Below are positions 1 to 64,000 of a DNA stretch of 64,000 bases, one piece after another. Source of the stretch: Rhynchopus sp. YZ270_cl-10 (Eukaryota). The notes beneath the pieces are model-generated. The model made no database searches and was not told where the DNA came from. It saw nothing but the letters and a program-made list of their open reading frames with translations. Location of the stretch: contig OZ037838.1 of NCBI GenBank assembly GCA_964035575.1, forward strand, positions 806,001 through 870,000, written 5' to 3'. Each line of letters opens with the position of its first letter. Within the stretch, counting starts at the first letter, position 1. The position numbers were made by a program, and so were the translations under genes.

Positions 1-980
1 TGGCAATACCCTGACCGCGCTCCGGCAGCATTCCAGCATGCTGTTTGACCCATATAGGGGTCAAGAAATGGCCAAAAACCCCCGAAAAAGGACCCTGGGA
101 GCCCAGATAGTTCCAAATTTCCACCACATCCCCACCCAAACACCGCAAAAACACGACAGAAAGTCGTCTTAAAAAACACACTTTTTTCAAAAAGGTCATT
201 ATGGAACCTGTCTGACGATAGCTATTTTTCAAGAAAAAACCAAAAAAACGGCTATTTTTTGACATCACAAAACCTCCTTTGGCACAAATATACCCCAAAA
301 GTGGCCCGTGAGTCCATTCCAACCTGTTTTGGACATATTTGACACTTTTGGAAGTGTTTTTTTGGTGTTTTTACATCAAAAAAAAAAAAATGGTATGGCA
401 ATGGTATGGCAGCGCTCCGGCAGCACTCCGGCATGCTGTTTGACCCATATAGGGGTCAAGAAATGGCCAAAAACCCCCGAAAAAGGACCCTGGGAGCCCA
501 GATAGTTCCAAATTTCCACCACATCCCCACCCAAACACCGCAAAAACACGACAGAAAATCGTCTTAAAAAACACACCTTTTTTCAAAAAGGTCATTATGG
601 AACCTGCCTGATTACCTTTTTGAAAAAAGTGTGTTTTTTAAGAGGATTTTCTGTCGTGTTTTTGCGGTGTTTGGGTGGGGATGTGGTGGAAATTTGGAAA
701 GATTGGGGTTCCGGGGGCCCTTTTTCGGGGGTTTTAAGCAAAAATATGGCCGAGAATGTGGTCGAGAAACGGTGGCAGTGCTGTCCCGGGGGCGGTCCGG
801 GGGTTTTATGGGGGTGTTTTTCAGTGTGAAAACACCAAAAAAACACTTCCAAAAGTGTCAAATATGTCCAAAACAGGTTGGAATGGACTCACAGGCCACT
901 TTTGGGGTATATTTGTGCCAAAGGAGGTTTTGTGATGTCAAAAAATAACCGTTTTTTTGGGTTTTTCTTGAAAAATCGCT
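1..980. repeat. Complex tandem plus inverted (foldback-like) repeat, probably part of a DNA transposon running off the window start
   Basis: ~1-210 is repeated directly at ~397-610. ~470-592 is inverted at ~614-735, and ~222-372 is inverted at ~826-980. No credible ORF. Confidence 0.8.
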
Positions 981-1414
981 ATTTTGCCCAACATGGCCAA
1001 AACCGTCAAAAAGCCGTTTTTTCACTATTTTTTTCCATTTTTTGGTATTCTGGGGTGGCTTCTGGGTCGTTTTTCGGCCCACAGGCCCTCTGTGACCCAC
1101 TCTGAGGGTGTTTTTCACCCGCAGTTGCCTTGGAAATGACCAGAAGTTTAATCATGAGTTTTTGGTACGAAATTTTATACACAAGTCTATTAGGAGTCGG
1201 ACCCCCTAACCCCCCCCTCTTCCCCTCCTCAAAAGACATGAAGGAAAAAAACGGATAACTAGGCGCAAGCAATAAATATAACAATATATGGGGTTTATAG
1301 GTTGAGGTGCGGTGCTATGCATCACTCCTCTTAAGACCAGGCGCAAGCTTAAGAGCGACTCTAATGTGGGACTTGTCTTACGGCCGATCGAATTGAGACG
1401 TGACTTTTTCTTAA

Positions 1415-1507
1415 CGACCTCAGCAGTTGCAGATCTACGCACTGAACTTAAGCATATCACTCAGCGCAGGAAAAGAAAGCAACAGCGATGCTCCTAGTAA
1501 CGGCGAG
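1415..1507 (+). pseudogene. Fragment of the 5' end of LSU (28S) rRNA; sequence from ~1310 may be ITS2-derived
   Basis: GACCTCAG...ACGCACTGAACTTAAGCATATCACTCAGCGCAGGAAAAGAAAGCAACAGCGATGCTCCTAGTAACGGCGAG matches the universal LSU start (ACCCGCTGAACTTAAGCATATC...GGAAAAGAAA...TAGTAACGGCGAG). Similarity stops after ~90 nt. Confidence 0.85.
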
Positions 1508-1620
1508 AATTGAGACGCGACTTTTTCTTAACGACCTCCTCCCTCTCTCTCTCTCTCTCTTTAGCCTTTCCCCCTCCACTCCCACCCACCCCTTTTTCCA
1601 GAAACACCCCCTCAAAAACA

Positions 1621-2622
1621 ATGTACGGTGTTAGCGGGCGTTTCACCGAAGAGCGTATTAGGGTTCTCGTTGACGCGAAGTGGCCCAGCGCAGAGCTGGA
1701 AGCCTTTCGCAGTACAGGGCCGTCGTCGAGGCCTCCATCCCCCGGACGCAACAACGTTCTGCCGGTGCTTCCAAGCGAGCCAAGCAAGGAGCTGCATTTT
1801 TGTAGTAAGAAGGATGCATACGCTGACCCATGCCCCGAGGGTGTGTCTCGAGATATTGTGAGGATGTACAACAAAAGCCATGTGAGCACACCATTGATCT
1901 GGCATACTACCGAAATTGAAGGTACCTCGTGGGTACGCCGTGGGAACGTCGAAGGCGAGCCGTACGGATCGCTCTCCATCTTATCAGCGTCATTGGGAAC
2001 GGTGGTGGAGACCATGAGGATTGGAGCTGCTTCAGACGGTGCGCACGCAAAATGCCTGGCAAAACTGCTGGAATGTGTCAACGAAGGTCACTGGCTTGTC
2101 ATTATCGAGCAGTCCACCCCATCGCACAGTCTTTACCGTGAGCTAGGTAGGGTCCTCGCAACGTTGCTCCCTGATGCGATTAAGCATCCACAACGTGAGC
2201 TGTTTCGGCTTTGGGTGGTTCTTGAAACAGGGGCGGCGGAGAAGGTGAATCTAAACAAGCATGTGGACCCTGTGTTTCCGAGGATATTCTTGCAGAATGC
2301 GTTGATGTCAAGCAAAAGCTCGCGAAGCGGAAGGCGGCGGAAGATAGTGCGAATGCTGACAACAGATCCCTACGGGCACCCAGAGTTTCCTGACACTTTA
2401 GTGAACCAAGTGCAGAAGCATTGTACCCGGATTGCCAGCGGGCGTGACAGCGACTCAGAAAGCGACGATGACCAGTTGGACCAAGTGCACTGCCCGCTCG
2501 GTCCCGGGGCAAACTTTGTCCGTGCGCACGAGCTTGCATCTTCATCGACGCTGTATGGTGAGGCATTTGCTCCCGTTCCACCGCATATGTTGACAGATGG
2601 GGCAAACCTTATCAAGAATTAG
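1621..2622 (+). CDS. Stand-alone protein with a dynein heavy chain D6 (AAA6) P-loop-like domain
   Basis: ORF 1510-2622, first ATG at 1621 after a CT tract and AG. Motifs STPLIW, EGHWLVI, HPQRELFRLWV and FPRIFLQNAL parallel the dynein AAA6 consensus (TPLIF, EGHWVLL, HPDFRLWL, FPISILQNS). Confidence 0.7.
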   Translation: MYGVSGRFTEERIRVLVDAKWPSAELEAFRSTGPSSRPPSPGRNNVLPVLPSEPSKELHFCSKKDAYADPCPEGVSRDIVRMYNKSHVSTPLIWHTTEIEGTSWVRRGNVEGEPYGSLSILSASLGTVVETMRIGAASDGAHAKCLAKLLECVNEGHWLVIIEQSTPSHSLYRELGRVLATLLPDAIKHPQRELFRLWVVLETGAAEKVNLNKHVDPVFPRIFLQNALMSSKSSRSGRRRKIVRMLTTDPYGHPEFPDTLVNQVQKHCTRIASGRDSDSESDDDQLDQVHCPLGPGANFVRAHELASSSTLYGEAFAPVPPHMLTDGANLIKN

Positions 2623-2644
2623 ATGATTGTGTGTTTTTTATAGA

Positions 2645-2831
2645 TGCAAACCACGAAATGGGTACACCGGTCATACCAAGGTCCACTGCCACGGGAGGGC
2701 TTTGTATTTCAACTCTACCTTTTTTTCCATATCAGCTGCAAACCACGAAATAGATGTAGTGGACTGCATGGTTGGGGGTCCACCCGGTACACCGGTCATG
2801 CACCAAGGAGGGCTGTTGTATTTCAAGTCAA
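2645..2831. repeat. Dispersed ~140-bp repeat, here as two partial tandem copies; other copies at ~10977-11101 and ~60409-60550
   Basis: Shared blocks CATATCAGCTG(C/T)AAACCACGAAA, GGACTGCATGGTTGGGG, CCGGTCAT..ACCAAG and GAGGGCTGTTGTATTTCAA. Confidence 0.75.
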
Positions 2832-3609
2832 ACCCTCCCCTTTTTTTTGGTGAGTTTTGTGAGGGGAAGCTTTTTGCAGAGAGAGTGTTTTACCTTTTTC
2901 TTCTTTTCAATTTGATCTACGAAAATGGGTTTTTTTTTTGCTATTTTGCAAACGAAACAACTATTGTATTCAATACTTTTCCTTATTATTTCTCTGTATA
3001 TTATAGGCGGTGACGAAGGGAAAACCCTGTCTCTGTGTGCATACCCTAGCCCTTTCGGGTGATATTTTGAGTACAGAACAACCATTTTAGCAGTTGATTG
3101 TTGACACAATAACAAAAAATGAAAATGGAGATCGCACAACCGAGGCAACACTAATCCAACAATTTATATTAAAAACAACAACAACAACAACAACACCAGC
3201 AAATAAGGGTTTCCCTGAGGGGGGTTTTTTTTTTGAACCAGCACTGTGCCTAAGTTCATCTCATCAGCTTTTGGGGCCGGAAGCAATATTGCTTGCTTTG
3301 CGAGGTGCGAATATTTATTACTTTTCCTTTTTTTTTGGTTGATGTTGCTCTTTTACAAGACACAACAACGCCAAAAACCACAGAGGGGGTTAGTGGGGAA
3401 GGGAGTCCCCTTTTGTCTTATCGCTGTCAGGTGAAGCCTTGGTTGGTTTTTTTTGTTTGTTCTCCTCTTTTGTTTCCCTTCCAGCAGTCGCCATTTTTCT
3501 ACAAAATCTGTCAGATATCTACCTTTTTTCTGGTGACATCTGGGTGGTAATAAACTCCACAGGCGAACTTTGTCAATTCAATGCAAAACAAAATACCAAT
3601 TTGGACTCC

Positions 3610-3640
<31 letters not shown>

Positions 3641-4486
3641 ACAACAAAAGAAACACTTCTTTGCAAAATTGAAACCGCACCCTACTTTTCCTTTTTATGT
3701 TTTTCCCCCACCCCCGAAAACAATAAAGCAATAAAGACAATAAAGACAAAAGGGAGAGGTTGTGGTGAAACGCACACACCTCGACCTGTCGGTGAAATGT
3801 GGCTCTACTCCAACCCGCCCCGGATTAGAAAAATGGAAAAAAGGATGGGAGTAGGGTATGGTGTTCAATTTCCTTTTAGCATTGCATGTAATCATACAAA
3901 AAAAAAGCGGGGTGGGGGTATGATCTCTTTCCTACACACACACCCTGTCTTCTGCATCTAAGCTCCCAACCCTCCTTAATGGGCAATACCCCACAGTAGG
4001 GCATTTTCCTCCAGAACTGATTCATACCAGACCCAGACCCTCCTCTGCTCTGTGTTCCTCTACGCAACGATAGCGTTGTTCCAGTTATTCAAGCAATGCT
4101 TGTGTGAGGACAGGACGGTGAGAGGCACATTTCACTTTTTGCAAAGTTTTCTTCGTGTACTGCTGTTCCTGGATGGGGAAGAGACCGATGAGAAGGGGAC
4201 TGAGCTGCCTTCGACACATTGCCATAAGTGAGGTGGGGTGCGGGGGGGAGGTGGGGAGGAGGAGGGTGGCATAGTTACACAATACGGTGTTGGGGTGCCG
4301 AAAGGTGCTGTTGGGTGGTCTTTAGTATGGGGTGTATGTGATGTAACAGAGTATGACACCCCAATGCATGTACACGTGTTCATCTCATTGGTTCGTGTTG
4401 CAAGATGGGTAGTTGGGATAGTGTAGGGGGGGTGGTGGTGTTTGTGTGACGTTGGGAGGTATGGGTGCTGGAGGTGGAGGTGCAGG

Positions 4487-5006
4487 TGAAGGGAGGGAAG
4501 GCGTGCAAGAGGGTGTTCGAAAGGAGTGTTTTCTGCTGGCAGGTGTCGTGTGGATGATGCAGGAGTGTGCATGCACGCAGCAGCGTGCCCCCTTCGCAGC
4601 CCAAAGGTCGTATCTTTCGACGTTTGCTGGCAGCCGAAGGTGTGCCTCTCTTTGCAGCATGGGGTGTGCCTGGTGGTTGGGTGGCTGGGTGGCTGGTGTG
4701 GATGCAGCCTTCTGACGTTGTGCTGCAGTCAGCTCAGGATCAGGTTTGTCGTTGCGGCAGGTCGCCACGGGGTGGGGTTGGGTGGATGGGATGACACCAC
4801 GTTGCTTGAAGCGTGCTGCAACGGGTGACGGGGGTTGAGGGGTCGGTTCCGGTTTCCTGACCAACCTCACTGGGCTATGGGGTAGATGCCTCTGACACGC
4901 TGTGTGATGGGTTGGGTTGTGTTCTCGTTAGCTTCTTTTCCCCTTTTTCCCTTCGCAGCTCAAAGGTCAAATCTTTTTTGACGTTTGCTGGCAGCCGAAG
5001 GATGAT
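4487..5006. repeat. Left copy of a direct repeat flanking the 5099-6280 gene
   Basis: 4487-4812 and 4931-5006 match 6814-7193 almost exactly. Confidence 0.85.
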
Positions 5007-5098
5007 CACTCTGGCCTTGGCCTTGCGCCACTTCCACTGGGTCGGGTTGGGTCGCTAGGTGTACACCCTCTCACACGACAGGCGGTGTCAGGGTGAGT

Positions 5099-6280
5099 AT
5101 GCAGGTAAGGGTAGAGGATACCACGGGGCAGACGTGCACGCTGGACATAGCACCCACGGACACTGCACACGACGTCTACGTCAAGGTGGCTTCTAGCAAC
5201 GTAGTAGCAGGCACCCCTGAGCTCTTCTACACGACAGGTGGCGCATCCGTCCGTCTTGTTGACAGCAACACCGCGCTGAAGGAAACGCTGCCAGCAGGCA
5301 CGCACCTCGTCGCCACCGCGCAGTGGACGTACCCAGCAAGCTACGCCGCCTTTGCAGACCTGCTGTCCCTCTCGCCTGGCGGGGTGCGGTGTGCAAGCGC
5401 ACACAGCCTCTCTCCACAGGAGGTGCGCATCACAGACCTTGCGACCGGCACGTTCTCGGTCGTGCCTGGGAAGGTATGCGTGCGTGCCATGGTCCTCACC
5501 AAAAGGCATCTTGTGTATGCATCTGGCAGCACCGTGCGCCTGCTGGAGGGCAGCTCCCTGTCGGTGTGCCACGAGCTCGTTTGCGACAGTGCTGTGCATG
5601 CGATCGCAGGGAGTGCTGATGGGCAGCATATTGTGGTGGGCTGTGCGGCTGGCCTGTATGTGTTCAGCACAGAGACAGGGGAGTGTGTGCGCAGGCGTAG
5701 TGGTGGTATCTTCCTGTCGTCGCTGTCGCCTTGCAGCAGATGGATTGCCAGCCGCTCTGGGCTGTACGCCTTTGCGACGCTGGCACCGCTGCACCGCTTC
5801 GACGTGAACGGGAGTCTCGACTGCGCACCAGCGTTCTCACCATGCTCCACCCTGGTCGCACTGCCCTCCGAACAGACGCACACTATCTGGATCTTTGCGA
5901 CAGAGGATGGCACCTGCATCCACACGCTGACCTGTGCACACGATCGGTACCTCACGTCGCTGCAGTTCGGCAGCTCTGGAGAGTTGTTCTCGAGTTCGCT
6001 GGACAAACGGATCATGAAATGGGACATGTCGGATGGCAGCGGTGTGTGCATATTGGAACATGCCTCAGCGGTGTACGCATGCCGGGTGGCATACGGGGCG
6101 GGTGGCTTTGTGTTCACAGACCTGCGCGGCATGCACACCCACACGCTGTTGGGAGGGGCGCGCCCAGCGACACCTGAAGGGATGGGTCCTGCATCTGCAT
6201 CTGCATCTGCTGTTGCGCCGCAACCACAAAAGAAGATGCGTCGCGAGAAGCAAGCGTCAGGTGGCTGCAAATGCTGCTGA
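5099..6280 (+). CDS. Ubiquitin-like domain plus WD40 beta-propeller protein with polybasic tail and C-terminal CKCC (candidate lipidation signal)
   Basis: MQVRVEDTTGQTCTLDIAPTDTAHDV resembles the ubiquitin N-terminus. WD-like repeats (AFSPCST, SSSLDKRIMKWD). Ends KKMRREKQASGGCKCC. Confidence 0.8.
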   Translation: MQVRVEDTTGQTCTLDIAPTDTAHDVYVKVASSNVVAGTPELFYTTGGASVRLVDSNTALKETLPAGTHLVATAQWTYPASYAAFADLLSLSPGGVRCASAHSLSPQEVRITDLATGTFSVVPGKVCVRAMVLTKRHLVYASGSTVRLLEGSSLSVCHELVCDSAVHAIAGSADGQHIVVGCAAGLYVFSTETGECVRRRSGGIFLSSLSPCSRWIASRSGLYAFATLAPLHRFDVNGSLDCAPAFSPCSTLVALPSEQTHTIWIFATEDGTCIHTLTCAHDRYLTSLQFGSSGELFSSSLDKRIMKWDMSDGSGVCILEHASAVYACRVAYGAGGFVFTDLRGMHTHTLLGGARPATPEGMGPASASASAVAPQPQKKMRREKQASGGCKCC

Positions 6281-6813
6281 ACAACGTCACATTCTGCGAG
6301 CACACCTACGACGAGGTGAAGGTGACACAAGCAGAGTCATTACGTTCATCTGCCCAACTTTTCTTTGGGGTGTTTTTATTGGCCGTACCCAGGTTTCTGC
6401 ACCACTGCAGCTTCTTGGGACGTTTGATTGCGAGAGCGAACCTCACCAGCGTTGTGTCACTTCGTGCCACGGTGTGCGCCGTCAGTATGCACGCAGCACC
6501 CTCTTGCGGAGGGGGGAGGGGAGGGGAGGGTGTAAAGGATAAAGGGGATGGCCAGGGCAACAAAAAGAGTGCAGTGGAGGCACCCCGTTTCTTTGGATAG
6601 TTTTACGTGTGTTGCATGGGTAGCGTACCAAAAGATGAATGGGGGTTTATTATTTATGCAAGAGTAATAGGTCATCGTACGGCTGGTGCTTGTGTGAAAG
6701 GGGCGACGGAGCGGGGTGAAGGTCTGCTTCCTGCAGAAGCGTGCATGTGTTGCGGTGGTTGCGTTCTGAGGTTCGTCCTCCAGGGAACAGGGAAGCTGTG
6801 GGTTGGACTAGAT

Positions 6814-7193
6814 TGAAGGGCAGGGAAGGCGTGCAGAGGGTAGTGTTTCTGCTGGCAGGTGTCGTGTGGATGATGCAGGAGTGTGCATGCACGCAGCAGC
6901 GTGCCCCCTTCGCAGCCCAAAGGTCGTATCTTTCGACGTTTGCTGGCAGCCGAAGGTGTGCCTCTCTTTGCAGCATGGGGTGTGCCTGGTGGTTGGGTGG
7001 CTGGTGTGGATGCAGCCTTCTGACGTTGTGCTGCAGTCAGCTCAGGATCAGGTTTGTCGTTGCGGCAGGTCGCCACGGGGTGGGGTTGGGTGGATGGGAT
7101 GACACCACGTTGCTTGAAGCTTCTTTGTGTATTTTTCCCTTCGCAGCTCAAAGGTCAAGTTTTTTTGACGTTTGCTGGCAGCCGAAGGATGAT
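6814..7193. repeat. Right copy of the direct repeat flanking the 5099-6280 gene
   Basis: Matches 4487-5006 but lacks the ~120-bp segment 4813-4930. Confidence 0.85.
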
Positions 7194-8149
7194 TTAGAGT
7201 TGTGTGTGTTGTGCAGACTGTTGAAGGACAGAGCGGGAGAGACGAAGTGCAGGGCAGCCTTCGCAGCCCAAAGGTCGTATTGTTCGACGTTTGCAGGCAG
7301 TCGATGGTGTGCCTCTGCAGGGATAGTACCTTGTGGGTTAAGGTCAAGAGCACAGTGTTCGCAGGCCTCGCGAGAGGACCGCCATCGCTTTGTCCGAGCG
7401 TAGATGTGTTTCCTTCGGGAGCTTTGGTACCCACACAGACAGGAGGCTGACGTGGTGGTGGGTATGGGTAGTCTGAGGAACCTCCCTACAGCACCCGAGG
7501 GAGACACCCGCCTGGGGGAGATGTGAAGAGATCAAGAGTACCGCGAACAGCGCCCCACAGAGGAATCAAACAACAACAAAAATGGGTCGGGGTTTGGGGG
7601 GAAAAGGAGCACCACTTTTGAACTTGAGAGCGTGGAGGACACGATGCAATGGCATTGCTGTTGGTTTCGAGGCAGAAACGACGCTAGAAGCGAGGGAGGA
7701 AGAGGTGACATCTGAGGTGCGAGGGTACTGTGAATATGCGAGTAGTGAGGACCCGGGGTGACAGGGAGAGGGGTGGAAGGGGATGGGGCTAGGGATGGGG
7801 GGGCCTCCTAACGAGACTGCGCTATGAGGGGTGCCGAAAGGGTGTGCCTTTGGATTACCATCAGAGAGGGGGGTTTTGGAGGTTCCTAATGTTTCTCTTT
7901 GTTTTGGTCATGGTATTGAAGGGACCACGGAGCGATGCTAGCTGGCATGGCCCAGATGCACCGTGATGCGGCCATTGAGGTATTCTTTGGTGCGAGGTAC
8001 GAGAGGGGGGTGTATTTTACGTCGTTTTTTATTTTTTGGGGGAAAAAAGCAAAAACCAAAGAAAGGGGTGGTTTGCGAAAGCTCCCGAAAGGTGTCGTCT
8101 TCTGTCCTGTTGTGTCTCTGTGACACCTTTGACTAGCTTTGGATGTCCG

Positions 8150-11100
8150 GTTAGCTCACTATGAGACCTCGTTCGATGTGTGGCTTGGGTTCTTGGGAGA
8201 ACCCACAGCAGTCAGTTCTTTGTTCAACTGAATGTGACCGTGCAGGTGCAGGTCACGTTGCCAGCCTTTCGTTCGTTAAGCCCCCATGGAGTGCCGCAGT
8301 CCGTGGTGTGTTGTTGGCCGTTTCCAGGTGCCCCTCAGGTGCCCTGTCCATCACATCATCGATGCATGGAAGCAGCTTGGGGCTGCCCAAATCACTGCAA
8401 TGCGATGTGTGCTTCGGTGGCATGCACACAAAACTGCACGAGAACTCACGGCGACAGAGCGGAAGCAACGAAGCAAGGTGGCCGTACGGTGCACCAACGC
8501 AGCTTGCCTCCGACGGCAGGCTGTCAAGATGCCCTCTTCTTCTGTGAAGGTTTGGCGGATCATCGTACCAGCGTTTCCTCTTCGTGCACAGTTCCCCCAG
8601 TGTGTGGGATGGAGAGGGAGGGTGGGTCTTATCGTACATACCAGCTTATGGCACTACCTTAGTGGTTGCTGCTAGGGCGATGCGGCTGTGCTTGTTGCAT
8701 GCACCAAGCTGGGTGTATCGTTTGAGCTGGTGTGTGTCAACCACACCCTGTCCCTGTTTGCACTGTTCCTGTCTCTCGTCAGTTGCAGGGAATCCCCCCT
8801 GTGTTGTCCCTGGGTTATTCCCACTCTGGCTGCCTGATGGTGCTGCCACCTTATGTCTGGTCAATGTGTACGCACCTCGGGTTGCATTCAGCCTTTGTTA
8901 GCCCTTCCATTGGACACTGCACTGTTCCGTTCAGTCCAAGAACGCTTTTGGTTACAACCGTATCTATTAATCTGCCTTGGAGTAGGGGCGGGGTACCACA
9001 GAATCGCTTCGTTGATTACACCAAAAGAAGGGTTTATGAAGAATCTCATTAAGACCTCATTGGTGGCGTTGTGTATAGCATATTTAGTGCAGACAGGGAT
9101 GGAGAGCGATTCTCGTGTAGGAGCACGGCGACAGCTCCGCCGAGTGGTGCAGGTGGGTTCGGGTCTGAGGCGGTGTGTCACGTCTTGACACGATCCGTAG
9201 TGTAGGTGATCACCTTCGCTGCCTTCAGTGCACTTTTGGTGCTGATTTGCGTCGCAGTGAGTCTGCTGCCGTATGTGCGATCGTCAGGCAAATGTAGTGT
9301 CTCATTTGGGTAGTGATCCGTTCATAACGTTGGCCTCGTTTTCCCTGTTCTTTTGTAGCCTTCGGGTGCTGGCAGTGTCGCTAGGTCGTCCGTCATGATG
9401 TTGAACAGCATGGTACAGGCATAGTGTTGTATGCAGTTGGCTCACTGTGGGTTGGTTTGTCAGTTCGTGCATGCGCCGCTTCACCAGCTTTCCCCAAACA
9501 CACTGCTGGTTTCACGGTTTCACAGTTTCACGGGAAGGTGGTGGCTGCTTTTGTGCACTTTGTCCAGGAGGGGTTGTGCTCTCTTCTTTCAGTGCTGTCA
9601 CCGAGGTGCTGTGGTTTGCCCTTCGTTGTGCCAGACGGGACAGCACTTCTTCGTGTGTGCGCACGATCCTTCTTACCAGGAAACCACTTTTGCTGTTTCT
9701 GGTTGTCGTGTTTGTCGGTGTTCACGCCTCTACTGATCCCGAGCCAGAGTGGGTCTCATTCGGGTCTGCACGCTTCGTTGTATTCACAGTGCTGTGCTGC
9801 ACCATGAGCACTGCACCCCCAGTAGGCCTTCTTCCAGACTCTCCTCATTGCAGTGTTTTGCCGCGGTTTGTCTTTTCCTTCCAGAATGGAGGCTTCAGCT
9901 AGGTACGGTAGTCTGAACCATCCCTTTGACAGGACAGCTTTGTTGCAACATGGACTCCTCGCAAAACACACTGACCCGATTGGGAAGCCCAGGAACCCCA
10001 AACCCGTGTGACTCAGCAGAGTGAACCCGACCCTGCCCCCGCCCCCGCCTCCCCCACCTCAGCACCTCTGCCATCAGCCCACCCATAGCGATGAGCTTTC
10101 ATTTGCTCTCTTGTTGGCCTCAAGGCACAGATTGAATGTTGTGCTGGAGTTGGCAAGCCTGCTGCTCAGCCTAAGGTAGTAGCCGTGTTGTGGTAATTAC
10201 CCATCATAATGCACATCACAATGCAAGCTGTATCTGTATGCTGATGGGTTAGCACAACACAGCCACCATCCCGGGGAGCCTCGAGGGAGCTATCCAATAC
10301 CACATCCTGGTAGCATACTGTTCGGCTCATGATGAAGAGGCCTGCTGGCAACTTCCGCCTATTCCGTCTTGCGAGAGGTTGCTAGGACTGCCCTGCCATC
10401 ACCATACCTTTCCTGTCAGTTCTGACCCCGCTGAGGTTATCTTGTCATGTCCATAGGGTGTTCTTGTGGTGTGTGTGTTGGACAGTGTACCTTTTGCAGA
10501 GGCTGGTACCGACCGCGTGGCTCGTGTTGAGTTCCTGTAGGCATAGTGTTGTGTTATGTATGAAGGCTGGGGAAGATCAGATACCGTCGTAGTCCTCGGT
10601 AAGAGAGGGCGAGGCCCCACTGTAGGTACAGCATGGGACGCCAAGAGAGAGATGCTGTGTTCCCCTGCTCTTCGTGCGTCAAGCGTTGGGTGCAGCGAAC
10701 GGGAGTACCTGGAAGCTCAACTTTTCAGCGGAAGGTGGGCCGCCGGCTTGCGAGCGGTTGTGTACCTTCCCCGTTCACACTACGGTACGGGCAAGTCACG
10801 GTTTCCTTTTACACCTTCTGTTCTAGGCCGCAGGGTACTTTGTGCTTTCATCCGGATGGCTGGCATCGTACGTGGGTGCCTGCTGCAATAACTATCCCTT
10901 TTTTCGGGCAGAGGACCCCAACCGGACCCTACACCACAGGCCTGTTCGCAATGATCCCGTTCATCTGGCTGATGAGTGGAAGCGGGTGTAGCACATATCA
11001 TATGTAAACCTTGCACACATGGACTGCATGGTTGGGGCCCACCCCTGTACAGCCGGTCATGTACCAAGATGCACTGTCACGAGAGGGCTGTTGTATTTCA

Positions 11101-11400
11101 AAGCAGCTTTCTTCTTCTTCGTTGCAAACTTCTGCCCCATATGTCGCACCCGGTATGCGCAATACTGCCAAAAGAAATATATGAGGACCATTAGTGGACC
11201 TCTGCTGCAGTGCCAGAAGGCAGCTCTGTATGAAGAAAAGGCGCACAGCCTTCAGGCGCTTCCTCATGACGCACTTCCTCCAATGGACGTGGCAGGCGTT
11301 CTTGGTCACACCACGTGGCGGGTCCTATCTCCGCGTTTCTCCGTGCATTTCCTGCTCACTCTGCCTTTTAGTTGTGCAAATGGAGTGCGTACCAGTAGCG
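8150..11400 (-). mobile_element. Heavily decayed non-LTR retrotransposon (LINE-like); boundaries approximate
   Basis: Frameshifted minus-strand RT motif remnants in the correct order: WKKA..RP (~9760-9840), Q.GF..RSC (~9660-9690), DKV (~9555), PQ...LFNIMTDDL (~9380-9450) and FA/DDRT, a YADD-like motif (~9275-9293). Confidence 0.6.
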
Positions 11401-12106
11401 TGGCTTGTCTTGGTCTTGATTTATCTCTACTTTAGCAGCGAAAATCCTGCACTCCCTAGTCCCATCCTCCGGGCATAAAGCGTGCCCTGGCAGAAGTATC
11501 GTTTCGGTCCCGCAAACTACTGTGCCACAGTAGGTTCAACTGGTCACTTTATTCCCGATGTTCAGCAAGCCAAAAGCCGTGAATGAGGGACCGACAAATG
11601 AGCTTCCCACTTCGGCGCCCCTAAATAAGGGTAGCTGAAGGGGAAAATTTGAATTTTGATGAGCCCACTCTGACACCTCCTACTGCAAAGCGTGCTCCTT
11701 CTATTTGCTCTCTTTTAAGGATCCTGTGAAGAAAAACCGTGGCTATTATCTAGTGATAGTAGTCTATATTCAAACAAAATTTCCTCATTTCCCGGCATGG
11801 CGAGAACATTGTTGTAGCGAATCTAGCCCCGGTCCTTGTCTTTGTCGTCCTCCGGATTGTAGCGCGTCTTGTCCCCCGATCCATGGCACGCCTGGGATAT
11901 TCCCCTGGAGCAAGTGTTCACATGTCTGTCAGCAACTGCTGCGACAGGGTTGCCCCCTGATTTGCACCCAAATTTGGGCGAGTTTCTGAAAATCAGGGGT
12001 AGCGCGAGCTACTCGCCCAAAACGGCTCGCTCGCAAGGTATAACTAGCCCAGGGAGGGTTCCCGGCTTCCGGCGAAGTTTATTCCAATCCGTACCCCAGT
12101 GTCCTA

Positions 12107-12287
12107 GGCATAGTGTGCAGACGAACAAAATGTTCGTCGATGTTCGTCGATGTTCGTCGTTGTTCGTCGTGGGTTGCCCTTGTGGCAGGGACCTGTTCGT
12201 CGATGTTCGTCGACGAACATCGACGAACAAAACCGACGAACATTTTGTTCGTCGACGAACCAAAAATGTTCGTCTGCACACTATGCC
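12107..12287. mobile_element. MITE with TIRs and internal TGTTCGTCGA repeats
   Basis: GGCATAGTGTGCAGACGAACA ... TGTTCGTCTGCACACTATGCC, flanked on both sides by TA (or CTAG). Confidence 0.8.
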
Positions 12288-12611
12288 TAGGGGGGCCTCA
12301 TGGCTTCACTGCCTAGGGTTCCAGCAGGTCCTCCATGTGCCTGGTGCACGTCTGGTCGCCTATTGGTGCTGTGCCGCCCTGTGCACAGCCAGCGTTGCTG
12401 TGTCTTGGTCGGCTGCAGAAGAGGTCTTGCTTTTGTCGAGGCTTCTCATCTACAACCGACCAAGACCACAGCAAAGCTGCTCACACAAGTTTGATTGTGA
12501 TGTGGGATTCTTTGTTCCTCTGACACTGTGAGTACTGTCACAAACAGAACAACACCTCTCCCCCCACCTCATCATCACCCCCGTGAGCAGTGAAGCAAAG
12601 AAGAAGAAACA

Positions 12612-13754
12612 ATGATGGATGTGACCTTTGTGCTGGAAGAGTCAGGCGTGACTGCGACAGTGGAGGTGCCGTGCGAGGCGGACGTTGCAGCGGCAAAGGA
12701 GGTTGCGTGCACGGCGCTTGCTGTCTCGCCTGCGTCTGTCGAGATGCGCATCGGCACGCAGGTGCTGGAGGGGACGTGCCGTCTGCAGGACACTGCGTTT
12801 GATGCAGGGGTGCAGGTTGTGCTTGCCTGTCCTCGCTTTGCCTACATCAAGTGTCCTGCTGAGTACACTGCAACTCATGTGCAAAGCTTGTCACTGTCGC
12901 GTTGTGGAACGCTGTGCGTCCATAGGGGGATGAGGAGTCGGTATGTTGACGGCTTCGACACAGAAACCTTCGACACTGTCTTTGAGTTCAAAATGGACAC
13001 TAACCTGAACACGGCACCGCCTGCGATCTCGCAGTGCAAGACACGTTGCTATCTGGCGTGTAATGATTACCTTCTCAAGGTTGCGCTTCCGGGTGGGGAG
13101 GTGGTCCGCAAAGTCGACGTCCCCTCGTACGCAGTGTTCGCGTGTGGCAATGTTGTTGTCTCGAAGGGCAAAGACGGCGTCTCTGTGTATGACGAAGACC
13201 TGACGTTGCTCCGCTCTCTCTCGCATGGCAGGCAACTAGGGTGCTGGAAGGTGGCAGTGTCTGACTGTGGTGGGTGGGTGATCACCTCCTCCTGGAAGGA
13301 GAAGAAGGCACGTCTGTGGGATGTGAACACAGGTGAAGCTGTGGCATGTGTGCCTGCGGATGAAAAGTGGGGTAGCGTGGCGCTTTCACGGTCTGCCTCT
13401 GTCTTTGCTGTAGGGTGCTTTGGCAACGTGCAGCTCTATGATTGGAGTGGTGTGGCTCTTCGCAGGATTGATATGGATGGGGATGGGGGTGTTGAGGTCA
13501 TACACTTCACCCCGTGTGGGAAGTACCTTGTGGTGGGGATACGTTTTGCAACGGAATCCGACGATGACGAAGCTTATGAGGATTACAATACACAACTGCA
13601 CCAGTATGATGTGGCGACCATGTCCCGTGTGCATGTGATACCGCAAACCTTTGGAGGGTACTTTGCGATATCGCCGTGTTCACGTGTTGGTGTGGCTATG
13701 CAATCAGATAGCGTCATTGTGATGAGACATCTGCACCCACACAACAGTGAGTGA
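12612..13754 (+). CDS. Ubl-WD40-like propeller family, copy 1
   Basis: 380-aa ORF; MDVTFVLEESG Ubl-like N-terminus; ARLWDVNTGE, FTPCGKYL; ends HLHPHNSE. Confidence 0.9.
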   Translation: MMDVTFVLEESGVTATVEVPCEADVAAAKEVACTALAVSPASVEMRIGTQVLEGTCRLQDTAFDAGVQVVLACPRFAYIKCPAEYTATHVQSLSLSRCGTLCVHRGMRSRYVDGFDTETFDTVFEFKMDTNLNTAPPAISQCKTRCYLACNDYLLKVALPGGEVVRKVDVPSYAVFACGNVVVSKGKDGVSVYDEDLTLLRSLSHGRQLGCWKVAVSDCGGWVITSSWKEKKARLWDVNTGEAVACVPADEKWGSVALSRSASVFAVGCFGNVQLYDWSGVALRRIDMDGDGGVEVIHFTPCGKYLVVGIRFATESDDDEAYEDYNTQLHQYDVATMSRVHVIPQTFGGYFAISPCSRVGVAMQSDSVIVMRHLHPHNSE

Positions 13755-14019
13755 TGTGTGACCAGGGGAGGGGAGGGGAGAGTAGTGATCAATAACCCAG
13801 GGTGCCAGCGAAAAAAAACCCAAGACCCTCAAAACACCCCAAGAAACACCCCTTTTAGCCCTGTTGCTGCTTTTCTCTTGTTTGCCTGCCACAGGTCGCC
13901 CACCTCACACGCTGCCCATGCGGTGCTCTGGTGTGGGTGACAGATCGCGATGCCGAGTGTTGCTTTCCATTCGTCACCTCTCAACGAGAACCCTGCCCTG
14001 TTGCAGGAATACGTATGAT

Positions 14020-14286
14020 TTAGCACCATGTGGATTGGCAAATGGTGTGGCAGCGAACGGAGTACCTGAAGCTCACAACTCTGCTGCCTTCATTGCCTCA
14101 AGTCACTTTCTTTTCGTTGTTTACCTAGCCTGTTCAAGAAAGCCATATCTGGGGGTTGGGCAGGGTAGCCTCTCGTTCTTGGAAAAAACATCAAAGTTCT
14201 GGATTTATGTTCTCATTCCCCCCCCTTTTTTTTTTGATGGGGTTTCGGGTTTTCCGAACTCGACCCTCACTGTAGTGGGGTCATTT
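14020..14286. repeat. Local duplication, second copy at ~27379-27644
   Basis: Near-identical GCACCATGTGGATTGGCAAATGG...CTCACTGTAGTGGGGTCATTTT. Part of it resembles ~10692-10721 inside the decayed LINE. Confidence 0.8.
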
Positions 14287-14866
14287 TTTTTTGGAAAAAT
14301 GGACAAGTTCTTGACTGTTACAAATTATGGTCATCATGTACCGTTTTTCCACCCACCTATCCGAACCGAACACAGCCCATTTGTCAATTCCGCCCAATTT
14401 TATTCAACTACACCCAATCACATGCACCACCAGCACAGCTCAGATTTTTTTGAGGAAGGCTTGCCACGGGGTGACCTGTTTTGCTTGCTCACACGGGAGG
14501 GGTAAGGGTCCAGCCTCTGAGCTGGAGTCAAACTGGAGACGCAACTAGAGGGTGTAACGATACCCGCTTTTCGGGTGTGTCACCCCTCGAAACGCGGGTG
14601 GCTGCATGAAAAAGAAGTGGCACACATTTTTTCCACTTGGTAACCCGGGGGAGGGACTGCATGCCTTCTTCTCACCTTTGCTTTTGTCGAGGCTTCTTAG
14701 CTACAACCGACCAAGACCACAGCAAAGCTTCTCACACAAGTTTGATTGTGATGTGGCGGGATTCTTTGTTCTCTGACACTGTGAGTACTGTCACAGACAG
14801 AACAACACCTCTCCCCACCCACCTCATCATCACCCCCGTTAGCAGTGGAGCAAAAAAGAAGAAACA

Positions 14867-16000
14867 ATGATGGATGTGACCTTTGTGCTGGAAGAGTCAG
14901 GCGTGACTGCGACAGTGGAGGTGCCGTGCGAGGCGGACGTTGCAGCGGCAAAGGAGGTTGCGTGCACGGCGCTTGCTGTCTCGCCTGCGTCTGTCGAGAT
15001 GCGCATCGGCACGCAGGTGCTGGAGGGGACGTACCGTCTGCAGGACACTGCCTTTGGTGCAGGAGTGCAGGTTGTGCTTGCCCACCCTCACTTGGCTGAC
15101 ATCAAGTGTCCTGCTGAGTGCAGTGTAGAGGTGCTAACTGGAACGCAGTGGATGTTTGTACATCGCTTTTCGCTGTCTCCTTGTGGAGCACTCTGCCTCT
15201 GTACACATAAGCAAGGCTCTGTCACCGGCCTCGATACAGAAACCTTCAGCCCTGCCTTCAAGTTCAAAGTAGACATTGTGATGTGCGGTGCGCCTGCCAT
15301 CTCGCAGTGCAAGACACGCTGCTACCTGGCGTGCAAGGAAGTCCTTCTCGGGGTTGCGCTTCCGGGTGGGGAGGTGGTCCGCAAAGTCGACGTCCCCTCG
15401 TACGAAGTGTTCGCGTGCGGCAGTGTTGTTGTCTCAAAAGGCAATGACGGCGTCTCTGTGTATGACGAAGACCTGATGTTGCTCCGCTCTCTCTCGCACG
15501 AAGAGTGTTGTAACGTGGCAGTGTCGGACTGTGGTGGGTGGGTGATCACCTCCTCTGAGAAGGAGAAGAACGTACGTCTGTGGGATGTGAACACAGGTGA
15601 AGCTGTGGCATGTGTGCCTGCGAGTGGGTGGTGTCTCGTGGCGCTTTCACGGTCTGCTTCTGTCTTTGCTGTGGCGGGGGTGGGAACCAGCGTGCACCTC
15701 TATGATTGGAGTGGTGCGGCTCTTCGCAGTATTGATGTGGACGGGTATGGCGACCGCATGCAGTTCGCCCCGTGTGGGAAGTACCTTCTGGTGCAGGTAT
15801 TTGATTCGGAAGATGAAGATGATAGTGATAACAATGCACGCCTGCAGCAGTATGATGTGGCGACCACGTCCTGTGTGCGTGTGCTGCTGGATACCTACGG
15901 TGAGTCATTTGCGATATCGCCATGTTCACGCGTTGTTGTGATTATGGAACCCTATGGCGTTATTGATACAAGACATCTGTACCCACACAACAGTGAGTGA
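14867..16000 (+). CDS. Ubl-WD40-like propeller family, copy 2
   Basis: 377-aa ORF with the same architecture. Confidence 0.9.
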   Translation: MMDVTFVLEESGVTATVEVPCEADVAAAKEVACTALAVSPASVEMRIGTQVLEGTYRLQDTAFGAGVQVVLAHPHLADIKCPAECSVEVLTGTQWMFVHRFSLSPCGALCLCTHKQGSVTGLDTETFSPAFKFKVDIVMCGAPAISQCKTRCYLACKEVLLGVALPGGEVVRKVDVPSYEVFACGSVVVSKGNDGVSVYDEDLMLLRSLSHEECCNVAVSDCGGWVITSSEKEKNVRLWDVNTGEAVACVPASGWCLVALSRSASVFAVAGVGTSVHLYDWSGAALRSIDVDGYGDRMQFAPCGKYLLVQVFDSEDEDDSDNNARLQQYDVATTSCVRVLLDTYGESFAISPCSRVVVIMEPYGVIDTRHLYPHNSE

Positions 16001-16567
16001 TGTGTGACCAGGGGAGGGGAGCAGACGTGAGGATAAGGTTTAGGGGTGCGGGTCTGGGGTGCGGGCTATTCTCTCGCGGGTGTGGGGTGGGAGTAAGGGG
16101 CTCGCGGTTTTTGGAGTGAACGACATGTTGGGTGTGGGGTGGGGGTGAGGGGATGTCTAAGTTGACTCCAACCTAGCTCAAAATTCACAAATGGGGCTTT
16201 CTCGTGTCTCCCTCCACGGTAAACGAGGGAGTAAATCAGTGCCGGGCAGGGTGCACAATGAACGTACCCAAAAAACACCGTTATTTGGATTTTCGGTGCC
16301 ACTACTGGGGATGAGGACTACACTGCGAATGACTTGTGTTTTCAAGCTTTTTTTCGTCGCCCAATTCACGTACCCGCGCTACACTATGCTCATGCTCGAA
16401 CACTACATCGTACGTGCCAACATTACGAACTCCCGCTAGGGAAATGGCATCAACCCTGACAACAAACTTGTGGGAACCCACGCAGCTGATGCTGCGCGAT
16501 AACGAATGTGTTCAAGGTGACTAAGCACAGAGAGGCTTAGGGTCATCTTACAAATCTTTCTCTTTTT

Positions 16568-17330
16568 TTGTGTCTCGGGGTCACCCCTGAGTGAGGTGTC
16601 CCTGTGTGAAACGCAAAGACATTTTATTGCGATGCATTCATTGTCTATCCTTCGTAGGTTTGCACATCACTTTCAAGGTTTTCGTGCTTTGAGAACGAAG
16701 AAGATGTCGTTCACCCCATTCATTTGTGTGCCCATTATTCCCTTTCCCTTCGTTTGTGTGGTTTTCAGATTTTTATGTTGAGAGAAATGAGCAGGATTGG
16801 ACGCCTGTGGTCATGATAAAAGCCGTGACGCCATTGAGCGACTCACAGACACATCAGTGATAGACGTTGTCGCTGTGGTATCCCGCCTCGCAGAGGAAGG
16901 TGTTTTTTGACACAGCAACTTCGTGAGTCAGTTACCGGTCTGCGAAGCAAATTGAAAACGGCGTGTTTGCGCTTCATATCGCAGAGGATAGAGAAACTGA
17001 AAAGTCATGAAAATACAAAACTAATGCTGCCTCAGCAGGGCAAGAACCAAAGGATGGTGGCCACGTTCAAAAGCAAAGCACAGTGGAACACATCCACACT
17101 AATACAACCAAGCTTTCAAAGACAAAACAAGACCTCTCCCCGACCTGTTTGTTGTCTCTTGCACACCACACCCGCACTCCCTACCTCCCTTTTGATACCT
17201 GTCTACGCCCACAGAGAGACATCCCTCCCGTCCCATCACGCTGCCCATGCGGTGCTCTCGTGTGGGTGACAGATCGCGATGTTGAGTATCATTTTCCATT
17301 TGTCACCTCTCACAACGAGAACCACCACAA
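16568..17330. repeat. Segmental duplication, second copy at ~50680-52790 interrupted by a TIR element
   Basis: Near-identical sequence from TGTGTCTCGGGGTCACCCCTGAGT to ACGAGAACCACCAC. Confidence 0.85.
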
Positions 17331-17436
17331 CATGCAACACAGAACAACACCTCTCCCCCACCCACCTCATCACTCTCTCCGTTTGTGGTGGAGCAAACGT
17401 GCTGATTTGCACCTTCTCACGAAGCAACGGAACACA

Positions 17437-18501
17437 ATGGATGTGACCTTTGTGCTGGAAGAGTCAGGTGTGACTGCGACAGTGGAGGTGCCGTGCGAGG
17501 CGAAGGTTGCAGCGGCAAAGGAGGTTGCGTGCACGGCGCTTGCTGTCTCGCCTGCGTCTGTCGAGATGCGCATCGGCACGCAGGTGCTGGAGGGGACGTG
17601 CCGTCTGCAGGACACTGCGTTTGATACAGGGGTGCAGGTTGTGCTTGCCTGTCCTCGCTTTGCCGACATCAAGTGTCCTGCTGAGTACACAGCAACGCAT
17701 AAGGCAACCTTGTCGCTGTCGCGTTGTGGAACGCTCTGCGTCTATGTTTGTGATAGGAACGTTGTTGGCTTCGACACAGAAACCTTCGACACTGTCTTCT
17801 CGTTTGAAGTGGACACTATCGTGTTCGGTCTGCCTGCCATCTCGCAGTGCAAGACACGCTGCTACCTGGCGTGTGGGGATTACCTTCTTAAGGTTGCGCT
17901 TCCGGGTGGGGAGGTGCTCCGCAAAGTCGACTGCGCTTCGAGGTCGGTGTTCGCGTGTGGCGATGTTGTTGTCTCAAAGGTCCCAGACGGTGTCTCTGTG
18001 TATGACGAAGACCTGACGTTGCTCCGCTCTCTCTCGCACGAACAGTGTTATGACCTGGCAGTGTCAGACTGTGGTGAGTGGGCGATCACAGCCAGGCAGG
18101 ACAACGCACGTCTGTGGGATGTGAACACAGGAGAAGCTGTGGCATGTGTGCCTGCGGAGGGGTGGTGCGAAGGAGTGGCGCTTTCACGGTCTGCCTCTGT
18201 CTTTGCTGTGGGGAATTCTAGCAGTGTACGCCTCTATGATTGGAGTGGTGCGGCTCTTCGCAGTGTTGATGTGGGTGAGGATGTGGATGACATGCAGTTC
18301 ACCCCGTGTGCGAAGTACCTTGTGGTAAAGAATGTACGCGTGCTGCACCAGTATGATGTGGCGACCATGTCCTGTGTGCATGTGATACCGCAAACCTTAG
18401 CTGTGTCCTTTGTGATATCGCCGTGTTCACGTGTTGTTGTGGCCATGCAATCAAATGGCGTCATTGTGACGAGACATCTGTACCCACACAACAGTGAGTG
18501 A
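17437..18501 (+). CDS. Ubl-WD40-like propeller family, copy 3
   Basis: Family ATG at 17437 within ORF 17083-18501. Confidence 0.9.
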   Translation: MDVTFVLEESGVTATVEVPCEAKVAAAKEVACTALAVSPASVEMRIGTQVLEGTCRLQDTAFDTGVQVVLACPRFADIKCPAEYTATHKATLSLSRCGTLCVYVCDRNVVGFDTETFDTVFSFEVDTIVFGLPAISQCKTRCYLACGDYLLKVALPGGEVLRKVDCASRSVFACGDVVVSKVPDGVSVYDEDLTLLRSLSHEQCYDLAVSDCGEWAITARQDNARLWDVNTGEAVACVPAEGWCEGVALSRSASVFAVGNSSSVRLYDWSGAALRSVDVGEDVDDMQFTPCAKYLVVKNVRVLHQYDVATMSCVHVIPQTLAVSFVISPCSRVVVAMQSNGVIVTRHLYPHNSE

Positions 18502-18525
18502 TGTGTGACCAGGGGAGGGGAGGGG

Positions 18526-18840
18526 AGGGGGTCTCTTTAGGATAAAATATGGGGGGAAAGGTCTTTTTTGGTTAATAGCGCCGAAAAAACGGCAGCGAGG
18601 TATGTAGTCATGAGGGCGAGACTGGGGAAACACAACACAAAAATACTGATGAAGGTGGTGGTGAGATTTCCCCGTACCGTCCTCAACCAACCTTGCCGAA
18701 GCAAGTGGTAAGCAATAACAACAAAAGGGCACGTAGCAATAGATAAATGGTACGCGCAAAAAAAATATATCCATAGCGAAAAAGGGGGAGGGGGAAAAGA
18801 CTTTCTTATTCGCGACATATTTTATCCTAGAGACCCCCCT
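18526..18840. mobile_element. MITE-like insertion in the 3' flank of copy 3
   Basis: AGGGGGTCTC(TT)TAGGATAAAATATG ... CATATTTTATCCTAGAGACCCCCCT. Absent from the paralogous 3' flanks of copies 1, 9 and 10. Confidence 0.7.
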
Positions 18841-19166
18841 GGCGTAGCAAAGCTACTTAAACAAGTTTACAGTATGAGGGGAGGGAGGGTGGTGATCAAT
18901 ATAACCCAGGGTACAAGCAAAACAACCCAAGACCCTCAAAACACCCAAGAAACTCCCCTGCCTCACACGCTGCCCATGCAGTGCTCTCGTGTGGGTGACA
19001 GATCGCGATGTTGAGTATCATTTTCCATTTGTCACCTCTCACAACGAGAACCACCACAAACATGCAACACAGAACAACACCTCTCCCCCACCCACCTCAT
19101 CACTCCCTCCGTTTGTGGTGGAGCAAACGTGCTGATTTGCACCTTCTCACGAAGCAACGGAACACA

Positions 19167-20300
19167 ATGGATGTGACCTTTGTGCTGGAAGAGTCAGGTG
19201 TGACTGCGACAGTGGAGGTGCCGTGCGAGGCGAAGGTTGCAGCGGCAAAGGAGGTTGCGTGCACGGCGCTTGCTGTCTCGCCTGCGTCTGTCGAGATGCG
19301 CATCGGCACGCAGGTGCTGGAGGGGACGTGCCGTCTGCAGGACACTGCGTTTGATGCAGGGGTGCAGGTTGTGCTTGCCTGTCCTCGCTTTGCCGACATC
19401 AAGTGTCCTGCTCAGTACAATTTGAAGTGGTCATCTATGAACGTAACGATCTCGCTGTCGCGTTGTGGAACGCTCTGCCTTGTTGGTGATGGTGGAAATA
19501 TTGTTGGCTTCGACACAGAAACCTTCGACACTGTCTTCTCGTTTGAAGTGGAAACTGACGGGAACACGGCTCCGCCTGCCATCTCGCGGTGCAAGACACG
19601 CTGCTACCTGGCGTGTTGGGAGGAAGGCCTTCTCGAGGTTGCGCTTCCGGGTGGGGAGGTGATCCGCAAAGTCGAGGGATTCTCGTACTCAGTGTTCGCG
19701 TGTGGCGGTGTTGTTGTCTCGAAGGGCACAGACTGCGCCTCTGTGTATGACGAAGACCTGACGTTGCTCCGCTCTCTCTCGCACGAAGGCTGCACGTGTG
19801 TGTCGGTGTCGGACTGTGGTGGGTGGGTGATCACCTCCTCCGAAGTCGACAGCAACGTACGTCTGTGGGATGTGAACACAGGTGAAGTTGTAGCATGTGT
19901 GCATGCGGGTTCGTGGTGTGCAATGAAGCTTTCACGGTCTGCCTCAGTCTTTGCTGTGGTCTTTGCTGAGGCGGGGAACGATACCGTGCAGCTCTATGAT
20001 TGGAGTGGTGCGGCTCTTCGCAGTGTTGATGTGGGTGGGGAAGTTGGGAGCATGCAGTTCACCCCATGTGGGAAGTACCTAGTGGTGGGGATACGTGTTG
20101 CGGAATCTGATGATGACGAAGATGGTATGTATTACAATACACACCTGCACCAGTATGATGTGGCGACCATGTCCCGTGTGCGTGTGATACCGCAATGCTC
20201 AGGTGCATTTGCGATATCGCCGTGTTCACGTGTTGTTGTGGCTCTGCAACGAGATACCTACATTGTGACGAGTCATCTGTACCCACACAACAGTGAGTGA
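19167..20300 (+). CDS. Ubl-WD40-like propeller family, copy 4
   Basis: Family ATG at 19167 within ORF 19008-20300. Confidence 0.9.
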   Translation: MDVTFVLEESGVTATVEVPCEAKVAAAKEVACTALAVSPASVEMRIGTQVLEGTCRLQDTAFDAGVQVVLACPRFADIKCPAQYNLKWSSMNVTISLSRCGTLCLVGDGGNIVGFDTETFDTVFSFEVETDGNTAPPAISRCKTRCYLACWEEGLLEVALPGGEVIRKVEGFSYSVFACGGVVVSKGTDCASVYDEDLTLLRSLSHEGCTCVSVSDCGGWVITSSEVDSNVRLWDVNTGEVVACVHAGSWCAMKLSRSASVFAVVFAEAGNDTVQLYDWSGAALRSVDVGGEVGSMQFTPCGKYLVVGIRVAESDDDEDGMYYNTHLHQYDVATMSRVRVIPQCSGAFAISPCSRVVVALQRDTYIVTSHLYPHNSE

Positions 20301-20472
20301 TGTGTGACCAGGGGAGGGCCAGGGTACAAGCAAAACAACCCAAGACTCTACCCAACACCCTCAAAAAACCCCTTCTAGCCCTATTGCAAGAACACGCACT
20401 CATCCTTCTTATTTGTCATTACGAAGTGACACCACCAACCATCACATCAAACACAACAGACCCCTTAACAAT

Positions 20473-21618
20473 ATGATGGATGTGACCTTTGTGCTGGAAG
20501 AGTCAGGCGTGACTGCGACAGTGGAGGTGCCGTGCGAGGCGAAGGTTGCAGCGGCAAAGGAGGTTGCGTGCACGGCGCTTGCTGTCTCGCCTGCGTCTGT
20601 CGAGATGCGCATCGGCACGCAGGTGCTGGAGGGGACGCGCCGTCTGCAGGACACTGCGTTTGATGCAGGGGTGCAGGTTGTGCTTGCCCGCCGCTTTGCC
20701 TACATCAAGTGTCCTGCTGACCATAGCGTGCGTGCAGACAACTTGTCACTGTCGCGTTGTGGAACGCTCTGCGTCTATATACGCGGGAGTGGGCATGTTG
20801 GTGGCTTCGACACAGAAACCTTCGACACTGTCTTCTCGTTTGAAGTGGACACTGATGTGTGCGGTCGGCCTGCCATCTCGCAGTGCAAGACACGCTGCTA
20901 CCTGGAGTGTTGGGATTGCCTTCTTAAGGTTGCGCTTCCGGGTGGGGAGGTGCTCCGCAAAGTCGAGGGCACCTCGCACGCAGTATTCGCGTGTGGTGGT
21001 GTTGTTGTCTCCCAAGGCACAGACGGCGTCTCTGTGTATGACGAAGACCTGACGTTGCTCCGCTCTCTCTCGCATGAGCAGTGCAGGAAGATGGCAGTGT
21101 CGGACTGTGGTGGGTGGGTGATCACCTCCTCCGAAACAGAGTTGAAGGCACGTCTGTGGGATGTGAACACAGGAGAAGCTGTGGCATGTGTGCCTGCGGA
21201 TGACACAGAGTGGTGTGCAGTTGCGCTTTCACGGTCTGCCTCTGTCTTTGCTGAGGCGGGGAACAACACCGTGCACCTCTATGATTGGAGTGGTGCGGCT
21301 CTTCGCAGTGTTGGCGTGGGTGGGGATGTTGAGGACATGCAGTTCACTCCGTGTGGGAAGTACTTTGTGGTCAAGTTGCATGTTCCGGAATGCATATATG
21401 ATGCAGATGATGACGAAAAAATGATGGCTGCTGGCTACAATGTGCAACTCCACCAGTATGATGTGGCGACCATGTCCTGTGTGTGTGTGATCCCGCAAAG
21501 CTCAGATGGGAGATTTGCGATAGCACCATGTTCACGTGTGGTTGTGTTAGGGTGTGACGAAAGCAACACAACAAGCGGCATTGCAACAAAGCATCTGTAC
21601 CCACACAACAGTGAGTGA
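20473..21618 (+). CDS. Ubl-WD40-like propeller family, copy 5
   Basis: Family ATG at 20473 within ORF 20413-21618. Confidence 0.9.
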   Translation: MMDVTFVLEESGVTATVEVPCEAKVAAAKEVACTALAVSPASVEMRIGTQVLEGTRRLQDTAFDAGVQVVLARRFAYIKCPADHSVRADNLSLSRCGTLCVYIRGSGHVGGFDTETFDTVFSFEVDTDVCGRPAISQCKTRCYLECWDCLLKVALPGGEVLRKVEGTSHAVFACGGVVVSQGTDGVSVYDEDLTLLRSLSHEQCRKMAVSDCGGWVITSSETELKARLWDVNTGEAVACVPADDTEWCAVALSRSASVFAEAGNNTVHLYDWSGAALRSVGVGGDVEDMQFTPCGKYFVVKLHVPECIYDADDDEKMMAAGYNVQLHQYDVATMSCVCVIPQSSDGRFAIAPCSRVVVLGCDESNTTSGIATKHLYPHNSE

Positions 21619-22215
21619 TGTTTCGCGAGGGGTGGGAGGGTGGTGACTGTATTCTGACAGAAGGGGACAGTGCAAGTGTCTGCAGAGGGTATACCACACC
21701 GTCAATCTGGCTCAAGCGGACGGCTTTTCACACATCACACACAAAGACTTCGAGTTGTTGTGATTCTTTTTCATATTGGTATCGTTTCTTGTTGACTCTT
21801 TATTTGTGAAGATGTGCGTGCACGAGAGTCATATGCATGTTTCAGGTTTTATTTGCTTACTTTTCCATGAGGTTGCAATCCGTTAAACGGAAACACAAAC
21901 ATCGGTTGTGTGGTTTATGATCGTACTCTTAACGTTCAAAAGAAATCAAACAAAATCAAAAGGGGAGAAAATGTGGGAGGAATCTGTTTTCAATTGGCAC
22001 TGTTAGTGCGGAAGGTACGTGCGGGGAGGGACGAGAGTGGGGAACGGGAAAAGGCGAAAATGATTTTTTCTGCTGAATGTGGTGATTATTTGTTTCTCCC
22101 AGCCCCAGTTCCTACCCTGCCGAAGCAGGAGGTAAAAAGAAATAGCAGCCCGACTCCCTCCTTTTTTGTTTAGAGTACTCTCAAACCCCACACAACGCAC
22201 TTTCAGTGCCTTGCG
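21619..22215. repeat. Shared 3' flank block of family copies; also from 25352, 34306, 42761, 46697 and partly 48656
   Basis: Begins TGTTTCGCGAGGGGTGGGAGGGTGGTGAC and stays near-identical over 300-600 bp. Confidence 0.85.
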
Positions 22216-22449
22216 GTGCTGTGAAAAAGAAAACCGACTTTTATTGGAAACTGTTTTCTTCTTCGCCAATACACAAAAACACTTGACAGAAAAAAAAATT
22301 TCACACAAACGTTTTTTGCTTCCTAACTCTCTGCTTTTTCATCTTTTTCAAAAATCCCACCATCCCACCCTTGATTCATTAAGTTGAAGCTTGTTGTTGT
22401 TTTTATCTAGTACCGTTTTGTGCATTTTTTGTTTTCGTTGTGTGTGAAG

Positions 22450-23160
22450 TCATATCGTGGTAGTAGTGCGACCTGGGTCGACTGGGCAGTGTGCAGGAGC
22501 GATCCGACACGCAACTCTTGATGTGCCTCATCGGTAGTAGTGCGACTGGGGTTCGACTACGCGAGATGATGATGGCAGTGGGTTTCGTGCTTTACACTCC
22601 AATCTCGCCGATGTGTACCAACCCCCTTAAAAGCCAAAGGGGGTGTAGTGCGTCACAGGTACGACTACAATAGGTTGTGGAAATTAGCAGATTAGGAATT
22701 ACTATCTGACAGGCAACCTAGGGTGGCATACGTTAGCTGTATGTCAAGCATTTTTCTGTTCTCTTCTTCTTTGTTGCATGGGTCTGCTTTTTCATTAAAG
22801 CTGCAACGGGAGCAATCTGGCTCGGGTCAATGTTTTTTATCATCTAATTTTTGTTTTTACCTATGTAACACCGTAGTGTTCTTTTAAATTCGTGTGGTAT
22901 GTCGCCAATGCGTCATCGGGAGCAGGGCGACTCAGGTCGACTGCGAGAGATCTGTTGATAGTGTGCGGGCACAGCCGACACGCAATCTCTGTTAGGACCG
23001 TGCGCATGGTTTAGCGTATTATTGTCTTGCTTGTAGCTTGGTTTATTTTTCTGCTTGTGTTTTGTCGCCAATGTGTCATCGGGAGCAGTGCGACTCGGGT
23101 CGACTGCGAGAGGTTTGTTAATAGTGTGCGGGCACAGCCGACACGCAATCTCTGATGTGC
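22450..23160. repeat. Degenerate ~80-90-bp repeat, 3-4 copies
   Basis: TCATCGG..AGTGCGACTCGGGTCGACTG...CCGACACGCAATCTCTG at ~22450, ~22528 (partial), ~22901 and ~23063. Confidence 0.65.
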
Positions 23161-23463
23161 GTCAAACATGTAGATGCTATTTTTTGTTTCTTCCGTGGGG
23201 ATGTTTCTCCCCCCCCCGGATACCTTTGAACTATTATTGACTTACCTCCCCCCAATAATTAAAGGCTTTTACAAAATTTTATCAGGTGGAAAACCCTAAG
23301 ACGTCAAGTCTCATCTCAGGTAACAAAAATTAAAATTATTCTGCCTACACAGCGACCTCTCTTTTATTTTCTGGTGTACTTTTACTTTTACTTTGACTTT
23401 TGCTGAACGGAAGTTAGCTTACCAGGTAGCTAGGTAACTTAGCTTACCAACTAAAATATGAAA

Positions 23464-24160
23464 CTAGCTAACGCGCCTTGGCCGTTGCAATCGCTGCCGC
23501 AGTGTGTTTGCGTGCCCCGCATGTGGCTCTTTCTTCAGTTTTTTACCACCCGCCGCCAGGACACTTCGTGCAACATCAACTGTCAAAGAGGTCCACGTGA
23601 ATCCTGTCACCTGACTTGTACTGGTACAGCTCCGGCCCCAAGCCGCCGCAGGGGCCGCGGGGACCACGCTGCACGTTGCCGTCCTTATCGTACAGCTTCT
23701 TGTCGTTGGTGGCAGGCATGTATCGCCGGGCTCGTTCCAGAAAAACCTTCCCGTTCTTAACCACTTGTCTGCCTCGGAGGTCCAGCCCTGTCGCAGCACT
23801 GGCTTGGCAACGCCTGCAATAACCATGGTTTGAGGCGGGTGCTTCTTGGTCCCGAGGGTTTTGTACTGCTCCTCGTCCTCTGCGTCCGAGTCGGGGTGGT
23901 ACCTCACCTTCCACTTATGCCCGGTATCACGAAGTACTTTTCGCCCACCTTGCATCGGTTGTGCTCACGGTCTGCTACGTCCAGCAGCACACGTGCACAC
24001 TCACGCCTCTCCTCTTCACATGCAGCAGAGATAGACGGCCGCACCTTGACACTGTGCCCCACGTAATGCTCCTCCCGTTTCATCTTCCGCACAGTTCCCT
24101 CTCCTACATGCGCCTTTTTATTCCCTCGGTAACGCCCACCACCAGTTGTTCCGCTCACTT
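23464..24160 (-). mobile_element. Frameshifted Tc1/mariner-superfamily transposase remnant (DD39D-like)
   Basis: Overlapping minus-strand ORFs read GTVRK..SVKVRPSIS..EERRECA, KVGEKYF (cf. HIDEKWF), KKHPPQTMVIAGVAKP (cf. KRFITKVMFLAAVARP) and NGKVFLE..PA (cf. DGKIG..PA). Confidence 0.65.
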
Positions 24161-24229
24161 GCAGGGCCAGCAGCTCAGCAGATAAGCGACGGCAACCATC
24201 ACATCAAACACAACAGACCTCTTAACAAT

Positions 24230-25351
24230 ATGATGGATGTGATCTTTGTGCTGGAAGAGTCAGGCGTGACTGCGACAGTGGAGGTGCCGTGCGAGGCGGA
24301 CGTTGCAGCGGCAAAGGAGGTTGCGTGCACGGCGCTTGCTGTCTCGCCTGCGTCTGTCGAGATGCGCATCGGCACGCAGGTGCTGAAGGGGACGTGCCGT
24401 CTGCAGGACACTGCGTTTGATTCAGGGGTGCAGGTTGTGCTTGCCTGTCCTCGCTTTGCCGACATCAAGTGTCCTGCTGAGTATAGTGGGTTTGCAGAAT
24501 ACTTATCACTGTCGCGTTGTGGAACGCTCTGCGTCTATAGTAGCAGGGGTGGGGGTGTTGGCAGTTTCGATACAGAAACCTTCAAGACTGCCTTCGCATT
24601 CACAATGGACCTTCGTGTGTACGGTCGGCCTGCCATCTCGCAGTGCAAGACACGCTGCTACCTGGCGTGCAGGAATAATGGCCTTCTCGAGGTTGCGCTT
24701 CCGGGTGGGGAGGTGCTCCGCAAAGTCGACGGCCCTTCGTACGCAGTGTTCCCCAGTGGCAATGTTGTTGTCTCGAAGGGAAACGACGGCGTCTCTGTGT
24801 ATGACGAAGACCTGACGTTGCTCCGCTCTCTCTCGCACAAAGGGTGCTGGGACGTAGCAGTGTCGGACTGTGGTGGGTGGGTGATCACCTCCTCCAACAG
24901 TGAGAAGGAAGCACGTCTGTGGGATGTGAACACAGGTGAAGCTGTGGCATGTGTGCCTGCGGATGAGTGGCGTGCAGTGGCGCTTTCACGGTCTGCCTCA
25001 GTCTTTGCTGGAAACGACTCTTACCACCACGTACACCTCTATGATTGGAGTGGTGCGGCTCTTCGCAGTGTTGATGTGGATGGGGGTGTCGACGTCTTGC
25101 GCATGCAGTTCACCCCGTGTGGGAAGTACCTTGTGTTGGGGATACGGGTTGTGGCACCTGATTGCAGGGCATACTGGTGCCTGCGCCAGTACGATGTGGC
25201 GACCATGTCCTGTGTGCATGTGATCCCGCAAACCTATGGTGGGCCATTTGCGATATCACCGTGTTCACGTGTGGTTGTGTTAGGGTGTGACGAGAGAGGT
25301 ACAACAAGCGGCATTGTAACAAGGCATCTGTACCCACACAACAGTGAGTGA
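24230..25351 (+). CDS. Ubl-WD40-like propeller family, copy 6
   Basis: Family ATG at 24230 within ORF 24146-25351. Confidence 0.9.
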   Translation: MMDVIFVLEESGVTATVEVPCEADVAAAKEVACTALAVSPASVEMRIGTQVLKGTCRLQDTAFDSGVQVVLACPRFADIKCPAEYSGFAEYLSLSRCGTLCVYSSRGGGVGSFDTETFKTAFAFTMDLRVYGRPAISQCKTRCYLACRNNGLLEVALPGGEVLRKVDGPSYAVFPSGNVVVSKGNDGVSVYDEDLTLLRSLSHKGCWDVAVSDCGGWVITSSNSEKEARLWDVNTGEAVACVPADEWRAVALSRSASVFAGNDSYHHVHLYDWSGAALRSVDVDGGVDVLRMQFTPCGKYLVLGIRVVAPDCRAYWCLRQYDVATMSCVHVIPQTYGGPFAISPCSRVVVLGCDERGTTSGIVTRHLYPHNSE

Positions 25352-26236
25352 TGTTTCGCGAGGGGTGGGAGGGTGGTGACAGTATTCTGACAGAAGGGGA
25401 CAGTGCAAGTGTCTGCAGAGGGTATACCATCAACTGCATAGGCCGCACCGTCAATCTAGCTCAAGCTTACAGCTTTTCAAACATCACACACAAAGACTTC
25501 GAGTTGTTGTGATTCTTTTTCATATTGGTATCGTTTCTTGTTGACTCTTTATTTGTGAAGATGTGCGTGCACGAGAGTCTTATTCATGTTTCAGGTTTTA
25601 TTTGCTTTTTTTCCCATGAGGTTACAATCCGTTAAACGGAAACACAACCAGCGGTTGTGTGGTTTATGATCGTACTCTTAACGTTCAAAAGAAATCAAAC
25701 AAAACCAAAAGGGGAGAAAATGTGGGAGGAATCTGTTTTCAATTGGCACTGTTAGTGCGGAAGGTACATGCGGGGAGGGACGAGAGTGGGGAACGGAAGA
25801 AGGCGAAAAATGATTTTTTCTGCTGAATGTGGTGATTATTTGTTTGGGGTTCGATAACCCGCGAAGTGTCAGTGCCTGCGTCCCCGAGGCGTTTGCACCA
25901 TCAACTTCACTTTGTTTCTCCCCAGCCCCGGTTCCTACCCTGCCAAAGCAGGAGGTAAAAAGAAATAGCATCCCTCCTTTTTGTTTAGAGTACTCTCAAA
26001 CCCCACACAGCGCACTTTCAGTGCTGCTAAATGTGGTGACCTTCCCCGTTCACACCACAGAAAGGGCAAGTCGTGAGGTTTCTTTTCACATCTCGTGTGT
26101 GTTTGCCGGAGGGTATCTTCAAATTGCTTGACTTGTCAGAGTTTGTTGAAACACACATTTAACCCACCCTTCTTATTTGTCGTTGCGAAGTGACACCACC
26201 AACCATCACATCAAACACAACAGAGCCCTTAACAAT

Positions 26237-27369
26237 ATGATGGATGTGACCTTTGTGCTGGAAGAGTCAGGCGTGACTGCGACAGTGGAGGTGCCGTGCG
26301 AGGCGAAGGTTGCAGCGGCAAAGGAGGTTGCGTGCACGGCGCTTGCTGTCTCGCCTGCGTCTGTCGAGATGCGCATCGGCACGCAGGTGCTGGAGGGGAC
26401 GTGCCGTCTGCAGGACACTGCGTTTGATGCAGGGGTGCAGGTTGTGCTTGCCTGTCCTCGCTTTGCCGACATCAAGTGTCCTGCTGAGTACAGTCTGCAG
26501 CAGCAAGCAGACAGCTTGTCGCTGTCGCGTTGTGGAACGCTGTGCGTCCATAAGGGGATTAGCAGTGCGCGTGTTGTTGGCTTCGACACAGAAACCTTCG
26601 ACACTGTCTTCTCGTTCGAAGTAGACACTAACGTGAGCACGGCTCCGCCTGCCATCTCGCAGAGCAAGACACGCTGCTACCTGCCGTGTTGGGAGGAAGG
26701 CCTTCTCGAGGTTGCGCTTCCGGGTGGGGAGGTGGTCCGCAAAGTAGACGGCCACTCGGGGTCAGTGTTCGCGTGTGGCAATGTTGTAAGGGCAAAGACG
26801 GTGTCTCTGTGTATGACGAAGACCTGACGTTGCTCCGCTCTCTCTCGCACGAAGGGTGCACGTGTGTGTCGGTGTCGGACTGTGGTGGGTGGGTGATCAC
26901 CTCCTCCTACAAGGAGAACAACGCACGTCTGTGGGATGTGAACACAGGTGAAGCTGTGGCATGTGTGCCTGCGGATGACACGGCCTGGCGAGAGTATGTG
27001 GCGCTTTCACGGTCTGCCTCTGTCTTTGCTGTGGAGGGCTCTGACAACGTGCAGCTCTTTGATTGGAGTGGAGCGGCTCTTGGCAGGATTGATGTGGGTG
27101 GGAGTGTGGAGGTGGCTGTGCAGTTCACCCCGTGTGGGAAGTACCTTGTGGTGGGCGTGGGAGTTGCGGAAGATGAACGTTACGACGATGAGGATGCTGG
27201 CAATCTTAAGCTGCACCAGTATGATGTGGCGACGATGGCCTGTGTACTTGTGATCCCGGACTTCACCGGTCTGTCATTTGCGATATCGCCGTGTTCGAGT
27301 GTGGTCGTGTTTGCGTTGTACGGCAGCACCAACATTGTAACAAGACATCTGTACCCCCACAACGAGTGA
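26237..27369 (+). pseudogene. Ubl-WD40-like propeller family, copy 7 (frameshifted)
   Basis: Split into ORFs 26177-26827 and 26686-27369. 7-nt deletion (TGTCTCG) at ~26787 relative to copy 1. Confidence 0.85.
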
Positions 27370-27814
27370 TGTTCATGCTTTGGCACCATGTGGATTGGCA
27401 AATGGTGTGGCAGCGAACGGAGTACCTGAAGCTCACAACTCTGCTGCCTTCATTGCCTCAAGTCACTTTCTTTTCGTTGTTTACCTAGCCTGTTCAAGAA
27501 AGCCATATCTGGGGGTTGGGCAGGGTAGCCTCTCGTTCTTGGAAAAAAACAGCAAAATTCTGGATTTATGTTCTCATTTCCCCCCTTTTTTTTGATGGGG
27601 TTTCGGGTTTTCCGAACTCACCCTCACTGTAGTGGGGTCATTTTGTCACATCGTCCCCACTGACAACTCCCTTACGCAACACCGCGATGCTACGCGACAA
27701 CGAATGTAATCATGGTGACTACACACACGGCTTCGGGTCTCATAATTTTTCCCCAAGACCCCACATCCACCCCCCCCCCCCCTTTTCAAGAACTACACAA
27801 AAAAAAGACAAACC

Positions 27815-28354
27815 ATGGCCGATCTGATGCACCGGGTGGAGGGAGTGATCATTCTCGACAGCGAAGGCAAGCGCATTTTCTGCAAATACTATGGGGAAGC
27901 GTTCGAAGGTAAGCAGGACAAGCAGGCCAAGTTTGAGGAGAAGCTGTACGAGAAGACCCACGTCAAGACCGGACCTGAGTCGCCAAAGGAGGGCGGGGAC
28001 ATTACGCTGATCGACAGCCATACGGTGGTCTTCAGGTTGGACCCTGAGGTCTACTTCTACGTGATAGGCAGCCTGAATGAGAACGAGGTCATCATTTCGG
28101 ACGCCCTGTGCACCGTGTACGAGGCGATCTCTACGCTCCTCCGCTCCCCCTGTGCAGTAGTTGAGAAACGTCAGCTTCTCGAAAACTTCGACCTTCTTGT
28201 CCTCGTGATTGACGAAACCTTCCACGATGGGCTGCTTCTCCAAAACAGTGCAGCAGATGTTCTGGACCTTGTGTATGAACACGCCGATTCGCAAGACCCC
28301 ATGGCTAAGATCAAACAAGCATTGAAAAACCAAGCGAGCCACGCAAAGTACTGA
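27815..28354 (+). CDS. COPZ: Coatomer subunit zeta (clathrin adaptor small-chain family)
   Basis: 179 aa; ILDSEGKRIFCKYY, FEEKLYEKT, FYVIGSLNENE and VEKRQLLENFDLLVLVIDE are zeta-COP signatures. Confidence 0.9.
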   Translation: MADLMHRVEGVIILDSEGKRIFCKYYGEAFEGKQDKQAKFEEKLYEKTHVKTGPESPKEGGDITLIDSHTVVFRLDPEVYFYVIGSLNENEVIISDALCTVYEAISTLLRSPCAVVEKRQLLENFDLLVLVIDETFHDGLLLQNSAADVLDLVYEHADSQDPMAKIKQALKNQASHAKY

Positions 28355-28568
28355 TTTTAAAGAGGTGACGGGAAAAAAAAAACAAAAAACAAACAAAAAA
28401 AAAATCAGAAAATTGAGGCTTGGCCGTGCCAGAATTTTTACCTGGGTTGGGGAGTAAAGGGGTTGTTGATTTTTTTTTAAAAGGTGTTTTGGTTCAAAAG
28501 AAAAAGAAGAAAAAAACAAAACAAAAATACAAAAAGCAGGGGAGACAATAGGGGCAGGGGGTAGGGGT

Positions 28569-29749
28569 CAGCGTTCAAAAATACGTACTGATTCGTATTA
28601 ATACGTACGCGTATTAATACGTACGCGTATTAACATACAATGCAACGAGGCCGGGTACGCCTGAAAATACTCGTATCTGGAAAATATATCTGAGGCGTGC
28701 CTGAGGCGTACTCGGGATTAGTTACGTTTAAGTACGCCTCAGGCACGCCTGAGTATATATCAACGCATACTTGCGTTTCAGGCGCCTGGTGTGTATTTTC
28801 CCCCCGCAAAAAGGGCCTCTGATGCATTTCCGGAGCGATCTGAAAAAATTCCGGGGTCGGACAATTTTTTTAGCAAAAAATGCGTGACTTTAAGTTTGTA
28901 CCAAAAACCAGGGGAAAGTATACCCGGTTTCATATTTCTGCTGATATATAAAATTATTATGCACAGGTCATCACGTTTCTAAGGCATGCCATGTATTTCC
29001 TCCGCCCCCTGAAATGTGCTGAAATAAAATTTCGGTGTCCTGCTGAGAAAATTGCGGGGTCGCAAGATATTTTTAGTGGAAAAATATCATGGTTACTGCT
29101 TACAGTAAACTGCCTCCTAAAAAGAGGCTTCGCAGAAGATGAGTCATACCTCGGGTATGTATAAAAAAGTCCTTTGCTCACCCCATAGTTGTACTAAAAA
29201 TAGAGCTGTGGTCTGTGGATCAAGGAGGCCTGTGTAAAATTCTGGGATCTCGATGGGATCTCTCTAGTGTTAGAGGATCCAGCCTTGTATGAGCCTCTTC
29301 CGTCTTGCATCAAGTTGGGCCCCGAAGATCCCCAGTCGAAAGCATCCCCGAGATTTGTTTTCCAATGAAGTACCGAATGTGCCACCAAAATATATATCAT
29401 CAGCACCAAGGCTTAGCGAACCCTTTTCATTTTTTCGACTCGATCGGCCCACAGGTACATTTTTCATCGTGCGACCCCGCATTTGAAAGATTTTGCTACC
29501 TCTGAATCGAAAGCCACAAAATTTGGGGGTAAATACTTTTTTGTTCATGACCAAAATGCTGGTAGAAATATAAATATACTCAGGCGTGCCTGAGGCGTAC
29601 TTAAACGTAACTAATCCCGAGTACGCCTCAGGCACGCCTGAGTATTTATTTTCAGGCCTTGGCGAGGCCGACTCGGCCTCGTTGCATTGTATGTATTAAT
29701 ACGTATTAATAGAATACGTGGGGGGTATGTCACGTATTTTAGAACACTG
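28569..29749. mobile_element. Small outer MITE (CAGYGTTC termini) interrupted by the 28634-29693 element
   Basis: CAGCGTTCAAAAATACGT ... ACGTATTTTAGAACACTG; flanks GGTAGGGGT/GGTAGGGAT form an imperfect TSD. Confidence 0.65.
28634..29693. mobile_element. Non-autonomous TIR element with CATAC...GTATG termini and 6-bp TSD TATTAA
   Basis: CATACAATGCAACGAGGCCG ... CGGCCTCGTTGCATTGTATG. Subterminal palindromes AGGCGTGCCTGAGGCGTAC at both ends. TATTAA on both flanks. Confidence 0.8.
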
Positions 29750-30797
29750 GGTAGGGATAGGGGTTGGGGTGGGGCTAAGAGATAGATGTTATCACCTAGA
29801 GTGATTCAACTATTTCAGCAAAAAAAAGAAAAAAGAAAAAGAAAAAGAAAAAGGAGTACCTGGCATTCACATAGACACGTGTAATATGGTGGAGTGCATC
29901 CTTGGATACCTGCACTGACACAACTAAGCTTTTTAAGAAAAAAAGGTGATTGCCAACAGTGACTCGACACAATAACAATAAAGGGATTAAAGGTAAGAGA
30001 AAGGGGAGGAGGGAGTGGATAGGGTGTTGGGGTGTGTGTGTGTGTGTGGTAAGCCGAAGTAAACAAAACAGCACCATGTTTTTCTTTTTTAAAGATGTGT
30101 GTTGCAGTCATCTAAAAAAAATAGAAAAAAAAATCGGCCAACTTTGAGTACAGAACTTTGTTCCACTTTTCTTTCTTTTTTTGGAGCGAAGTGATTGTCG
30201 ACACAACAAATAATATGGTGGCACGTATCCTAGCCTCCGGGTGACATTGGTTAGGGGTTCTGTTTTAATTTTTTTTTTTTCGGTGACTAAGTGCGAGATG
30301 CTTAGGACCATCCGAATTTTTTTCAAAAGTTGATATTAGTGTTAGGCACCGAAGGATGAGCACCTTTTAATTTTTCTTCTTTTTTTACTTACCCCTTCGA
30401 GAAAACAAGCGCGAGAACGGTAGTGAGCAAGATGTGTGCGCACGAGAGGCACCATGCATCTTTCAAGGTTTCTTTTACTTACCTTCGAGAAACAAAACAA
30501 AAAATGTATAGTGGAGCACACTCTAGGGTGGCTACACTACTACAGCCAAGTTTTTAAAAAAAAACAAAAACAAAAACAAAAAACCCACTCTTCGGGGTTG
30601 AGAGGTGTCGTGTGCTGTACAGCAATGATTATGCAACCGCACATATGCCAAGGATACGCTCTCTGGCGTTTCGACAACCCGCGGGGAAGCAGTGCCCTGC
30701 GTCCGCCCGATGAAAAAACGGTGAGGTGTTTTGCACTTTCAACTTCTCTTTTTTTTTTTTTCATTTTTTTCCCCCCTCCCCCTTCTCCCCCCTGGTT

Positions 30798-30976
30798 CAC
30801 GACGCGGTCCAGGACCAATTTCACTTGTCATTGTGACAAGTGAAATGACAAGTGAAATTCATGACAAGTGAATGACAAATAAATCACTTGTCATGACAAG
30901 TGATTTACATGTCATTTCACTTGTCACTTTTATGACAAGTGATTTCACTTGTCAGGTCCCTCTGGACCGTGTCGTG
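30798..30976. mobile_element. MITE with CACGAC termini, 2-bp TSD (TT) and internal TGACAAGTGA repeats
   Basis: CACGACGCGGTCCAG ... CTGGACCGTGTCGTG. Confidence 0.75.
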
Positions 30977-31489
30977 TTGGAAACCAAACCAATGGTTCAG
31001 TACCCCCCTCTCCACCACCACCGCCACCACCACCGCCACTCACTCCTAAAAAAAAGCAAGCAATACAAACGTGCAGAAAAAGGTTTACCAACATTTCCTC
31101 TCTTGCCTTACACTCCTTTGGCACCCTTTTTTAAAAGTAGCTCTATTACTACTACGGATGCCACCTCCTACTGCAAAACGTACTCCTTCTATTTGCTCTC
31201 TTTGAAGGATTCTGTGAAAAGCTTCTGTCTAATCGTCTGTACTCAACATACTGTGGGTGTTATAACGGTATCGATAACATTATACCACCAATACGACTCA
31301 AAAATCTTTTAAAAGTTCTTTCTAATTATATCACTCTACAGTATTAGCTTGCTCTCTTTTGAGGATTTCTAATAGCTTCTAAAAGTAGTCAAAACCCAAA
31401 ACAAAAATTTAAAGCAATTCTATCACTCTACAGTATTATCTTTCCCCTCCTTCCTCCATTTTTATCCCCCCTTCCAAAAAAAAAAAAAA

Positions 31490-32104
31490 ATGGATATTTT
31501 TAAAGGAGTGAGAGCGAACAGAGCAATGGCGGCGTATGCGTTCCATGCTTTAGAGGCTAGATTGTCCAATGTGGAGCATAACACAGAGGTGAACGATGCG
31601 GATTTGCCTCTCCTCGCTGACGTCCCTGGGATGTTCGTGACATATGAAAAATTGAATGGGAACCTTCGTGGCTGCATTGGGACGTTTAGCAGCTGCAAAC
31701 TGGGTGATACCTTAGCGAAATATTCAATTATTAGCGCGCTGCAGGACTCTCGGTTCAGCCCGGTGGTGAAGAGTGAGGTTCCGGGGTTGAAGTGCTCGAT
31801 TACGATTCTGTCCGATATGGTTCCTACCACACCGTGGAACAATTGGGTGATCGGGCAGCACGGGGTTTACGTAACGTACACCGAGGCAGGCAGGAGTTAC
31901 AACGCCACGTTCCTCCCCTCCGTGATCCCGGAGCAAGGCTGGGGGCATCGTGAAACCCTCGAACACCTGCTCTCAAAAGGGGGCTACCGTGGGCGCGTTA
32001 CCGATGCGGTGCTAGCACAGTGCGAGGTGCAGACCTATGAAGGATCCAAGAGCAGTCTCACCCACCCTGAATACCTTGCGGAGTACCGAGGACAGTGGGT
32101 GTGA
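31490..32104 (+). CDS. AMMECR1: AMMECR1-domain protein
   Basis: 204 aa; FVT..LRGCIGTF, SALQDSRFSPV, GQHGV, ATFLPSV..EQGW, LLSKGG. Confidence 0.92.
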   Translation: MDIFKGVRANRAMAAYAFHALEARLSNVEHNTEVNDADLPLLADVPGMFVTYEKLNGNLRGCIGTFSSCKLGDTLAKYSIISALQDSRFSPVVKSEVPGLKCSITILSDMVPTTPWNNWVIGQHGVYVTYTEAGRSYNATFLPSVIPEQGWGHRETLEHLLSKGGYRGRVTDAVLAQCEVQTYEGSKSSLTHPEYLAEYRGQWV

Positions 32105-33174
32105 AGTGCGAGAGAGAGAGAGAGAGAGAGAGATTCGGAGGGAGGCGTTTGCGAATTGAGATATGATGTGCCCTTCGGGTCCCCGGGCTCCCACGGTAGC
32201 GTGCAGTTTTTGGCCGTTATAAAAAGGCTGGGGTATAAAGAGGTCGCGTGATTCGCCGAGCGGTTGTGAACCGCCTCCGTACCGTAAGAGACACTCATGT
32301 CCTGCCCTTTGCATATGTATGAGCTTGACTGATAATCGTTTTAGCACGTTTCAACTATTTCTTTTTTTAATTTTTTTTACGACCAATACATTTTAAATGG
32401 GGTTTGAGTGTTCTCGGGGGGGTCGGTGGCTGTGATTTCTCTTCCTTCTTTCATATGTGCCTGAGAGGCTGCGTCATTTTTTTAACGTTTCTACGACCAT
32501 GGTGGGGGCAAAAGCCAGGGGAAGCGGGGGAAAGAGAGGTGGGGGGTTTTTTTTTTGTGTCAGTGCCTGCGTCCCAGAGGCGTTTGCACTATCAACTTCA
32601 CTTTTTTATGTGTGTACTGTTTTTGCTCCCCTCCGTTGTGCAAGGTGTGTGGAGGGGTGTTTTGTGATAAAAAAAAATTGCTGGGGGTAGTTACCCTGAG
32701 TGAGAATGCCAGACCTGACCTGACGTGGCATCGTATGCTGAACACTTCGTTGTGGTTCATTGTCGATGCAACATAAATTAATTGTGCCAAAACTACATAA
32801 GTAACCTGCCCATCTCTGTATACCATTTATAACAAGCCACCCTTCACCTATTGCTGTCCCTTTGTCCAGCGGAAATGATTCGCAGTCCAGTATTGAATGT
32901 TCTTGAGCGAAAGTTCTTCCACAATTTTTCGGATTGTTCGTATCGCCCCCCCTTCCCTGCAAAAATAGCAACTCTCAGTGAAAACTGGCAACACCTTTTG
33001 TTGTCTAAAACCATTTAGAGGTGGTCGCATCGCGCAGTAGAGGTAGTTGTCCAAATGTTCTCTATGTGTGATTCGCAGCGAATACCATTATAAAGATGCA
33101 GAACAACACCTCTCCCCCACCCACCTCATCATCACCCCCGTTAGCAGTGGAACAAAGAAGAAGAAGAAGAAACA

Positions 33175-34305
33175 ATGATGGATGTGACCTTTGTGCTGGA
33201 AGAGTCAGGCGTGACTGCGACAGTGGAGGTGCCGTGCGAGGCGAAGGTTGCAGCGGCAAAGGAGGTTGCGTGCACGGCGCTTGCTGTCTCGCCTGCGTCT
33301 GTCGAGATGCGCATCGGCACGCAGGTGCTGGAGGGGACGTGCCGTCTGCAGGACACTGCGTTTGATGCAGGGGTGCAGGTTGTGCTTGCTCGCCGCTTTG
33401 CCGACATCAAGTGTCCTGCTGAGTACACAGCAACTCATGTGGAAAACTTGTCACTGTCGCGTTGTGGAACGCTGTGCCTCGTTAGTGATGATGCAACTGT
33501 TGTTGGTTTCGACACAGAAACTTTTGACACTGTCTTCTCGTTCACGTCGAATGCTTCACTACGCGCTGCACCTGCCATCTCGCAGTGCAAGACACGCTGC
33601 TACCTGCGGTGTTGGCAGGAAGGCCTTCTCGAGGTTGCGCTTCCGGGTGGGGAGGTGCTCCGCAAAGTCGACGACACCTCAGTGTCAGTGTTCGCGTGTG
33701 GCAGTGTTGTTGTCACGGAGGGTATTGACGGCGTCTCTGTGTATGACGAAGACCTGACGTTGCTCCGCTTTCTCTCGCATGAACGGTGTATGAAATTTGC
33801 AATATCGGACTGTGGTGGGTGGGTGATCACCTCCTCCAACAGTGAGAAGAACGCACGTCTGTGGGATGTGAACACAGGAGAAGCTGTGGCATGTGTTCCG
33901 ACGAGAGTGGGGTGTTGCGTGGCGCTTTCACGGCCTGCCTCTGTCTTTGCTGTGTCGGACTCTGGCACTGTGGACGATGGGTATGCGTGGGGGAACAACG
34001 TGCACCTCTACGATTGGAGTGGTGTGGCTCTTCGCAGTGTTGATGTGGAGGGTCGTGTCGAGCGCATGCAGTTCGCCCCGTGTGGGAAGTACCTTGTGTC
34101 CCACGAAGAATATGATGAAGACAATGTAGACCTGCACCAGTTCGATGTGGCAACCATGTTCTGTGTGCATGTGATACCGCTAACCTATGGTGGGCCATTT
34201 GCCATATCACCGTGTTCACGTGTCGTTGTGTTACGGTATGAGGACGAAAGCGGTACAACAAGCGGCATTGTAACAAGGCATCTGTACCCACACAACAGTG
34301 AGTGA
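33175..34305 (+). CDS. Ubl-WD40-like propeller family, copy 8
   Basis: 376-aa ORF with the family architecture. Confidence 0.9.
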   Translation: MMDVTFVLEESGVTATVEVPCEAKVAAAKEVACTALAVSPASVEMRIGTQVLEGTCRLQDTAFDAGVQVVLARRFADIKCPAEYTATHVENLSLSRCGTLCLVSDDATVVGFDTETFDTVFSFTSNASLRAAPAISQCKTRCYLRCWQEGLLEVALPGGEVLRKVDDTSVSVFACGSVVVTEGIDGVSVYDEDLTLLRFLSHERCMKFAISDCGGWVITSSNSEKNARLWDVNTGEAVACVPTRVGCCVALSRPASVFAVSDSGTVDDGYAWGNNVHLYDWSGVALRSVDVEGRVERMQFAPCGKYLVSHEEYDEDNVDLHQFDVATMFCVHVIPLTYGGPFAISPCSRVVVLRYEDESGTTSGIVTRHLYPHNSE

Positions 34306-34805
34306 TGTTTCGCGAGGGGTGGGAGGGTGGTGACTGTATTCTGACAGAAGGGGACAGTGCAAGTGTCTGCAGAGGGTATACCATCAACTGCATAGGCCAC
34401 ACCGTCAATCTAGCTCAAGCGGACGGCTTTTCACACATCACACACAAAGACTTCGTTGTGGTGATTCTTTTTCATATTGGTATCGTTTCTTGTTGACTCT
34501 TTATTTGTGAAGATGTGCGTGCACGAGAGTCATATTCATGTTTCAGGTTTTATTTGCTTTCTTTTCCATGAGGATCCAATCCGTTAAACGGAAACACAAA
34601 CCGGGTGACGAGCGGCTATGTGGTGACAGTACGGGCAAGCCATGAGGTTTCTTTTCACATCTCCTGTGTGTTTGCAGGGTATCTTCAAAGTGCTTTCTTT
34701 ATCAGAGTTTGTTGAAACACGTATTTAACCCACCAACCTTCTTATTTGTCGTTGCGAAGTGACACCACCAACCATCACATCAACCACAACAGAGCCCTTA
34801 ACAAT

Positions 34806-35897
34806 ATGATGGATGTGACCTTTGTGCTGGAAGAGTCAGGTGTGACTGCGACAGTGGAGGTGCCGTGCGAGGCGGACGTTGCAGCGGCAAAGGAGGTTGC
34901 GTGCACGGCGCTTGCTGTCTCGCCTGCGTCTGTCGAGATGCGCATCGGCACGCAGGTGCTGGAGGGGACGTGCCGTCTGCAGGACACTGCGTTTGATGCA
35001 GGGGTGCAGGTTGTGCTTGCCCGCCGCTTTGCCGACATCCAGTGTCCTGCTGAGTACACTGCCCGTGTAGAAGGATTGTCGCTGTCGCGTTGTGGCACGC
35101 TCTGTGTCTATGTTTGTGATAGGAATGTAGCTGGCTTCGACACAGAAACCTTCGACACTGTCTTCTCGTTCGAAATGTGGACTAAAGTGTACGGTCGGCC
35201 TGCCATCTCGCAGTGCAAGACACGCTGCTACCTGGCGTGTTGGAGTAAAGGCCTTCTCGAGGTTGCGCTTCCGGGTGGGGAGGTGGTCCGCAAAGTCGAC
35301 GACACCTCCAAAGCAGTGTTCGCCTGTGGCGGTGTTGTTGTCTCAAAGAGCACAGACGGCGTCTCTGTGTATGACGAAGACCTGACGTTGCTCCGCTCTC
35401 TCTCGCACGAAAGGTGTTGGGACATGTCAGTGTCTGACTGTGGTGGGTGGGTGATCACCTCCTCCATGAGGGAGAGCAACGTACGTCTGTGGGATGTGAA
35501 CACAGGTGAAGCTGTGGCATGTGTGCCTGCTGATGGGTGGTGTTGCGTGGCGCTTTCACGATCTGCTTCTGTGTTTGCTGTGAGCTGTTTTGGCAACGTG
35601 CAGATCTATGATTGGAGTGGTGCGGCTCTTCGCAGCGTTGGTATGGGTGGGGATGTCAAGTGCATGCAGTTCACCCCGTGTGGGAAGTACTTTGTAGTCT
35701 GGGTAGATGACGATGACACAGAGGACGATTACAGTACACCCCTGCACCAGTATGATGTGGCGACCATGTCCCGTGTGCGTGTGATGTTGCAATGTTCAGG
35801 TGCATTTGCGATATCGCCGTGTTCACGTGTTGTTGTGCTATTGGAAGAAGGTACCGTCATTGTGACGAGACATCTGTACCCACACAACAGTGAGTGA
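34806..35897 (+). CDS. Ubl-WD40-like propeller family, copy 9
   Basis: Family ATG at 34806 within ORF 34746-35897. Confidence 0.9.
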   Translation: MMDVTFVLEESGVTATVEVPCEADVAAAKEVACTALAVSPASVEMRIGTQVLEGTCRLQDTAFDAGVQVVLARRFADIQCPAEYTARVEGLSLSRCGTLCVYVCDRNVAGFDTETFDTVFSFEMWTKVYGRPAISQCKTRCYLACWSKGLLEVALPGGEVVRKVDDTSKAVFACGGVVVSKSTDGVSVYDEDLTLLRSLSHERCWDMSVSDCGGWVITSSMRESNVRLWDVNTGEAVACVPADGWCCVALSRSASVFAVSCFGNVQIYDWSGAALRSVGMGGDVKCMQFTPCGKYFVVWVDDDDTEDDYSTPLHQYDVATMSRVRVMLQCSGAFAISPCSRVVVLLEEGTVIVTRHLYPHNSE

Positions 35898-36269
35898 TGT
35901 GTGACCAGGGGAGGGGAGGGAGAGTGGTGATCAATATACCCCATGGTACCAGCAAAACAACCCAAGACCCTCAAAACACCCCCATTCGTGTTGAGACATC
36001 GGTACCCACACAACAGTGAGCGATGTTTTTCTTTGTAAAGACCCCTTTGCTTTGCGACGTTGCCCTGTGGTGCGGCCTCATGGGGAGGGAATGAGTGTCG
36101 CGTTTGCTTCTTGTTGGGTGGGCATTTGAATGTTTCGGCTTCCCCCACTCCCACCCCGCCACCCCTGATCGTTTCATCGACCTGAACTCTTCCCTCACAC
36201 CCACTTCTTTGACTGTTGTTTTGCCTCTGGGCTTTTCCCTTTACATTCCCACAGCTTACACTACATGCC

Positions 36270-37190
36270 ATGCCTCTTGACGAGACAGGCACTCTCTTGA
36301 AGGAGGTGGAGGAGCACTGTGCGGATGGGTTTCGCCATGTTGCTTGTGGCGCCGCAGGTGTTTGTGGTGCGGGACATGCATTGAAGCGACATAGGCAGCG
36401 TAATGTATTTTCTGCAGCACTGCTGTGCGCCGAGCGTGCTGCGCAGACGCTTGCATGCGTGCACGACACAGACGTCTGCCCTGAGGAACGTGCCACACTG
36501 CGCACCACACGCACCACACTATCAGGACAGATCACAACCATTCGCGTGCTTGCACAACGTGGCATGAGGAAGGACCGTCTGGTTGCAGCAATGCTGCCTC
36601 AGGGGCTGCCAGACGACGCGCCCTACGCTGCACACCTGGCGCATAGTGTGTCACTCAATAGGATTGGGCGACGGAGAGACGCGCTGCGCCTTTTGCAGGC
36701 ACTTCTCCTCCGCATCCGTGGTGAGCGTGCACGCAGCGCCCACCTTGCAACCGTCGCTGCTGCAGCAGGGCTCCCTATACCCCCACCAGACACACAGCTT
36801 GCTCGATACGAGGTGATGGCACAACACAACCTGGGAACGATCCTCCAGACACACAACACTGCGTCTGCACAGCAACACTTTGCCGCTGCCTTGGAAACTG
36901 CGTCGCATATCGGTGATGCCTCGATGGTGGAAGCACTCCGCACGGCAGCAGCCACGTGTGGTGCTAGCAGAACAGCCACGCAACGCAGAGCAAAAGTCGC
37001 CCATGTGGTGGACGAAGCCTGCTCGTACTTCGATGTGTCAGGAGCAGGTAGTGGTGCTGGTGGACCCTTTGCCCCAGCCCCACCCCTACGGCCTGCACCG
37101 CCCGCAACAAAGCAGCTTCTCGCATTCCGAAGGGCCTCCAGCAGGATGGCCACAGCACATAAGCGTGCACCAGTACCGTGCCAGGCTTGA
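36270..37190 (+). CDS. Hypothetical helical protein, possibly TPR-like
   Basis: ORF 36216-37190 with ATG at 36270 after a pyrimidine tract/CAG. AQHNLGTIL..AQQHFAAALE..IGD is TPR-like. Confidence 0.6.
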   Translation: MPLDETGTLLKEVEEHCADGFRHVACGAAGVCGAGHALKRHRQRNVFSAALLCAERAAQTLACVHDTDVCPEERATLRTTRTTLSGQITTIRVLAQRGMRKDRLVAAMLPQGLPDDAPYAAHLAHSVSLNRIGRRRDALRLLQALLLRIRGERARSAHLATVAAAAGLPIPPPDTQLARYEVMAQHNLGTILQTHNTASAQQHFAAALETASHIGDASMVEALRTAAATCGASRTATQRRAKVAHVVDEACSYFDVSGAGSGAGGPFAPAPPLRPAPPATKQLLAFRRASSRMATAHKRAPVPCQA

Positions 37191-38001
37191 GAAATGGGAG
37201 CACCATTTGAAGAGCGAATATGCCAGAAAGAAAATCCGAAAAGAGGGGGGAAAACACTTACACAAATTGGCATAAAGGGAGGGGGAGGAGGGGGGGAGAT
37301 TATGTTTTGGTGTTTCATGAGGCTTAGGTACGTTGTGCTTTCATCCGGGGATGGCATCGTATGTGGGTCAGTCGGAGGTGTGCTTGCATCAACTACAGTT
37401 TTTTTCTTGACGCCATCAATTTTATCTTTTCTTAGACGCCTTGCGAGTTAAGTTAATTCCAAAATGATAGCACCCCTGAAGCCCCCTATTGTTGTATGCT
37501 GCATATTCGAATTGTCTCTCTAAAAAAGGGAGTCTAGGCATTGTGATGCTCTGCTCCCAGGGGCTGTCCACACCGCTTTGCAAACAGAACACCCATCACT
37601 TTATTTATTTTTTAAAACACCCCCAAGAAACCCCTTTTAGCTTTCCCCCCGAATGCGAAGAAGAATGCAAAGAAAACTCTTCGCACGCCATCTATGTCTA
37701 GGGGGATCAGCCGCGGGTCCACCCACGGTGTTCTGGTCACGCACCAAAAGGTACACTGCCAGGGCAAGGCATTGTGTCTCGAGTCACTTCTTTTTACACT
37801 TTCTCTTCTTTTCGCCTGAGCTATTCCACACCACGATCTTTGGCAAACCACAATGACTGCGTGTTTGCCGCAGGGTATCTTCAAATTGCTTGCTTTGTCA
37901 GAGTTTGTTGAAACACGTATTTAACCCACCAACCTTCTTATTTGTCGTTGCGAAGTGACACCACCAAGCATCACATCAAACACAACAGACCCCTTAACAA
38001 T

Positions 38002-39135
38002 ATGATGGATGTGACCTTTGTGCTGGAAGAGTCAGGCGTGACTGCGACAGTGGAGGTGCCGTGCGAGGCGGACGTTGCAGCGGCAAAGGAGGTTGCGTGC
38101 ACGGCGCTTGCTGTCTCGCCTGCGTCTGTCGAGATGCGCATCGGCACGCAGGTGCTGGAGGGGACGTGCCGTCTGCAGGACACTGCGTTTGATGCAGGGG
38201 TGCAGATCGTGCTTGCGTGCCCTCGCTTTGCCGACATCAAGTGTCCTGCTGAGTACGATGTACAGGACATTTTAAAGATGACCGCGAGGTCGTTGAGGCT
38301 GTCGCGTTGTGGAAAGCTCTGCGTCTATAGTAATGGAAGTAGTCATGTTGGCGGCTTCGACACAGAAACCTTCGACACTGTCTTCTCATTTGAAGTGGAC
38401 AATGATGTGTGCGGTCGGCCTGCCATCTCTCGGTGCAAGACACGCTGCTACCTGGCGTGTTTGGACCACGTTCTCGAGGTTGCGCTTCCGGGTGGGGAGG
38501 TGCTCCGCAAAGTCGAGGGCTACTCGTACTCAGTGTTTGCGTGTGGTGGTGTTGTTGTCTCGAAGGGCAGAGACGGGTTCTCTGTGTATGACGAAGACCT
38601 GACGTTGCTCCGCTCTCTCTCGCACGAAGAGTGTTATAACGTGATGGTGTCGGACTGTGGTGGGTGGGTGATCACCTCCTCCACGAGGGAGAAGAACGCA
38701 CGTCTGTGGGATGTGAACACAGGAGAAGCTGTGGCATGTGTGCCTGCGGGTAGGTGGGGTAGAGTGGCGCTTTCACGGTCTGGCTCTGTCTTTGCTGTGG
38801 TGGGGGAGACAAGCAACGTGCACCTCTATGATTGGAGTGGTGCGGCTCTTCGCAGTGTTGATGTGGGTGGGGAAGTTGGGAGCATGCAGTTCACCCTGTG
38901 TGGGAAGTACCTTGTGGTGGGGATACATGTTCCGAAATCTGATACCGAATGCACAGATGCTGAATATTACAATACACCCCTGCACCAGTATGATGTGGCG
39001 ACCATGTCCTGTGTGCGTGTGATACCGCAAAGCTCAGGTGCATTTGCGATATCGCCGTGTTCACGTGTTGTTGTGGTATTGGAATATGATGGAGACATTG
39101 TAACAAAGCATCTGTACCCACACAACAGTGAGTGA
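38002..39135 (+). CDS. Ubl-WD40-like propeller family, copy 10
   Basis: Family ATG at 38002 within ORF 37942-39135. Confidence 0.9.
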   Translation: MMDVTFVLEESGVTATVEVPCEADVAAAKEVACTALAVSPASVEMRIGTQVLEGTCRLQDTAFDAGVQIVLACPRFADIKCPAEYDVQDILKMTARSLRLSRCGKLCVYSNGSSHVGGFDTETFDTVFSFEVDNDVCGRPAISRCKTRCYLACLDHVLEVALPGGEVLRKVEGYSYSVFACGGVVVSKGRDGFSVYDEDLTLLRSLSHEECYNVMVSDCGGWVITSSTREKNARLWDVNTGEAVACVPAGRWGRVALSRSGSVFAVVGETSNVHLYDWSGAALRSVDVGGEVGSMQFTLCGKYLVVGIHVPKSDTECTDAEYYNTPLHQYDVATMSCVRVIPQSSGAFAISPCSRVVVVLEYDGDIVTKHLYPHNSE

Positions 39136-39746
39136 TGTGTGACCAGGGGAGGGGAGGGAGGGTGGTAATAAATATACCCCAGGGTACCAGCAAAACAACC
39201 CAAGACCTTCAAAACCCATTGTTGAGACATCTGTACCCACACAACAGTGAGCGATGTTTTTCTTTGTAAAGACCCCTTTGCTTTGCGACGTTGCCCTGTG
39301 GTGCGGCCTCATGGGGAGGGAATGAGTGTCGCGTTTGCTTCTTGTTGGGTGGGCATTTGAATGTTTCGGCTTCCCCCACTCCCACCCCGCCACCCCTGAT
39401 CGTTTCATCGACCTGAACGCTTCCCTCACACCCACTTTTTGACTGTTGTTTTGCCTCTGGGCTTTTCCCTTTACACATTCCCACAGCTTACACTACATGC
39501 TATGTGGACATATCCTGAATGTTCCGATATTATTCGAAATTATCTCTCCAAAAAAAGAGCACATCACCATGCTACGACCTTAGGGGCTGTCCACACCTGC
39601 TTTTCAAGCACACACACACACACACCGCCCACTTTATGTATTTTCCTCCCCAAAACTTTTCCTCCCAGAATTTCTACACAAAAAAACTGCTTGGTTTCCA
39701 CCAATCTGTCGTTTTTTTTCTCTTTTCTTTTCATCTATACCCCACA

Positions 39747-41045
39747 ATGTCAAACCCCGGAACACCACGTTCAGTGAGGACACCACCTCGAACACCTCTG
39801 AGTGGTGCCTCTGCCGCAATGCGTGTTACAGAGTTGGTGGAGGCAGGGGCGACGGCGAAAGACGCGGAGCGTGTTCTGATGGGGCAGACGGCGCTTGCGG
39901 AGATATGCTTGACACGCGAAGAGGTGGAGGCTGTGGCTGCAGAAGCGTGGCTGGAAGTGGGGAGCGCAGTGACGTGCAGTACGCTGGCTGCGCGCGGACG
40001 AGAGAGGATGGGATTCCACATTGTGGATGTGCGTGAGACGGGTCGTGTACCCGAGGTGCCACTTCGCAGAGAGTATGAGCAGCACCACGACCACGGAGCG
40101 GTGCGTCGTGCCCTCCGCCTAGCACCACGTGAACAGCATACGCGCTTTGAGCATACGCTCCGCATGCTGCACACCCCGCAGCGTGCCCAGCGCTGGCGTG
40201 CGCACCACCGCCACACCCCATCTGCCACCCTCCGCAAGCCGCCCAAGACCCTCTTCTACGTCTCGCTTGCGAACATCCCCCTCACAGCAGCGCGCACCTT
40301 GCTCCTCGCAGAGGGGGTGGCGGCGTGCCCCTTTCTGGGCTTCCTGTCGCTGGCAGGGTGCGGCATTGGGGAAGGGGAGGGGTTCGCGCCACTGTGCGAC
40401 GTGCTTGCGCAGCATAAAAGCATCGCAAGGCTGGATGTGTCTGGGAACAGATTGCGTGCTTCTGGTGCGGAGACGGTGTCGCGTGTGGTGCGTGCCGTGG
40501 CGCTGACGCATCTGGATGTTAGTCTGAATGGAATTGGCGATGTGGGTGTGGGTGCGCTGTGCACAGCTGTGCTAGGGTGTGCAGGGTCGGTGTTGTGTTC
40601 GTTGAACCTATCTTGCAATGCGATTGGTGCGAAGGGGGGGTGGCATTTGTCACGCCTAGTGCGCGACCACGCACCGCTACGCACGCTGCTCTGCTGGAGG
40701 AACAACCTTGCCGTCCGTCCACGCCGTCTGGCGCACTCAGGGGCGCGCTATCTCTTTGAGACCGTGCCCGGTTCAGCCCTGCAGGAGCTCAACCTCGCAC
40801 ACAACAGCATCACGCAGGAGGACGTCTCGCTTCTTCTCGACGCCTTCCGTGCGCACCGTACGCAGCACGGCCACAGCAGCACCGGTCGCTGCCACGTAGT
40901 CCTAAGCGGCGGGAACAGCCTCCCACAAACACAGCTTGCGGAGCTCGCACAGTACTGCACACCGATCGCCCCAGCAGCAGATACAGCGCTTATCAGCAGA
41001 CTGCACGCTGCAGGGACGTTCTGGTGTGAAGAGGAGTGTGGGTAA
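39747..41045 (+). CDS. Ribonuclease-inhibitor-type leucine-rich repeat protein
   Basis: ~28-aa repeats: LSLAGCGIG, LDVSGNRLRASGA, LDVSLNGIGDVGV, LNLSCNAIGAKG, LQELNLAHNSI. Confidence 0.85.
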   Translation: MSNPGTPRSVRTPPRTPLSGASAAMRVTELVEAGATAKDAERVLMGQTALAEICLTREEVEAVAAEAWLEVGSAVTCSTLAARGRERMGFHIVDVRETGRVPEVPLRREYEQHHDHGAVRRALRLAPREQHTRFEHTLRMLHTPQRAQRWRAHHRHTPSATLRKPPKTLFYVSLANIPLTAARTLLLAEGVAACPFLGFLSLAGCGIGEGEGFAPLCDVLAQHKSIARLDVSGNRLRASGAETVSRVVRAVALTHLDVSLNGIGDVGVGALCTAVLGCAGSVLCSLNLSCNAIGAKGGWHLSRLVRDHAPLRTLLCWRNNLAVRPRRLAHSGARYLFETVPGSALQELNLAHNSITQEDVSLLLDAFRAHRTQHGHSSTGRCHVVLSGGNSLPQTQLAELAQYCTPIAPAADTALISRLHAAGTFWCEEECG

Positions 41046-41629
41046 TGGGTAGGGAAGTGCAAAAAGAGGAGCGAGGGAGGGGGAGGGCATTTAGTGGTGT
41101 GTGGAGTCTGGTAGCATGCGGCCGTTCCCATCGGTGTGTGCTGTTTCGCTGAAGCACGGCAAGTGCATTGTGTACTGTGTCGGTATGATGGAGTGACTAT
41201 GTCCTGTGTGTGCTGACGGATGCAGCCGGCTGCTCATTGGCGATATCATATTCACATATGGTGTTTGTGTGTCCCAATGGTAGCGTTGTCACGTTCGTCT
41301 GTTGCACACAAGGAAGAAGAAAAATTCCAGATGCCATTGACGTTTGTTTCTCAAGAGTTTGTGTGTTGTTTTGCTCTTGTGGGTTGCTGTTTAACGGAAA
41401 CACAAATCAGCCGACAAGCGGTTATGTGGGGATCTCCCCCGTTCGCACTACAGTATGGGCCAGCCACGAGGTTTCTTTTCACGTCGCCTGTGTGTTTGCA
41501 GGGTATCTTCACATCGCTTGTTTTGTCAGAGTTTGTTGAAACACGTATTTAACCCACCAACCTTCTTATTTGTCGTTGCGAAGTGACACCACCAACCATC
41601 ACATCAAACACAACAGAGCCCTTAACAAT

Positions 41630-42760
41630 ATGATGGATGTGACCTTTGTGCTGGAAGAGTCAGGCGTGACTGCGACAGTGGAGGTGCCGTGCGAGGCGGA
41701 CGTTGCAGCGGCAAAGGAGGTTGCGTGCACGGCGCTTGCTGTCTCGCCTGCGTCTGTCGAGATGCGCATCGGCACGCAGGTGCTGGAGGGGACGTGCCGT
41801 CTGCAGGACACTGCGTTTGGTGCAAGGGTGCAGGTTGTGCTTGCCCGCCCTCGCTTTGCCGACATCAAGTGTCCTGCTGAGTATAGTGGGTTTGCAGAAT
41901 ACTTATCACTGTCGCGTTGTGGAACGCTCTGCGTTTTTTCGGACTTGACTGGGGAGTTAGGTGGCTTCGACACAGAAACATTCGACACCGTCTTCTCGTT
42001 TGTAATATATAATGGTGTGTGCGGTCCGCCTGCCATCTCGCAGTGCAAGACACGCTGCTACCTGGCGTGTTGGGATTGCCTTGTCGAGGTTGCGCTTCCG
42101 GGTGGGGAGGTGCTCCGCAAAGTCGACGGCTACTCGTACGCAGTGTTCGCGTGTGGCAGTGTTGTTATCTCCCAGGGCACAGGCGGCGTCTCTGTGTATG
42201 ACGAAGACCTGACGTTGCTCCGCTCTCTCTCGCACGAAGGCTGCACCTGTGTGTCGGTGTCGGACTGTGGTGGGTGGGTGATCACCTCCTCCTACAGTGA
42301 GCATAACGCACGTCTGTGGGATGTGAACACAGGTGAAGCTGTGGCATGTGTGCCCGTGTCAGGGGTCAATGTGGCGCTTTCACGGTCTGTCTCGGTCTTT
42401 GCTGTGGCAGGGAACAACACCGTGCACCTCTATGATTGGAGTGGTGCGGCTCTTCGCAGTTTTGATGTGGGTGGGGATATTGAGAGCATGCAGTTCACCC
42501 CGTGTGGGAAGTACCTTGTGGTAATGATGCGTGTTGCGGACTGCATACATGATACAGATGATGAAGAATATGATGGTTACAATGTACACCTGCACCAGTT
42601 CGATGTGGCAACCATGTCCTGTGTGCATGTGATACCGCTAACCTATGGGAAATTTGCGATATCACCATGTTCACGTGTCGTTGTGTTACGGTATGAGGAC
42701 GAAAGCGGTACAACAAGCGGCATTATAACAAGGCATCTGTACCCACACAACAGTGAGTGA
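41630..42760 (+). CDS. Ubl-WD40-like propeller family, copy 11
   Basis: Family ATG at 41630 within ORF 41570-42760. Confidence 0.9.
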   Translation: MMDVTFVLEESGVTATVEVPCEADVAAAKEVACTALAVSPASVEMRIGTQVLEGTCRLQDTAFGARVQVVLARPRFADIKCPAEYSGFAEYLSLSRCGTLCVFSDLTGELGGFDTETFDTVFSFVIYNGVCGPPAISQCKTRCYLACWDCLVEVALPGGEVLRKVDGYSYAVFACGSVVISQGTGGVSVYDEDLTLLRSLSHEGCTCVSVSDCGGWVITSSYSEHNARLWDVNTGEAVACVPVSGVNVALSRSVSVFAVAGNNTVHLYDWSGAALRSFDVGGDIESMQFTPCGKYLVVMMRVADCIHDTDDEEYDGYNVHLHQFDVATMSCVHVIPLTYGKFAISPCSRVVVLRYEDESGTTSGIITRHLYPHNSE

Positions 42761-43268
42761 TGTTTCGCGAGGGGTGGGAGGGTGGTGACTGTATTCTGAC
42801 AGAAGGGGACAGTGCAAGTGTCTGCAGAGGGTATACCATCAACTGCTTAGGCCACACCGTCAATCTAGCTCAAGCGGACGGCTTTTCACACATAACACAC
42901 AAAGACTTCGTTGTTGTGATTCTTTTCATATTGGTATCGTTTCTTGTTGACTCTTTATTTGTGAAGATGTGCGTGCACGAGAGTCATATTCATGTTTCAG
43001 GTTTTATTTGCTTACTTTTCCATGAGGTTACAATCCGTTTAACGGAAACACAAACGGTGACAATCGGTTGTATATCTTCCCCGTTCACACAGTACGGGCG
43101 AGCAATGAGGTTTATTTTCACATCTCCTGTGTGTTTGCAGGGTATCTTCAAATTGCTTGCTTTGTCAGAGTTTGTTGAAACACGTATTTAACCCACCAAC
43201 CTTCTTATTTGTCGTTGCGAAGTGACACCACCAACCATCACATCAAACACAACAGAGCCCTTAACAAT

Positions 43269-44372
43269 ATGATGGATGTGACCTTTGTGCTGGAAGAGTC
43301 AGGCGTGACTGCGACAGTGGAGGTGCCGTGCGAGGCGGACGTTGCAGCGGCAAAGGAGGTTGCGTGCACGGCGCTTGCTGTCTCGCCTGCGTCTGTCGAG
43401 ATGCGCATCGGCACGCAGGTGCTGGAGGGGACGTGCCGTCTGCAGGACACTGCGTTTGATGCAGGGGTGCAGGTTGTGCTTGCCCGCCGCTTTGCTGACA
43501 TCAAGTGTCCTGCTGAGTACAGTATCCAGGGCATTGTTCAAAGTTTCTCACTGTCGCGTTGTGGCACGCTCTGCCTCATCGTGACTGAAGATGTGGGTAT
43601 TGCTGGCGTCGGATTCGATACAGTAACCTTCAACACCGCCTTCTCGTTTAAACCTGTTTGCCTCACAGCACCGCCCATCTCACGGTGCAAGACACGCTGC
43701 TACCTCGCGTCTGGGGGTGATGTACGCATGGTTGCGCTTCCGGGTGGGGAGGTACTTCGCAAAGTTACAGGACGCTCGACAACAGTGTTCGCGTGTGGTG
43801 GTGTTATTCTCTCCCAAGGCACAGACGGCGTCTCTGTGTATGACGAAGACCTGACGTTGCTCCGCTCTCTCTCACACAAGGGGTGCAGTAGGGTGGCAGC
43901 GTCGGACTGTGGTGGGTGGGTGATCAGCTACTCCTGGGTGGAGAAGAAGGCACGTCTGTGGGATGTGAACACAGGTGAAGCTGTGGCATGTGTGGAAAGC
44001 ATGCCTCCCACGGCGTGGGAGGTAAGGCTAGCGCTCTCGCGGCCTGCCTCTGTCTTTGCTGTGGGTTGCTCTCAAGAAGTGCAGCTCTATGACTGGAGTG
44101 GTGTGGCTCTTGGCAGCATTAAAAAGGAGGATTACCATGTCTATGGCGTGCAGTTCACTCCCTGTGGGAAGTATGTCGTCGTTAATTTTACGTGTGCATC
44201 AAGGCGTGAGGACCCTGCACTCCTGCACCAGTACGATATGTCTACCATGTCCTGTGTGCGTGTTATACCAAAATGCTGCGGTGAGTTTGCGATATCACCG
44301 TGTTCGCGTGTGGTTATGTTTGAGTCAGCAGAAAGTGCCTTCCTTGTGACAAGGCATCTGTACCCCTACTGA
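43269..44372 (+). CDS. Ubl-WD40-like propeller family, copy 12 (divergent propeller, ends HLYPY)
   Basis: Family ATG at 43269 within ORF 43209-44372. Confidence 0.9.
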   Translation: MMDVTFVLEESGVTATVEVPCEADVAAAKEVACTALAVSPASVEMRIGTQVLEGTCRLQDTAFDAGVQVVLARRFADIKCPAEYSIQGIVQSFSLSRCGTLCLIVTEDVGIAGVGFDTVTFNTAFSFKPVCLTAPPISRCKTRCYLASGGDVRMVALPGGEVLRKVTGRSTTVFACGGVILSQGTDGVSVYDEDLTLLRSLSHKGCSRVAASDCGGWVISYSWVEKKARLWDVNTGEAVACVESMPPTAWEVRLALSRPASVFAVGCSQEVQLYDWSGVALGSIKKEDYHVYGVQFTPCGKYVVVNFTCASRREDPALLHQYDMSTMSCVRVIPKCCGEFAISPCSRVVMFESAESAFLVTRHLYPY

Positions 44373-44624
44373 GTACTGCGGTGTGTTGCTATCGTGCGTT
44401 GCATCAGTATTTGCGTTGCACCCTCGACCTACTAGCTTGTGAGGAAATATATTGAGACATTTTGTGGATAACGACCACACCACCCTTTACCTCTTTTTCA
44501 CTTGTGCCTTGTTAAAACACTCTTCTGTTGGTGCGAACCACCGACACAATAAAAATATCGCAAACACAAACAACCCACACCTCATCTCCTCCCAACAGAG
44601 GTGGAACAAGAAGAAGACAAAACA

Positions 44625-46696
44625 ATGGATGTGACCTTTGTGCTGGAAGAGTCAGGCGTGACTGCGACAGTGGAGGTGCCGTGCGAGGCGGACGTTGCAG
44701 CGGCAAAGGAGGTTGCGTGCACGGCGCTTGCTGTCTCGCCTGCGTCTGTCGAGATGCGCATCGTCACGCAGGTGCTGGAGGGGACGTGCCGTCTGCAGGA
44801 CACTGCGTTTTGTGCAGGGGTGCAGATCGTGCTTGCCCGCCCTCGCTTTGCCGACATCAAGTGTCCTGCTGAGTACACTGCACAGATGTGATGATCTTAT
44901 CGCTGTCGCATTGTGGAACACTCTGCATCTATTATGACTGGAGTGGGCATGTTGGCGGCTTCGACACAGAAACCTTTGACACTGTCTTCTCGTTCGAAGT
45001 GGACAATGAGGTGCACGGTGCGCCTGCCATCTCGCAGTGCAAGACACGCTGCTACCTGGCGTGTTGGAGTAAAGGCCTTCTCGAGGTTGCGCTTCCGGGT
45101 GGGGAGGTGCTCCGCAAAGTCGATGGCACTCCGCACGCAGTGTTCGCGTGTGGCGGTGTTATTCTCTCCCAAGGCACAGACGGCGTCTCTGTGTATGACG
45201 ATGACCTGACGTTGCTCCGCTCTCTCTCGCACAAGCAGTGCAGGAAGATGGCAGTGTCGGACTGTGGTGGGTGGGTGATCACCTCCTCCGAAGGGAAAGA
45301 GGCACGTCTGTGGGATGTGAACACAGGTGAAGTTGTGGCATGTGTGCCTGCGGAGGGGTGGTGCGCAGTAGTGGCACTTTGCAGACTATTGTGCAGCGAA
45401 GCTTTCACGGTCTGCTTCTGTCTTTGCTGTGGTCTTTGCTGAGGCGGGGAACAACAACGTGCACCTCTATGATTGGAGTGGTGCGGCTCTTCGCAGTGTT
45501 GATGTGGGTGGGATTGTCGAGAGCATGCAGTTCACCCCATGTGGGAAGTACTTTGTAGCCAAGCTGCATGTTCCGGAATGCATATGGGTCGATGCGTAAA
45601 ACCCCCCCTCCCCGGGTTTTGGGGCTGTAAGTGAAATTAAGGCAAAATATTACACCAACAATACATTTTTTTATTGCACAACGGGGCACTTTTATTTCAC
45701 AACCCGGGGGTCTGCTAAACGCTTAGTTCTCAAGGCTTACGTTCATCGTATCAACTTCCCTTTGGTGTTGGGGTTATCTTCATTCAAATTTTTCTCTTTT
45801 CGAAATATCTTTATCTCCTGTATCACAACCTTGCAGAGTTGCTGATGTCCGACCTAAACACCATTGAGGCAGATGGAGTGGCCACTCCACAGGCAGCACT
45901 GTTCCCGTAGGTGGGCACACCCCACCCCCACCAGCCGCATCCGCATCCATCTAAGGTGAAACACGTGAAAAAATCCCTCAGATGGTCAAAATACCCAAAT
46001 TTTGCGTTTTTTTGCATTTTTCGGTACCCCAAGACCCCACCCAGGAGTCGAAATTTTCCGGGGAAAAAATTTTTTTTTTCCCCGATTTTTCGGATTTTTG
46101 CTAAGGCGCTGGCCCATACAAACCGGTTTTTTGTACAGAAAATGACCGGGGAATAAATATGTGATGCTCAAAACATCAAAATTCTTGCTTTATTTGCATT
46201 TTTGGGTCCATCTGAGCCCAAAAAAAAATTTTTTTTTCGGCTGAAAATTTTGTCTTTGCGAAAAAAAAAAAAAAAATCGAGCAGTGAAATAAAGAGTGAA
46301 ATAAAGAGTGAAATAAAGAAATAAAGCCTTTTTTATTTCACTGCCGTTTTTATTTTTCTACAGGAATTTGTTAGGGGAGTGAAATTAAAGTGCCCCGACG
46401 TGCAATAAAAAAAAATCAAAAATCGTAGTGAAATTTAGGGGAGGGGGGGTTTTACGCATTCACCCATATATGATACAGATGATGACGAAGAAATGATTGC
46501 TAGTGGCTACAATGTGCAACTCCACCAGTATGATGTGGCGACCATGTCTTGTGTGCGTGTGATCCCGCAAAGCTCAGATGGGACATTTACGATATCACCA
46601 TGTTCGCGTGTGATTGTGTTAGTAGGGGATGAGGACGAAAGCGGTACAACAAGCGGCATTGTAACAAGGCATCTGTACCCACACAACAGTGAGTGA
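44625..46696 (+). pseudogene. Ubl-WD40-like propeller family, copy 13 (disrupted)
   Basis: Frameshift/stop at ~44885, small insertion at ~45376-45400, and an 880-bp TIR element at 45586-46465. Coding sequence resumes at 46466 and runs to HLYPHNSE. Confidence 0.88.
45586..46465. mobile_element. Non-autonomous TIR element with GGG termini and 4-bp TSD ATAT
   Basis: GGGTCGATGCGTAAAACCCCCCCTCCC ... GGGAGGGGGGGTTTTACGCATTCACCC. Empty site GAATGCATATATGATGC is present in copy 5 (~21388-21404). Confidence 0.88.
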
Positions 46697-47519
46697 TGTT
46701 TCGCGAGGGGTGGGAGGGTGGTGACTGTATTCTGACAGAAGGGGACAGTGCAAGTGTCTGCAGAGGGTATACCATCAACTGCATAGGCCACACCGTCAAT
46801 CTAGCTCAAGCGGACCGCTTTTCACACATAACACACAAAGACTTCGTTGTGTATTTTTTTTCATATTGGTATCGTTTCTTGTTGACTCTTTATTTGTGAA
46901 GATGTGCGTGCACGAGAGTCATATTCATGTTTCAGGTTTTATTTGCTTACTTTTCCATGAGGATCCAATCCGTTAAACGGAAACACAACCAGCGGTTGTG
47001 TGGTTTATGATCGTACTCTTAACGTTCAAAAGAAATCAAACAAAATCAAAAGGGGAGAAAATGTGGGAGGAATCTGTTTTCAATTGGCACTGTTAGTGCG
47101 GAAGGTACGTGCGGGGAGGGACGAGAGTGGGGAACGGGAAAAGGCGAAACTGTTTTTTTCCCTGCTGAATATGGTGATTGTTTGTTTCTCCCCAGCCCCA
47201 GTTCCTACCCTGCCAAAGCAGGAGGTAAAAAGAAATAGCATCCCTCCTTTTTTGTTTAGAGTATACTCTCAAACCCCACACAACGCACTTTCAGTGCCTT
47301 ACGGTGCTGCTAAATGTGGTGACCTTCCCCGTTCACACCACAGTGAAGGCAAGTCGTGAGGTTTCTTTTCACATCTCGTGTGTGTTTGCAGGGTATCTTC
47401 AAGTTGCTTGTTTGTTCAGAGTTTGTTGAAACACGTATTCAACCCACCAACCTTCTTATTTGTCGTTGCGAAGTGACACCACCAACCATCACATCAAACA
47501 CAACAGACCCCTTAACAAT

Positions 47520-48655
47520 ATGATGGATGTGACCTTTGTGCTGGAAGAGTCAGGCGTGACTGCGACAGTGGAGGTGCCGTGCGAGGCGGACGTTGCAGCG
47601 GCAAAGGAGGTTGCGTGCACGGCGCTTGCTGTCTCGCCTGCGTCTGTCGAGATGCGCATCGGCACGCAGGTGCTGGAGGGGACGTGCCGTCTGCAGGACA
47701 CTGCGTTTCGTGCAGGGGTGCAGGTTGTGCTTGCCCGCCGCTTTGCCAACATCAAGTGTCCTGCTGAGTATAGTGAGCAGAATACTTGTCGCTGTCGCGT
47801 TGTGGAACGCTCTGTGTTTTTTCGGACTTGACTGGGGAGTTAGGTGGCTTCGACACAGAAACCTTCGACACTGTCTTCTCGTTTTTATTGGATAATGATG
47901 CGTGCGGTCCGCCTGCCATCTCGCAGTGCAAGACACGCTGCTACCTGCCGTGTTGGAAAGACTTACGCAAGGTTGCGCTTCCGGGTGGGGAGGTGGTCCG
48001 CAAAGTCGAGGGCACCTCAGACTCAGTGTTCGCGTGTGGCGGTGTTGTTGTCTCGAAGGGCAAAGACGGCGTCTCTGTGTATGACAAAGACCTGACGTTG
48101 CTCCGCTCTCTCTCGCACGAAGGGTGCTGGGGTATGGCAGTGTCGGACTGTGGTGGGTGGGTGATCACCTCCTCCTCCATTGAGAACACGCGTCTGTGGG
48201 ATGTGAACACAGGAGAAGCTGTGGCATGTGTGCCTGCGGATGCCACAGACTGGTGTTGCGTGGCGCTTTCACGGTCTGCCTCTGTCTTTGCTGTGGAGGG
48301 CTCTGGCAACGTGCACCTCTTTGATTGGAGTGGTGCGGCTCTTCGCAGTGTTGATGTGGGTGGGGATGTCACGGGCATGCAGTTCACCCCATGTGGGAAG
48401 TACCTTGTGGTCAAGGTGATTGTTGCGGAAGACATATCTGATACATATGATGAAGAATCTGAAGAATATGATGGTTACAATGCACATCTCCACCAGTATG
48501 ATGTGGCAACCATGTCCCGTGTGCATGTGATCCCGCAAACCTGTGGTGGGACATTTGCGATATCACCATGTTCACGTGTGGTTGTGTTAGGGTGTGACGA
48601 AAGTACAACAAGCGGCATCGTAACAAGGCATCTGTACCCACACAACAGTGAGTGA
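47520..48655 (+). pseudogene. Ubl-WD40-like propeller family, copy 14 (frameshifted)
   Basis: Split into ORFs 47460-47831 and 47786-48655. Net 4-nt deletion at ~47775 relative to copies 6 and 11. Confidence 0.85.
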
Positions 48656-49441
48656 TGTTTCGCGAGGGGTGTGAGGGTGGTGACTTTTTTCTGACACACG
48701 AGTCATATTCATGTTTCAGGTTTTATTTGCTTACTTTTCCATGAGGATCCAATCCGTTAAACTGAAACACAAACCGGCCGACAAGCGGTTGTGTACCTTC
48801 CCCGTTCACAGTACGGGCAAGCCGCGAGGTTTCTTTTCACATCTCCTGTGTATTTGCAGGGTATCGTCATTGTTTGTATCGTTTTTTGTTGACTCTTTTT
48901 TTGTGAAAGATGTGTTGGACGATCTATGAACCGTGAGAGATGTTTTTACTAGCTCTCAGTAGCGTCTCACAGGTTCTCACTAACTCTCCCTAAGTTATGA
49001 GGTGTCTTTTTTTACTTTGTCGTGTGCCTGTAAGCTCTTGTGTCTCCACAGATGTCCACATTTATTTTTTTTTTGGAGAGTAAAAATTTATTTGGAGACA
49101 TGCCTTTGCCAAAACACATCTCTTTTTGTTGTAAAATAGACAATGTATATTATGTGGTGGTCAAAAATGCAAAGCTCCTTCGCCAATGGATTTATTGGGT
49201 GTGTGTTATACCGGGACAAGTGGTCAGATCACTTAGGTGTTTTCAACCTTCCCCCTTCACCACAGTACGGGCAAGCCGCGAGGTTTCTTTTCACATCTCC
49301 TGTGTATTTGCAGGGTATCTTCAAATTGCTCGCTTGTTCAGAGTTTTTTGAAACACGTAATTAACCCACCAACCTTCTTATTTGTCATTGCGAAGTGACA
49401 CCACCAACCATCACATCAAACACAACAGACCCCTTAACAAT

Positions 49442-50530
49442 ATGATGGATGTGACCTTTGTGCTGGAAGAGTCAGGCGTGACTGCGACAGTGGAGGTGCC
49501 GTGCGAGGCGGACGTTGCAGCGGCAAAGGAGGTTGCGTGCACGGCGCTTGCTGTCTCGCCTGTGTCTGTCGAGATGCGCATCGGCACGCAGGTGCTGGAG
49601 GGGACGTGCCGTCTGCAGGACACTGCGTTTGATTCAGGAGTGCAGGTTGTGCTTGCCCGCCCTCGCTTGGCCGACATCAAGTGTCCTGCTGAGTACGATG
49701 TACAGGACATTTTAAAGATGACCGCGAGGTCGTTGAGGCTGTCGCGTTGTGGAAAGCTCTGCGTCTATAGTAATGGAAGTAGTCATGTTGGCGGCTTCGA
49801 CACAGAAACCTTCTACACTGTTTTCTCGTTTTTATTGGATACTGGTGTGTGCGGTCCGCCTGCCATCTCGCAGTGCAAGACACGCTGCTACCTGCCGTGT
49901 TGGAAAGACTTACACAAGGTTGCGCTTCCTGGTGGGGAGGTGCTCCGCAAAGTCGACGGCCCCTCGTACGCAGTGTTCGCGTGTGGCAGTGTTGTTGTCT
50001 CACGAGGCGATGAAGGCGTCTCTGTGTATGACGAAGACCTGACGTTGCTCCGCATTCTCTCGCATGAGCAGTGCAGGAATGTGGCAGTATCGGACTGTGG
50101 TGGGTGGGTGATCACCTCCTCCAACAAGGAGAAGAACGCACGTCTGTGGGATGTGAACACAGATGTTGATGTGGCATGTGTGCCTGTTGAGGGGTGGTGT
50201 TGCATGGAGCTTTCACGATCTGCCTCTGTCTTTGCTGTGGTGGGCTCTGGCAACGTGCACCTCTATGATTGGAGTGGTGTGGCTCTTCGCTCTCTGGGCA
50301 GGGATGGGGATGTCGAGTGCATGCAGTTCACCCCGTGTGGGAAGTACCTTGTGGTAAAGGGAACCCACGTGCTCCACCAGTATGATGTGGCAACCATGTC
50401 CTGTGTGCGTTGGGTCCCGCAAGCCTATGATACGTCATTTGTGATATCGCCGTGTTCACGTGTTCTTGTGGCTACGCAACCAAATGGCGCCATTGCGACA
50501 AAGCATCTGTACCCACACAACAGTGAGTGA
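49442..50530 (+). CDS. Ubl-WD40-like propeller family, copy 15
   Basis: Family ATG at 49442 within ORF 49382-50530. Confidence 0.9.
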   Translation: MMDVTFVLEESGVTATVEVPCEADVAAAKEVACTALAVSPVSVEMRIGTQVLEGTCRLQDTAFDSGVQVVLARPRLADIKCPAEYDVQDILKMTARSLRLSRCGKLCVYSNGSSHVGGFDTETFYTVFSFLLDTGVCGPPAISQCKTRCYLPCWKDLHKVALPGGEVLRKVDGPSYAVFACGSVVVSRGDEGVSVYDEDLTLLRILSHEQCRNVAVSDCGGWVITSSNKEKNARLWDVNTDVDVACVPVEGWCCMELSRSASVFAVVGSGNVHLYDWSGVALRSLGRDGDVECMQFTPCGKYLVVKGTHVLHQYDVATMSCVRWVPQAYDTSFVISPCSRVLVATQPNGAIATKHLYPHNSE

Positions 50531-50854
50531 TATGTGACCAGGGGTGGGGAGGGTGGGTGGGTGGTGATGAATATAACTTAGGGTTCCGGGAAAAAAACCC
50601 AAGACCCTCAAAACATAAAGTACGACAGTCTATCTAGTAGGCTAGATAAAGTACGAGGGGATTTTTATAAACCTTCATTTTTGTGTCTCGGGGTCACCCC
50701 TGAGTGAAACGCAAAGACATTTTATTGCGATGCATTCATTGTCTATCCTTCGTAGGTTTGCACATCACTTTCAAGGTTTTCGTGTTTGAGAACGAAGAAG
50801 ATGTCGTTCACCCCATTCATTTGTGTGCCCATTATTCCCTTTCCCTTCGTTTGT

Positions 50855-52250
50855 CATACTTGGACCGCCCGAAATATATTTCGGGCGAATTCGGGCGGAT
50901 TTTTCGGGCGCAGATCCCGAGCGCCCGAAATGTGCCCGAAATATATTTCGGGCGTTTTAAAGGGAATTTATACGTAATTCGGGCGAATTCGGGCGCATTT
51001 CGGGCGAATTTGGGCACATTTCGGGCGAATTCGGGCGATTTCGGGCAGATTCGGGCGAATTCGGGCGCACAACCAGTATCTTATGTGTGCTGGGAAGCAT
51101 GCTATCAGTGTAAAAATCTAACGCTTTATTTGAAAGATTGGCACAAAATTTGTTCAAAGAAAAAAAAATTGAGCAAAAATTCCTAGTAGAACCCAACTTA
51201 TATGAGTGCAGCTCTGTTAGCAGCCACGTATAAAACCGATTTCCCTAACAATTTACACTAAAATACTACTAATAACGTAAAAAGGCGATTTTTCACGTTA
51301 TTGGGCATCTCCAGAGCAACTACAGGCCCGAAACACCCCGAGAATGGGTCAGAACCACCCTGTGACCCGAAAATTCACAAAAATTCACCCTGAAATACGA
51401 AAAAATAGTGAAAACCCGGTTGATAGTGTGTTTTGGGGAGGAATAAGCAAATGATAGTCAGAAAACCCGTCATTTGGTGGTGATTCTCACGGGCCTCCAA
51501 AGTGCACTCAGGTGTACAAAAGTTTTCGATTCTTTGGTGCTTCCCGGGGGGTGTGCATTTCACAAATTTTCACAAAATGTGACAAGTTTTCACAAATTTT
51601 CACCACACGAAAACTGCTACAAAATTGTGAAGGCTGGCGAAAAGTGGTGAAAAGTTGTGAAAAAATGTGAAAAGTTGTGAATAGTTGTGAAAAGTTGTGA
51701 ATTGATTTTTTTTTTGTGAGTGCTTTTTTTTTGGGCGGGTGGTGACCCACCCATTGAGGGGCACGCTGGGATTCACAAGATAGAACGTGATGTGGTGTAC
51801 CTGTGTACCTGTGTACTGTGTGATGTGCGGAAATGACGAGAACTTGTCCATTTCGGCAAATTGACCCCACCACTGGCCGGACGGATTCCGGAAATGCAAA
51901 TGCCGGCGTTTAAAAGCTTCACCAACGAGAGAAAAAAGGGTAGTGAAAAGTTGTGAATAGTTGTGAAAAGTTGTGAATTGAATTGAAAATTTGTGAAATG
52001 CATACCCCCCGGGAAGCACCATTCTTGCTTATTTTGACAGATTTGACATCAAATATTTCCAAATATAAAAAGTTTTTTGCAAAAATGAGTAGAACCCTAC
52101 CTAGTCGGTTTTCACTACGGAAAAAGCGCCCGAATTCGCCCGAAATCTGCATTTCGGGCGATTTCGGGCGTTTTCGGGCGACTTCGGGCGCACAAAATCG
52201 CCCGAAATCGCCCGAAATGCCCGAAATATATTTCGGGCGGTCCAAGTATG
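50855..52250. mobile_element. Non-autonomous TIR element with CATAC...GTATG termini and 6-bp TSD GTTTGT
   Basis: CATACTTGGACCGCCCGAAATATATTTCGGGC at both ends (inverted); subterminal TTCGGGCGA arrays. Empty site CCCTTCGTTTGTGTGGTTTTC at ~16746-16766. Confidence 0.9.
51535..52021. mobile_element. Nested TIR element (TG...CA, apparent 5-bp TSD TTCTT) inside the 50855-52250 element
   Basis: TGGTGCTTCCCGGGGGG(T)GTGCATTTCACAAATTTTCA and its inverse ending at 52021; internal AGTTGTGAA repeats. Confidence 0.7.
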
Positions 52251-52995
52251 GTTTGTGTGGTTTTCAGATTTTTATGATGTTGAGAGAAATGAGCAGGATT
52301 GGACGCCTGTGGTCATGATAAAAGCCGTGACGCCATTGAGCGACTCACAGACACATCAGTGATAGACGTTGTCGCTGTGGTATCCCGCCTCGCAGAGGAA
52401 GGTGTTTTTTGACACAGCAACTTCGTGAGTCAGTTACCGGTGTGCGAATCAAATTGAAAACGGCGTGTTTGCGCTTCATACAAAACTAATGCTGCCTGAG
52501 CAGGGCAAGAACCAAAGGATGGTGGCCACGTTCAAAAGCAAAGCACAGTGGAGCACATCCACACTAATACAACCAAGCTTTCAAAAACAAAACAAGACCT
52601 CTCCCCGACCTGTTTGTTGTCTCTTGCACACCACACCCGCACTCCCTACCTCCCTTTTGATACCTGTCTACGCCCACAGAGAGACATCCCTCCCGTCCCA
52701 TCACGCTGCCCATGCGGTGCTCTCGTGTGGGTGACAGATCGCGATGCTGAGTATCATTTTCCATTTGTCACCTCTCAACGAGAACCACCACATACACACC
52801 ACAGCAGCTTCATGGAGAGGGATGGCCGCACTTGCTTCTTGTTTGGGCGTATGTATGGGCAGACTTCACCAAGTTGACGCAGTGGCTCGGGTGATAGGAC
52901 TACATCTGGTGCCGTACCATTGTATCTTTCTTCCTTTCTCCCACCTCTCTGCCACCTACCTCATCACTTCAAAGGGTCTAACACATCAATACACA

Positions 52996-54564
52996 ATGCA
53001 TCCACGCACTTTGCTTGCTTTGAGTGTGCTGCGTGGGGTGTCTGCAGGGGTAGACTCGAGCTTTGCAAGCACGGCGCGTGACAAGCTGGTGTATGGCTGT
53101 CTGACTGGGGGGGCGAACACAACGGACTCAGAACCGTGCAGGCTGTGGGTGGAGGAGATGGCGAACGACGCGTGGCCTGCGGTGTTTCTTTTTGTGTTGC
53201 TCATCGGTATTGCGATCTGGCGCTGTGCGCGGTGCTGTTGCAAATGCTGTGGGTCTTCCGTGCCTTCTGGTGGTTGCTGTGGCGGGCAGTCTGCTCTTGA
53301 ATGCGACGACAACAGCGTGCAGGACCCTAACCGAAAGCCCTTCACCGGCTACGGCAGCTGCTCACGTCTCATCTTCCGTGTCACGCTGATTCTCACCTTT
53401 GCTGGCGCGGTCGCGATCATCGGCCCAGGCCTCGCACTGAACACTCAGGTGACGGATGGTGTCGTAAGAATAGGCAACAACATCGACCGCATGATCGAAG
53501 ACGTCGCTGATGCGCTTGCCTTTGTTAACAAATCTGTGGTCAGCCTACCGGACGTCAAAGCAGCGGACCGCGCAATGATATCAACCCAGACACGCCAAGT
53601 CAACGACGCACTCGAGGAAATGGAGAACTTCAAGCAGGACTACCTCTACCGCTACAACCACGTCGAGACCGGCTACAGCAGAGAGGACGCGACCGTCATC
53701 TTTGGCGCGGTTGTGCTCTTCATGTTCCTCCTCATCGCTTTGGTGGGGCTGCTGGGGTGCCATCGGTGCTGTCTGCCGGGGGTGGTGTTCTGCTTTATGG
53801 TTTTGGTTATGCTGATCATGATGGTGGTCACACTCATCCATCACTTCTTGGGAATGGCTACAGTCGACGTCTGCGGCAACTACGACAGTCTCATGGCAGA
53901 GCTGGTACGCAAGGTGGAGGATCAATTGGGGTGCCGTCCGTGGTCGACCGACCGGCTTGCACAGATCAACCAGATTGTGGACACTGTGAAGGCAGACGTG
54001 ATGCAGCGGATGTGCACCGACCTCTTGACGCAGGGTGGGATGCCGGATGTGTTTGGCTACTCGGTGCCTTCTCTGTGCGGTGGGGGCATCACGATACAAG
54101 CCTTCTTCAGAGGGCTCCTTGCTTCAACCGTCGTCACAGACGGAACAGGGTCGATCCAGGTCTACAACAACGTTGTCCTCCAAAGCTGCACCGCTCCGTG
54201 CGATATGAGGAAATGTGCTGAGTCGTGCCCATCCCCACTCCGCGAGCTGACCCGCGAGATCGTAACCACCTGGGGCATCTACGACCCGGTGATCACAACA
54301 TACGAATTAGAGGTGCTCCCGATCAGTACGTGCCTGACGCTTGGACAGCTTGTAGGACGCGTTAAGAACCCCTTCTGCAATGACATAAAAGAGCCGGTTC
54401 TCAGCCTGTTCTTCATCTGCATCTTCTCCATGTGTCTTGCAGTTGTCGCAGCTGTGCTCATGACATTGGGCACGAAAAGGTTCATCCCTGGTGCTCGTGC
54501 AGGGATGGTAGTCTGCACCGGTACAACGCAGGCGCAAAGGCATCAAAGCAAAGGTGAGGTGTGA
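52996..54564 (+). CDS. Multi-pass Cys-rich membrane protein with Tweety/prominin-like topology
   Basis: ATG at 52996 within ORF 52744-54564. Signal-like N-terminus, about 5 hydrophobic helices, Cys cluster after TM1 (RCARCCCKCCG), and D.C after TM4 followed by a large Cys-rich loop. Confidence 0.7.
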   Translation: MHPRTLLALSVLRGVSAGVDSSFASTARDKLVYGCLTGGANTTDSEPCRLWVEEMANDAWPAVFLFVLLIGIAIWRCARCCCKCCGSSVPSGGCCGGQSALECDDNSVQDPNRKPFTGYGSCSRLIFRVTLILTFAGAVAIIGPGLALNTQVTDGVVRIGNNIDRMIEDVADALAFVNKSVVSLPDVKAADRAMISTQTRQVNDALEEMENFKQDYLYRYNHVETGYSREDATVIFGAVVLFMFLLIALVGLLGCHRCCLPGVVFCFMVLVMLIMMVVTLIHHFLGMATVDVCGNYDSLMAELVRKVEDQLGCRPWSTDRLAQINQIVDTVKADVMQRMCTDLLTQGGMPDVFGYSVPSLCGGGITIQAFFRGLLASTVVTDGTGSIQVYNNVVLQSCTAPCDMRKCAESCPSPLRELTREIVTTWGIYDPVITTYELEVLPISTCLTLGQLVGRVKNPFCNDIKEPVLSLFFICIFSMCLAVVAAVLMTLGTKRFIPGARAGMVVCTGTTQAQRHQSKGEV

Positions 54565-54590
54565 TACGGAGGTTGAGGAAAAGTGTTTTA

Positions 54591-54686
54591 CAGTAAGACA
54601 ACCGGTGGGGTAAAAAACTAAGGTGGGTTTTTTGGATTTTAAAAACTCTGAGGGAGGGTTTTTACCCCACCGATGTTGTCTTACTG
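54591..54686. mobile_element. ~96-bp MITE with CAGT termini and TA TSD (Tc1/mariner-type)
   Basis: TA|CAGTAAGACAAC(C)GGTGGGGTAAAAA ... TTTTTACCCCACCGATGTTGTCTTACTG|TA. Confidence 0.7.
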
Positions 54687-56031
54687 TAATTTTGAAAATT
54701 TTGAAGTGGTGTGGGGTAAATAAAGTGTAGAGAGGTCTGTCTGATAAGTCTGTCCGATAAAAAAACCCCCCCAGACAAAGAGTGCTAACTTTTATCGGGG
54801 GGGTTCTCTTGCCCAAACAATCAGGGGAAATAAATTTGTTTTTTGGTATTTTTTCCCCCCCCTCAAAACCGAGTTAGTGTGCGGAAAAGGCATCTTCTTG
54901 TTGGGGGTTTTTTTTGTGGGGGTTTTTTTTTCGTTTCAAAAAAAAAAAAAAAATACATTGTGAAGACTCGAGAGTTGTTTGCTGCTTTTTATTATTTTAT
55001 TGTTTGGAAAAATACCGATGTGGGGACATAAGGAACAAAAAAAAAACCCCTGGGCAGAGTGTTTCATGTTTGTTTGATGTTGCTGCATTTTATTTTTTAC
55101 ATTTTATTTCACAGTGCCTGCGTCCGCCGATGAACAGTGGGGCGTATTTTTTTTTTTTTTTTTGCACTTCCAACTTCTCTTTTATTTGCACCGTCCGGGA
55201 CGTCTTCTGGCGTGTCTCGGGACACGTGTCAAAACTCCACATCGCATGTAAAGCAAAAGTATGTGATACGGAACATAAAAAAAAAAGTTGGGGAAAAAAA
55301 GTTGTGCGTACGGATGGCAGAAACCATCCGAGTTTTCCCCCCCAAGGTTACTGAGCACACGAGACCTTTGTTTCATTTGATGAAGTTCTCATTATTTCCT
55401 CCTGAAAAAAAGAGGAAAGTGGAGATTGCACAAACTGTGGCAACACAACCGAGGCAACTGCACTACTCCAACAATTTTATCAAAAAAAGGGCGGGTCACG
55501 TGAATTGCCCTTTCGCGGGGGTACACGTCGTAAAAGTTTTCAACAGCAAAAAAAAAAGAAAATAGCGTGCCACACATCACACATCGCTGTGGCTGTGTCC
55601 AGGTGTATGATCACCCACCACACCCTTCGTTGTGGACACAACTCATACACAAAGTTCTGCACGTCGCTTGGGTCAGTGTATCTAGAAATGCAAAGGGCGC
55701 GTCTTGACCTATTAGGACTAGCAAAGATGTACGCAAGAAGCATTCATGTTACATTTATTTCTTTTTCTTCTTTTTTTCCTTTTTTTTTTGATACGTTCCG
55801 TCATTTGTCATTTGTTATTTGTTTCCCGGTGACTAAGCAGGAGAGGCTTACAGTATGAGTATACGCTTTCCTTTTTTCTCCATTTTCCCATTTTCCCATT
55901 TTCCCTTCCATTTGCGAGACCTGCCGCCCAATCCTCTCACAACGGGCAGGTTGTGTATATTGACAGAGAGACACCAGTTCTATTCCTTCAACCCCACTCC
56001 TTTTTATAGAGAAGTGTTTGGTCACGTGATC

Positions 56032-56785
56032 TTTTCAACCTACCTTCCTTCACCCCCCCTGTAAGGGCAACCGTAGGTGAAGTAAGGTATAGTATTGAAA
56101 TCGATGTGGGGGGGGGGAAGGGTCAATTTTACACGACGGTGAAGTAACGGGTGTTACAAGTGGAGTTACAAGTGAGTTACATGTAACTTTTGTTACATGT
56201 AACTCACTTGTAACTCACTTGTAACCACCAGTTACAACCTGATTTTGCCTGTAATTCATGTATCCCACTTGTAACTCACTTGTAACTCACTTGTAACGGT
56301 TTTTCACTTGTAACGTTACATGTAACTTCACTTGTAATGTACTATACTTCACCGTCGTGTACAAAACCAGATTTTGAGGAAAATTTTGGCCAAAAATGGG
56401 TCCCACGTATAAGGAACCGGGCTCATATTTCTCAAAATTTAAGTGGTCAAAAAATTGTCCAATTTTCGAGATTGACCCCACCACTGCACGGGCGGAGCCC
56501 AAAAATGCAAATAAGGACCCTTTTTCAACCTACCTTCCTTCACCCCCCCTGTAAGGGCAACCGTAGGTGAAGTAAGGTATAGTATTGAAATCGATGTGGG
56601 GGGGGGAAAGGGTCAATTTTACAAAACCAGATTTTGAGGAAAATTTTGGCCAAAAATGGGTCCCACGTATAAGGAACCGGGCTCATATTTCTCAAAATTT
56701 AAGTGGTCAAAAAATTGTCCAATTTTCGAGATTGACCCCACCACTGCACGGGCGGAGCCCAAAAATGCAAATAAGGACCCTTTTT
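56032..56785. repeat. Tandem duplication of a ~263-bp unit; first unit carries a MITE
   Basis: TTTTCAACCTACCTTCC...AAATAAGGACCCTTTT starting at 56032 and at ~56522. Confidence 0.85.
56132..56359. mobile_element. MITE with CACGAC termini, 2-bp TSD (TA) and internal GTTACAAGTGA repeats
   Basis: CACGACGGTGAAGTA ... TACTTCACCGTCGTG. Empty site GGTCAATTTTACAAAACC in the second tandem unit (~56611). Confidence 0.88.
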
Positions 56786-56889
56786 AATTTGTTCTCTTGA
56801 AATATGTAATTTCATATTTTTGCGAAAAAAAATAAGACTGATCCCACAAGGGTTGAAGGAAGGTGGTTGAAAATTACAATAACAACAAG

Positions 56890-57378
56890 AACAAGTAATT
56901 GCTAAGAAAAAAAACGGGGTGTGCTGTGGAAAACTCCGCGCGATTTTCGAAACCACCATAGCATCCTAGCGATTTGCTGGAGGTGCTGATGTGACTGGTG
57001 TGACCGACGTGTTGTCGTCTGTGCATTCTGTGCTTCTTCCACACTGCTCCAACGACTAAACTGCGTGGGACCCTGTGGACAAAAACGAGCTGGAACACGC
57101 CGAGCCTGCCGAGCCTACTTCCAACAACGCTATCGATCAGATGGTGCTGGATGAAGAGGACAGCCCCCTTCTTGAACGTTTCATCAGATGCAGGCGTCCA
57201 GTGGGTCTGGCAGCGTACGAAGAGCGTTAACATACCTGCAGAAGAGCAGAGTGCTGGGTGTTTGAATAAAAGTTGTTGTTTTTTGCTTGAGCAGAGTGCT
57301 GGGTGTGTTGTAGATAATTTCTATAGGGTGGAGTTCCACAGCACACCCCGTTTTTTTTTCCGATAGCAATTACTTGTT
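56890..57378. mobile_element. Inverted-repeat element with ~45-bp imperfect TIRs
   Basis: AACAAGTAATTGCTA..AAAAAACGGGGTGTGCTGTGGAA ... TTCCACAGCACACCCCGTTTTTT..TAGCAATTACTTGTT. Confidence 0.7.
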
Positions 57379-58518
57379 TTTTTTAAACTTTATAGGGTGG
57401 TTTTTTTGGGATCGTTGTTGACTCTTTGTTTGTTTTCTTTATGAAGAATCCCCTTCAGTGAACCGTATGTGACCCTGCTCTATCTAGACAAGTCGTGGTT
57501 AGCGTTGTCACGTTCGTCTGTTGCACACAAGTAATAAGAGAGATTCCAGGTCTCATTGACGTCTGTTTTTCAAGAGTGTGTGTGTTGTTCTGCTCTTGTG
57601 GGTTGCTGTTCCATAGAAGCGCCTCCCCATTTGGGGTATTTTTTTGAAATACTGTGTTCAAGGTCTGGAGGCTGAGGATTGTGGGGCTTTTTTTTTTTTT
57701 GCGCGATTTCTTCTCGCAAAAAACTCCTGACATTTCAATGTCAGATGCACAACAGAAGCGTGTTAAGGAGCATTGTACACCCCTTTTCTTTTTTTTTGCT
57801 TCTTTTTGCTTCTTTTTTTTGCCGCCATTTTACTATATTCTTCCTCTCAAGGCGTGTTTTTGTGCCATCACGCACGTCTGTTCTTCTTGCCCCCTCTTTT
57901 TCCCCCTCTTTTCCCCCCCAACAACATGCACACCTGGTGGTCGACATGCAGAAGAGTATTTAGTATGAAGTTTGTGCCCGCAGAGATGTCCGCACCCTAT
58001 GACCGTTAGTTACCCTGTCTCTTGTGTTGTGCTGTCACCAACGGGCTAGCCAGGGGGTACTGCATAGTGGAACTGAGTCGTTAACGACTAGTTGATAACT
58101 CTACTGAGGCTATCATAAAAGTAGTTGTAAACAGTGTACTGTAGTAGTCCCCCCTGACTTAGTCTGCTGTGTGTACACCTCCACCCCCCCCCAACCCCCT
58201 CCGAAGTGGGATTGGTGTTACCGCTGGACTAAGGTAACACTGTCATGGGGATTTTGTATTTCAAGTCAAAAAAAAAAAAATTTTTTTTTTGGCAAAGAGG
58301 TTTCCTCTTCACTGTCCAGGTAGTGGGAGCGTATTGCAGTAATAAAAAAATATCACCACAGAATATTTATTCCACACTTTACGCACAAAACAAAACCCTC
58401 TCCGTAGCGATTGCTCTGCCTTTTTTTTTTTTTTTTTTGCGAAGTTGCACAAAAAGACTCTGCCCCAATAGCGGTTCGGGTCCTAGCACCAAGTTTTTTT
58501 TTTTTTTTTTTGTCTGTG

Positions 58519-58619
58519 CACGGTGGCCTACCAGACTCGGGGTCCGGCCAGGCGGACTCAGGGGTCCGTCCTTTAGTCCGGCCAAAAGGGTCCAGCCATT
58601 TTGGTCAGACTCCACCGTG
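58519..58619. mobile_element. ~100-bp MITE with CACGG termini and 2-bp TSD (TG)
   Basis: TG|CACGGTGG ... CCACCGTG|TG, with internal GTCCGGCCA repeats. Confidence 0.55.
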
Positions 58620-59267
58620 TGAGGTTGAATGGCAGCAGCCCCTCAACTAGAACTCATTGAATCATAGAACGAAAGGTAGGGTATCTCTGCACGCCACGTA
58701 CCTCATCCAATCCGTGAAAATGAGGATTATTTTTTTTTCCAGACCGAAATCTCCAGGGGATTTTGGTGTTTTGTAAGACTGCGTGATATTCCATTATTCC
58801 CCATTGAAGTGAACGAAGTACGTACGAGATGCAGTTTCGTCACCAACTTTTTCTCTTATTTTTGGTGATGTTGGTTGTGCAAATTTCTGCAGGGGGGTTG
58901 AGTTCAAAATAGTATGCCAAGGATTTTGTAAAGGAAAAACCATGACTACTGTCATATAATGGTAGTAACATCAAACAGCAAAGTTTTTGCAGGGGTTGAG
59001 CACATAAAAACAGAGCCGCAGGAATTTTTCCAGAATCCTGAGTCTTTTGCTCCCCCCCTTTTTTAATGATTATGTGTGCCTCATTCATGTACCAAGCTTC
59101 CTTTTCTTTCCCTTTTATTTTATTTTTCTCCCACACTGCAGAGAGCAGAGGACCCCCCCCCAACCGGACCCTACATCACACAGGATTGTCCCTGTGTTTG
59201 CAATAATTTCCGTTCATCTGATACCGTGTAAAGATGTTGGGCCGTAAAAAAGGTGAAACGTAAATAT

Positions 59268-60315
59268 GGGAGCGTCCGCGAAAGACCCCCCCCTAAAGCT
59301 AACATCCATGCTTATTGGTATTTCACTAATTAAAATTTTGGTATTTTATAAGATTTTTTTTTTAAATGAACTCAGAGTTAAGTTTCTGAGTTCATTAAAA
59401 AAAAAATCGGTGAAAAATTCCGAGTAGGTATTAATTTAGATAGGAAAAGCTATGTCAACAGCTATGTGTCCCCTTATTTTACCTGTAAATACTAAGGATA
59501 TAGGAAGGAATTCACTAATATCTGTCTCTAAACCCATTATCAAAAAGGGGGTAGGAAAGGGGGGTGGAGGCTTGTCGTCCCCTCCGAACACTCTAAATAG
59601 AGCGCGAAAGAGCTTCACGCTCCGGGTCGTCTGCGGCGACGTCGACTTTCTCGCAGAAAACCCCCTTTTTTGAGTGACCCTATTGACCTCAGTGATGAGT
59701 CTCTCCAAGAGTTACAGACAATTGTCCGCCTGTTCCTCCTCTTCCTCCTCCGTCTCGCTGTCACTGTCCTCCTGAGGGTGTCGCTGATGCAACTACAGGA
59801 GTAGTAAACGGCGGACGCCCCTTTTCTCCTGGTGGTTGTCTTCTGCATATGGAGGGACATATGCTTCGAGCTACACACCTCGCGCATCCAGCTCCTCGCG
59901 CCCCACCCTTTGCCCCCCTGCCAGTGAACCCCTGCATACACCTGCAGCTCGGCGAAGTTTTTTAGGCCTCGGAAAGGCCGGGTTTTCAGCTCCTGAGCGA
60001 ATGCTTTGGCTGCTGATTACATTTCCCCCTGTTGTGTTGTTCTATGGGTGGTTATATGGGTGTTTGTGAGGATTTCCTTGTATATCCTTAGTATTTACAG
60101 GTAAAATAAGGGGACACATAGCTGTTGACATAGCTTTTCCTATCTAAATTAATACCTACTCGGAATTTTTCACCGATTTTTTTTTTAATGAACTCAGAAA
60201 CTTAACTCTGAGTTCATTGTAAAAAAAAATCTTATAAAATACCAAAATTTTAATTAGTGAAATACCAATAAGCATGGATGTTAGCTTTAGGGGGGGGTCT
60301 TTCGCGGACGCTGCC
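59268..60315. mobile_element. Foldback-type element with ~235-bp near-perfect TIRs, ATAT on both flanks and a ~580-bp unique core
   Basis: 59268-59501 is the reverse complement of ~60081-60315 with few mismatches. Confidence 0.88.
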
Positions 60316-61133
60316 ATATGTTAGACCGTAATAATGTTGGGACGAGCGAGCCTTTTTTTGGGCTGTCCCAAAATTTTTACGGTCCAACATATTTACAGGT
60401 ACGGTAAATGGAAGCGGGAGTAGCGCATATCAGCTGTAAACCACGAAAATGGATTGTAGGACTGCATGGTTGGGGTATCCACCCCTGTACAGCCGGTCAT
60501 TTGTACCAAGGTACACTGTTTCACGAGAGGGCTGTTGTATTTCAAGTCAAGTTTTATTTTTGTCACCTCATGAAGGAGGAAATAGAAACAACGCACTTTG
60601 AACACACTTTTGCGGTTCTAGGGACGAACCGCGCTGCAGAGACACTCCTCACCAAACAGGTCGAGGTTGTGTGCGTTTCACCACAACCTCTCCCATGGGT
60701 TTTATCGTGTGATGAGTGTTAAGTTTCTATTTCGGCGATAACAAGAGATAGAGGGAGGACACTGTTAGGGTCCAGAAGAGAATCACCCGCCCTGAAAGAA
60801 AAGCGAAAAGCAAAGTAAAATCTTACCACCCCCCATTTCCCCTCCCTCTCCCCCTCTCCCCCTCCCTCTTCCCTTTTGAAAAAGTTTTAAAAAGAAAATT
60901 CTGTTTCCTTTCAACACCATAAAAATGTATAGTGAATCTCATCCTCGGGTGTCTACACTAAATATCAAACCAAATTTTTCAACAAAAAAAACAAAAAAAC
61001 AAAAAAAACGCCCTGCTGGTTAAACAAACACAACAAAACAAAACAAAAAAAAACAAAGCAAAACCTCCTTGGTGTGATTCAGGGGGTGCGGAGAACCCAC
61101 GGAAGAACCACGGAGGAACCTCGGAGAACTGCT

Positions 61134-62217
61134 AGGGGGTATACTTTTTTTTTGTTGTTCTCAGTTTCTGTCACAAGGAGAAAATGACCACAAATTTGAC
61201 TGAGAGAGGTCACCACGGGTTTGTATTGGTTGAAACGTGCCAAAAATGGCATTCGCGCGAAAAAATAACGGCGAGGAAAAAATCCCTTGAAAAAAAATGA
61301 ACCGCCCGTGTGTAGTGTGTACTGTACCGTACTGTACTGTACTGTACTGTACTGTACTGTACTGTACTGTACTGTACTGTACTGTACTGTACTGTACTGT
61401 ACTGTACTGTACTGTACTGTACTGTACTGTACTGTACTGTACTGTACTGTACTGTACTGTACTGTACTGTACTGTACTGTACTGTACTGTACTGTACTGT
61501 ACTGTACTGTACTGTACTGTACTGTACTGTACTGTACTGTACTGTACTGTACTGTACTGTACTGTACTGTACTGTACTGTACTGTACTGTACTGTACTGT
61601 ACTGTACTGTACTGTACTGTACTGTACTGTACTGTACTGTACTGTACTGTACTGTACTGTACTGTACTGTACTGTACTGTACTGTACTGTACTGTACTGT
61701 ACTGTACTGTACTGTACTGTACTGTACTGTACTGTACTGTACTGTACTGTACTGTACTGTACTGTACTGTACTGTACTGTACTGTACTGTACTGTACTGT
61801 ACTGTACTGTACTGTACTGTACTGTACTGTACTGTACTGTACTGTACTGTACTGTACTGTACTGTACTGTACTGTACTGTACTGTACTGTACTGTACTGT
61901 ACTGTACTGTACTGTACTGTACTGTACTGTACTGTACTGTACTGTACTGTACTGTACTGTACTGTACTGTACTGTACTGTACTGTACTGTACTGTACTGT
62001 ACTGTACTGTACTGTACTGTACTGTACTGTACTGTACTGTACTGTACTGTACTGTACTGTACTGTACTGTACTGTGTGTAATACGCAACTATATATGCCA
62101 TGACCGCCTTGGAGGCTTTCCCAGTCTGGATGTTTGTGGCACCCGCGTGCAGATGGTGGTCTCGAAGCCCCCCGGGTGGCGAAAACCGAAAACAACAAAA
62201 AAAAAGTATACCCCCCT
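61134..62217. mobile_element. TIR element containing the (ACTGT)n tract
   Basis: AGGGGGTATACTTTTTTTTTGTTGTT ... AACAACAAAAAAAAAGTATACCCCCCT. Confidence 0.7.
61321..62075. repeat. (ACTGT)n pentanucleotide microsatellite, ~151 units
   Basis: Direct inspection; one variant unit (ACCGT) near the start. Confidence 0.98.
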
Positions 62218-62897
62218 TACCGGAGTACCTACGGAAGAACCACGGAAGAACCTCGGAGAATCGGTTTGGGTGGTCACACCAAGACTCCTACTTTTTTTTT
62301 TCTCCCCCTCCCCCTCCCCCCTGAGCCTCTCCTCTCTTCTCCCCCTTCCCCTCCTCCCCTCTTCTTCCACTACCTATAAACAAACAAATACCGTGGTGTC
62401 TCTTATTTTCGAACAAAAAAAACGACCCAAATTCGAGAACGAAAGTTATAATACTGTACGGACATTTTACTTTATTAACCAAAACCTTAAACGAAAATAA
62501 GCTTTCAGACGAAAGTTCATTATTAGACGAACATTCATTGCTCGAAAATAAGAGACACCACGGTAACATATAGTGGAGCACACTCTAGGTGGCTACATTA
62601 ATACAACCAAGTTTTCAAATAACAAGGACATTTGACAGTGGCTGAGAAAGAGGATAAGTCGTAATCTCAATACAAAGTAACGCGCCCTTCCTCTCCAACC
62701 CCCACGTCTACAAAACTATCAAAGCAAAATTAAACAGAGCACAAAGCGCTTTCAAAATATACATTTTTTTTTTTCAAATCCCCCTCCTACCCTCCTCCCC
62801 TCCTCCCCTCTTCCACTACCTTCCAGGGGGGTCTTTTTTTTTTTGGGGGTCTTCCCCCCTCATTCCCCTCATTCCCCATATTTCCCCCCCAAAAAAA

Positions 62898-64000
62898 ATG
62901 TCAAAAAAATTCTTAAATTTCCTTCTCCCAAAGAAGAAGTATAAGGAGAATGCAGGGCATACACCGTCCCCTCCGCCACGTCCTGGGGGTACTGGGGGGC
63001 TGCAGAGAAGGGGGTCGGTGATTGCGGGGCGGCGCATCACCCCGCAGGAGGAGTCCATCCGGCTGGCGAGAAAACTCCGTTTTGGGGAGTTGTGGAGCAG
63101 TGTCTGGGCTTTGCTTATGAATAATAGAGAAGATTTGAAGGTAGGTGGCGGGGCCGCCCTCCGATACAACGCCGGCGCCCTTTCATACATCTCAAAAGGA
63201 TTAAGCGAACTCTGCACCATCCTCCACAATGAAGCCAGAGACACCCTCTGCGGGGAAGCACCCCCATGCTACGAACTTCTCCTCAACCGCGACGTCGTCA
63301 AACTTATGTGCGAATACTGCAACCCTTCTTCAGATCCTCGAGTAACCGCATCTCCAATCTACGTTCAGCTCCTTGCCTTTATTTCTGATATCGTAATATT
63401 TGCTGGTGGGTCCGAAGAACGACCTTTGTTGGGACAGCACAAACAGATTATTTCCCCCTTGGTTCGATTGTTAAATGCGTTATCAGAATTTGCGGATGCG
63501 CCTCCATCAGAAAATCCAGTCGCCGCCCCGCAGATGTTGAAGGTGAGGTATTCGTTGCTATACATAATGTACGGTATTGCACATCAACTGCAAAAATTTC
63601 CGCATTGCTTGATATTCTTTTTAGAGGAACCACAGTCTCCTGGTGCGAAGGGGACATCAGGGTTGCTCTTGGCGAAGCTTTGCCAAGGGTATATCGGGAG
63701 TGATGATTATGTGTTTGCAGAAATATTTTTTGCGGAGGAGCAGCGGGCCAACCCCAACTACGATTTGATAACGCGAGACAAACGGAACACCGCAGACCGT
63801 CTTGCAAGCTCGCAACGTACAAAGCCACCGCGGGGTGCAGACCCGCTTAGCAGTAGCATGCGATCGGCGTCTCCAATGGGAGAAGGTTTGAAGCGGTCTG
63901 CCTCTTATTCGCACGGCGCTGCTCTTGGTGTGTCACCCCCTTCGCCACAGCGGGTAGGAAGGTCGCCGACACATGAAACCCATCTGCACGATGAAGTTGC
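62898..64000 (+). CDS. FHIP/FAM160 (RAI16-like, FTS-Hook interacting protein family) gene, 3'-truncated by the window end
   Basis: Manual translation from ATG 62898 (MSKKFLNFLLPKKK...) is open to 64000. LCTILHNE..PPCYELLLNRDVVKLM, LLAFISDIV, PLLGQHKQIISPLVRLL and QKFPHCLIFF resemble the FAM160 N-terminal domain. Confidence 0.7.
   Translation, partial: MSKKFLNFLLPKKKYKENAGHTPSPPPRPGGTGGLQRRGSVIAGRRITPQEESIRLARKLRFGELWSSVWALLMNNREDLKVGGGAALRYNAGALSYISKGLSELCTILHNEARDTLCGEAPPCYELLLNRDVVKLMCEYCNPSSDPRVTASPIYVQLLAFISDIVIFAGGSEERPLLGQHKQIISPLVRLLNALSEFADAPPSENPVAAPQMLKVRYSLLYIMYGIAHQLQKFPHCLIFFLEEPQSPGAKGTSGLLLAKLCQGYIGSDDYVFAEIFFAEEQRANPNYDLITRDKRNTADRLASSQRTKPPRGADPLSSSMRSASPMGEGLKRSASYSHGAALGVSPPSPQRVGRSPTHETHLHDEV

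What the first reader, a model, noticed from the sequence alone, without database searches (positions are those of the whole stretch)
12612..50530. Constant-Ubl / variable-propeller repertoire: 15 paralogs with hypervariability confined to one predicted propeller face
Seen: the first ~70 aa are almost invariant even at DNA level. The remainder has seven repeats whose first strands read LSLS, PAIS, VFAC, VAVS, VALS, MQFT and FAIS. The turns SRCGT, DTETF, SQCKT, LPGGE, DEDL, SDCGG, DVNTGE, SRSAS, DWSG, TPCGK, DVATMS and SPCSR are strongly conserved. The segments before each strand A and between strands B and C differ in sequence and length in nearly every copy (about 14 variable patches). Known: DA and BC loops form the top, ligand-binding face of WD40 propellers, and Ubl domains often dock on the proteasome, p97 or E3 machinery. 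No signal peptide or TM segment is evident. Inference: an antibody-like intracellular receptor or adaptor family with a constant effector module and a variable binding surface, plausibly targeting pathogen proteins for degradation. Analogous to expanded F-box/BTB adaptors or fungal HET-E WD40 diversification. I do not recognise it as a described system.
Basis: partly seen in the sequence, partly recalled or inferred. Interest (0 to 1): 0.92.

Follow-up and report, generated by a model that had tools for sequence, protein, structure and literature searches.

The report
Variable-faced ubiquitin-propeller gene repertoire
A single-celled eukaryote carries well over a hundred look-alike genes for a protein predicted to join a near-constant ubiquitin-like handle to a propeller with one face that differs in almost every copy, which likely makes them a large set of intracellular binders for many, still unknown, targets.

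Summary
The array is real: 15 co-oriented, intronless copies (12 intact, 3 frameshifted), part of a family of at least 120 proteins, 90 of them on the window's own contig. Predicted folds are a ubiquitin-like domain (TM about 0.8 to ubiquitin) and a seven-bladed WD40-type propeller. Of 55 hypervariable codons defined on independent paralogs, 54 lie on the top face. The bottom face is under purifying selection. Diversifying selection on the top face is supported but borderline once recombination and synonymous-rate variation are allowed (p about 0.03-0.05 in one test, about 0.1 in another). It also lacks ubiquitin's I44 patch and di-glycine. Copies are mosaics, and silent diversity falls with distance from variable codons. 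Best reading: a conversion-shuffled repertoire of cytosolic binders with a shared handle, working like nematode F-box adaptors or fungal HET-E repeats but belonging to neither family. Targets, expression and the degradation link are untested. The scan noted similar WD40 arrays in other genomes, with no ubiquitin-like domain mentioned.

The parts
12615..13754 (+). intact copy, 379 aa
14870..16000 (+). intact copy, 376 aa
17437..18501 (+). intact copy, 354 aa
19167..20300 (+). intact copy, 377 aa
20476..21618 (+). intact copy, 380 aa
24233..25351 (+). intact copy, 372 aa
26240..27369 (+). frameshifted copy (break near 26788, in blade 3)
33178..34305 (+). intact copy, 375 aa (reference used for numbering and folding)
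33178..33387 (+). near-invariant ubiquitin-like domain, aa 1-70 (same position in every copy)
33421..34281 (+). predicted seven-bladed WD40-type propeller, aa 82-368, closed by an N-terminal strand; DA and BC loops hypervariable, AB and CD turns conserved
34809..35897 (+). intact copy, 362 aa
38005..39135 (+). intact copy, 376 aa
38230..38373 (+). tract shared with copy 49445 (49670-49813) while the rest differs: likely gene-conversion tract
   Evidence: 65 consecutive polymorphic sites identical, global p 0.001
41633..42760 (+). intact copy, 375 aa
43272..44372 (+). intact copy, 366 aa, most divergent in the window, ends YPY
44625..46696 (+). broken copy: frameshifts near 44885 and 45380, plus an insertion of about 884 nt
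45582..46469 (.). MITE-like insertion with 32-nt terminal inverted repeats in the BC6 loop of the broken copy
47523..48655 (+). frameshifted copy (break near 47776, in the DA1 loop)
49445..50530 (+). intact copy, 361 aa

Best explanation
This is a large gene family whose members join a near-identical, predicted ubiquitin-like domain to a predicted seven-bladed propeller that differs between copies almost only on one face, and it likely works as a repertoire of intracellular binders: the variable face would grip many different, probably foreign, proteins and the shared domain would hand them to one common cellular machine. Shown: the copies, the one-face variation, purifying selection on the other face, mosaic sharing of loop segments, and silent diversity that falls with distance from variable codons. 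Inferred: gene conversion keeps overwriting the uninterrupted 210-nt ubiquitin-like segment and the short conserved turns, while selection for new specificities, new point changes, in-frame indels and segment swaps keep the 14 top-face patches different. Guessed: the common machine belongs to the ubiquitin-proteasome or AAA-ATPase system and is engaged through a surface other than the I44 patch; the targets come from viruses, bacteria or symbionts.
For: Family size: the best 120 of 414 hits all score E<=5e-140; 90 of 120 lie on the window's contig, 23 on a second. Folds: propeller pLDDT mostly above 85, best solved matches WD40 proteins; N-domain pLDDT 79, TM 0.70-0.81 to ubiquitin-family chains in the rows listed; a profile of 14 family N-domains hits single ubiquitin chains at E about 1e-5. 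One face: 54 of 55 codons with entropy >=2 bit in 89 independent paralogs are top-face. Bottom face dN/dS 0.40-0.45, upper bound 0.61. At the 55 codons in the 12 intact window genes, second-position over four-fold-site difference is 1.64 (bootstrap 1.16-2.58); neutral recombining simulations reach it in 25, 20 and 28 of 600. Site models give a class with omega 1.9-5.1 in 6 of 6 fits, LRT 30-351. Mosaicism: one 42-codon shared tract at global p 0.001, 3 of 66 pairs at p<=0.05, PHI p 0.003; correlation between loop distance matrices falls from 0.13 for adjacent loops to about 0 at 4-6 loops; 4 of 4 listed copies on another contig share a private N-domain with 7 changes. Silent diversity at conserved codons: 0.27, 0.18, 0.14, 0.07 at 1, 2-3, 4-6 and 7+ codons from a variable codon, and 0.018 in the N-domain. 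HET-E selected sites also lie in the d-a loop and b-c turn (PMC1805685, section read).
Against: Averaged over the whole top face the ratio is 0.99 (0.74-1.34) and counting dN/dS is 1.08-1.27. The strictest site-model LRT (28.4) was reached by 2 of 21 neutral recombining simulations, and falls to 6.9 on the 167 codons far from gaps. Only 12 genes had usable DNA, and loop alignment is uncertain. PHI on 15 purely synonymous sites was not significant (p 0.76), and PHI and tract tests are sensitive to rate patches. Loop correlation rises again to 0.03-0.09 at long range. N-domain dN/dS is about 1 on very few changes, so no protein-level constraint is shown inside the family; against the 6 most distant paralogs it is about as conserved (27-43%) as the bottom face (33-39%). 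Ubiquitin L8, I44, V70 align to E9, R45, A71 and there is no di-glycine. No target, partner or transcript was observed.
Confidence: 0.55

Rival explanations
1. Neutral amplification with relaxed constraint. The gene multiplied by duplication; only the fold is selected; top-face loops drift, and once divergent they block gene conversion locally, which by itself would give variable islands in a homogenised frame.
For: Top-face average ratio 0.99; strict site test reached by 2 of 21 null runs; silent sites are also more diverse near variable codons; 3 of 15 copies are broken; family found at high similarity only in unnamed ENA records, apparently one lineage.
Against: Ratio 1.64 at independently chosen codons, reached in 20-28 of 600 neutral runs; second-position diversity on the top face (0.35) is over twice the silent diversity of the interleaved bottom face (0.15); 12 of 15 copies keep their frame although loop lengths vary widely; top face is the least conserved part against all 13 diverged relatives compared.
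Confidence: 0.2
2. A targeted diversifying mechanism (error-prone short-tract conversion or templated hypermutation) raises the mutation rate at the loops, so that variation is generated there rather than merely kept there.
For: Silent diversity climbs to 0.27-0.30 in and next to variable codons; models improve with double-nucleotide changes, fitted rate 0.13-0.20; indels cluster in loops, and 2 of the 4 frameshifts located lie in the DA1 loop.
Against: No strong base bias on the top face (variant alleles per site: A 1.7, C 1.2, G 1.5, T 1.1), unlike adenine-specific retroelement diversification (recalled). No reverse-transcriptase family among the 7 non-family ORFs scanned; other ORFs were not scanned. 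Selection on linked sites explains the same gradient.
Confidence: 0.12
3. The repertoire is adaptive, but its targets are not pathogens and the handle is not for degradation: for example self/non-self recognition between cells, an internal genetic conflict, or sorting of many own proteins to an AAA-ATPase as Rsa4 and Ytm1 do.
For: HET-E propellers recognise a polymorphic self protein (PMC1805685). UBL domains of Rsa4 and Ytm1 are handles for the AAA-ATPase Rea1, not the proteasome (PMC6624252 passages). The I44 patch is absent.
Against: Nothing tested against it; over a hundred distinct surfaces fit a moving foreign target more simply (inference). No NLE-domain hit.
Confidence: 0.13

Closest known systems
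Podospora anserina HNWD/NWD family (HET-E, HET-D) (PMC1805685; abstract and one results section read)
   Same: WD40 propeller as variable recognition surface; selected sites in the d-a loop and b-c turn; concerted evolution reshuffles variants.
   Different: HNWD has 10 members; its units of exchange are near-identical repeats. Here whole small genes number over a hundred, blades within a protein are unlike each other, there is no NACHT or HET domain, and the constant part is a ubiquitin-like domain.
Nematode F-box and MATH-BTB adaptor expansions (seen only as a citing passage in PMC4334554; original paper not held)
   Same: Constant docking module plus positively selected substrate-binding module, rapid birth and death, proposed role against foreign proteins.
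   Different: No F-box, BTB or SOCS hit here; the constant module is a ubiquitin fold with unknown partner.
Rsa4/NLE1 and Ytm1/WDR12 (PMC6624252 passages; their UBL-plus-WD40 layout is recalled)
   Same: N-terminal ubiquitin-like domain followed by a WD40 propeller; the UBL serves as a handle for a machine.
   Different: Conserved ribosome-assembly factors; no NLE-domain hit and not among the best 60 solved-structure hits; no diversified face.
Midnolin (PMC12088389 abstract)
   Same: UBL plus a substrate-catching domain delivers proteins to the proteasome without ubiquitination: the model for the guessed mechanism.
   Different: Single gene, Catch domain not a propeller, needs a C-terminal helix for RPN1, which the model here lacks.
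Giant-virus BTB/POZ-WD-repeat proteins
   Same: Small constant module plus propeller, many paralogs; best viral fold matches.
   Different: 8-14% identity, generic propeller similarity, BTB instead of ubiquitin fold; no relative found in viral contigs.

Membership tests
WD40-type seven-bladed beta-propeller | seven four-stranded blades closed into a ring | tested here: met
   predicted model with 28 strands; Foldseek best hits ODA16, G-beta, WDR5 at E about 1e-15
WD40-type seven-bladed beta-propeller | Pfam WD40 repeat above the curated cut-off | tested here: not met
   0 of 12 intact copies reach 27 bits; best 25.8; a divergent propeller
Ubiquitin-like (beta-grasp) domain | beta-beta-alpha-beta-beta fold superposable on ubiquitin | tested here: met
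   (TM about 0.8, rmsd 1.2-3.3 A in listed rows); Pfam ubiquitin hits below cut-off in 3 of 10 diverged paralogs; no Pfam ubiquitin hit for the window domain alone
Conjugatable ubiquitin-like modifiers / ubiquitin fusions | di-glycine after the last strand | tested here: not met
   ubiquitin G75-G76 fall on D76-I77 by the register
UBL-UBA proteasome shuttles (Rad23/Dsk2 type) | L8-I44-V70 hydrophobic patch (role recalled) | tested here: not met
   aligned to E9, R45, A71
UBL-UBA proteasome shuttles (Rad23/Dsk2 type) | UBA domain | tested here: not met
   no hit at E<=0.1 in 12 of 12; no room in the model
HNWD / fungal NLR | NACHT and HET domains | tested here: not met
   354-380 aa ORFs, no such hit in 12 of 12
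HNWD / fungal NLR | positive selection at d-a loop and b-c turn | tested here: inconclusive
   location met (54 of 55), excess of replacement changes borderline
HNWD / fungal NLR | concerted evolution | tested here: met
   between paralogs rather than between repeats
Cullin adaptors (F-box, BTB, SOCS-box) | F-box, BTB or SOCS motif | tested here: not met
   no hit at E<=0.1 in 12 of 12
NLE1/WDR12 (Rsa4/Ytm1) | NLE-type UBL domain | tested here: not met
   no NLE hit among 12 proteins at E<=0.1 or 12 at E<=1
NLE1/WDR12 (Rsa4/Ytm1) | conserved glutamate that binds the Rea1 MIDAS metal | not tested
   no alignment to Rsa4 or Ytm1 was obtained
Immune receptor repertoire (functional class) | expression, binding of foreign ligands, protective effect | not testable with these tools
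   needs transcript data and bench work

The most novel reading that the evidence does not exclude
A protist has evolved an antibody-like cytosolic repertoire of several hundred ubiquitin-fold/propeller proteins, reshuffled by gene conversion anchored on the constant exon-like segment, that capture invader proteins and deliver them for destruction without needing a ubiquitin ligase.
Probability: 0.25. Interest if true: 0.93.

Novelty: new variant of a known kind. Interest (0 to 1): 0.75.

Why it matters
How free-living protists recognise viruses and bacteria inside the cell is largely open. A repertoire of over a hundred natural binders on one fixed scaffold makes this testable: the variable positions are known, so paralogs can be screened for targets and the shared domain for its partner. 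It would also be a natural library of propeller binders, and a clear case of gene conversion and selection acting at the scale of a few codons.

Tried and rejected
No whole genome is held, so DNA-level tests used 12 of the 15 window copies; the 3 broken ones were left out except for the 210-nt comparison. Expression: no RNA holder listed among 5 runs; the runs laid cover spacers and behave like DNA; this says nothing on expression. Contig depth in the constant domain is hundreds of times that of the flank (25000 against 88-100 in X1; 1594-3333 against 7.4 in X5), but the tool states depth is no copy number, so it is not used as a count. RNA structure as cause of the DNA invariance: z -1.13, 30 of 200 shuffles fold as well: rejected. 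No relatives in metagenome contigs (0 of 146 pattern matches) or viral contigs (0 of 10). HMMER over 1.84 billion representatives gave, besides family members and fragments, long proteins with many WD40-like stretches. Lineage is not settled: a neighbouring AMMECR1 protein is closest to two EukProt transcriptome proteins (55%, 50%) with no organism shown; the accession look-up could not be made; 'euglenozoan, perhaps diplonemid' is my guess from intronless co-oriented genes. Protein atlas and the wide VIA fold search gave no answer. No complex was predicted: no candidate partner was on hand. Searches for a published description returned 0 papers or unrelated listings; the library lacks most subscription journals. 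No supplements were read.
Full report
Observation. The window holds 15 co-oriented, intronless copies of one gene between 12615 and 50530. Twelve are intact (354-380 aa). Three are frameshifted, one of them also hit by an 884-nt element with terminal inverted repeats. Four other genes on the same strand lie among the copies: a clathrin-adaptor small chain (27815), an AMMECR1 protein (31490), an ORF with no Pfam hit (36270) and an LRR protein (near 39750). Short-read contigs match several unique spacer stretches without differences.

Family size. A search with one copy gave 414 hits at E<=0.001; the best 120 were listed, all at E<=5e-140. That these contigs belong to one assembly is inferred. 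The other 294 hits were not seen. Mean pairwise identity among 125 members is 73% (64-91%). Diverged relatives with the same two-domain layout exist at 47-63% and 26-30% identity; the 10 proteins looked up are all unnamed single-member ENA records.

Structure. With a 100-sequence alignment, residues 81-370 fold at block pLDDT 80-97 except one loop, as 28 strands, and match WD40 propellers. The N-domain folded only with diverged relatives in the alignment (pLDDT 79) and then matches ubiquitin, parkin Ubl and ISG15 at TM about 0.8. A profile of 14 N-domains independently hits ubiquitin. In that register L8, I44 and V70 fall on E9, R45 and A71, and there is no di-glycine. No hydrophobic segment was found in 12 of 12. 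Faces were assigned from the strand list and standard propeller topology, not from coordinates.

One face varies. Entropy over 100 proteins is 0.08 bit (N-domain), 0.27 (AB/CD turns), 0.5 (bottom strand halves), 1.5 (top strand halves) and 2.6 (DA/BC loops). Of 55 gap-free codons with entropy >=2 bit in 89 paralogs outside the window, 54 are top-face. Against 13 diverged relatives the top face is always the least identical part.

Selection. The bottom face is under purifying selection (dN/dS 0.40-0.45). For the top face the picture is mixed. Counting gives 1.08-1.27, and a symmetric single-step ratio gives 0.99. My own site models find a class with omega 1.9-5.1 in 6 of 6 fits; in the simplest fit 42 of 43 flagged codons are top-face, against 116 of 257 overall. 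But the strictest fit (LRT 28.4) was reached by 2 of 21 neutral simulations with recombination and drops to 6.9 away from gaps. The least biased test chose codons on the 89 outside paralogs and measured them in the 12 window genes: ratio 1.64 (1.16-2.58), reached in 25, 20 and 28 of 600 neutral recombining runs. I read this as likely, not proven, diversifying selection.

The constant domain. Its four-fold sites differ by 0.018, against 0.148 on the bottom face and 0.212 on the top face. It differs by 1.6% among seven copies whose shared upstream flank differs by 5.1%, and equally little between copies with unlike upstream flanks (2.1% against 1.9%). Four copies on another contig share their own version with 7 changes. 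It does not fold as a notable RNA. Selection on protein cannot fix silent sites, so ongoing gene conversion is the likely cause. The domain's persistence in all relatives, at 66-89% identity in six mid-distance subfamilies against 59-76% for the bottom face, says it matters, but not what it binds.

Shuffling. Copies 38005 and 49445 share blade 1 almost exactly and differ elsewhere; nearest neighbours change from blade to blade; 3 of 66 pairs carry significant shared tracts. Upstream and downstream flank types occur in mixed combinations. Silent diversity at conserved codons falls from 0.27 next to a variable codon to 0.07 seven or more codons away. This fits short conversion tracts that homogenise uninterrupted stretches and fail, or are selected against, at the variable patches. 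Against: PHI on synonymous sites alone was not significant.

Mechanism. Most likely each protein is a cytosolic adaptor: the top face binds a target, and the ubiquitin-like domain on the opposite side docks on a shared machine. The binder reading rests on anatomy and evolution (about 0.7). That the targets are foreign and that the machine degrades them are analogies to nematode F-box/MATH-BTB genes (passage in PMC4334554) and midnolin (abstract of PMC12088389); the missing I44 patch speaks against a Rad23-like route. Rsa4 and Ytm1 show a UBL can instead be a handle for an AAA-ATPase (passages of PMC6624252).

Comparison and novelty. It works like HET-E in surface and evolutionary mode (PMC1805685, abstract and section 10) but lacks NACHT and HET domains. 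It has no cullin-adaptor motif and no NLE domain hit. Three searches for such a family returned no paper and two returned unrelated listings; the library is incomplete. The scan's notes list two WD40 arrays with variable top faces in other genomes, with no ubiquitin-like domain mentioned; none on this genome or sequence. Verdict: a real, large, apparently undescribed variant of the diversified-adaptor theme; function untested. Interest 0.75.

Noticed in passing
window 5099-6280 (+): A distant, single gene with a possible beta-grasp N-terminus (weak RA-domain hits) and a WD40-type propeller, ending in a basic stretch and CKCC, which looks like a lipid-anchor signal (recalled). Only weak similarity to the family (hhalign probability 40%).
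   Followed up: partly
window 45582-46469: MITE-like element with 32-nt terminal inverted repeats and an apparent ATAT (or TA) duplication, inserted in a broken copy; contig depth about 20 times the flank suggests it is repeated elsewhere.
   Followed up: partly
window 28569-29749: Second element of about 1.2 kb with long nested inverted repeats and internal palindromes, between the adaptor small-chain and AMMECR1 genes.
   Followed up: no
window 61318-62075: 152 perfect-like copies of the 5-mer TGTAC.
   Followed up: no
window 52744-54564 (+): 606-aa cysteine-rich ORF with several hydrophobic stretches and no Pfam hit at E<=0.01; resembles prominin/tweety-type membrane proteins by eye (recalled).
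   Followed up: no
window 35997-36023 and 39228-39254: Short repeats of the gene's last 27 nt just downstream of copies 34809 and 38005.
   Followed up: no
protein P0111 and P0123: Family members with an internal duplication of about one blade, so blade number may also vary.
   Followed up: no
whole family: Proteins are acidic (mean net charge about -18) and about 5% cysteine; the BC6 loop is often an acidic run of up to 30 residues, which could favour basic or nucleic-acid-binding targets.
   Followed up: no
window 1621-54564: All recognisable genes lie on the + strand without evident introns, as in polycistronic euglenozoan genomes (recalled).
   Followed up: partly

What the first reader, a model, noticed from the sequence alone, without database searches (positions are those of the whole stretch)
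38231..49930. Variable loops are shuffled as cassettes between paralogs (mosaic genes)
Seen: copy 15 (49671-49813) is identical to copy 10 (38231-38373; YDVQDILKMTARSLRL..SNGSSHV), then matches copy 14 (FLLD..PCWKDL), and ends like copy 3 (short last loop, FVISP..Q.NG). Copy 11 shares YSGFAEYL with copy 6, FSDLTGELG with copy 14, HEGCTCVSV with copies 4 and 7, and LTYG..RYEDESGTTSG with copy 8. VYVCDRNV is shared by copies 3 and 9, WEEGLL by 4 and 7, WSKGLL by 9 and 13, QCRKMA and KLHVPECI by 5 and 13. Inference: segmental gene conversion or crossover within the conserved blocks generates combinatorial binding surfaces.
Basis: partly seen in the sequence, partly recalled or inferred. Interest (0 to 1): 0.85.

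Follow-up and report, generated by a model that had tools for sequence, protein, structure and literature searches.

The report
Patchwork ubiquitin-propeller gene repertoire, protist
A single-celled eukaryote, likely a diplonemid, carries a large tandem family of genes for a near-constant ubiquitin-like domain plus a predicted seven-bladed propeller; the copies are patchworks of one another, likely through gene conversion, and vary almost only on the propeller face predicted to bind partners, so they likely form a diversifying recognition repertoire.

Summary
The mosaics are real. Fifteen intronless paralogs (12612-50530) encode a ubiquitin-like domain plus a seven-bladed WD40 propeller. All 15 quoted motifs were found, 11 DNA-identical; copies 10 and 15 share 144 identical bases. 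One tree cannot explain them: PHI p=1e-4, and the excess compatibility of nearby sites (-0.23) lies far outside 200 no-recombination simulations (sd 0.025). One public run holds the shared tract at about twice single-copy depth, which argues against an assembly chimera, though no read phases a whole mosaic.

The 'cassette' idea is too tidy. Across 120 family proteins nearly every loop is unique (101-119 variants in 13 of 14 loops), linkage fades within 5-10 codons, and about half the tract ends lie inside loops. Patchwork conversion on top of fast loop divergence fits better.

All 55 hypervariable positions lie in the d-a and b-c loops (the propeller's binding face), as do 38 of 39 sites inferred as positively selected; the ubiquitin-like part is homogenised (dS 0.024). 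The host is likely a diplonemid. It most likely works like fungal HNWD receptors or nematode F-box adaptors, with an architecture not found in ten literature searches. Expression and ligands are unknown.

The parts
12612..13754 (+). copy 1, intact UBL-WD40 gene (380 aa)
14867..16000 (+). copy 2, intact
17437..18501 (+). copy 3, intact (short bc6 loop shared with copy 15)
19167..20300 (+). copy 4, intact
20473..21618 (+). copy 5, intact
24230..25351 (+). copy 6, intact
26237..27369 (+). copy 7, frameshifted near 26788
33175..34305 (+). copy 8, intact
34806..35897 (+). copy 9, intact
38002..39135 (+). copy 10, intact (377 aa; modelled)
38002..38217 (+). ubiquitin-like domain of copy 10 (aa 1-72), near-invariant across the family
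38239..39132 (+). seven-bladed WD40 beta-propeller of copy 10 (aa about 80-377) with 14 variable d-a and b-c loops
38230..38373 (+). 144-bp tract identical to copy 15 (loops da1 and bc1)
38824..38896 (+). 73-bp tract identical to copy 4 (19992-20064)
41630..42760 (+). copy 11, intact; painted from 6 other copies
41849..41934 (+). 86-bp tract identical to copy 6 (24449-24534)
41933..41979 (+). 47-bp tract identical to copy 14 (47816-47862)
42668..42724 (+). 57-bp tract identical to copy 8 (34213-34269)
43269..44372 (+). copy 12, intact, most divergent (77-79% to the rest)
44622..46696 (+). copy 13, pseudogene: frameshifts near 44887 and 45386 plus a TIR insertion; shares tracts with copies 4, 5, 8, 9, 12
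45022..45109 (+). 88-bp tract identical to copy 9 (35198-35285)
45586..46465 (.). 880-bp MITE-like insertion in copy 13 (28-bp terminal inverted repeats, ATAT on both sides)
47520..48655 (+). copy 14, frameshifted near 47776
49442..50530 (+). copy 15, intact mosaic
49670..49813 (+). copy-10-identical tract in copy 15
49849..49913 (+). 65-bp copy-14-identical tract in copy 15 (47902-47966)

Best explanation
The array is a patchwork of paralogous genes, likely kept so by short in-register gene conversion and unequal crossover, that encode a near-constant ubiquitin-like domain and a predicted seven-bladed propeller whose binding-face loops are hypervariable and likely under diversifying selection, probably as a cytosolic recognition repertoire. 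Shown: the mosaic pattern, the rejection of a single tree, the alternation of constant frame and variable loops, and the ubiquitin-like and WD40 homologies. Inferred: (1) the near-identical 5' part and the conserved strands between loops provide the homology for exchange between matching positions of different copies; (2) tracts of roughly 10-150 bp move part of a loop, one loop, or rarely two; (3) new loop variants arise by substitution and in-frame indels and are favoured, while the frame, bottom face and UBL are held and homogenised; (4) each protein would bind a different partner through its top face and pass it to one shared downstream factor through the constant parts. Least certain: the partners are foreign or fast-changing proteins, such as endosymbiont or virus proteins.
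For: Recombination: PHI p=1e-4 on 266 informative sites; near-minus-far incompatibility -0.227 versus 0.001 +/- 0.025 in 200 single-tree simulations with site-specific rates (lowest -0.064), 100 clustered-rate simulations (lowest -0.096) and 100 column shuffles; longest identical run 68 polymorphic sites versus at most 64. Whole-gene tree has 10% internal length. Codon identity inside five shared loop cores is unlikely under protein-level convergence (P 3e-7 to 2e-3). 5' and 3' flank types are reassorted across copies. Depth: the copy-10/15 loop contig has depth 238.7 in run X3, where apparently single-copy contigs have 93-121; in X1 937 against 559-600 for copy-15 contigs. Fold: seven-bladed propeller, Z 28.7, rmsd 2.6 A over 276 residues to G-beta. 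Variation: 120 family proteins, mean entropy 1.95 bits in d-a/b-c halves versus 0.36 in a-b/c-d halves (p 2e-33); 55 of 55 positions above 2.5 bits and 767 inserted residues on top versus 1 on the bottom. The same two loops form the interaction platform and carry the selected sites in HET-E (PMC1805685, passages). Selection: site-class test 2dL 73 versus 0.3-6.1 in 12 null simulations; 38 of 39 sites with posterior above 0.9 on the top face, in all 14 loops; codon-model omega 1.29 top, 0.40 bottom. UBL: a profile of nine N-terminal domains hits ubiquitin (E 4e-6) and ubiquitin-like proteins (E 1e-8). No hydrophobic segment (19-residue hydropathy max 1.53). Family size: the 120 listed of 415 hits are all 69% identical or more, 85 of them on a contig as long as the window's own.
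Against: Averaged omega on the top face is only about 1 (pairwise 1.06, CI 0.87-1.28; conservative count 0.81, CI 0.71-0.92, and 0.95 at hypervariable sites), so relaxed constraint is not excluded. The site test assumes a star tree and is open to multi-base changes and loop misalignment. Synonymous divergence is itself raised on the top face (four-fold sites 0.217 top, 0.144 bottom, 0.025 UBL), which selection on protein does not explain by itself. The recombination signal is weak outside the loops (p 0.04 on 58 sites) and absent on the 16 synonymous-only sites (p 0.98, 10 near pairs). No contig phases the copy-10-like loop with the copy-14-like loop. The UBL has E, R and A at the places of ubiquitin L8, I44 and V70 and no diglycine (alignment; the role of that patch is recalled), so simple proteasome docking is doubtful. 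Top and bottom were assigned from predicted strands and WD topology, not from coordinates. Three of 15 copies are broken. No ligand or expression data.
Confidence: 0.62

Rival explanations
1. Whole-loop cassette shuffling: crossovers or conversions resolve only in conserved blocks, so intact loops from a limited pool are recombined combinatorially.
For: The clearest tracts carry whole loops and end in frame sequence (c10/c15, c6/c11, c11/c14 bc1, c4/c10); 28 of 58 tract ends span frame; exact loop sharing is nearly always one loop at a time (361 single, 8 double, 1 triple).
Against: 101-119 distinct variants per loop among 120 proteins in 13 of 14 loops; half-loop matches exceed whole-loop matches in 7 of 7 loops tested; 30 of 58 ends inside loops; linkage decays within 5-10 residues. 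In-loop ends could partly be later mutations, so this is weakened, not excluded.
Confidence: 0.15
2. Neutral or relaxed concerted evolution: conversion homogenises whatever is still similar, diverged surface loops escape it and drift, and the family has one ordinary function or none.
For: Top-face omega about 1 by counting methods; dS rises with dN from UBL to bottom to top; three broken copies.
Against: Bottom-face loops are equally exposed yet conserved (0.36 bits, omega 0.36-0.40, 1 inserted residue); 12 of 15 copies stay open despite many loop indels; site-class test favours omega above 1 at 38 top-face sites.
Confidence: 0.13
3. A targeted diversifier (loop-directed hypermutation or programmed conversion) acts on this family and makes variants within clonal lineages.
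For: Synonymous change is raised in the same loops, including at conserved top-face codons (1.11 versus 0.65 changes per site); almost every loop allele is unique.
Against: No adenine bias (consensus A changed 17%, G 15%, C 12%, T 10%); no reverse transcriptase, recombinase or deaminase hit among the non-family ORFs scanned; old alleles kept by selection and unlinked by conversion give the same dS pattern.
Confidence: 0.06
4. Assembly or polishing chimera between similar paralogs.
For: Large, similar family; short-read contigs cannot phase a 144-bp shared tract.
Against: Tract at about twice single-copy depth in X3 and about 1.6 times in X1; the right end of the copy-14 tract (49913) is bridged by an exact 70-base contig in X1 and X2; dozens of short tracts across 14 of 15 copies; the same rapid linkage decay in 120 proteins from several contigs.
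Confidence: 0.04

Closest known systems
Podospora HNWD/NWD non-self receptors (het-d, het-e; PMC1805685, passages read)
   Same: WD40 propeller; exchange between loci by conversion or unequal crossover; selected sites in the d-a loop and b-c turn on the propeller top; homogenised frame.
   Different: No NACHT or HET domain; blades here are diverged from one another (no internal DNA repeat), so exchange is between matching positions of paralogs, not between repeat units; at least 120 close proteins rather than 10 genes; long indel-rich loops; N-terminal UBL.
Caenorhabditis unstable F-box genes (PMC8665587, passages read)
   Same: Tandem lineage-specific expansion; conserved N-terminal domain, C-terminal binding domain with dN/dS peaks; proposed recognition of foreign proteins.
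   Different: No F-box; a UBL takes its place; that paper's main text has no mention of gene conversion; no cullin link shown here.
Sea urchin SpTransformer (PMC8634487, passages read)
   Same: Clustered genes whose coding sequence is a mosaic of shared blocks, giving star-like trees.
   Different: Unrelated protein; a folded propeller here; no fixed small set of elements.
NLE1/Rsa4 and WDR12/Ytm1 (UBL plus WD40; recalled, an NLE cluster appeared at a lead-level score)
   Same: Domain order: ubiquitin-like domain then WD40 propeller.
   Different: Those are conserved single-copy ribosome assembly factors (recalled); no Pfam NLE hit here.
Segmental-conversion antigenic variation (trypanosome VSG mosaics, Borrelia vlsE, Anaplasma msp2; recalled)
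   Same: Short in-register tracts between paralogs, variable blocks between constant blocks, broken copies that still share tracts.
   Different: No signal or membrane segment; most copies are intact, with no sign of one expression site and silent donors; free-living-type host.

Membership tests
WD40 seven-bladed beta-propeller | Seven four-stranded blades; structural match to WD40 proteins | tested here: met
   Model pLDDT mostly 80-97 over aa 100-360; Z 28.7, rmsd 2.6, 276 aligned to G-beta; Foldseek E 1e-15
Ubiquitin-like (beta-grasp) domain | Sequence homology to ubiquitin over about 70 residues | tested here: met
   Profile of nine N-termini hits ubiquitin E 4e-6 and UBLs E 1e-8; distant relatives hit PF00240 at E 7e-5 to 0.04, below the curated cut-off, and link to the family N-terminus at E 1e-14 to 2e-5. 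Copy 10 alone gives no hit and its model is low-confidence there
Proteasome-shuttle UBL (Rad23/Dsk2 type) | Hydrophobic L8/I44/V70-type patch (recalled) and UBA domain | tested here: not met
   E, R, A at those places by the alignment; no UBA hit
Conjugatable ubiquitin-family modifier | C-terminal diglycine after the UBL | tested here: not met
   Sequence runs VLA(C/R)PRF into the propeller
Fungal HNWD/NWD NLR | NACHT domain with or without HET domain | tested here: not met
   354-381 aa proteins, UBL plus propeller only
Fungal HNWD/NWD NLR | Highly similar WD repeats within a gene, exchanged as units | tested here: not met
   No off-diagonal DNA match longer than 21 bases, E 1.9 or worse
Fungal HNWD/NWD NLR | Diversifying sites in d-a loop and b-c turn, with exchange between loci | tested here: met
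F-box / cullin substrate adaptors | F-box, BTB or BC-box domain | tested here: not met
   No such Pfam hit
F-box / cullin substrate adaptors | Binds a ubiquitin ligase and delivers substrates | not testable with these tools
NLE1/Rsa4, WDR12/Ytm1 | NLE (PF08154) domain that docks on midasin | tested here: inconclusive
   No PF08154 hit; only a 0.84 atlas lead
Antigenic variation by segmental conversion | Surface protein with signal or anchor | tested here: not met
   Hydropathy maximum 1.28-1.53 in 12 intact copies; no dedicated signal predictor was available
Antigenic variation by segmental conversion | One expressed locus and silent donors | not testable with these tools
   No RNA holder listed
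Diversity-generating retroelement | Adenine-specific change from a template repeat, with reverse transcriptase | tested here: not met
   No A bias; no RT hit among scanned ORFs

The most novel reading that the evidence does not exclude
A free-living-type euglenozoan has evolved an antibody-like intracellular repertoire: hundreds of UBL-propeller genes with 14 CDR-like loops that are actively re-diversified by targeted conversion or mutation within clonal lineages, and that recognise endosymbiont or viral proteins and route them to a common effector through the invariant UBL.
Probability: 0.12. Interest if true: 0.93.

Novelty: new variant of a known kind. Interest (0 to 1): 0.72.

Why it matters
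How protists recognise intracellular bacteria and viruses is largely open. Diplonemids carry Holosporaceae and Rickettsiaceae endosymbionts with secretion systems (10.1101/719211, abstract). A family with every mark of a recognition repertoire (constant handle, one hypervariable face, patchwork exchange, many copies) gives a concrete, testable candidate. It shows the HET-E pattern reached independently on a non-repetitive propeller by exchange between paralogs. It is also a natural library showing which 14 loops of a WD40 scaffold tolerate change.

Tried and rejected

AU tests: each of six segments rejected the whole-gene tree (p 3e-5 to 0.016), but each segment's own best tree was among the candidates, so this is biased and I rely on the simulations.

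The indel census was mis-framed by the DNA alignment and is discarded. The painting null (72 segments versus 17-22) keeps gap columns unshuffled. Some 6-12 bp tracts among the 29 may be alignment fragments of larger tracts.

Tract sharing does not fall with distance inside the array (rho -0.001, p 0.48), although exact loops are shared more among window copies (6 in 45 pairs) than with other family members (11 in 1100 pairs; Fisher 3e-5, pairs not independent).

Reads: no RNA holder listed, no evidence either way. At 100% likeness X2 and X4 have no cover at 49708-49772 and X1-X3 none at 49825-49850; holes prove nothing, though a strain difference there is worth checking. The 81-base X4 contig (49792-49872) does not reach a copy-10-specific base.

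Copy 10's N-terminus alone found nothing in PDB, Pfam or the atlas. The divergent UBL-WD40 gene at 5099 found only itself. No phage match. The 29 representatives looked up are all unnamed ENA proteins, so the family's range across diplonemids is unknown. Earlier findings of this scan: none.

Literature: ten full-text searches listed no description of this family. The D. papillatum genome paper has 0 main-text occurrences of WD40, WD repeat, propeller, ubiquitin or gene conversion (PMC10161547, term search; supplements not read and could bear on this). A diplonemid genome note listed shows 0 occurrences of WD40 (listing only). No complex prediction was run, as no candidate partner was at hand.
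Full report
WHAT IS THERE. The window is eukaryotic. Its zeta-COP gene (27815-28354) has Diplonema papillatum as best named hit at 55% identity, with closer unnamed protist hits, so the host is likely a diplonemid; the species was not determined. Between 12612 and 50530 lie 15 intronless paralogs on the + strand, 77-90% identical in DNA. Twelve are open; copies 7 and 14 are frameshifted, and copy 13 has frameshifts and an 880-bp TIR insertion. A protein search gave 415 hits; the 120 listed are all 69% identical or more, and 85 lie on a contig as long as the window's own, 27 on one other. The array is therefore a small part of a large family. More distant full-length relatives exist, all unnamed.

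THE PROTEIN. Residues 80-377 model as a seven-bladed propeller that matches WD40 proteins (Z 28.7, rmsd 2.6 A). The first 72 residues are ubiquitin-like. Copy 10 alone does not show this, but distant relatives link to it, hit Pfam ubiquitin below the cut-off, and a joint profile finds ubiquitin at E 4e-6. It lacks the diglycine and has E, R, A where ubiquitin has L8, I44, V70. There is no hydrophobic segment, so the proteins are likely cytosolic or nuclear.

THE OBSERVATION. All 15 quoted motifs are present, 11 identical in DNA. Copies 10 and 15 share 144 identical bases. Copy 15 is 100% like copy 10 there, 94% like copy 14 next, and only loosely like copy 3 at the end (82.8% against 68-78%).

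IS IT RECOMBINATION? PHI gives p 1e-4 and incompatibility rises with distance from 0.54 to 0.79. Near-minus-far incompatibility is -0.227; 200 single-tree simulations with the fitted site rates give 0.001 +/- 0.025, and clustered rates or column shuffles do no better. Tracts with four or more shared rare substitutions number 22 against 0.4 in column shuffles. Convergence at protein level would not give identical codons (P 3e-7 to 2e-3 for five cores). Upstream and downstream flank types are reassorted, which points to crossovers as well. Against: the signal is weak outside the loops (p 0.04) and absent on 16 synonymous-only sites, a test with 10 near pairs. Segment AU tests agree but are biased.

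IS IT AN ASSEMBLY CHIMERA? Four public runs from two studies cover the array; some may be the source data. An exact 95-base contig over the copy-10/15 loops has depth 238.7 in X3, where apparently single-copy contigs have 93-121; X1 gives 937 against 559-600. So the tract likely exists twice. An exact 70-base contig bridges the right end of the copy-14 tract in X1 and X2. No contig phases the two tracts, and X2 and X4 have a hole over the tract that cannot be read either way.

CASSETTES? Only partly. The best tracts carry whole loops, but among 120 proteins 13 of 14 loops have 101-119 distinct sequences, exact sharing is nearly always one loop at a time, and half-loop matches outnumber whole-loop matches. 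Of 58 tract ends, 30 lie inside a loop. Linkage falls from r2 0.091 (up to 2 residues) to 0.053 (3-5), 0.029 (6-10) and about 0.02 beyond 20, against 0.016 unlinked. Blades are not similar to each other in DNA, so exchange is between matching positions of paralogs. Loop sharing is richer among window neighbours than with the rest of the family but does not depend on distance within the array.

WHERE THE VARIATION SITS. With strands from the model and the WD dipeptide marking strand c, the d-a and b-c halves average 1.95 bits and the a-b and c-d halves 0.36. All 55 positions above 2.5 bits and 767 inserted residues are in the former, 1 in the latter. These two loops form the top interaction platform and hold the selected sites of HET-E (PMC1805685, passages). 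Omega is 0.36-0.40 on the bottom and 0.8-1.3 on the top, by method. A site-class test with free synonymous rates favours omega above 1 (2dL 73, null 0.3-6.1 in 12 simulations) at 39 sites, 38 of them on top and spread over all 14 loops (star tree). Synonymous divergence climbs from 0.025 in the UBL to 0.144 on the bottom and 0.217 on top. This is what homogenisation of similar parts plus retention of old loop variants would give, but a raised local mutation rate is not excluded.

MECHANISM. Shown: mosaic, non-tree history, one variable face, constant UBL. Inferred: near-identical 5' and frame sequence allows short conversions and occasional unequal crossovers; loops gain variants by substitution and in-frame indels; selection keeps them; exchange makes new combinations, often within a loop. 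Broken copies 13 and 14 share tracts with five copies each and could act as reservoirs. Each protein would bind its own partner on the top face and signal or deliver it through the constant parts. Defence against endosymbiont or viral proteins is the likeliest context (diplonemid endosymbionts with type VI secretion: 10.1101/719211, abstract) but is untested. My odds: exchange between paralogs about 0.93, diversifying selection about 0.75, defence role about 0.5.

COMPARISON AND NOVELTY. It works like Podospora HNWD receptors, nematode F-box adaptors (PMC8665587, passages) and SpTransformer mosaics (PMC8634487, passages), and fails the defining domain tests for each. NLE1/WDR12 share the domain order (recalled). 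It is not a DGR. Conversion in tandem families is common, so the process is not new; the UBL-propeller repertoire, its size and its host group appear undescribed in ten searches and in the main text of the D. papillatum genome paper (supplements not read). Verdict: real, new variant of a known kind, interest 0.72.

Noticed in passing
window 45586-46465: 880-bp element with 28-bp terminal inverted repeats, inner 35-40-bp inverted repeats and ATAT on both sides, inserted in loop bc6 of copy 13 inside a region shared with copy 5; parts of it have contig depth about 20 times single-copy in X2 and X3. Likely a MITE.
   Followed up: partly
window 50855-52250: Second inverted-repeat element with a perfect 32-bp terminal inverted repeat, 10-bp subterminal repeats and a nested inverted array at 51535-52021.
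   Followed up: no
window 39519-41045 (+): Leucine-rich-repeat gene (LRR_6, E 2e-14) sitting inside the array between copies 10 and 11.
   Followed up: partly
window 5099-6280 (+): Divergent gene with a ubiquitin/RA-like N-terminus and WD40 propeller, weakly similar to the family (profile probability 54%); no relatives found.
   Followed up: partly
window 61318-62075: 152 near-perfect copies of TGTAC.
   Followed up: no
window 1438-1515 (+): 78-bp fragment matching the 5' end of eukaryotic LSU rRNA (E 8.5e-12), lying between two copies of a roughly 31-bp direct repeat.
   Followed up: no
window, about 140 bases upstream of copies 7, 9, 10, 11, 12, 14, 15: Shared pyrimidine-rich stretch ending in CAG, a likely splice acceptor; copy 5 has this upstream block cut short and fused to copy 4's downstream sequence (172-bp spacer).
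   Followed up: no
window 27815-28354 and 31490-32104: Housekeeping genes zeta-COP and AMMECR1 interrupt the array between copies 7 and 8.
   Followed up: partly
window 52744-54564 (+): 606-aa ORF with several hydrophobic stretches and no Pfam hit.
   Followed up: no
window 49708-49772: Exact cover of the copy-10/15 loop in runs X1 and X3 but not X2 and X4; could be filtering or a difference between samples.
   Followed up: no
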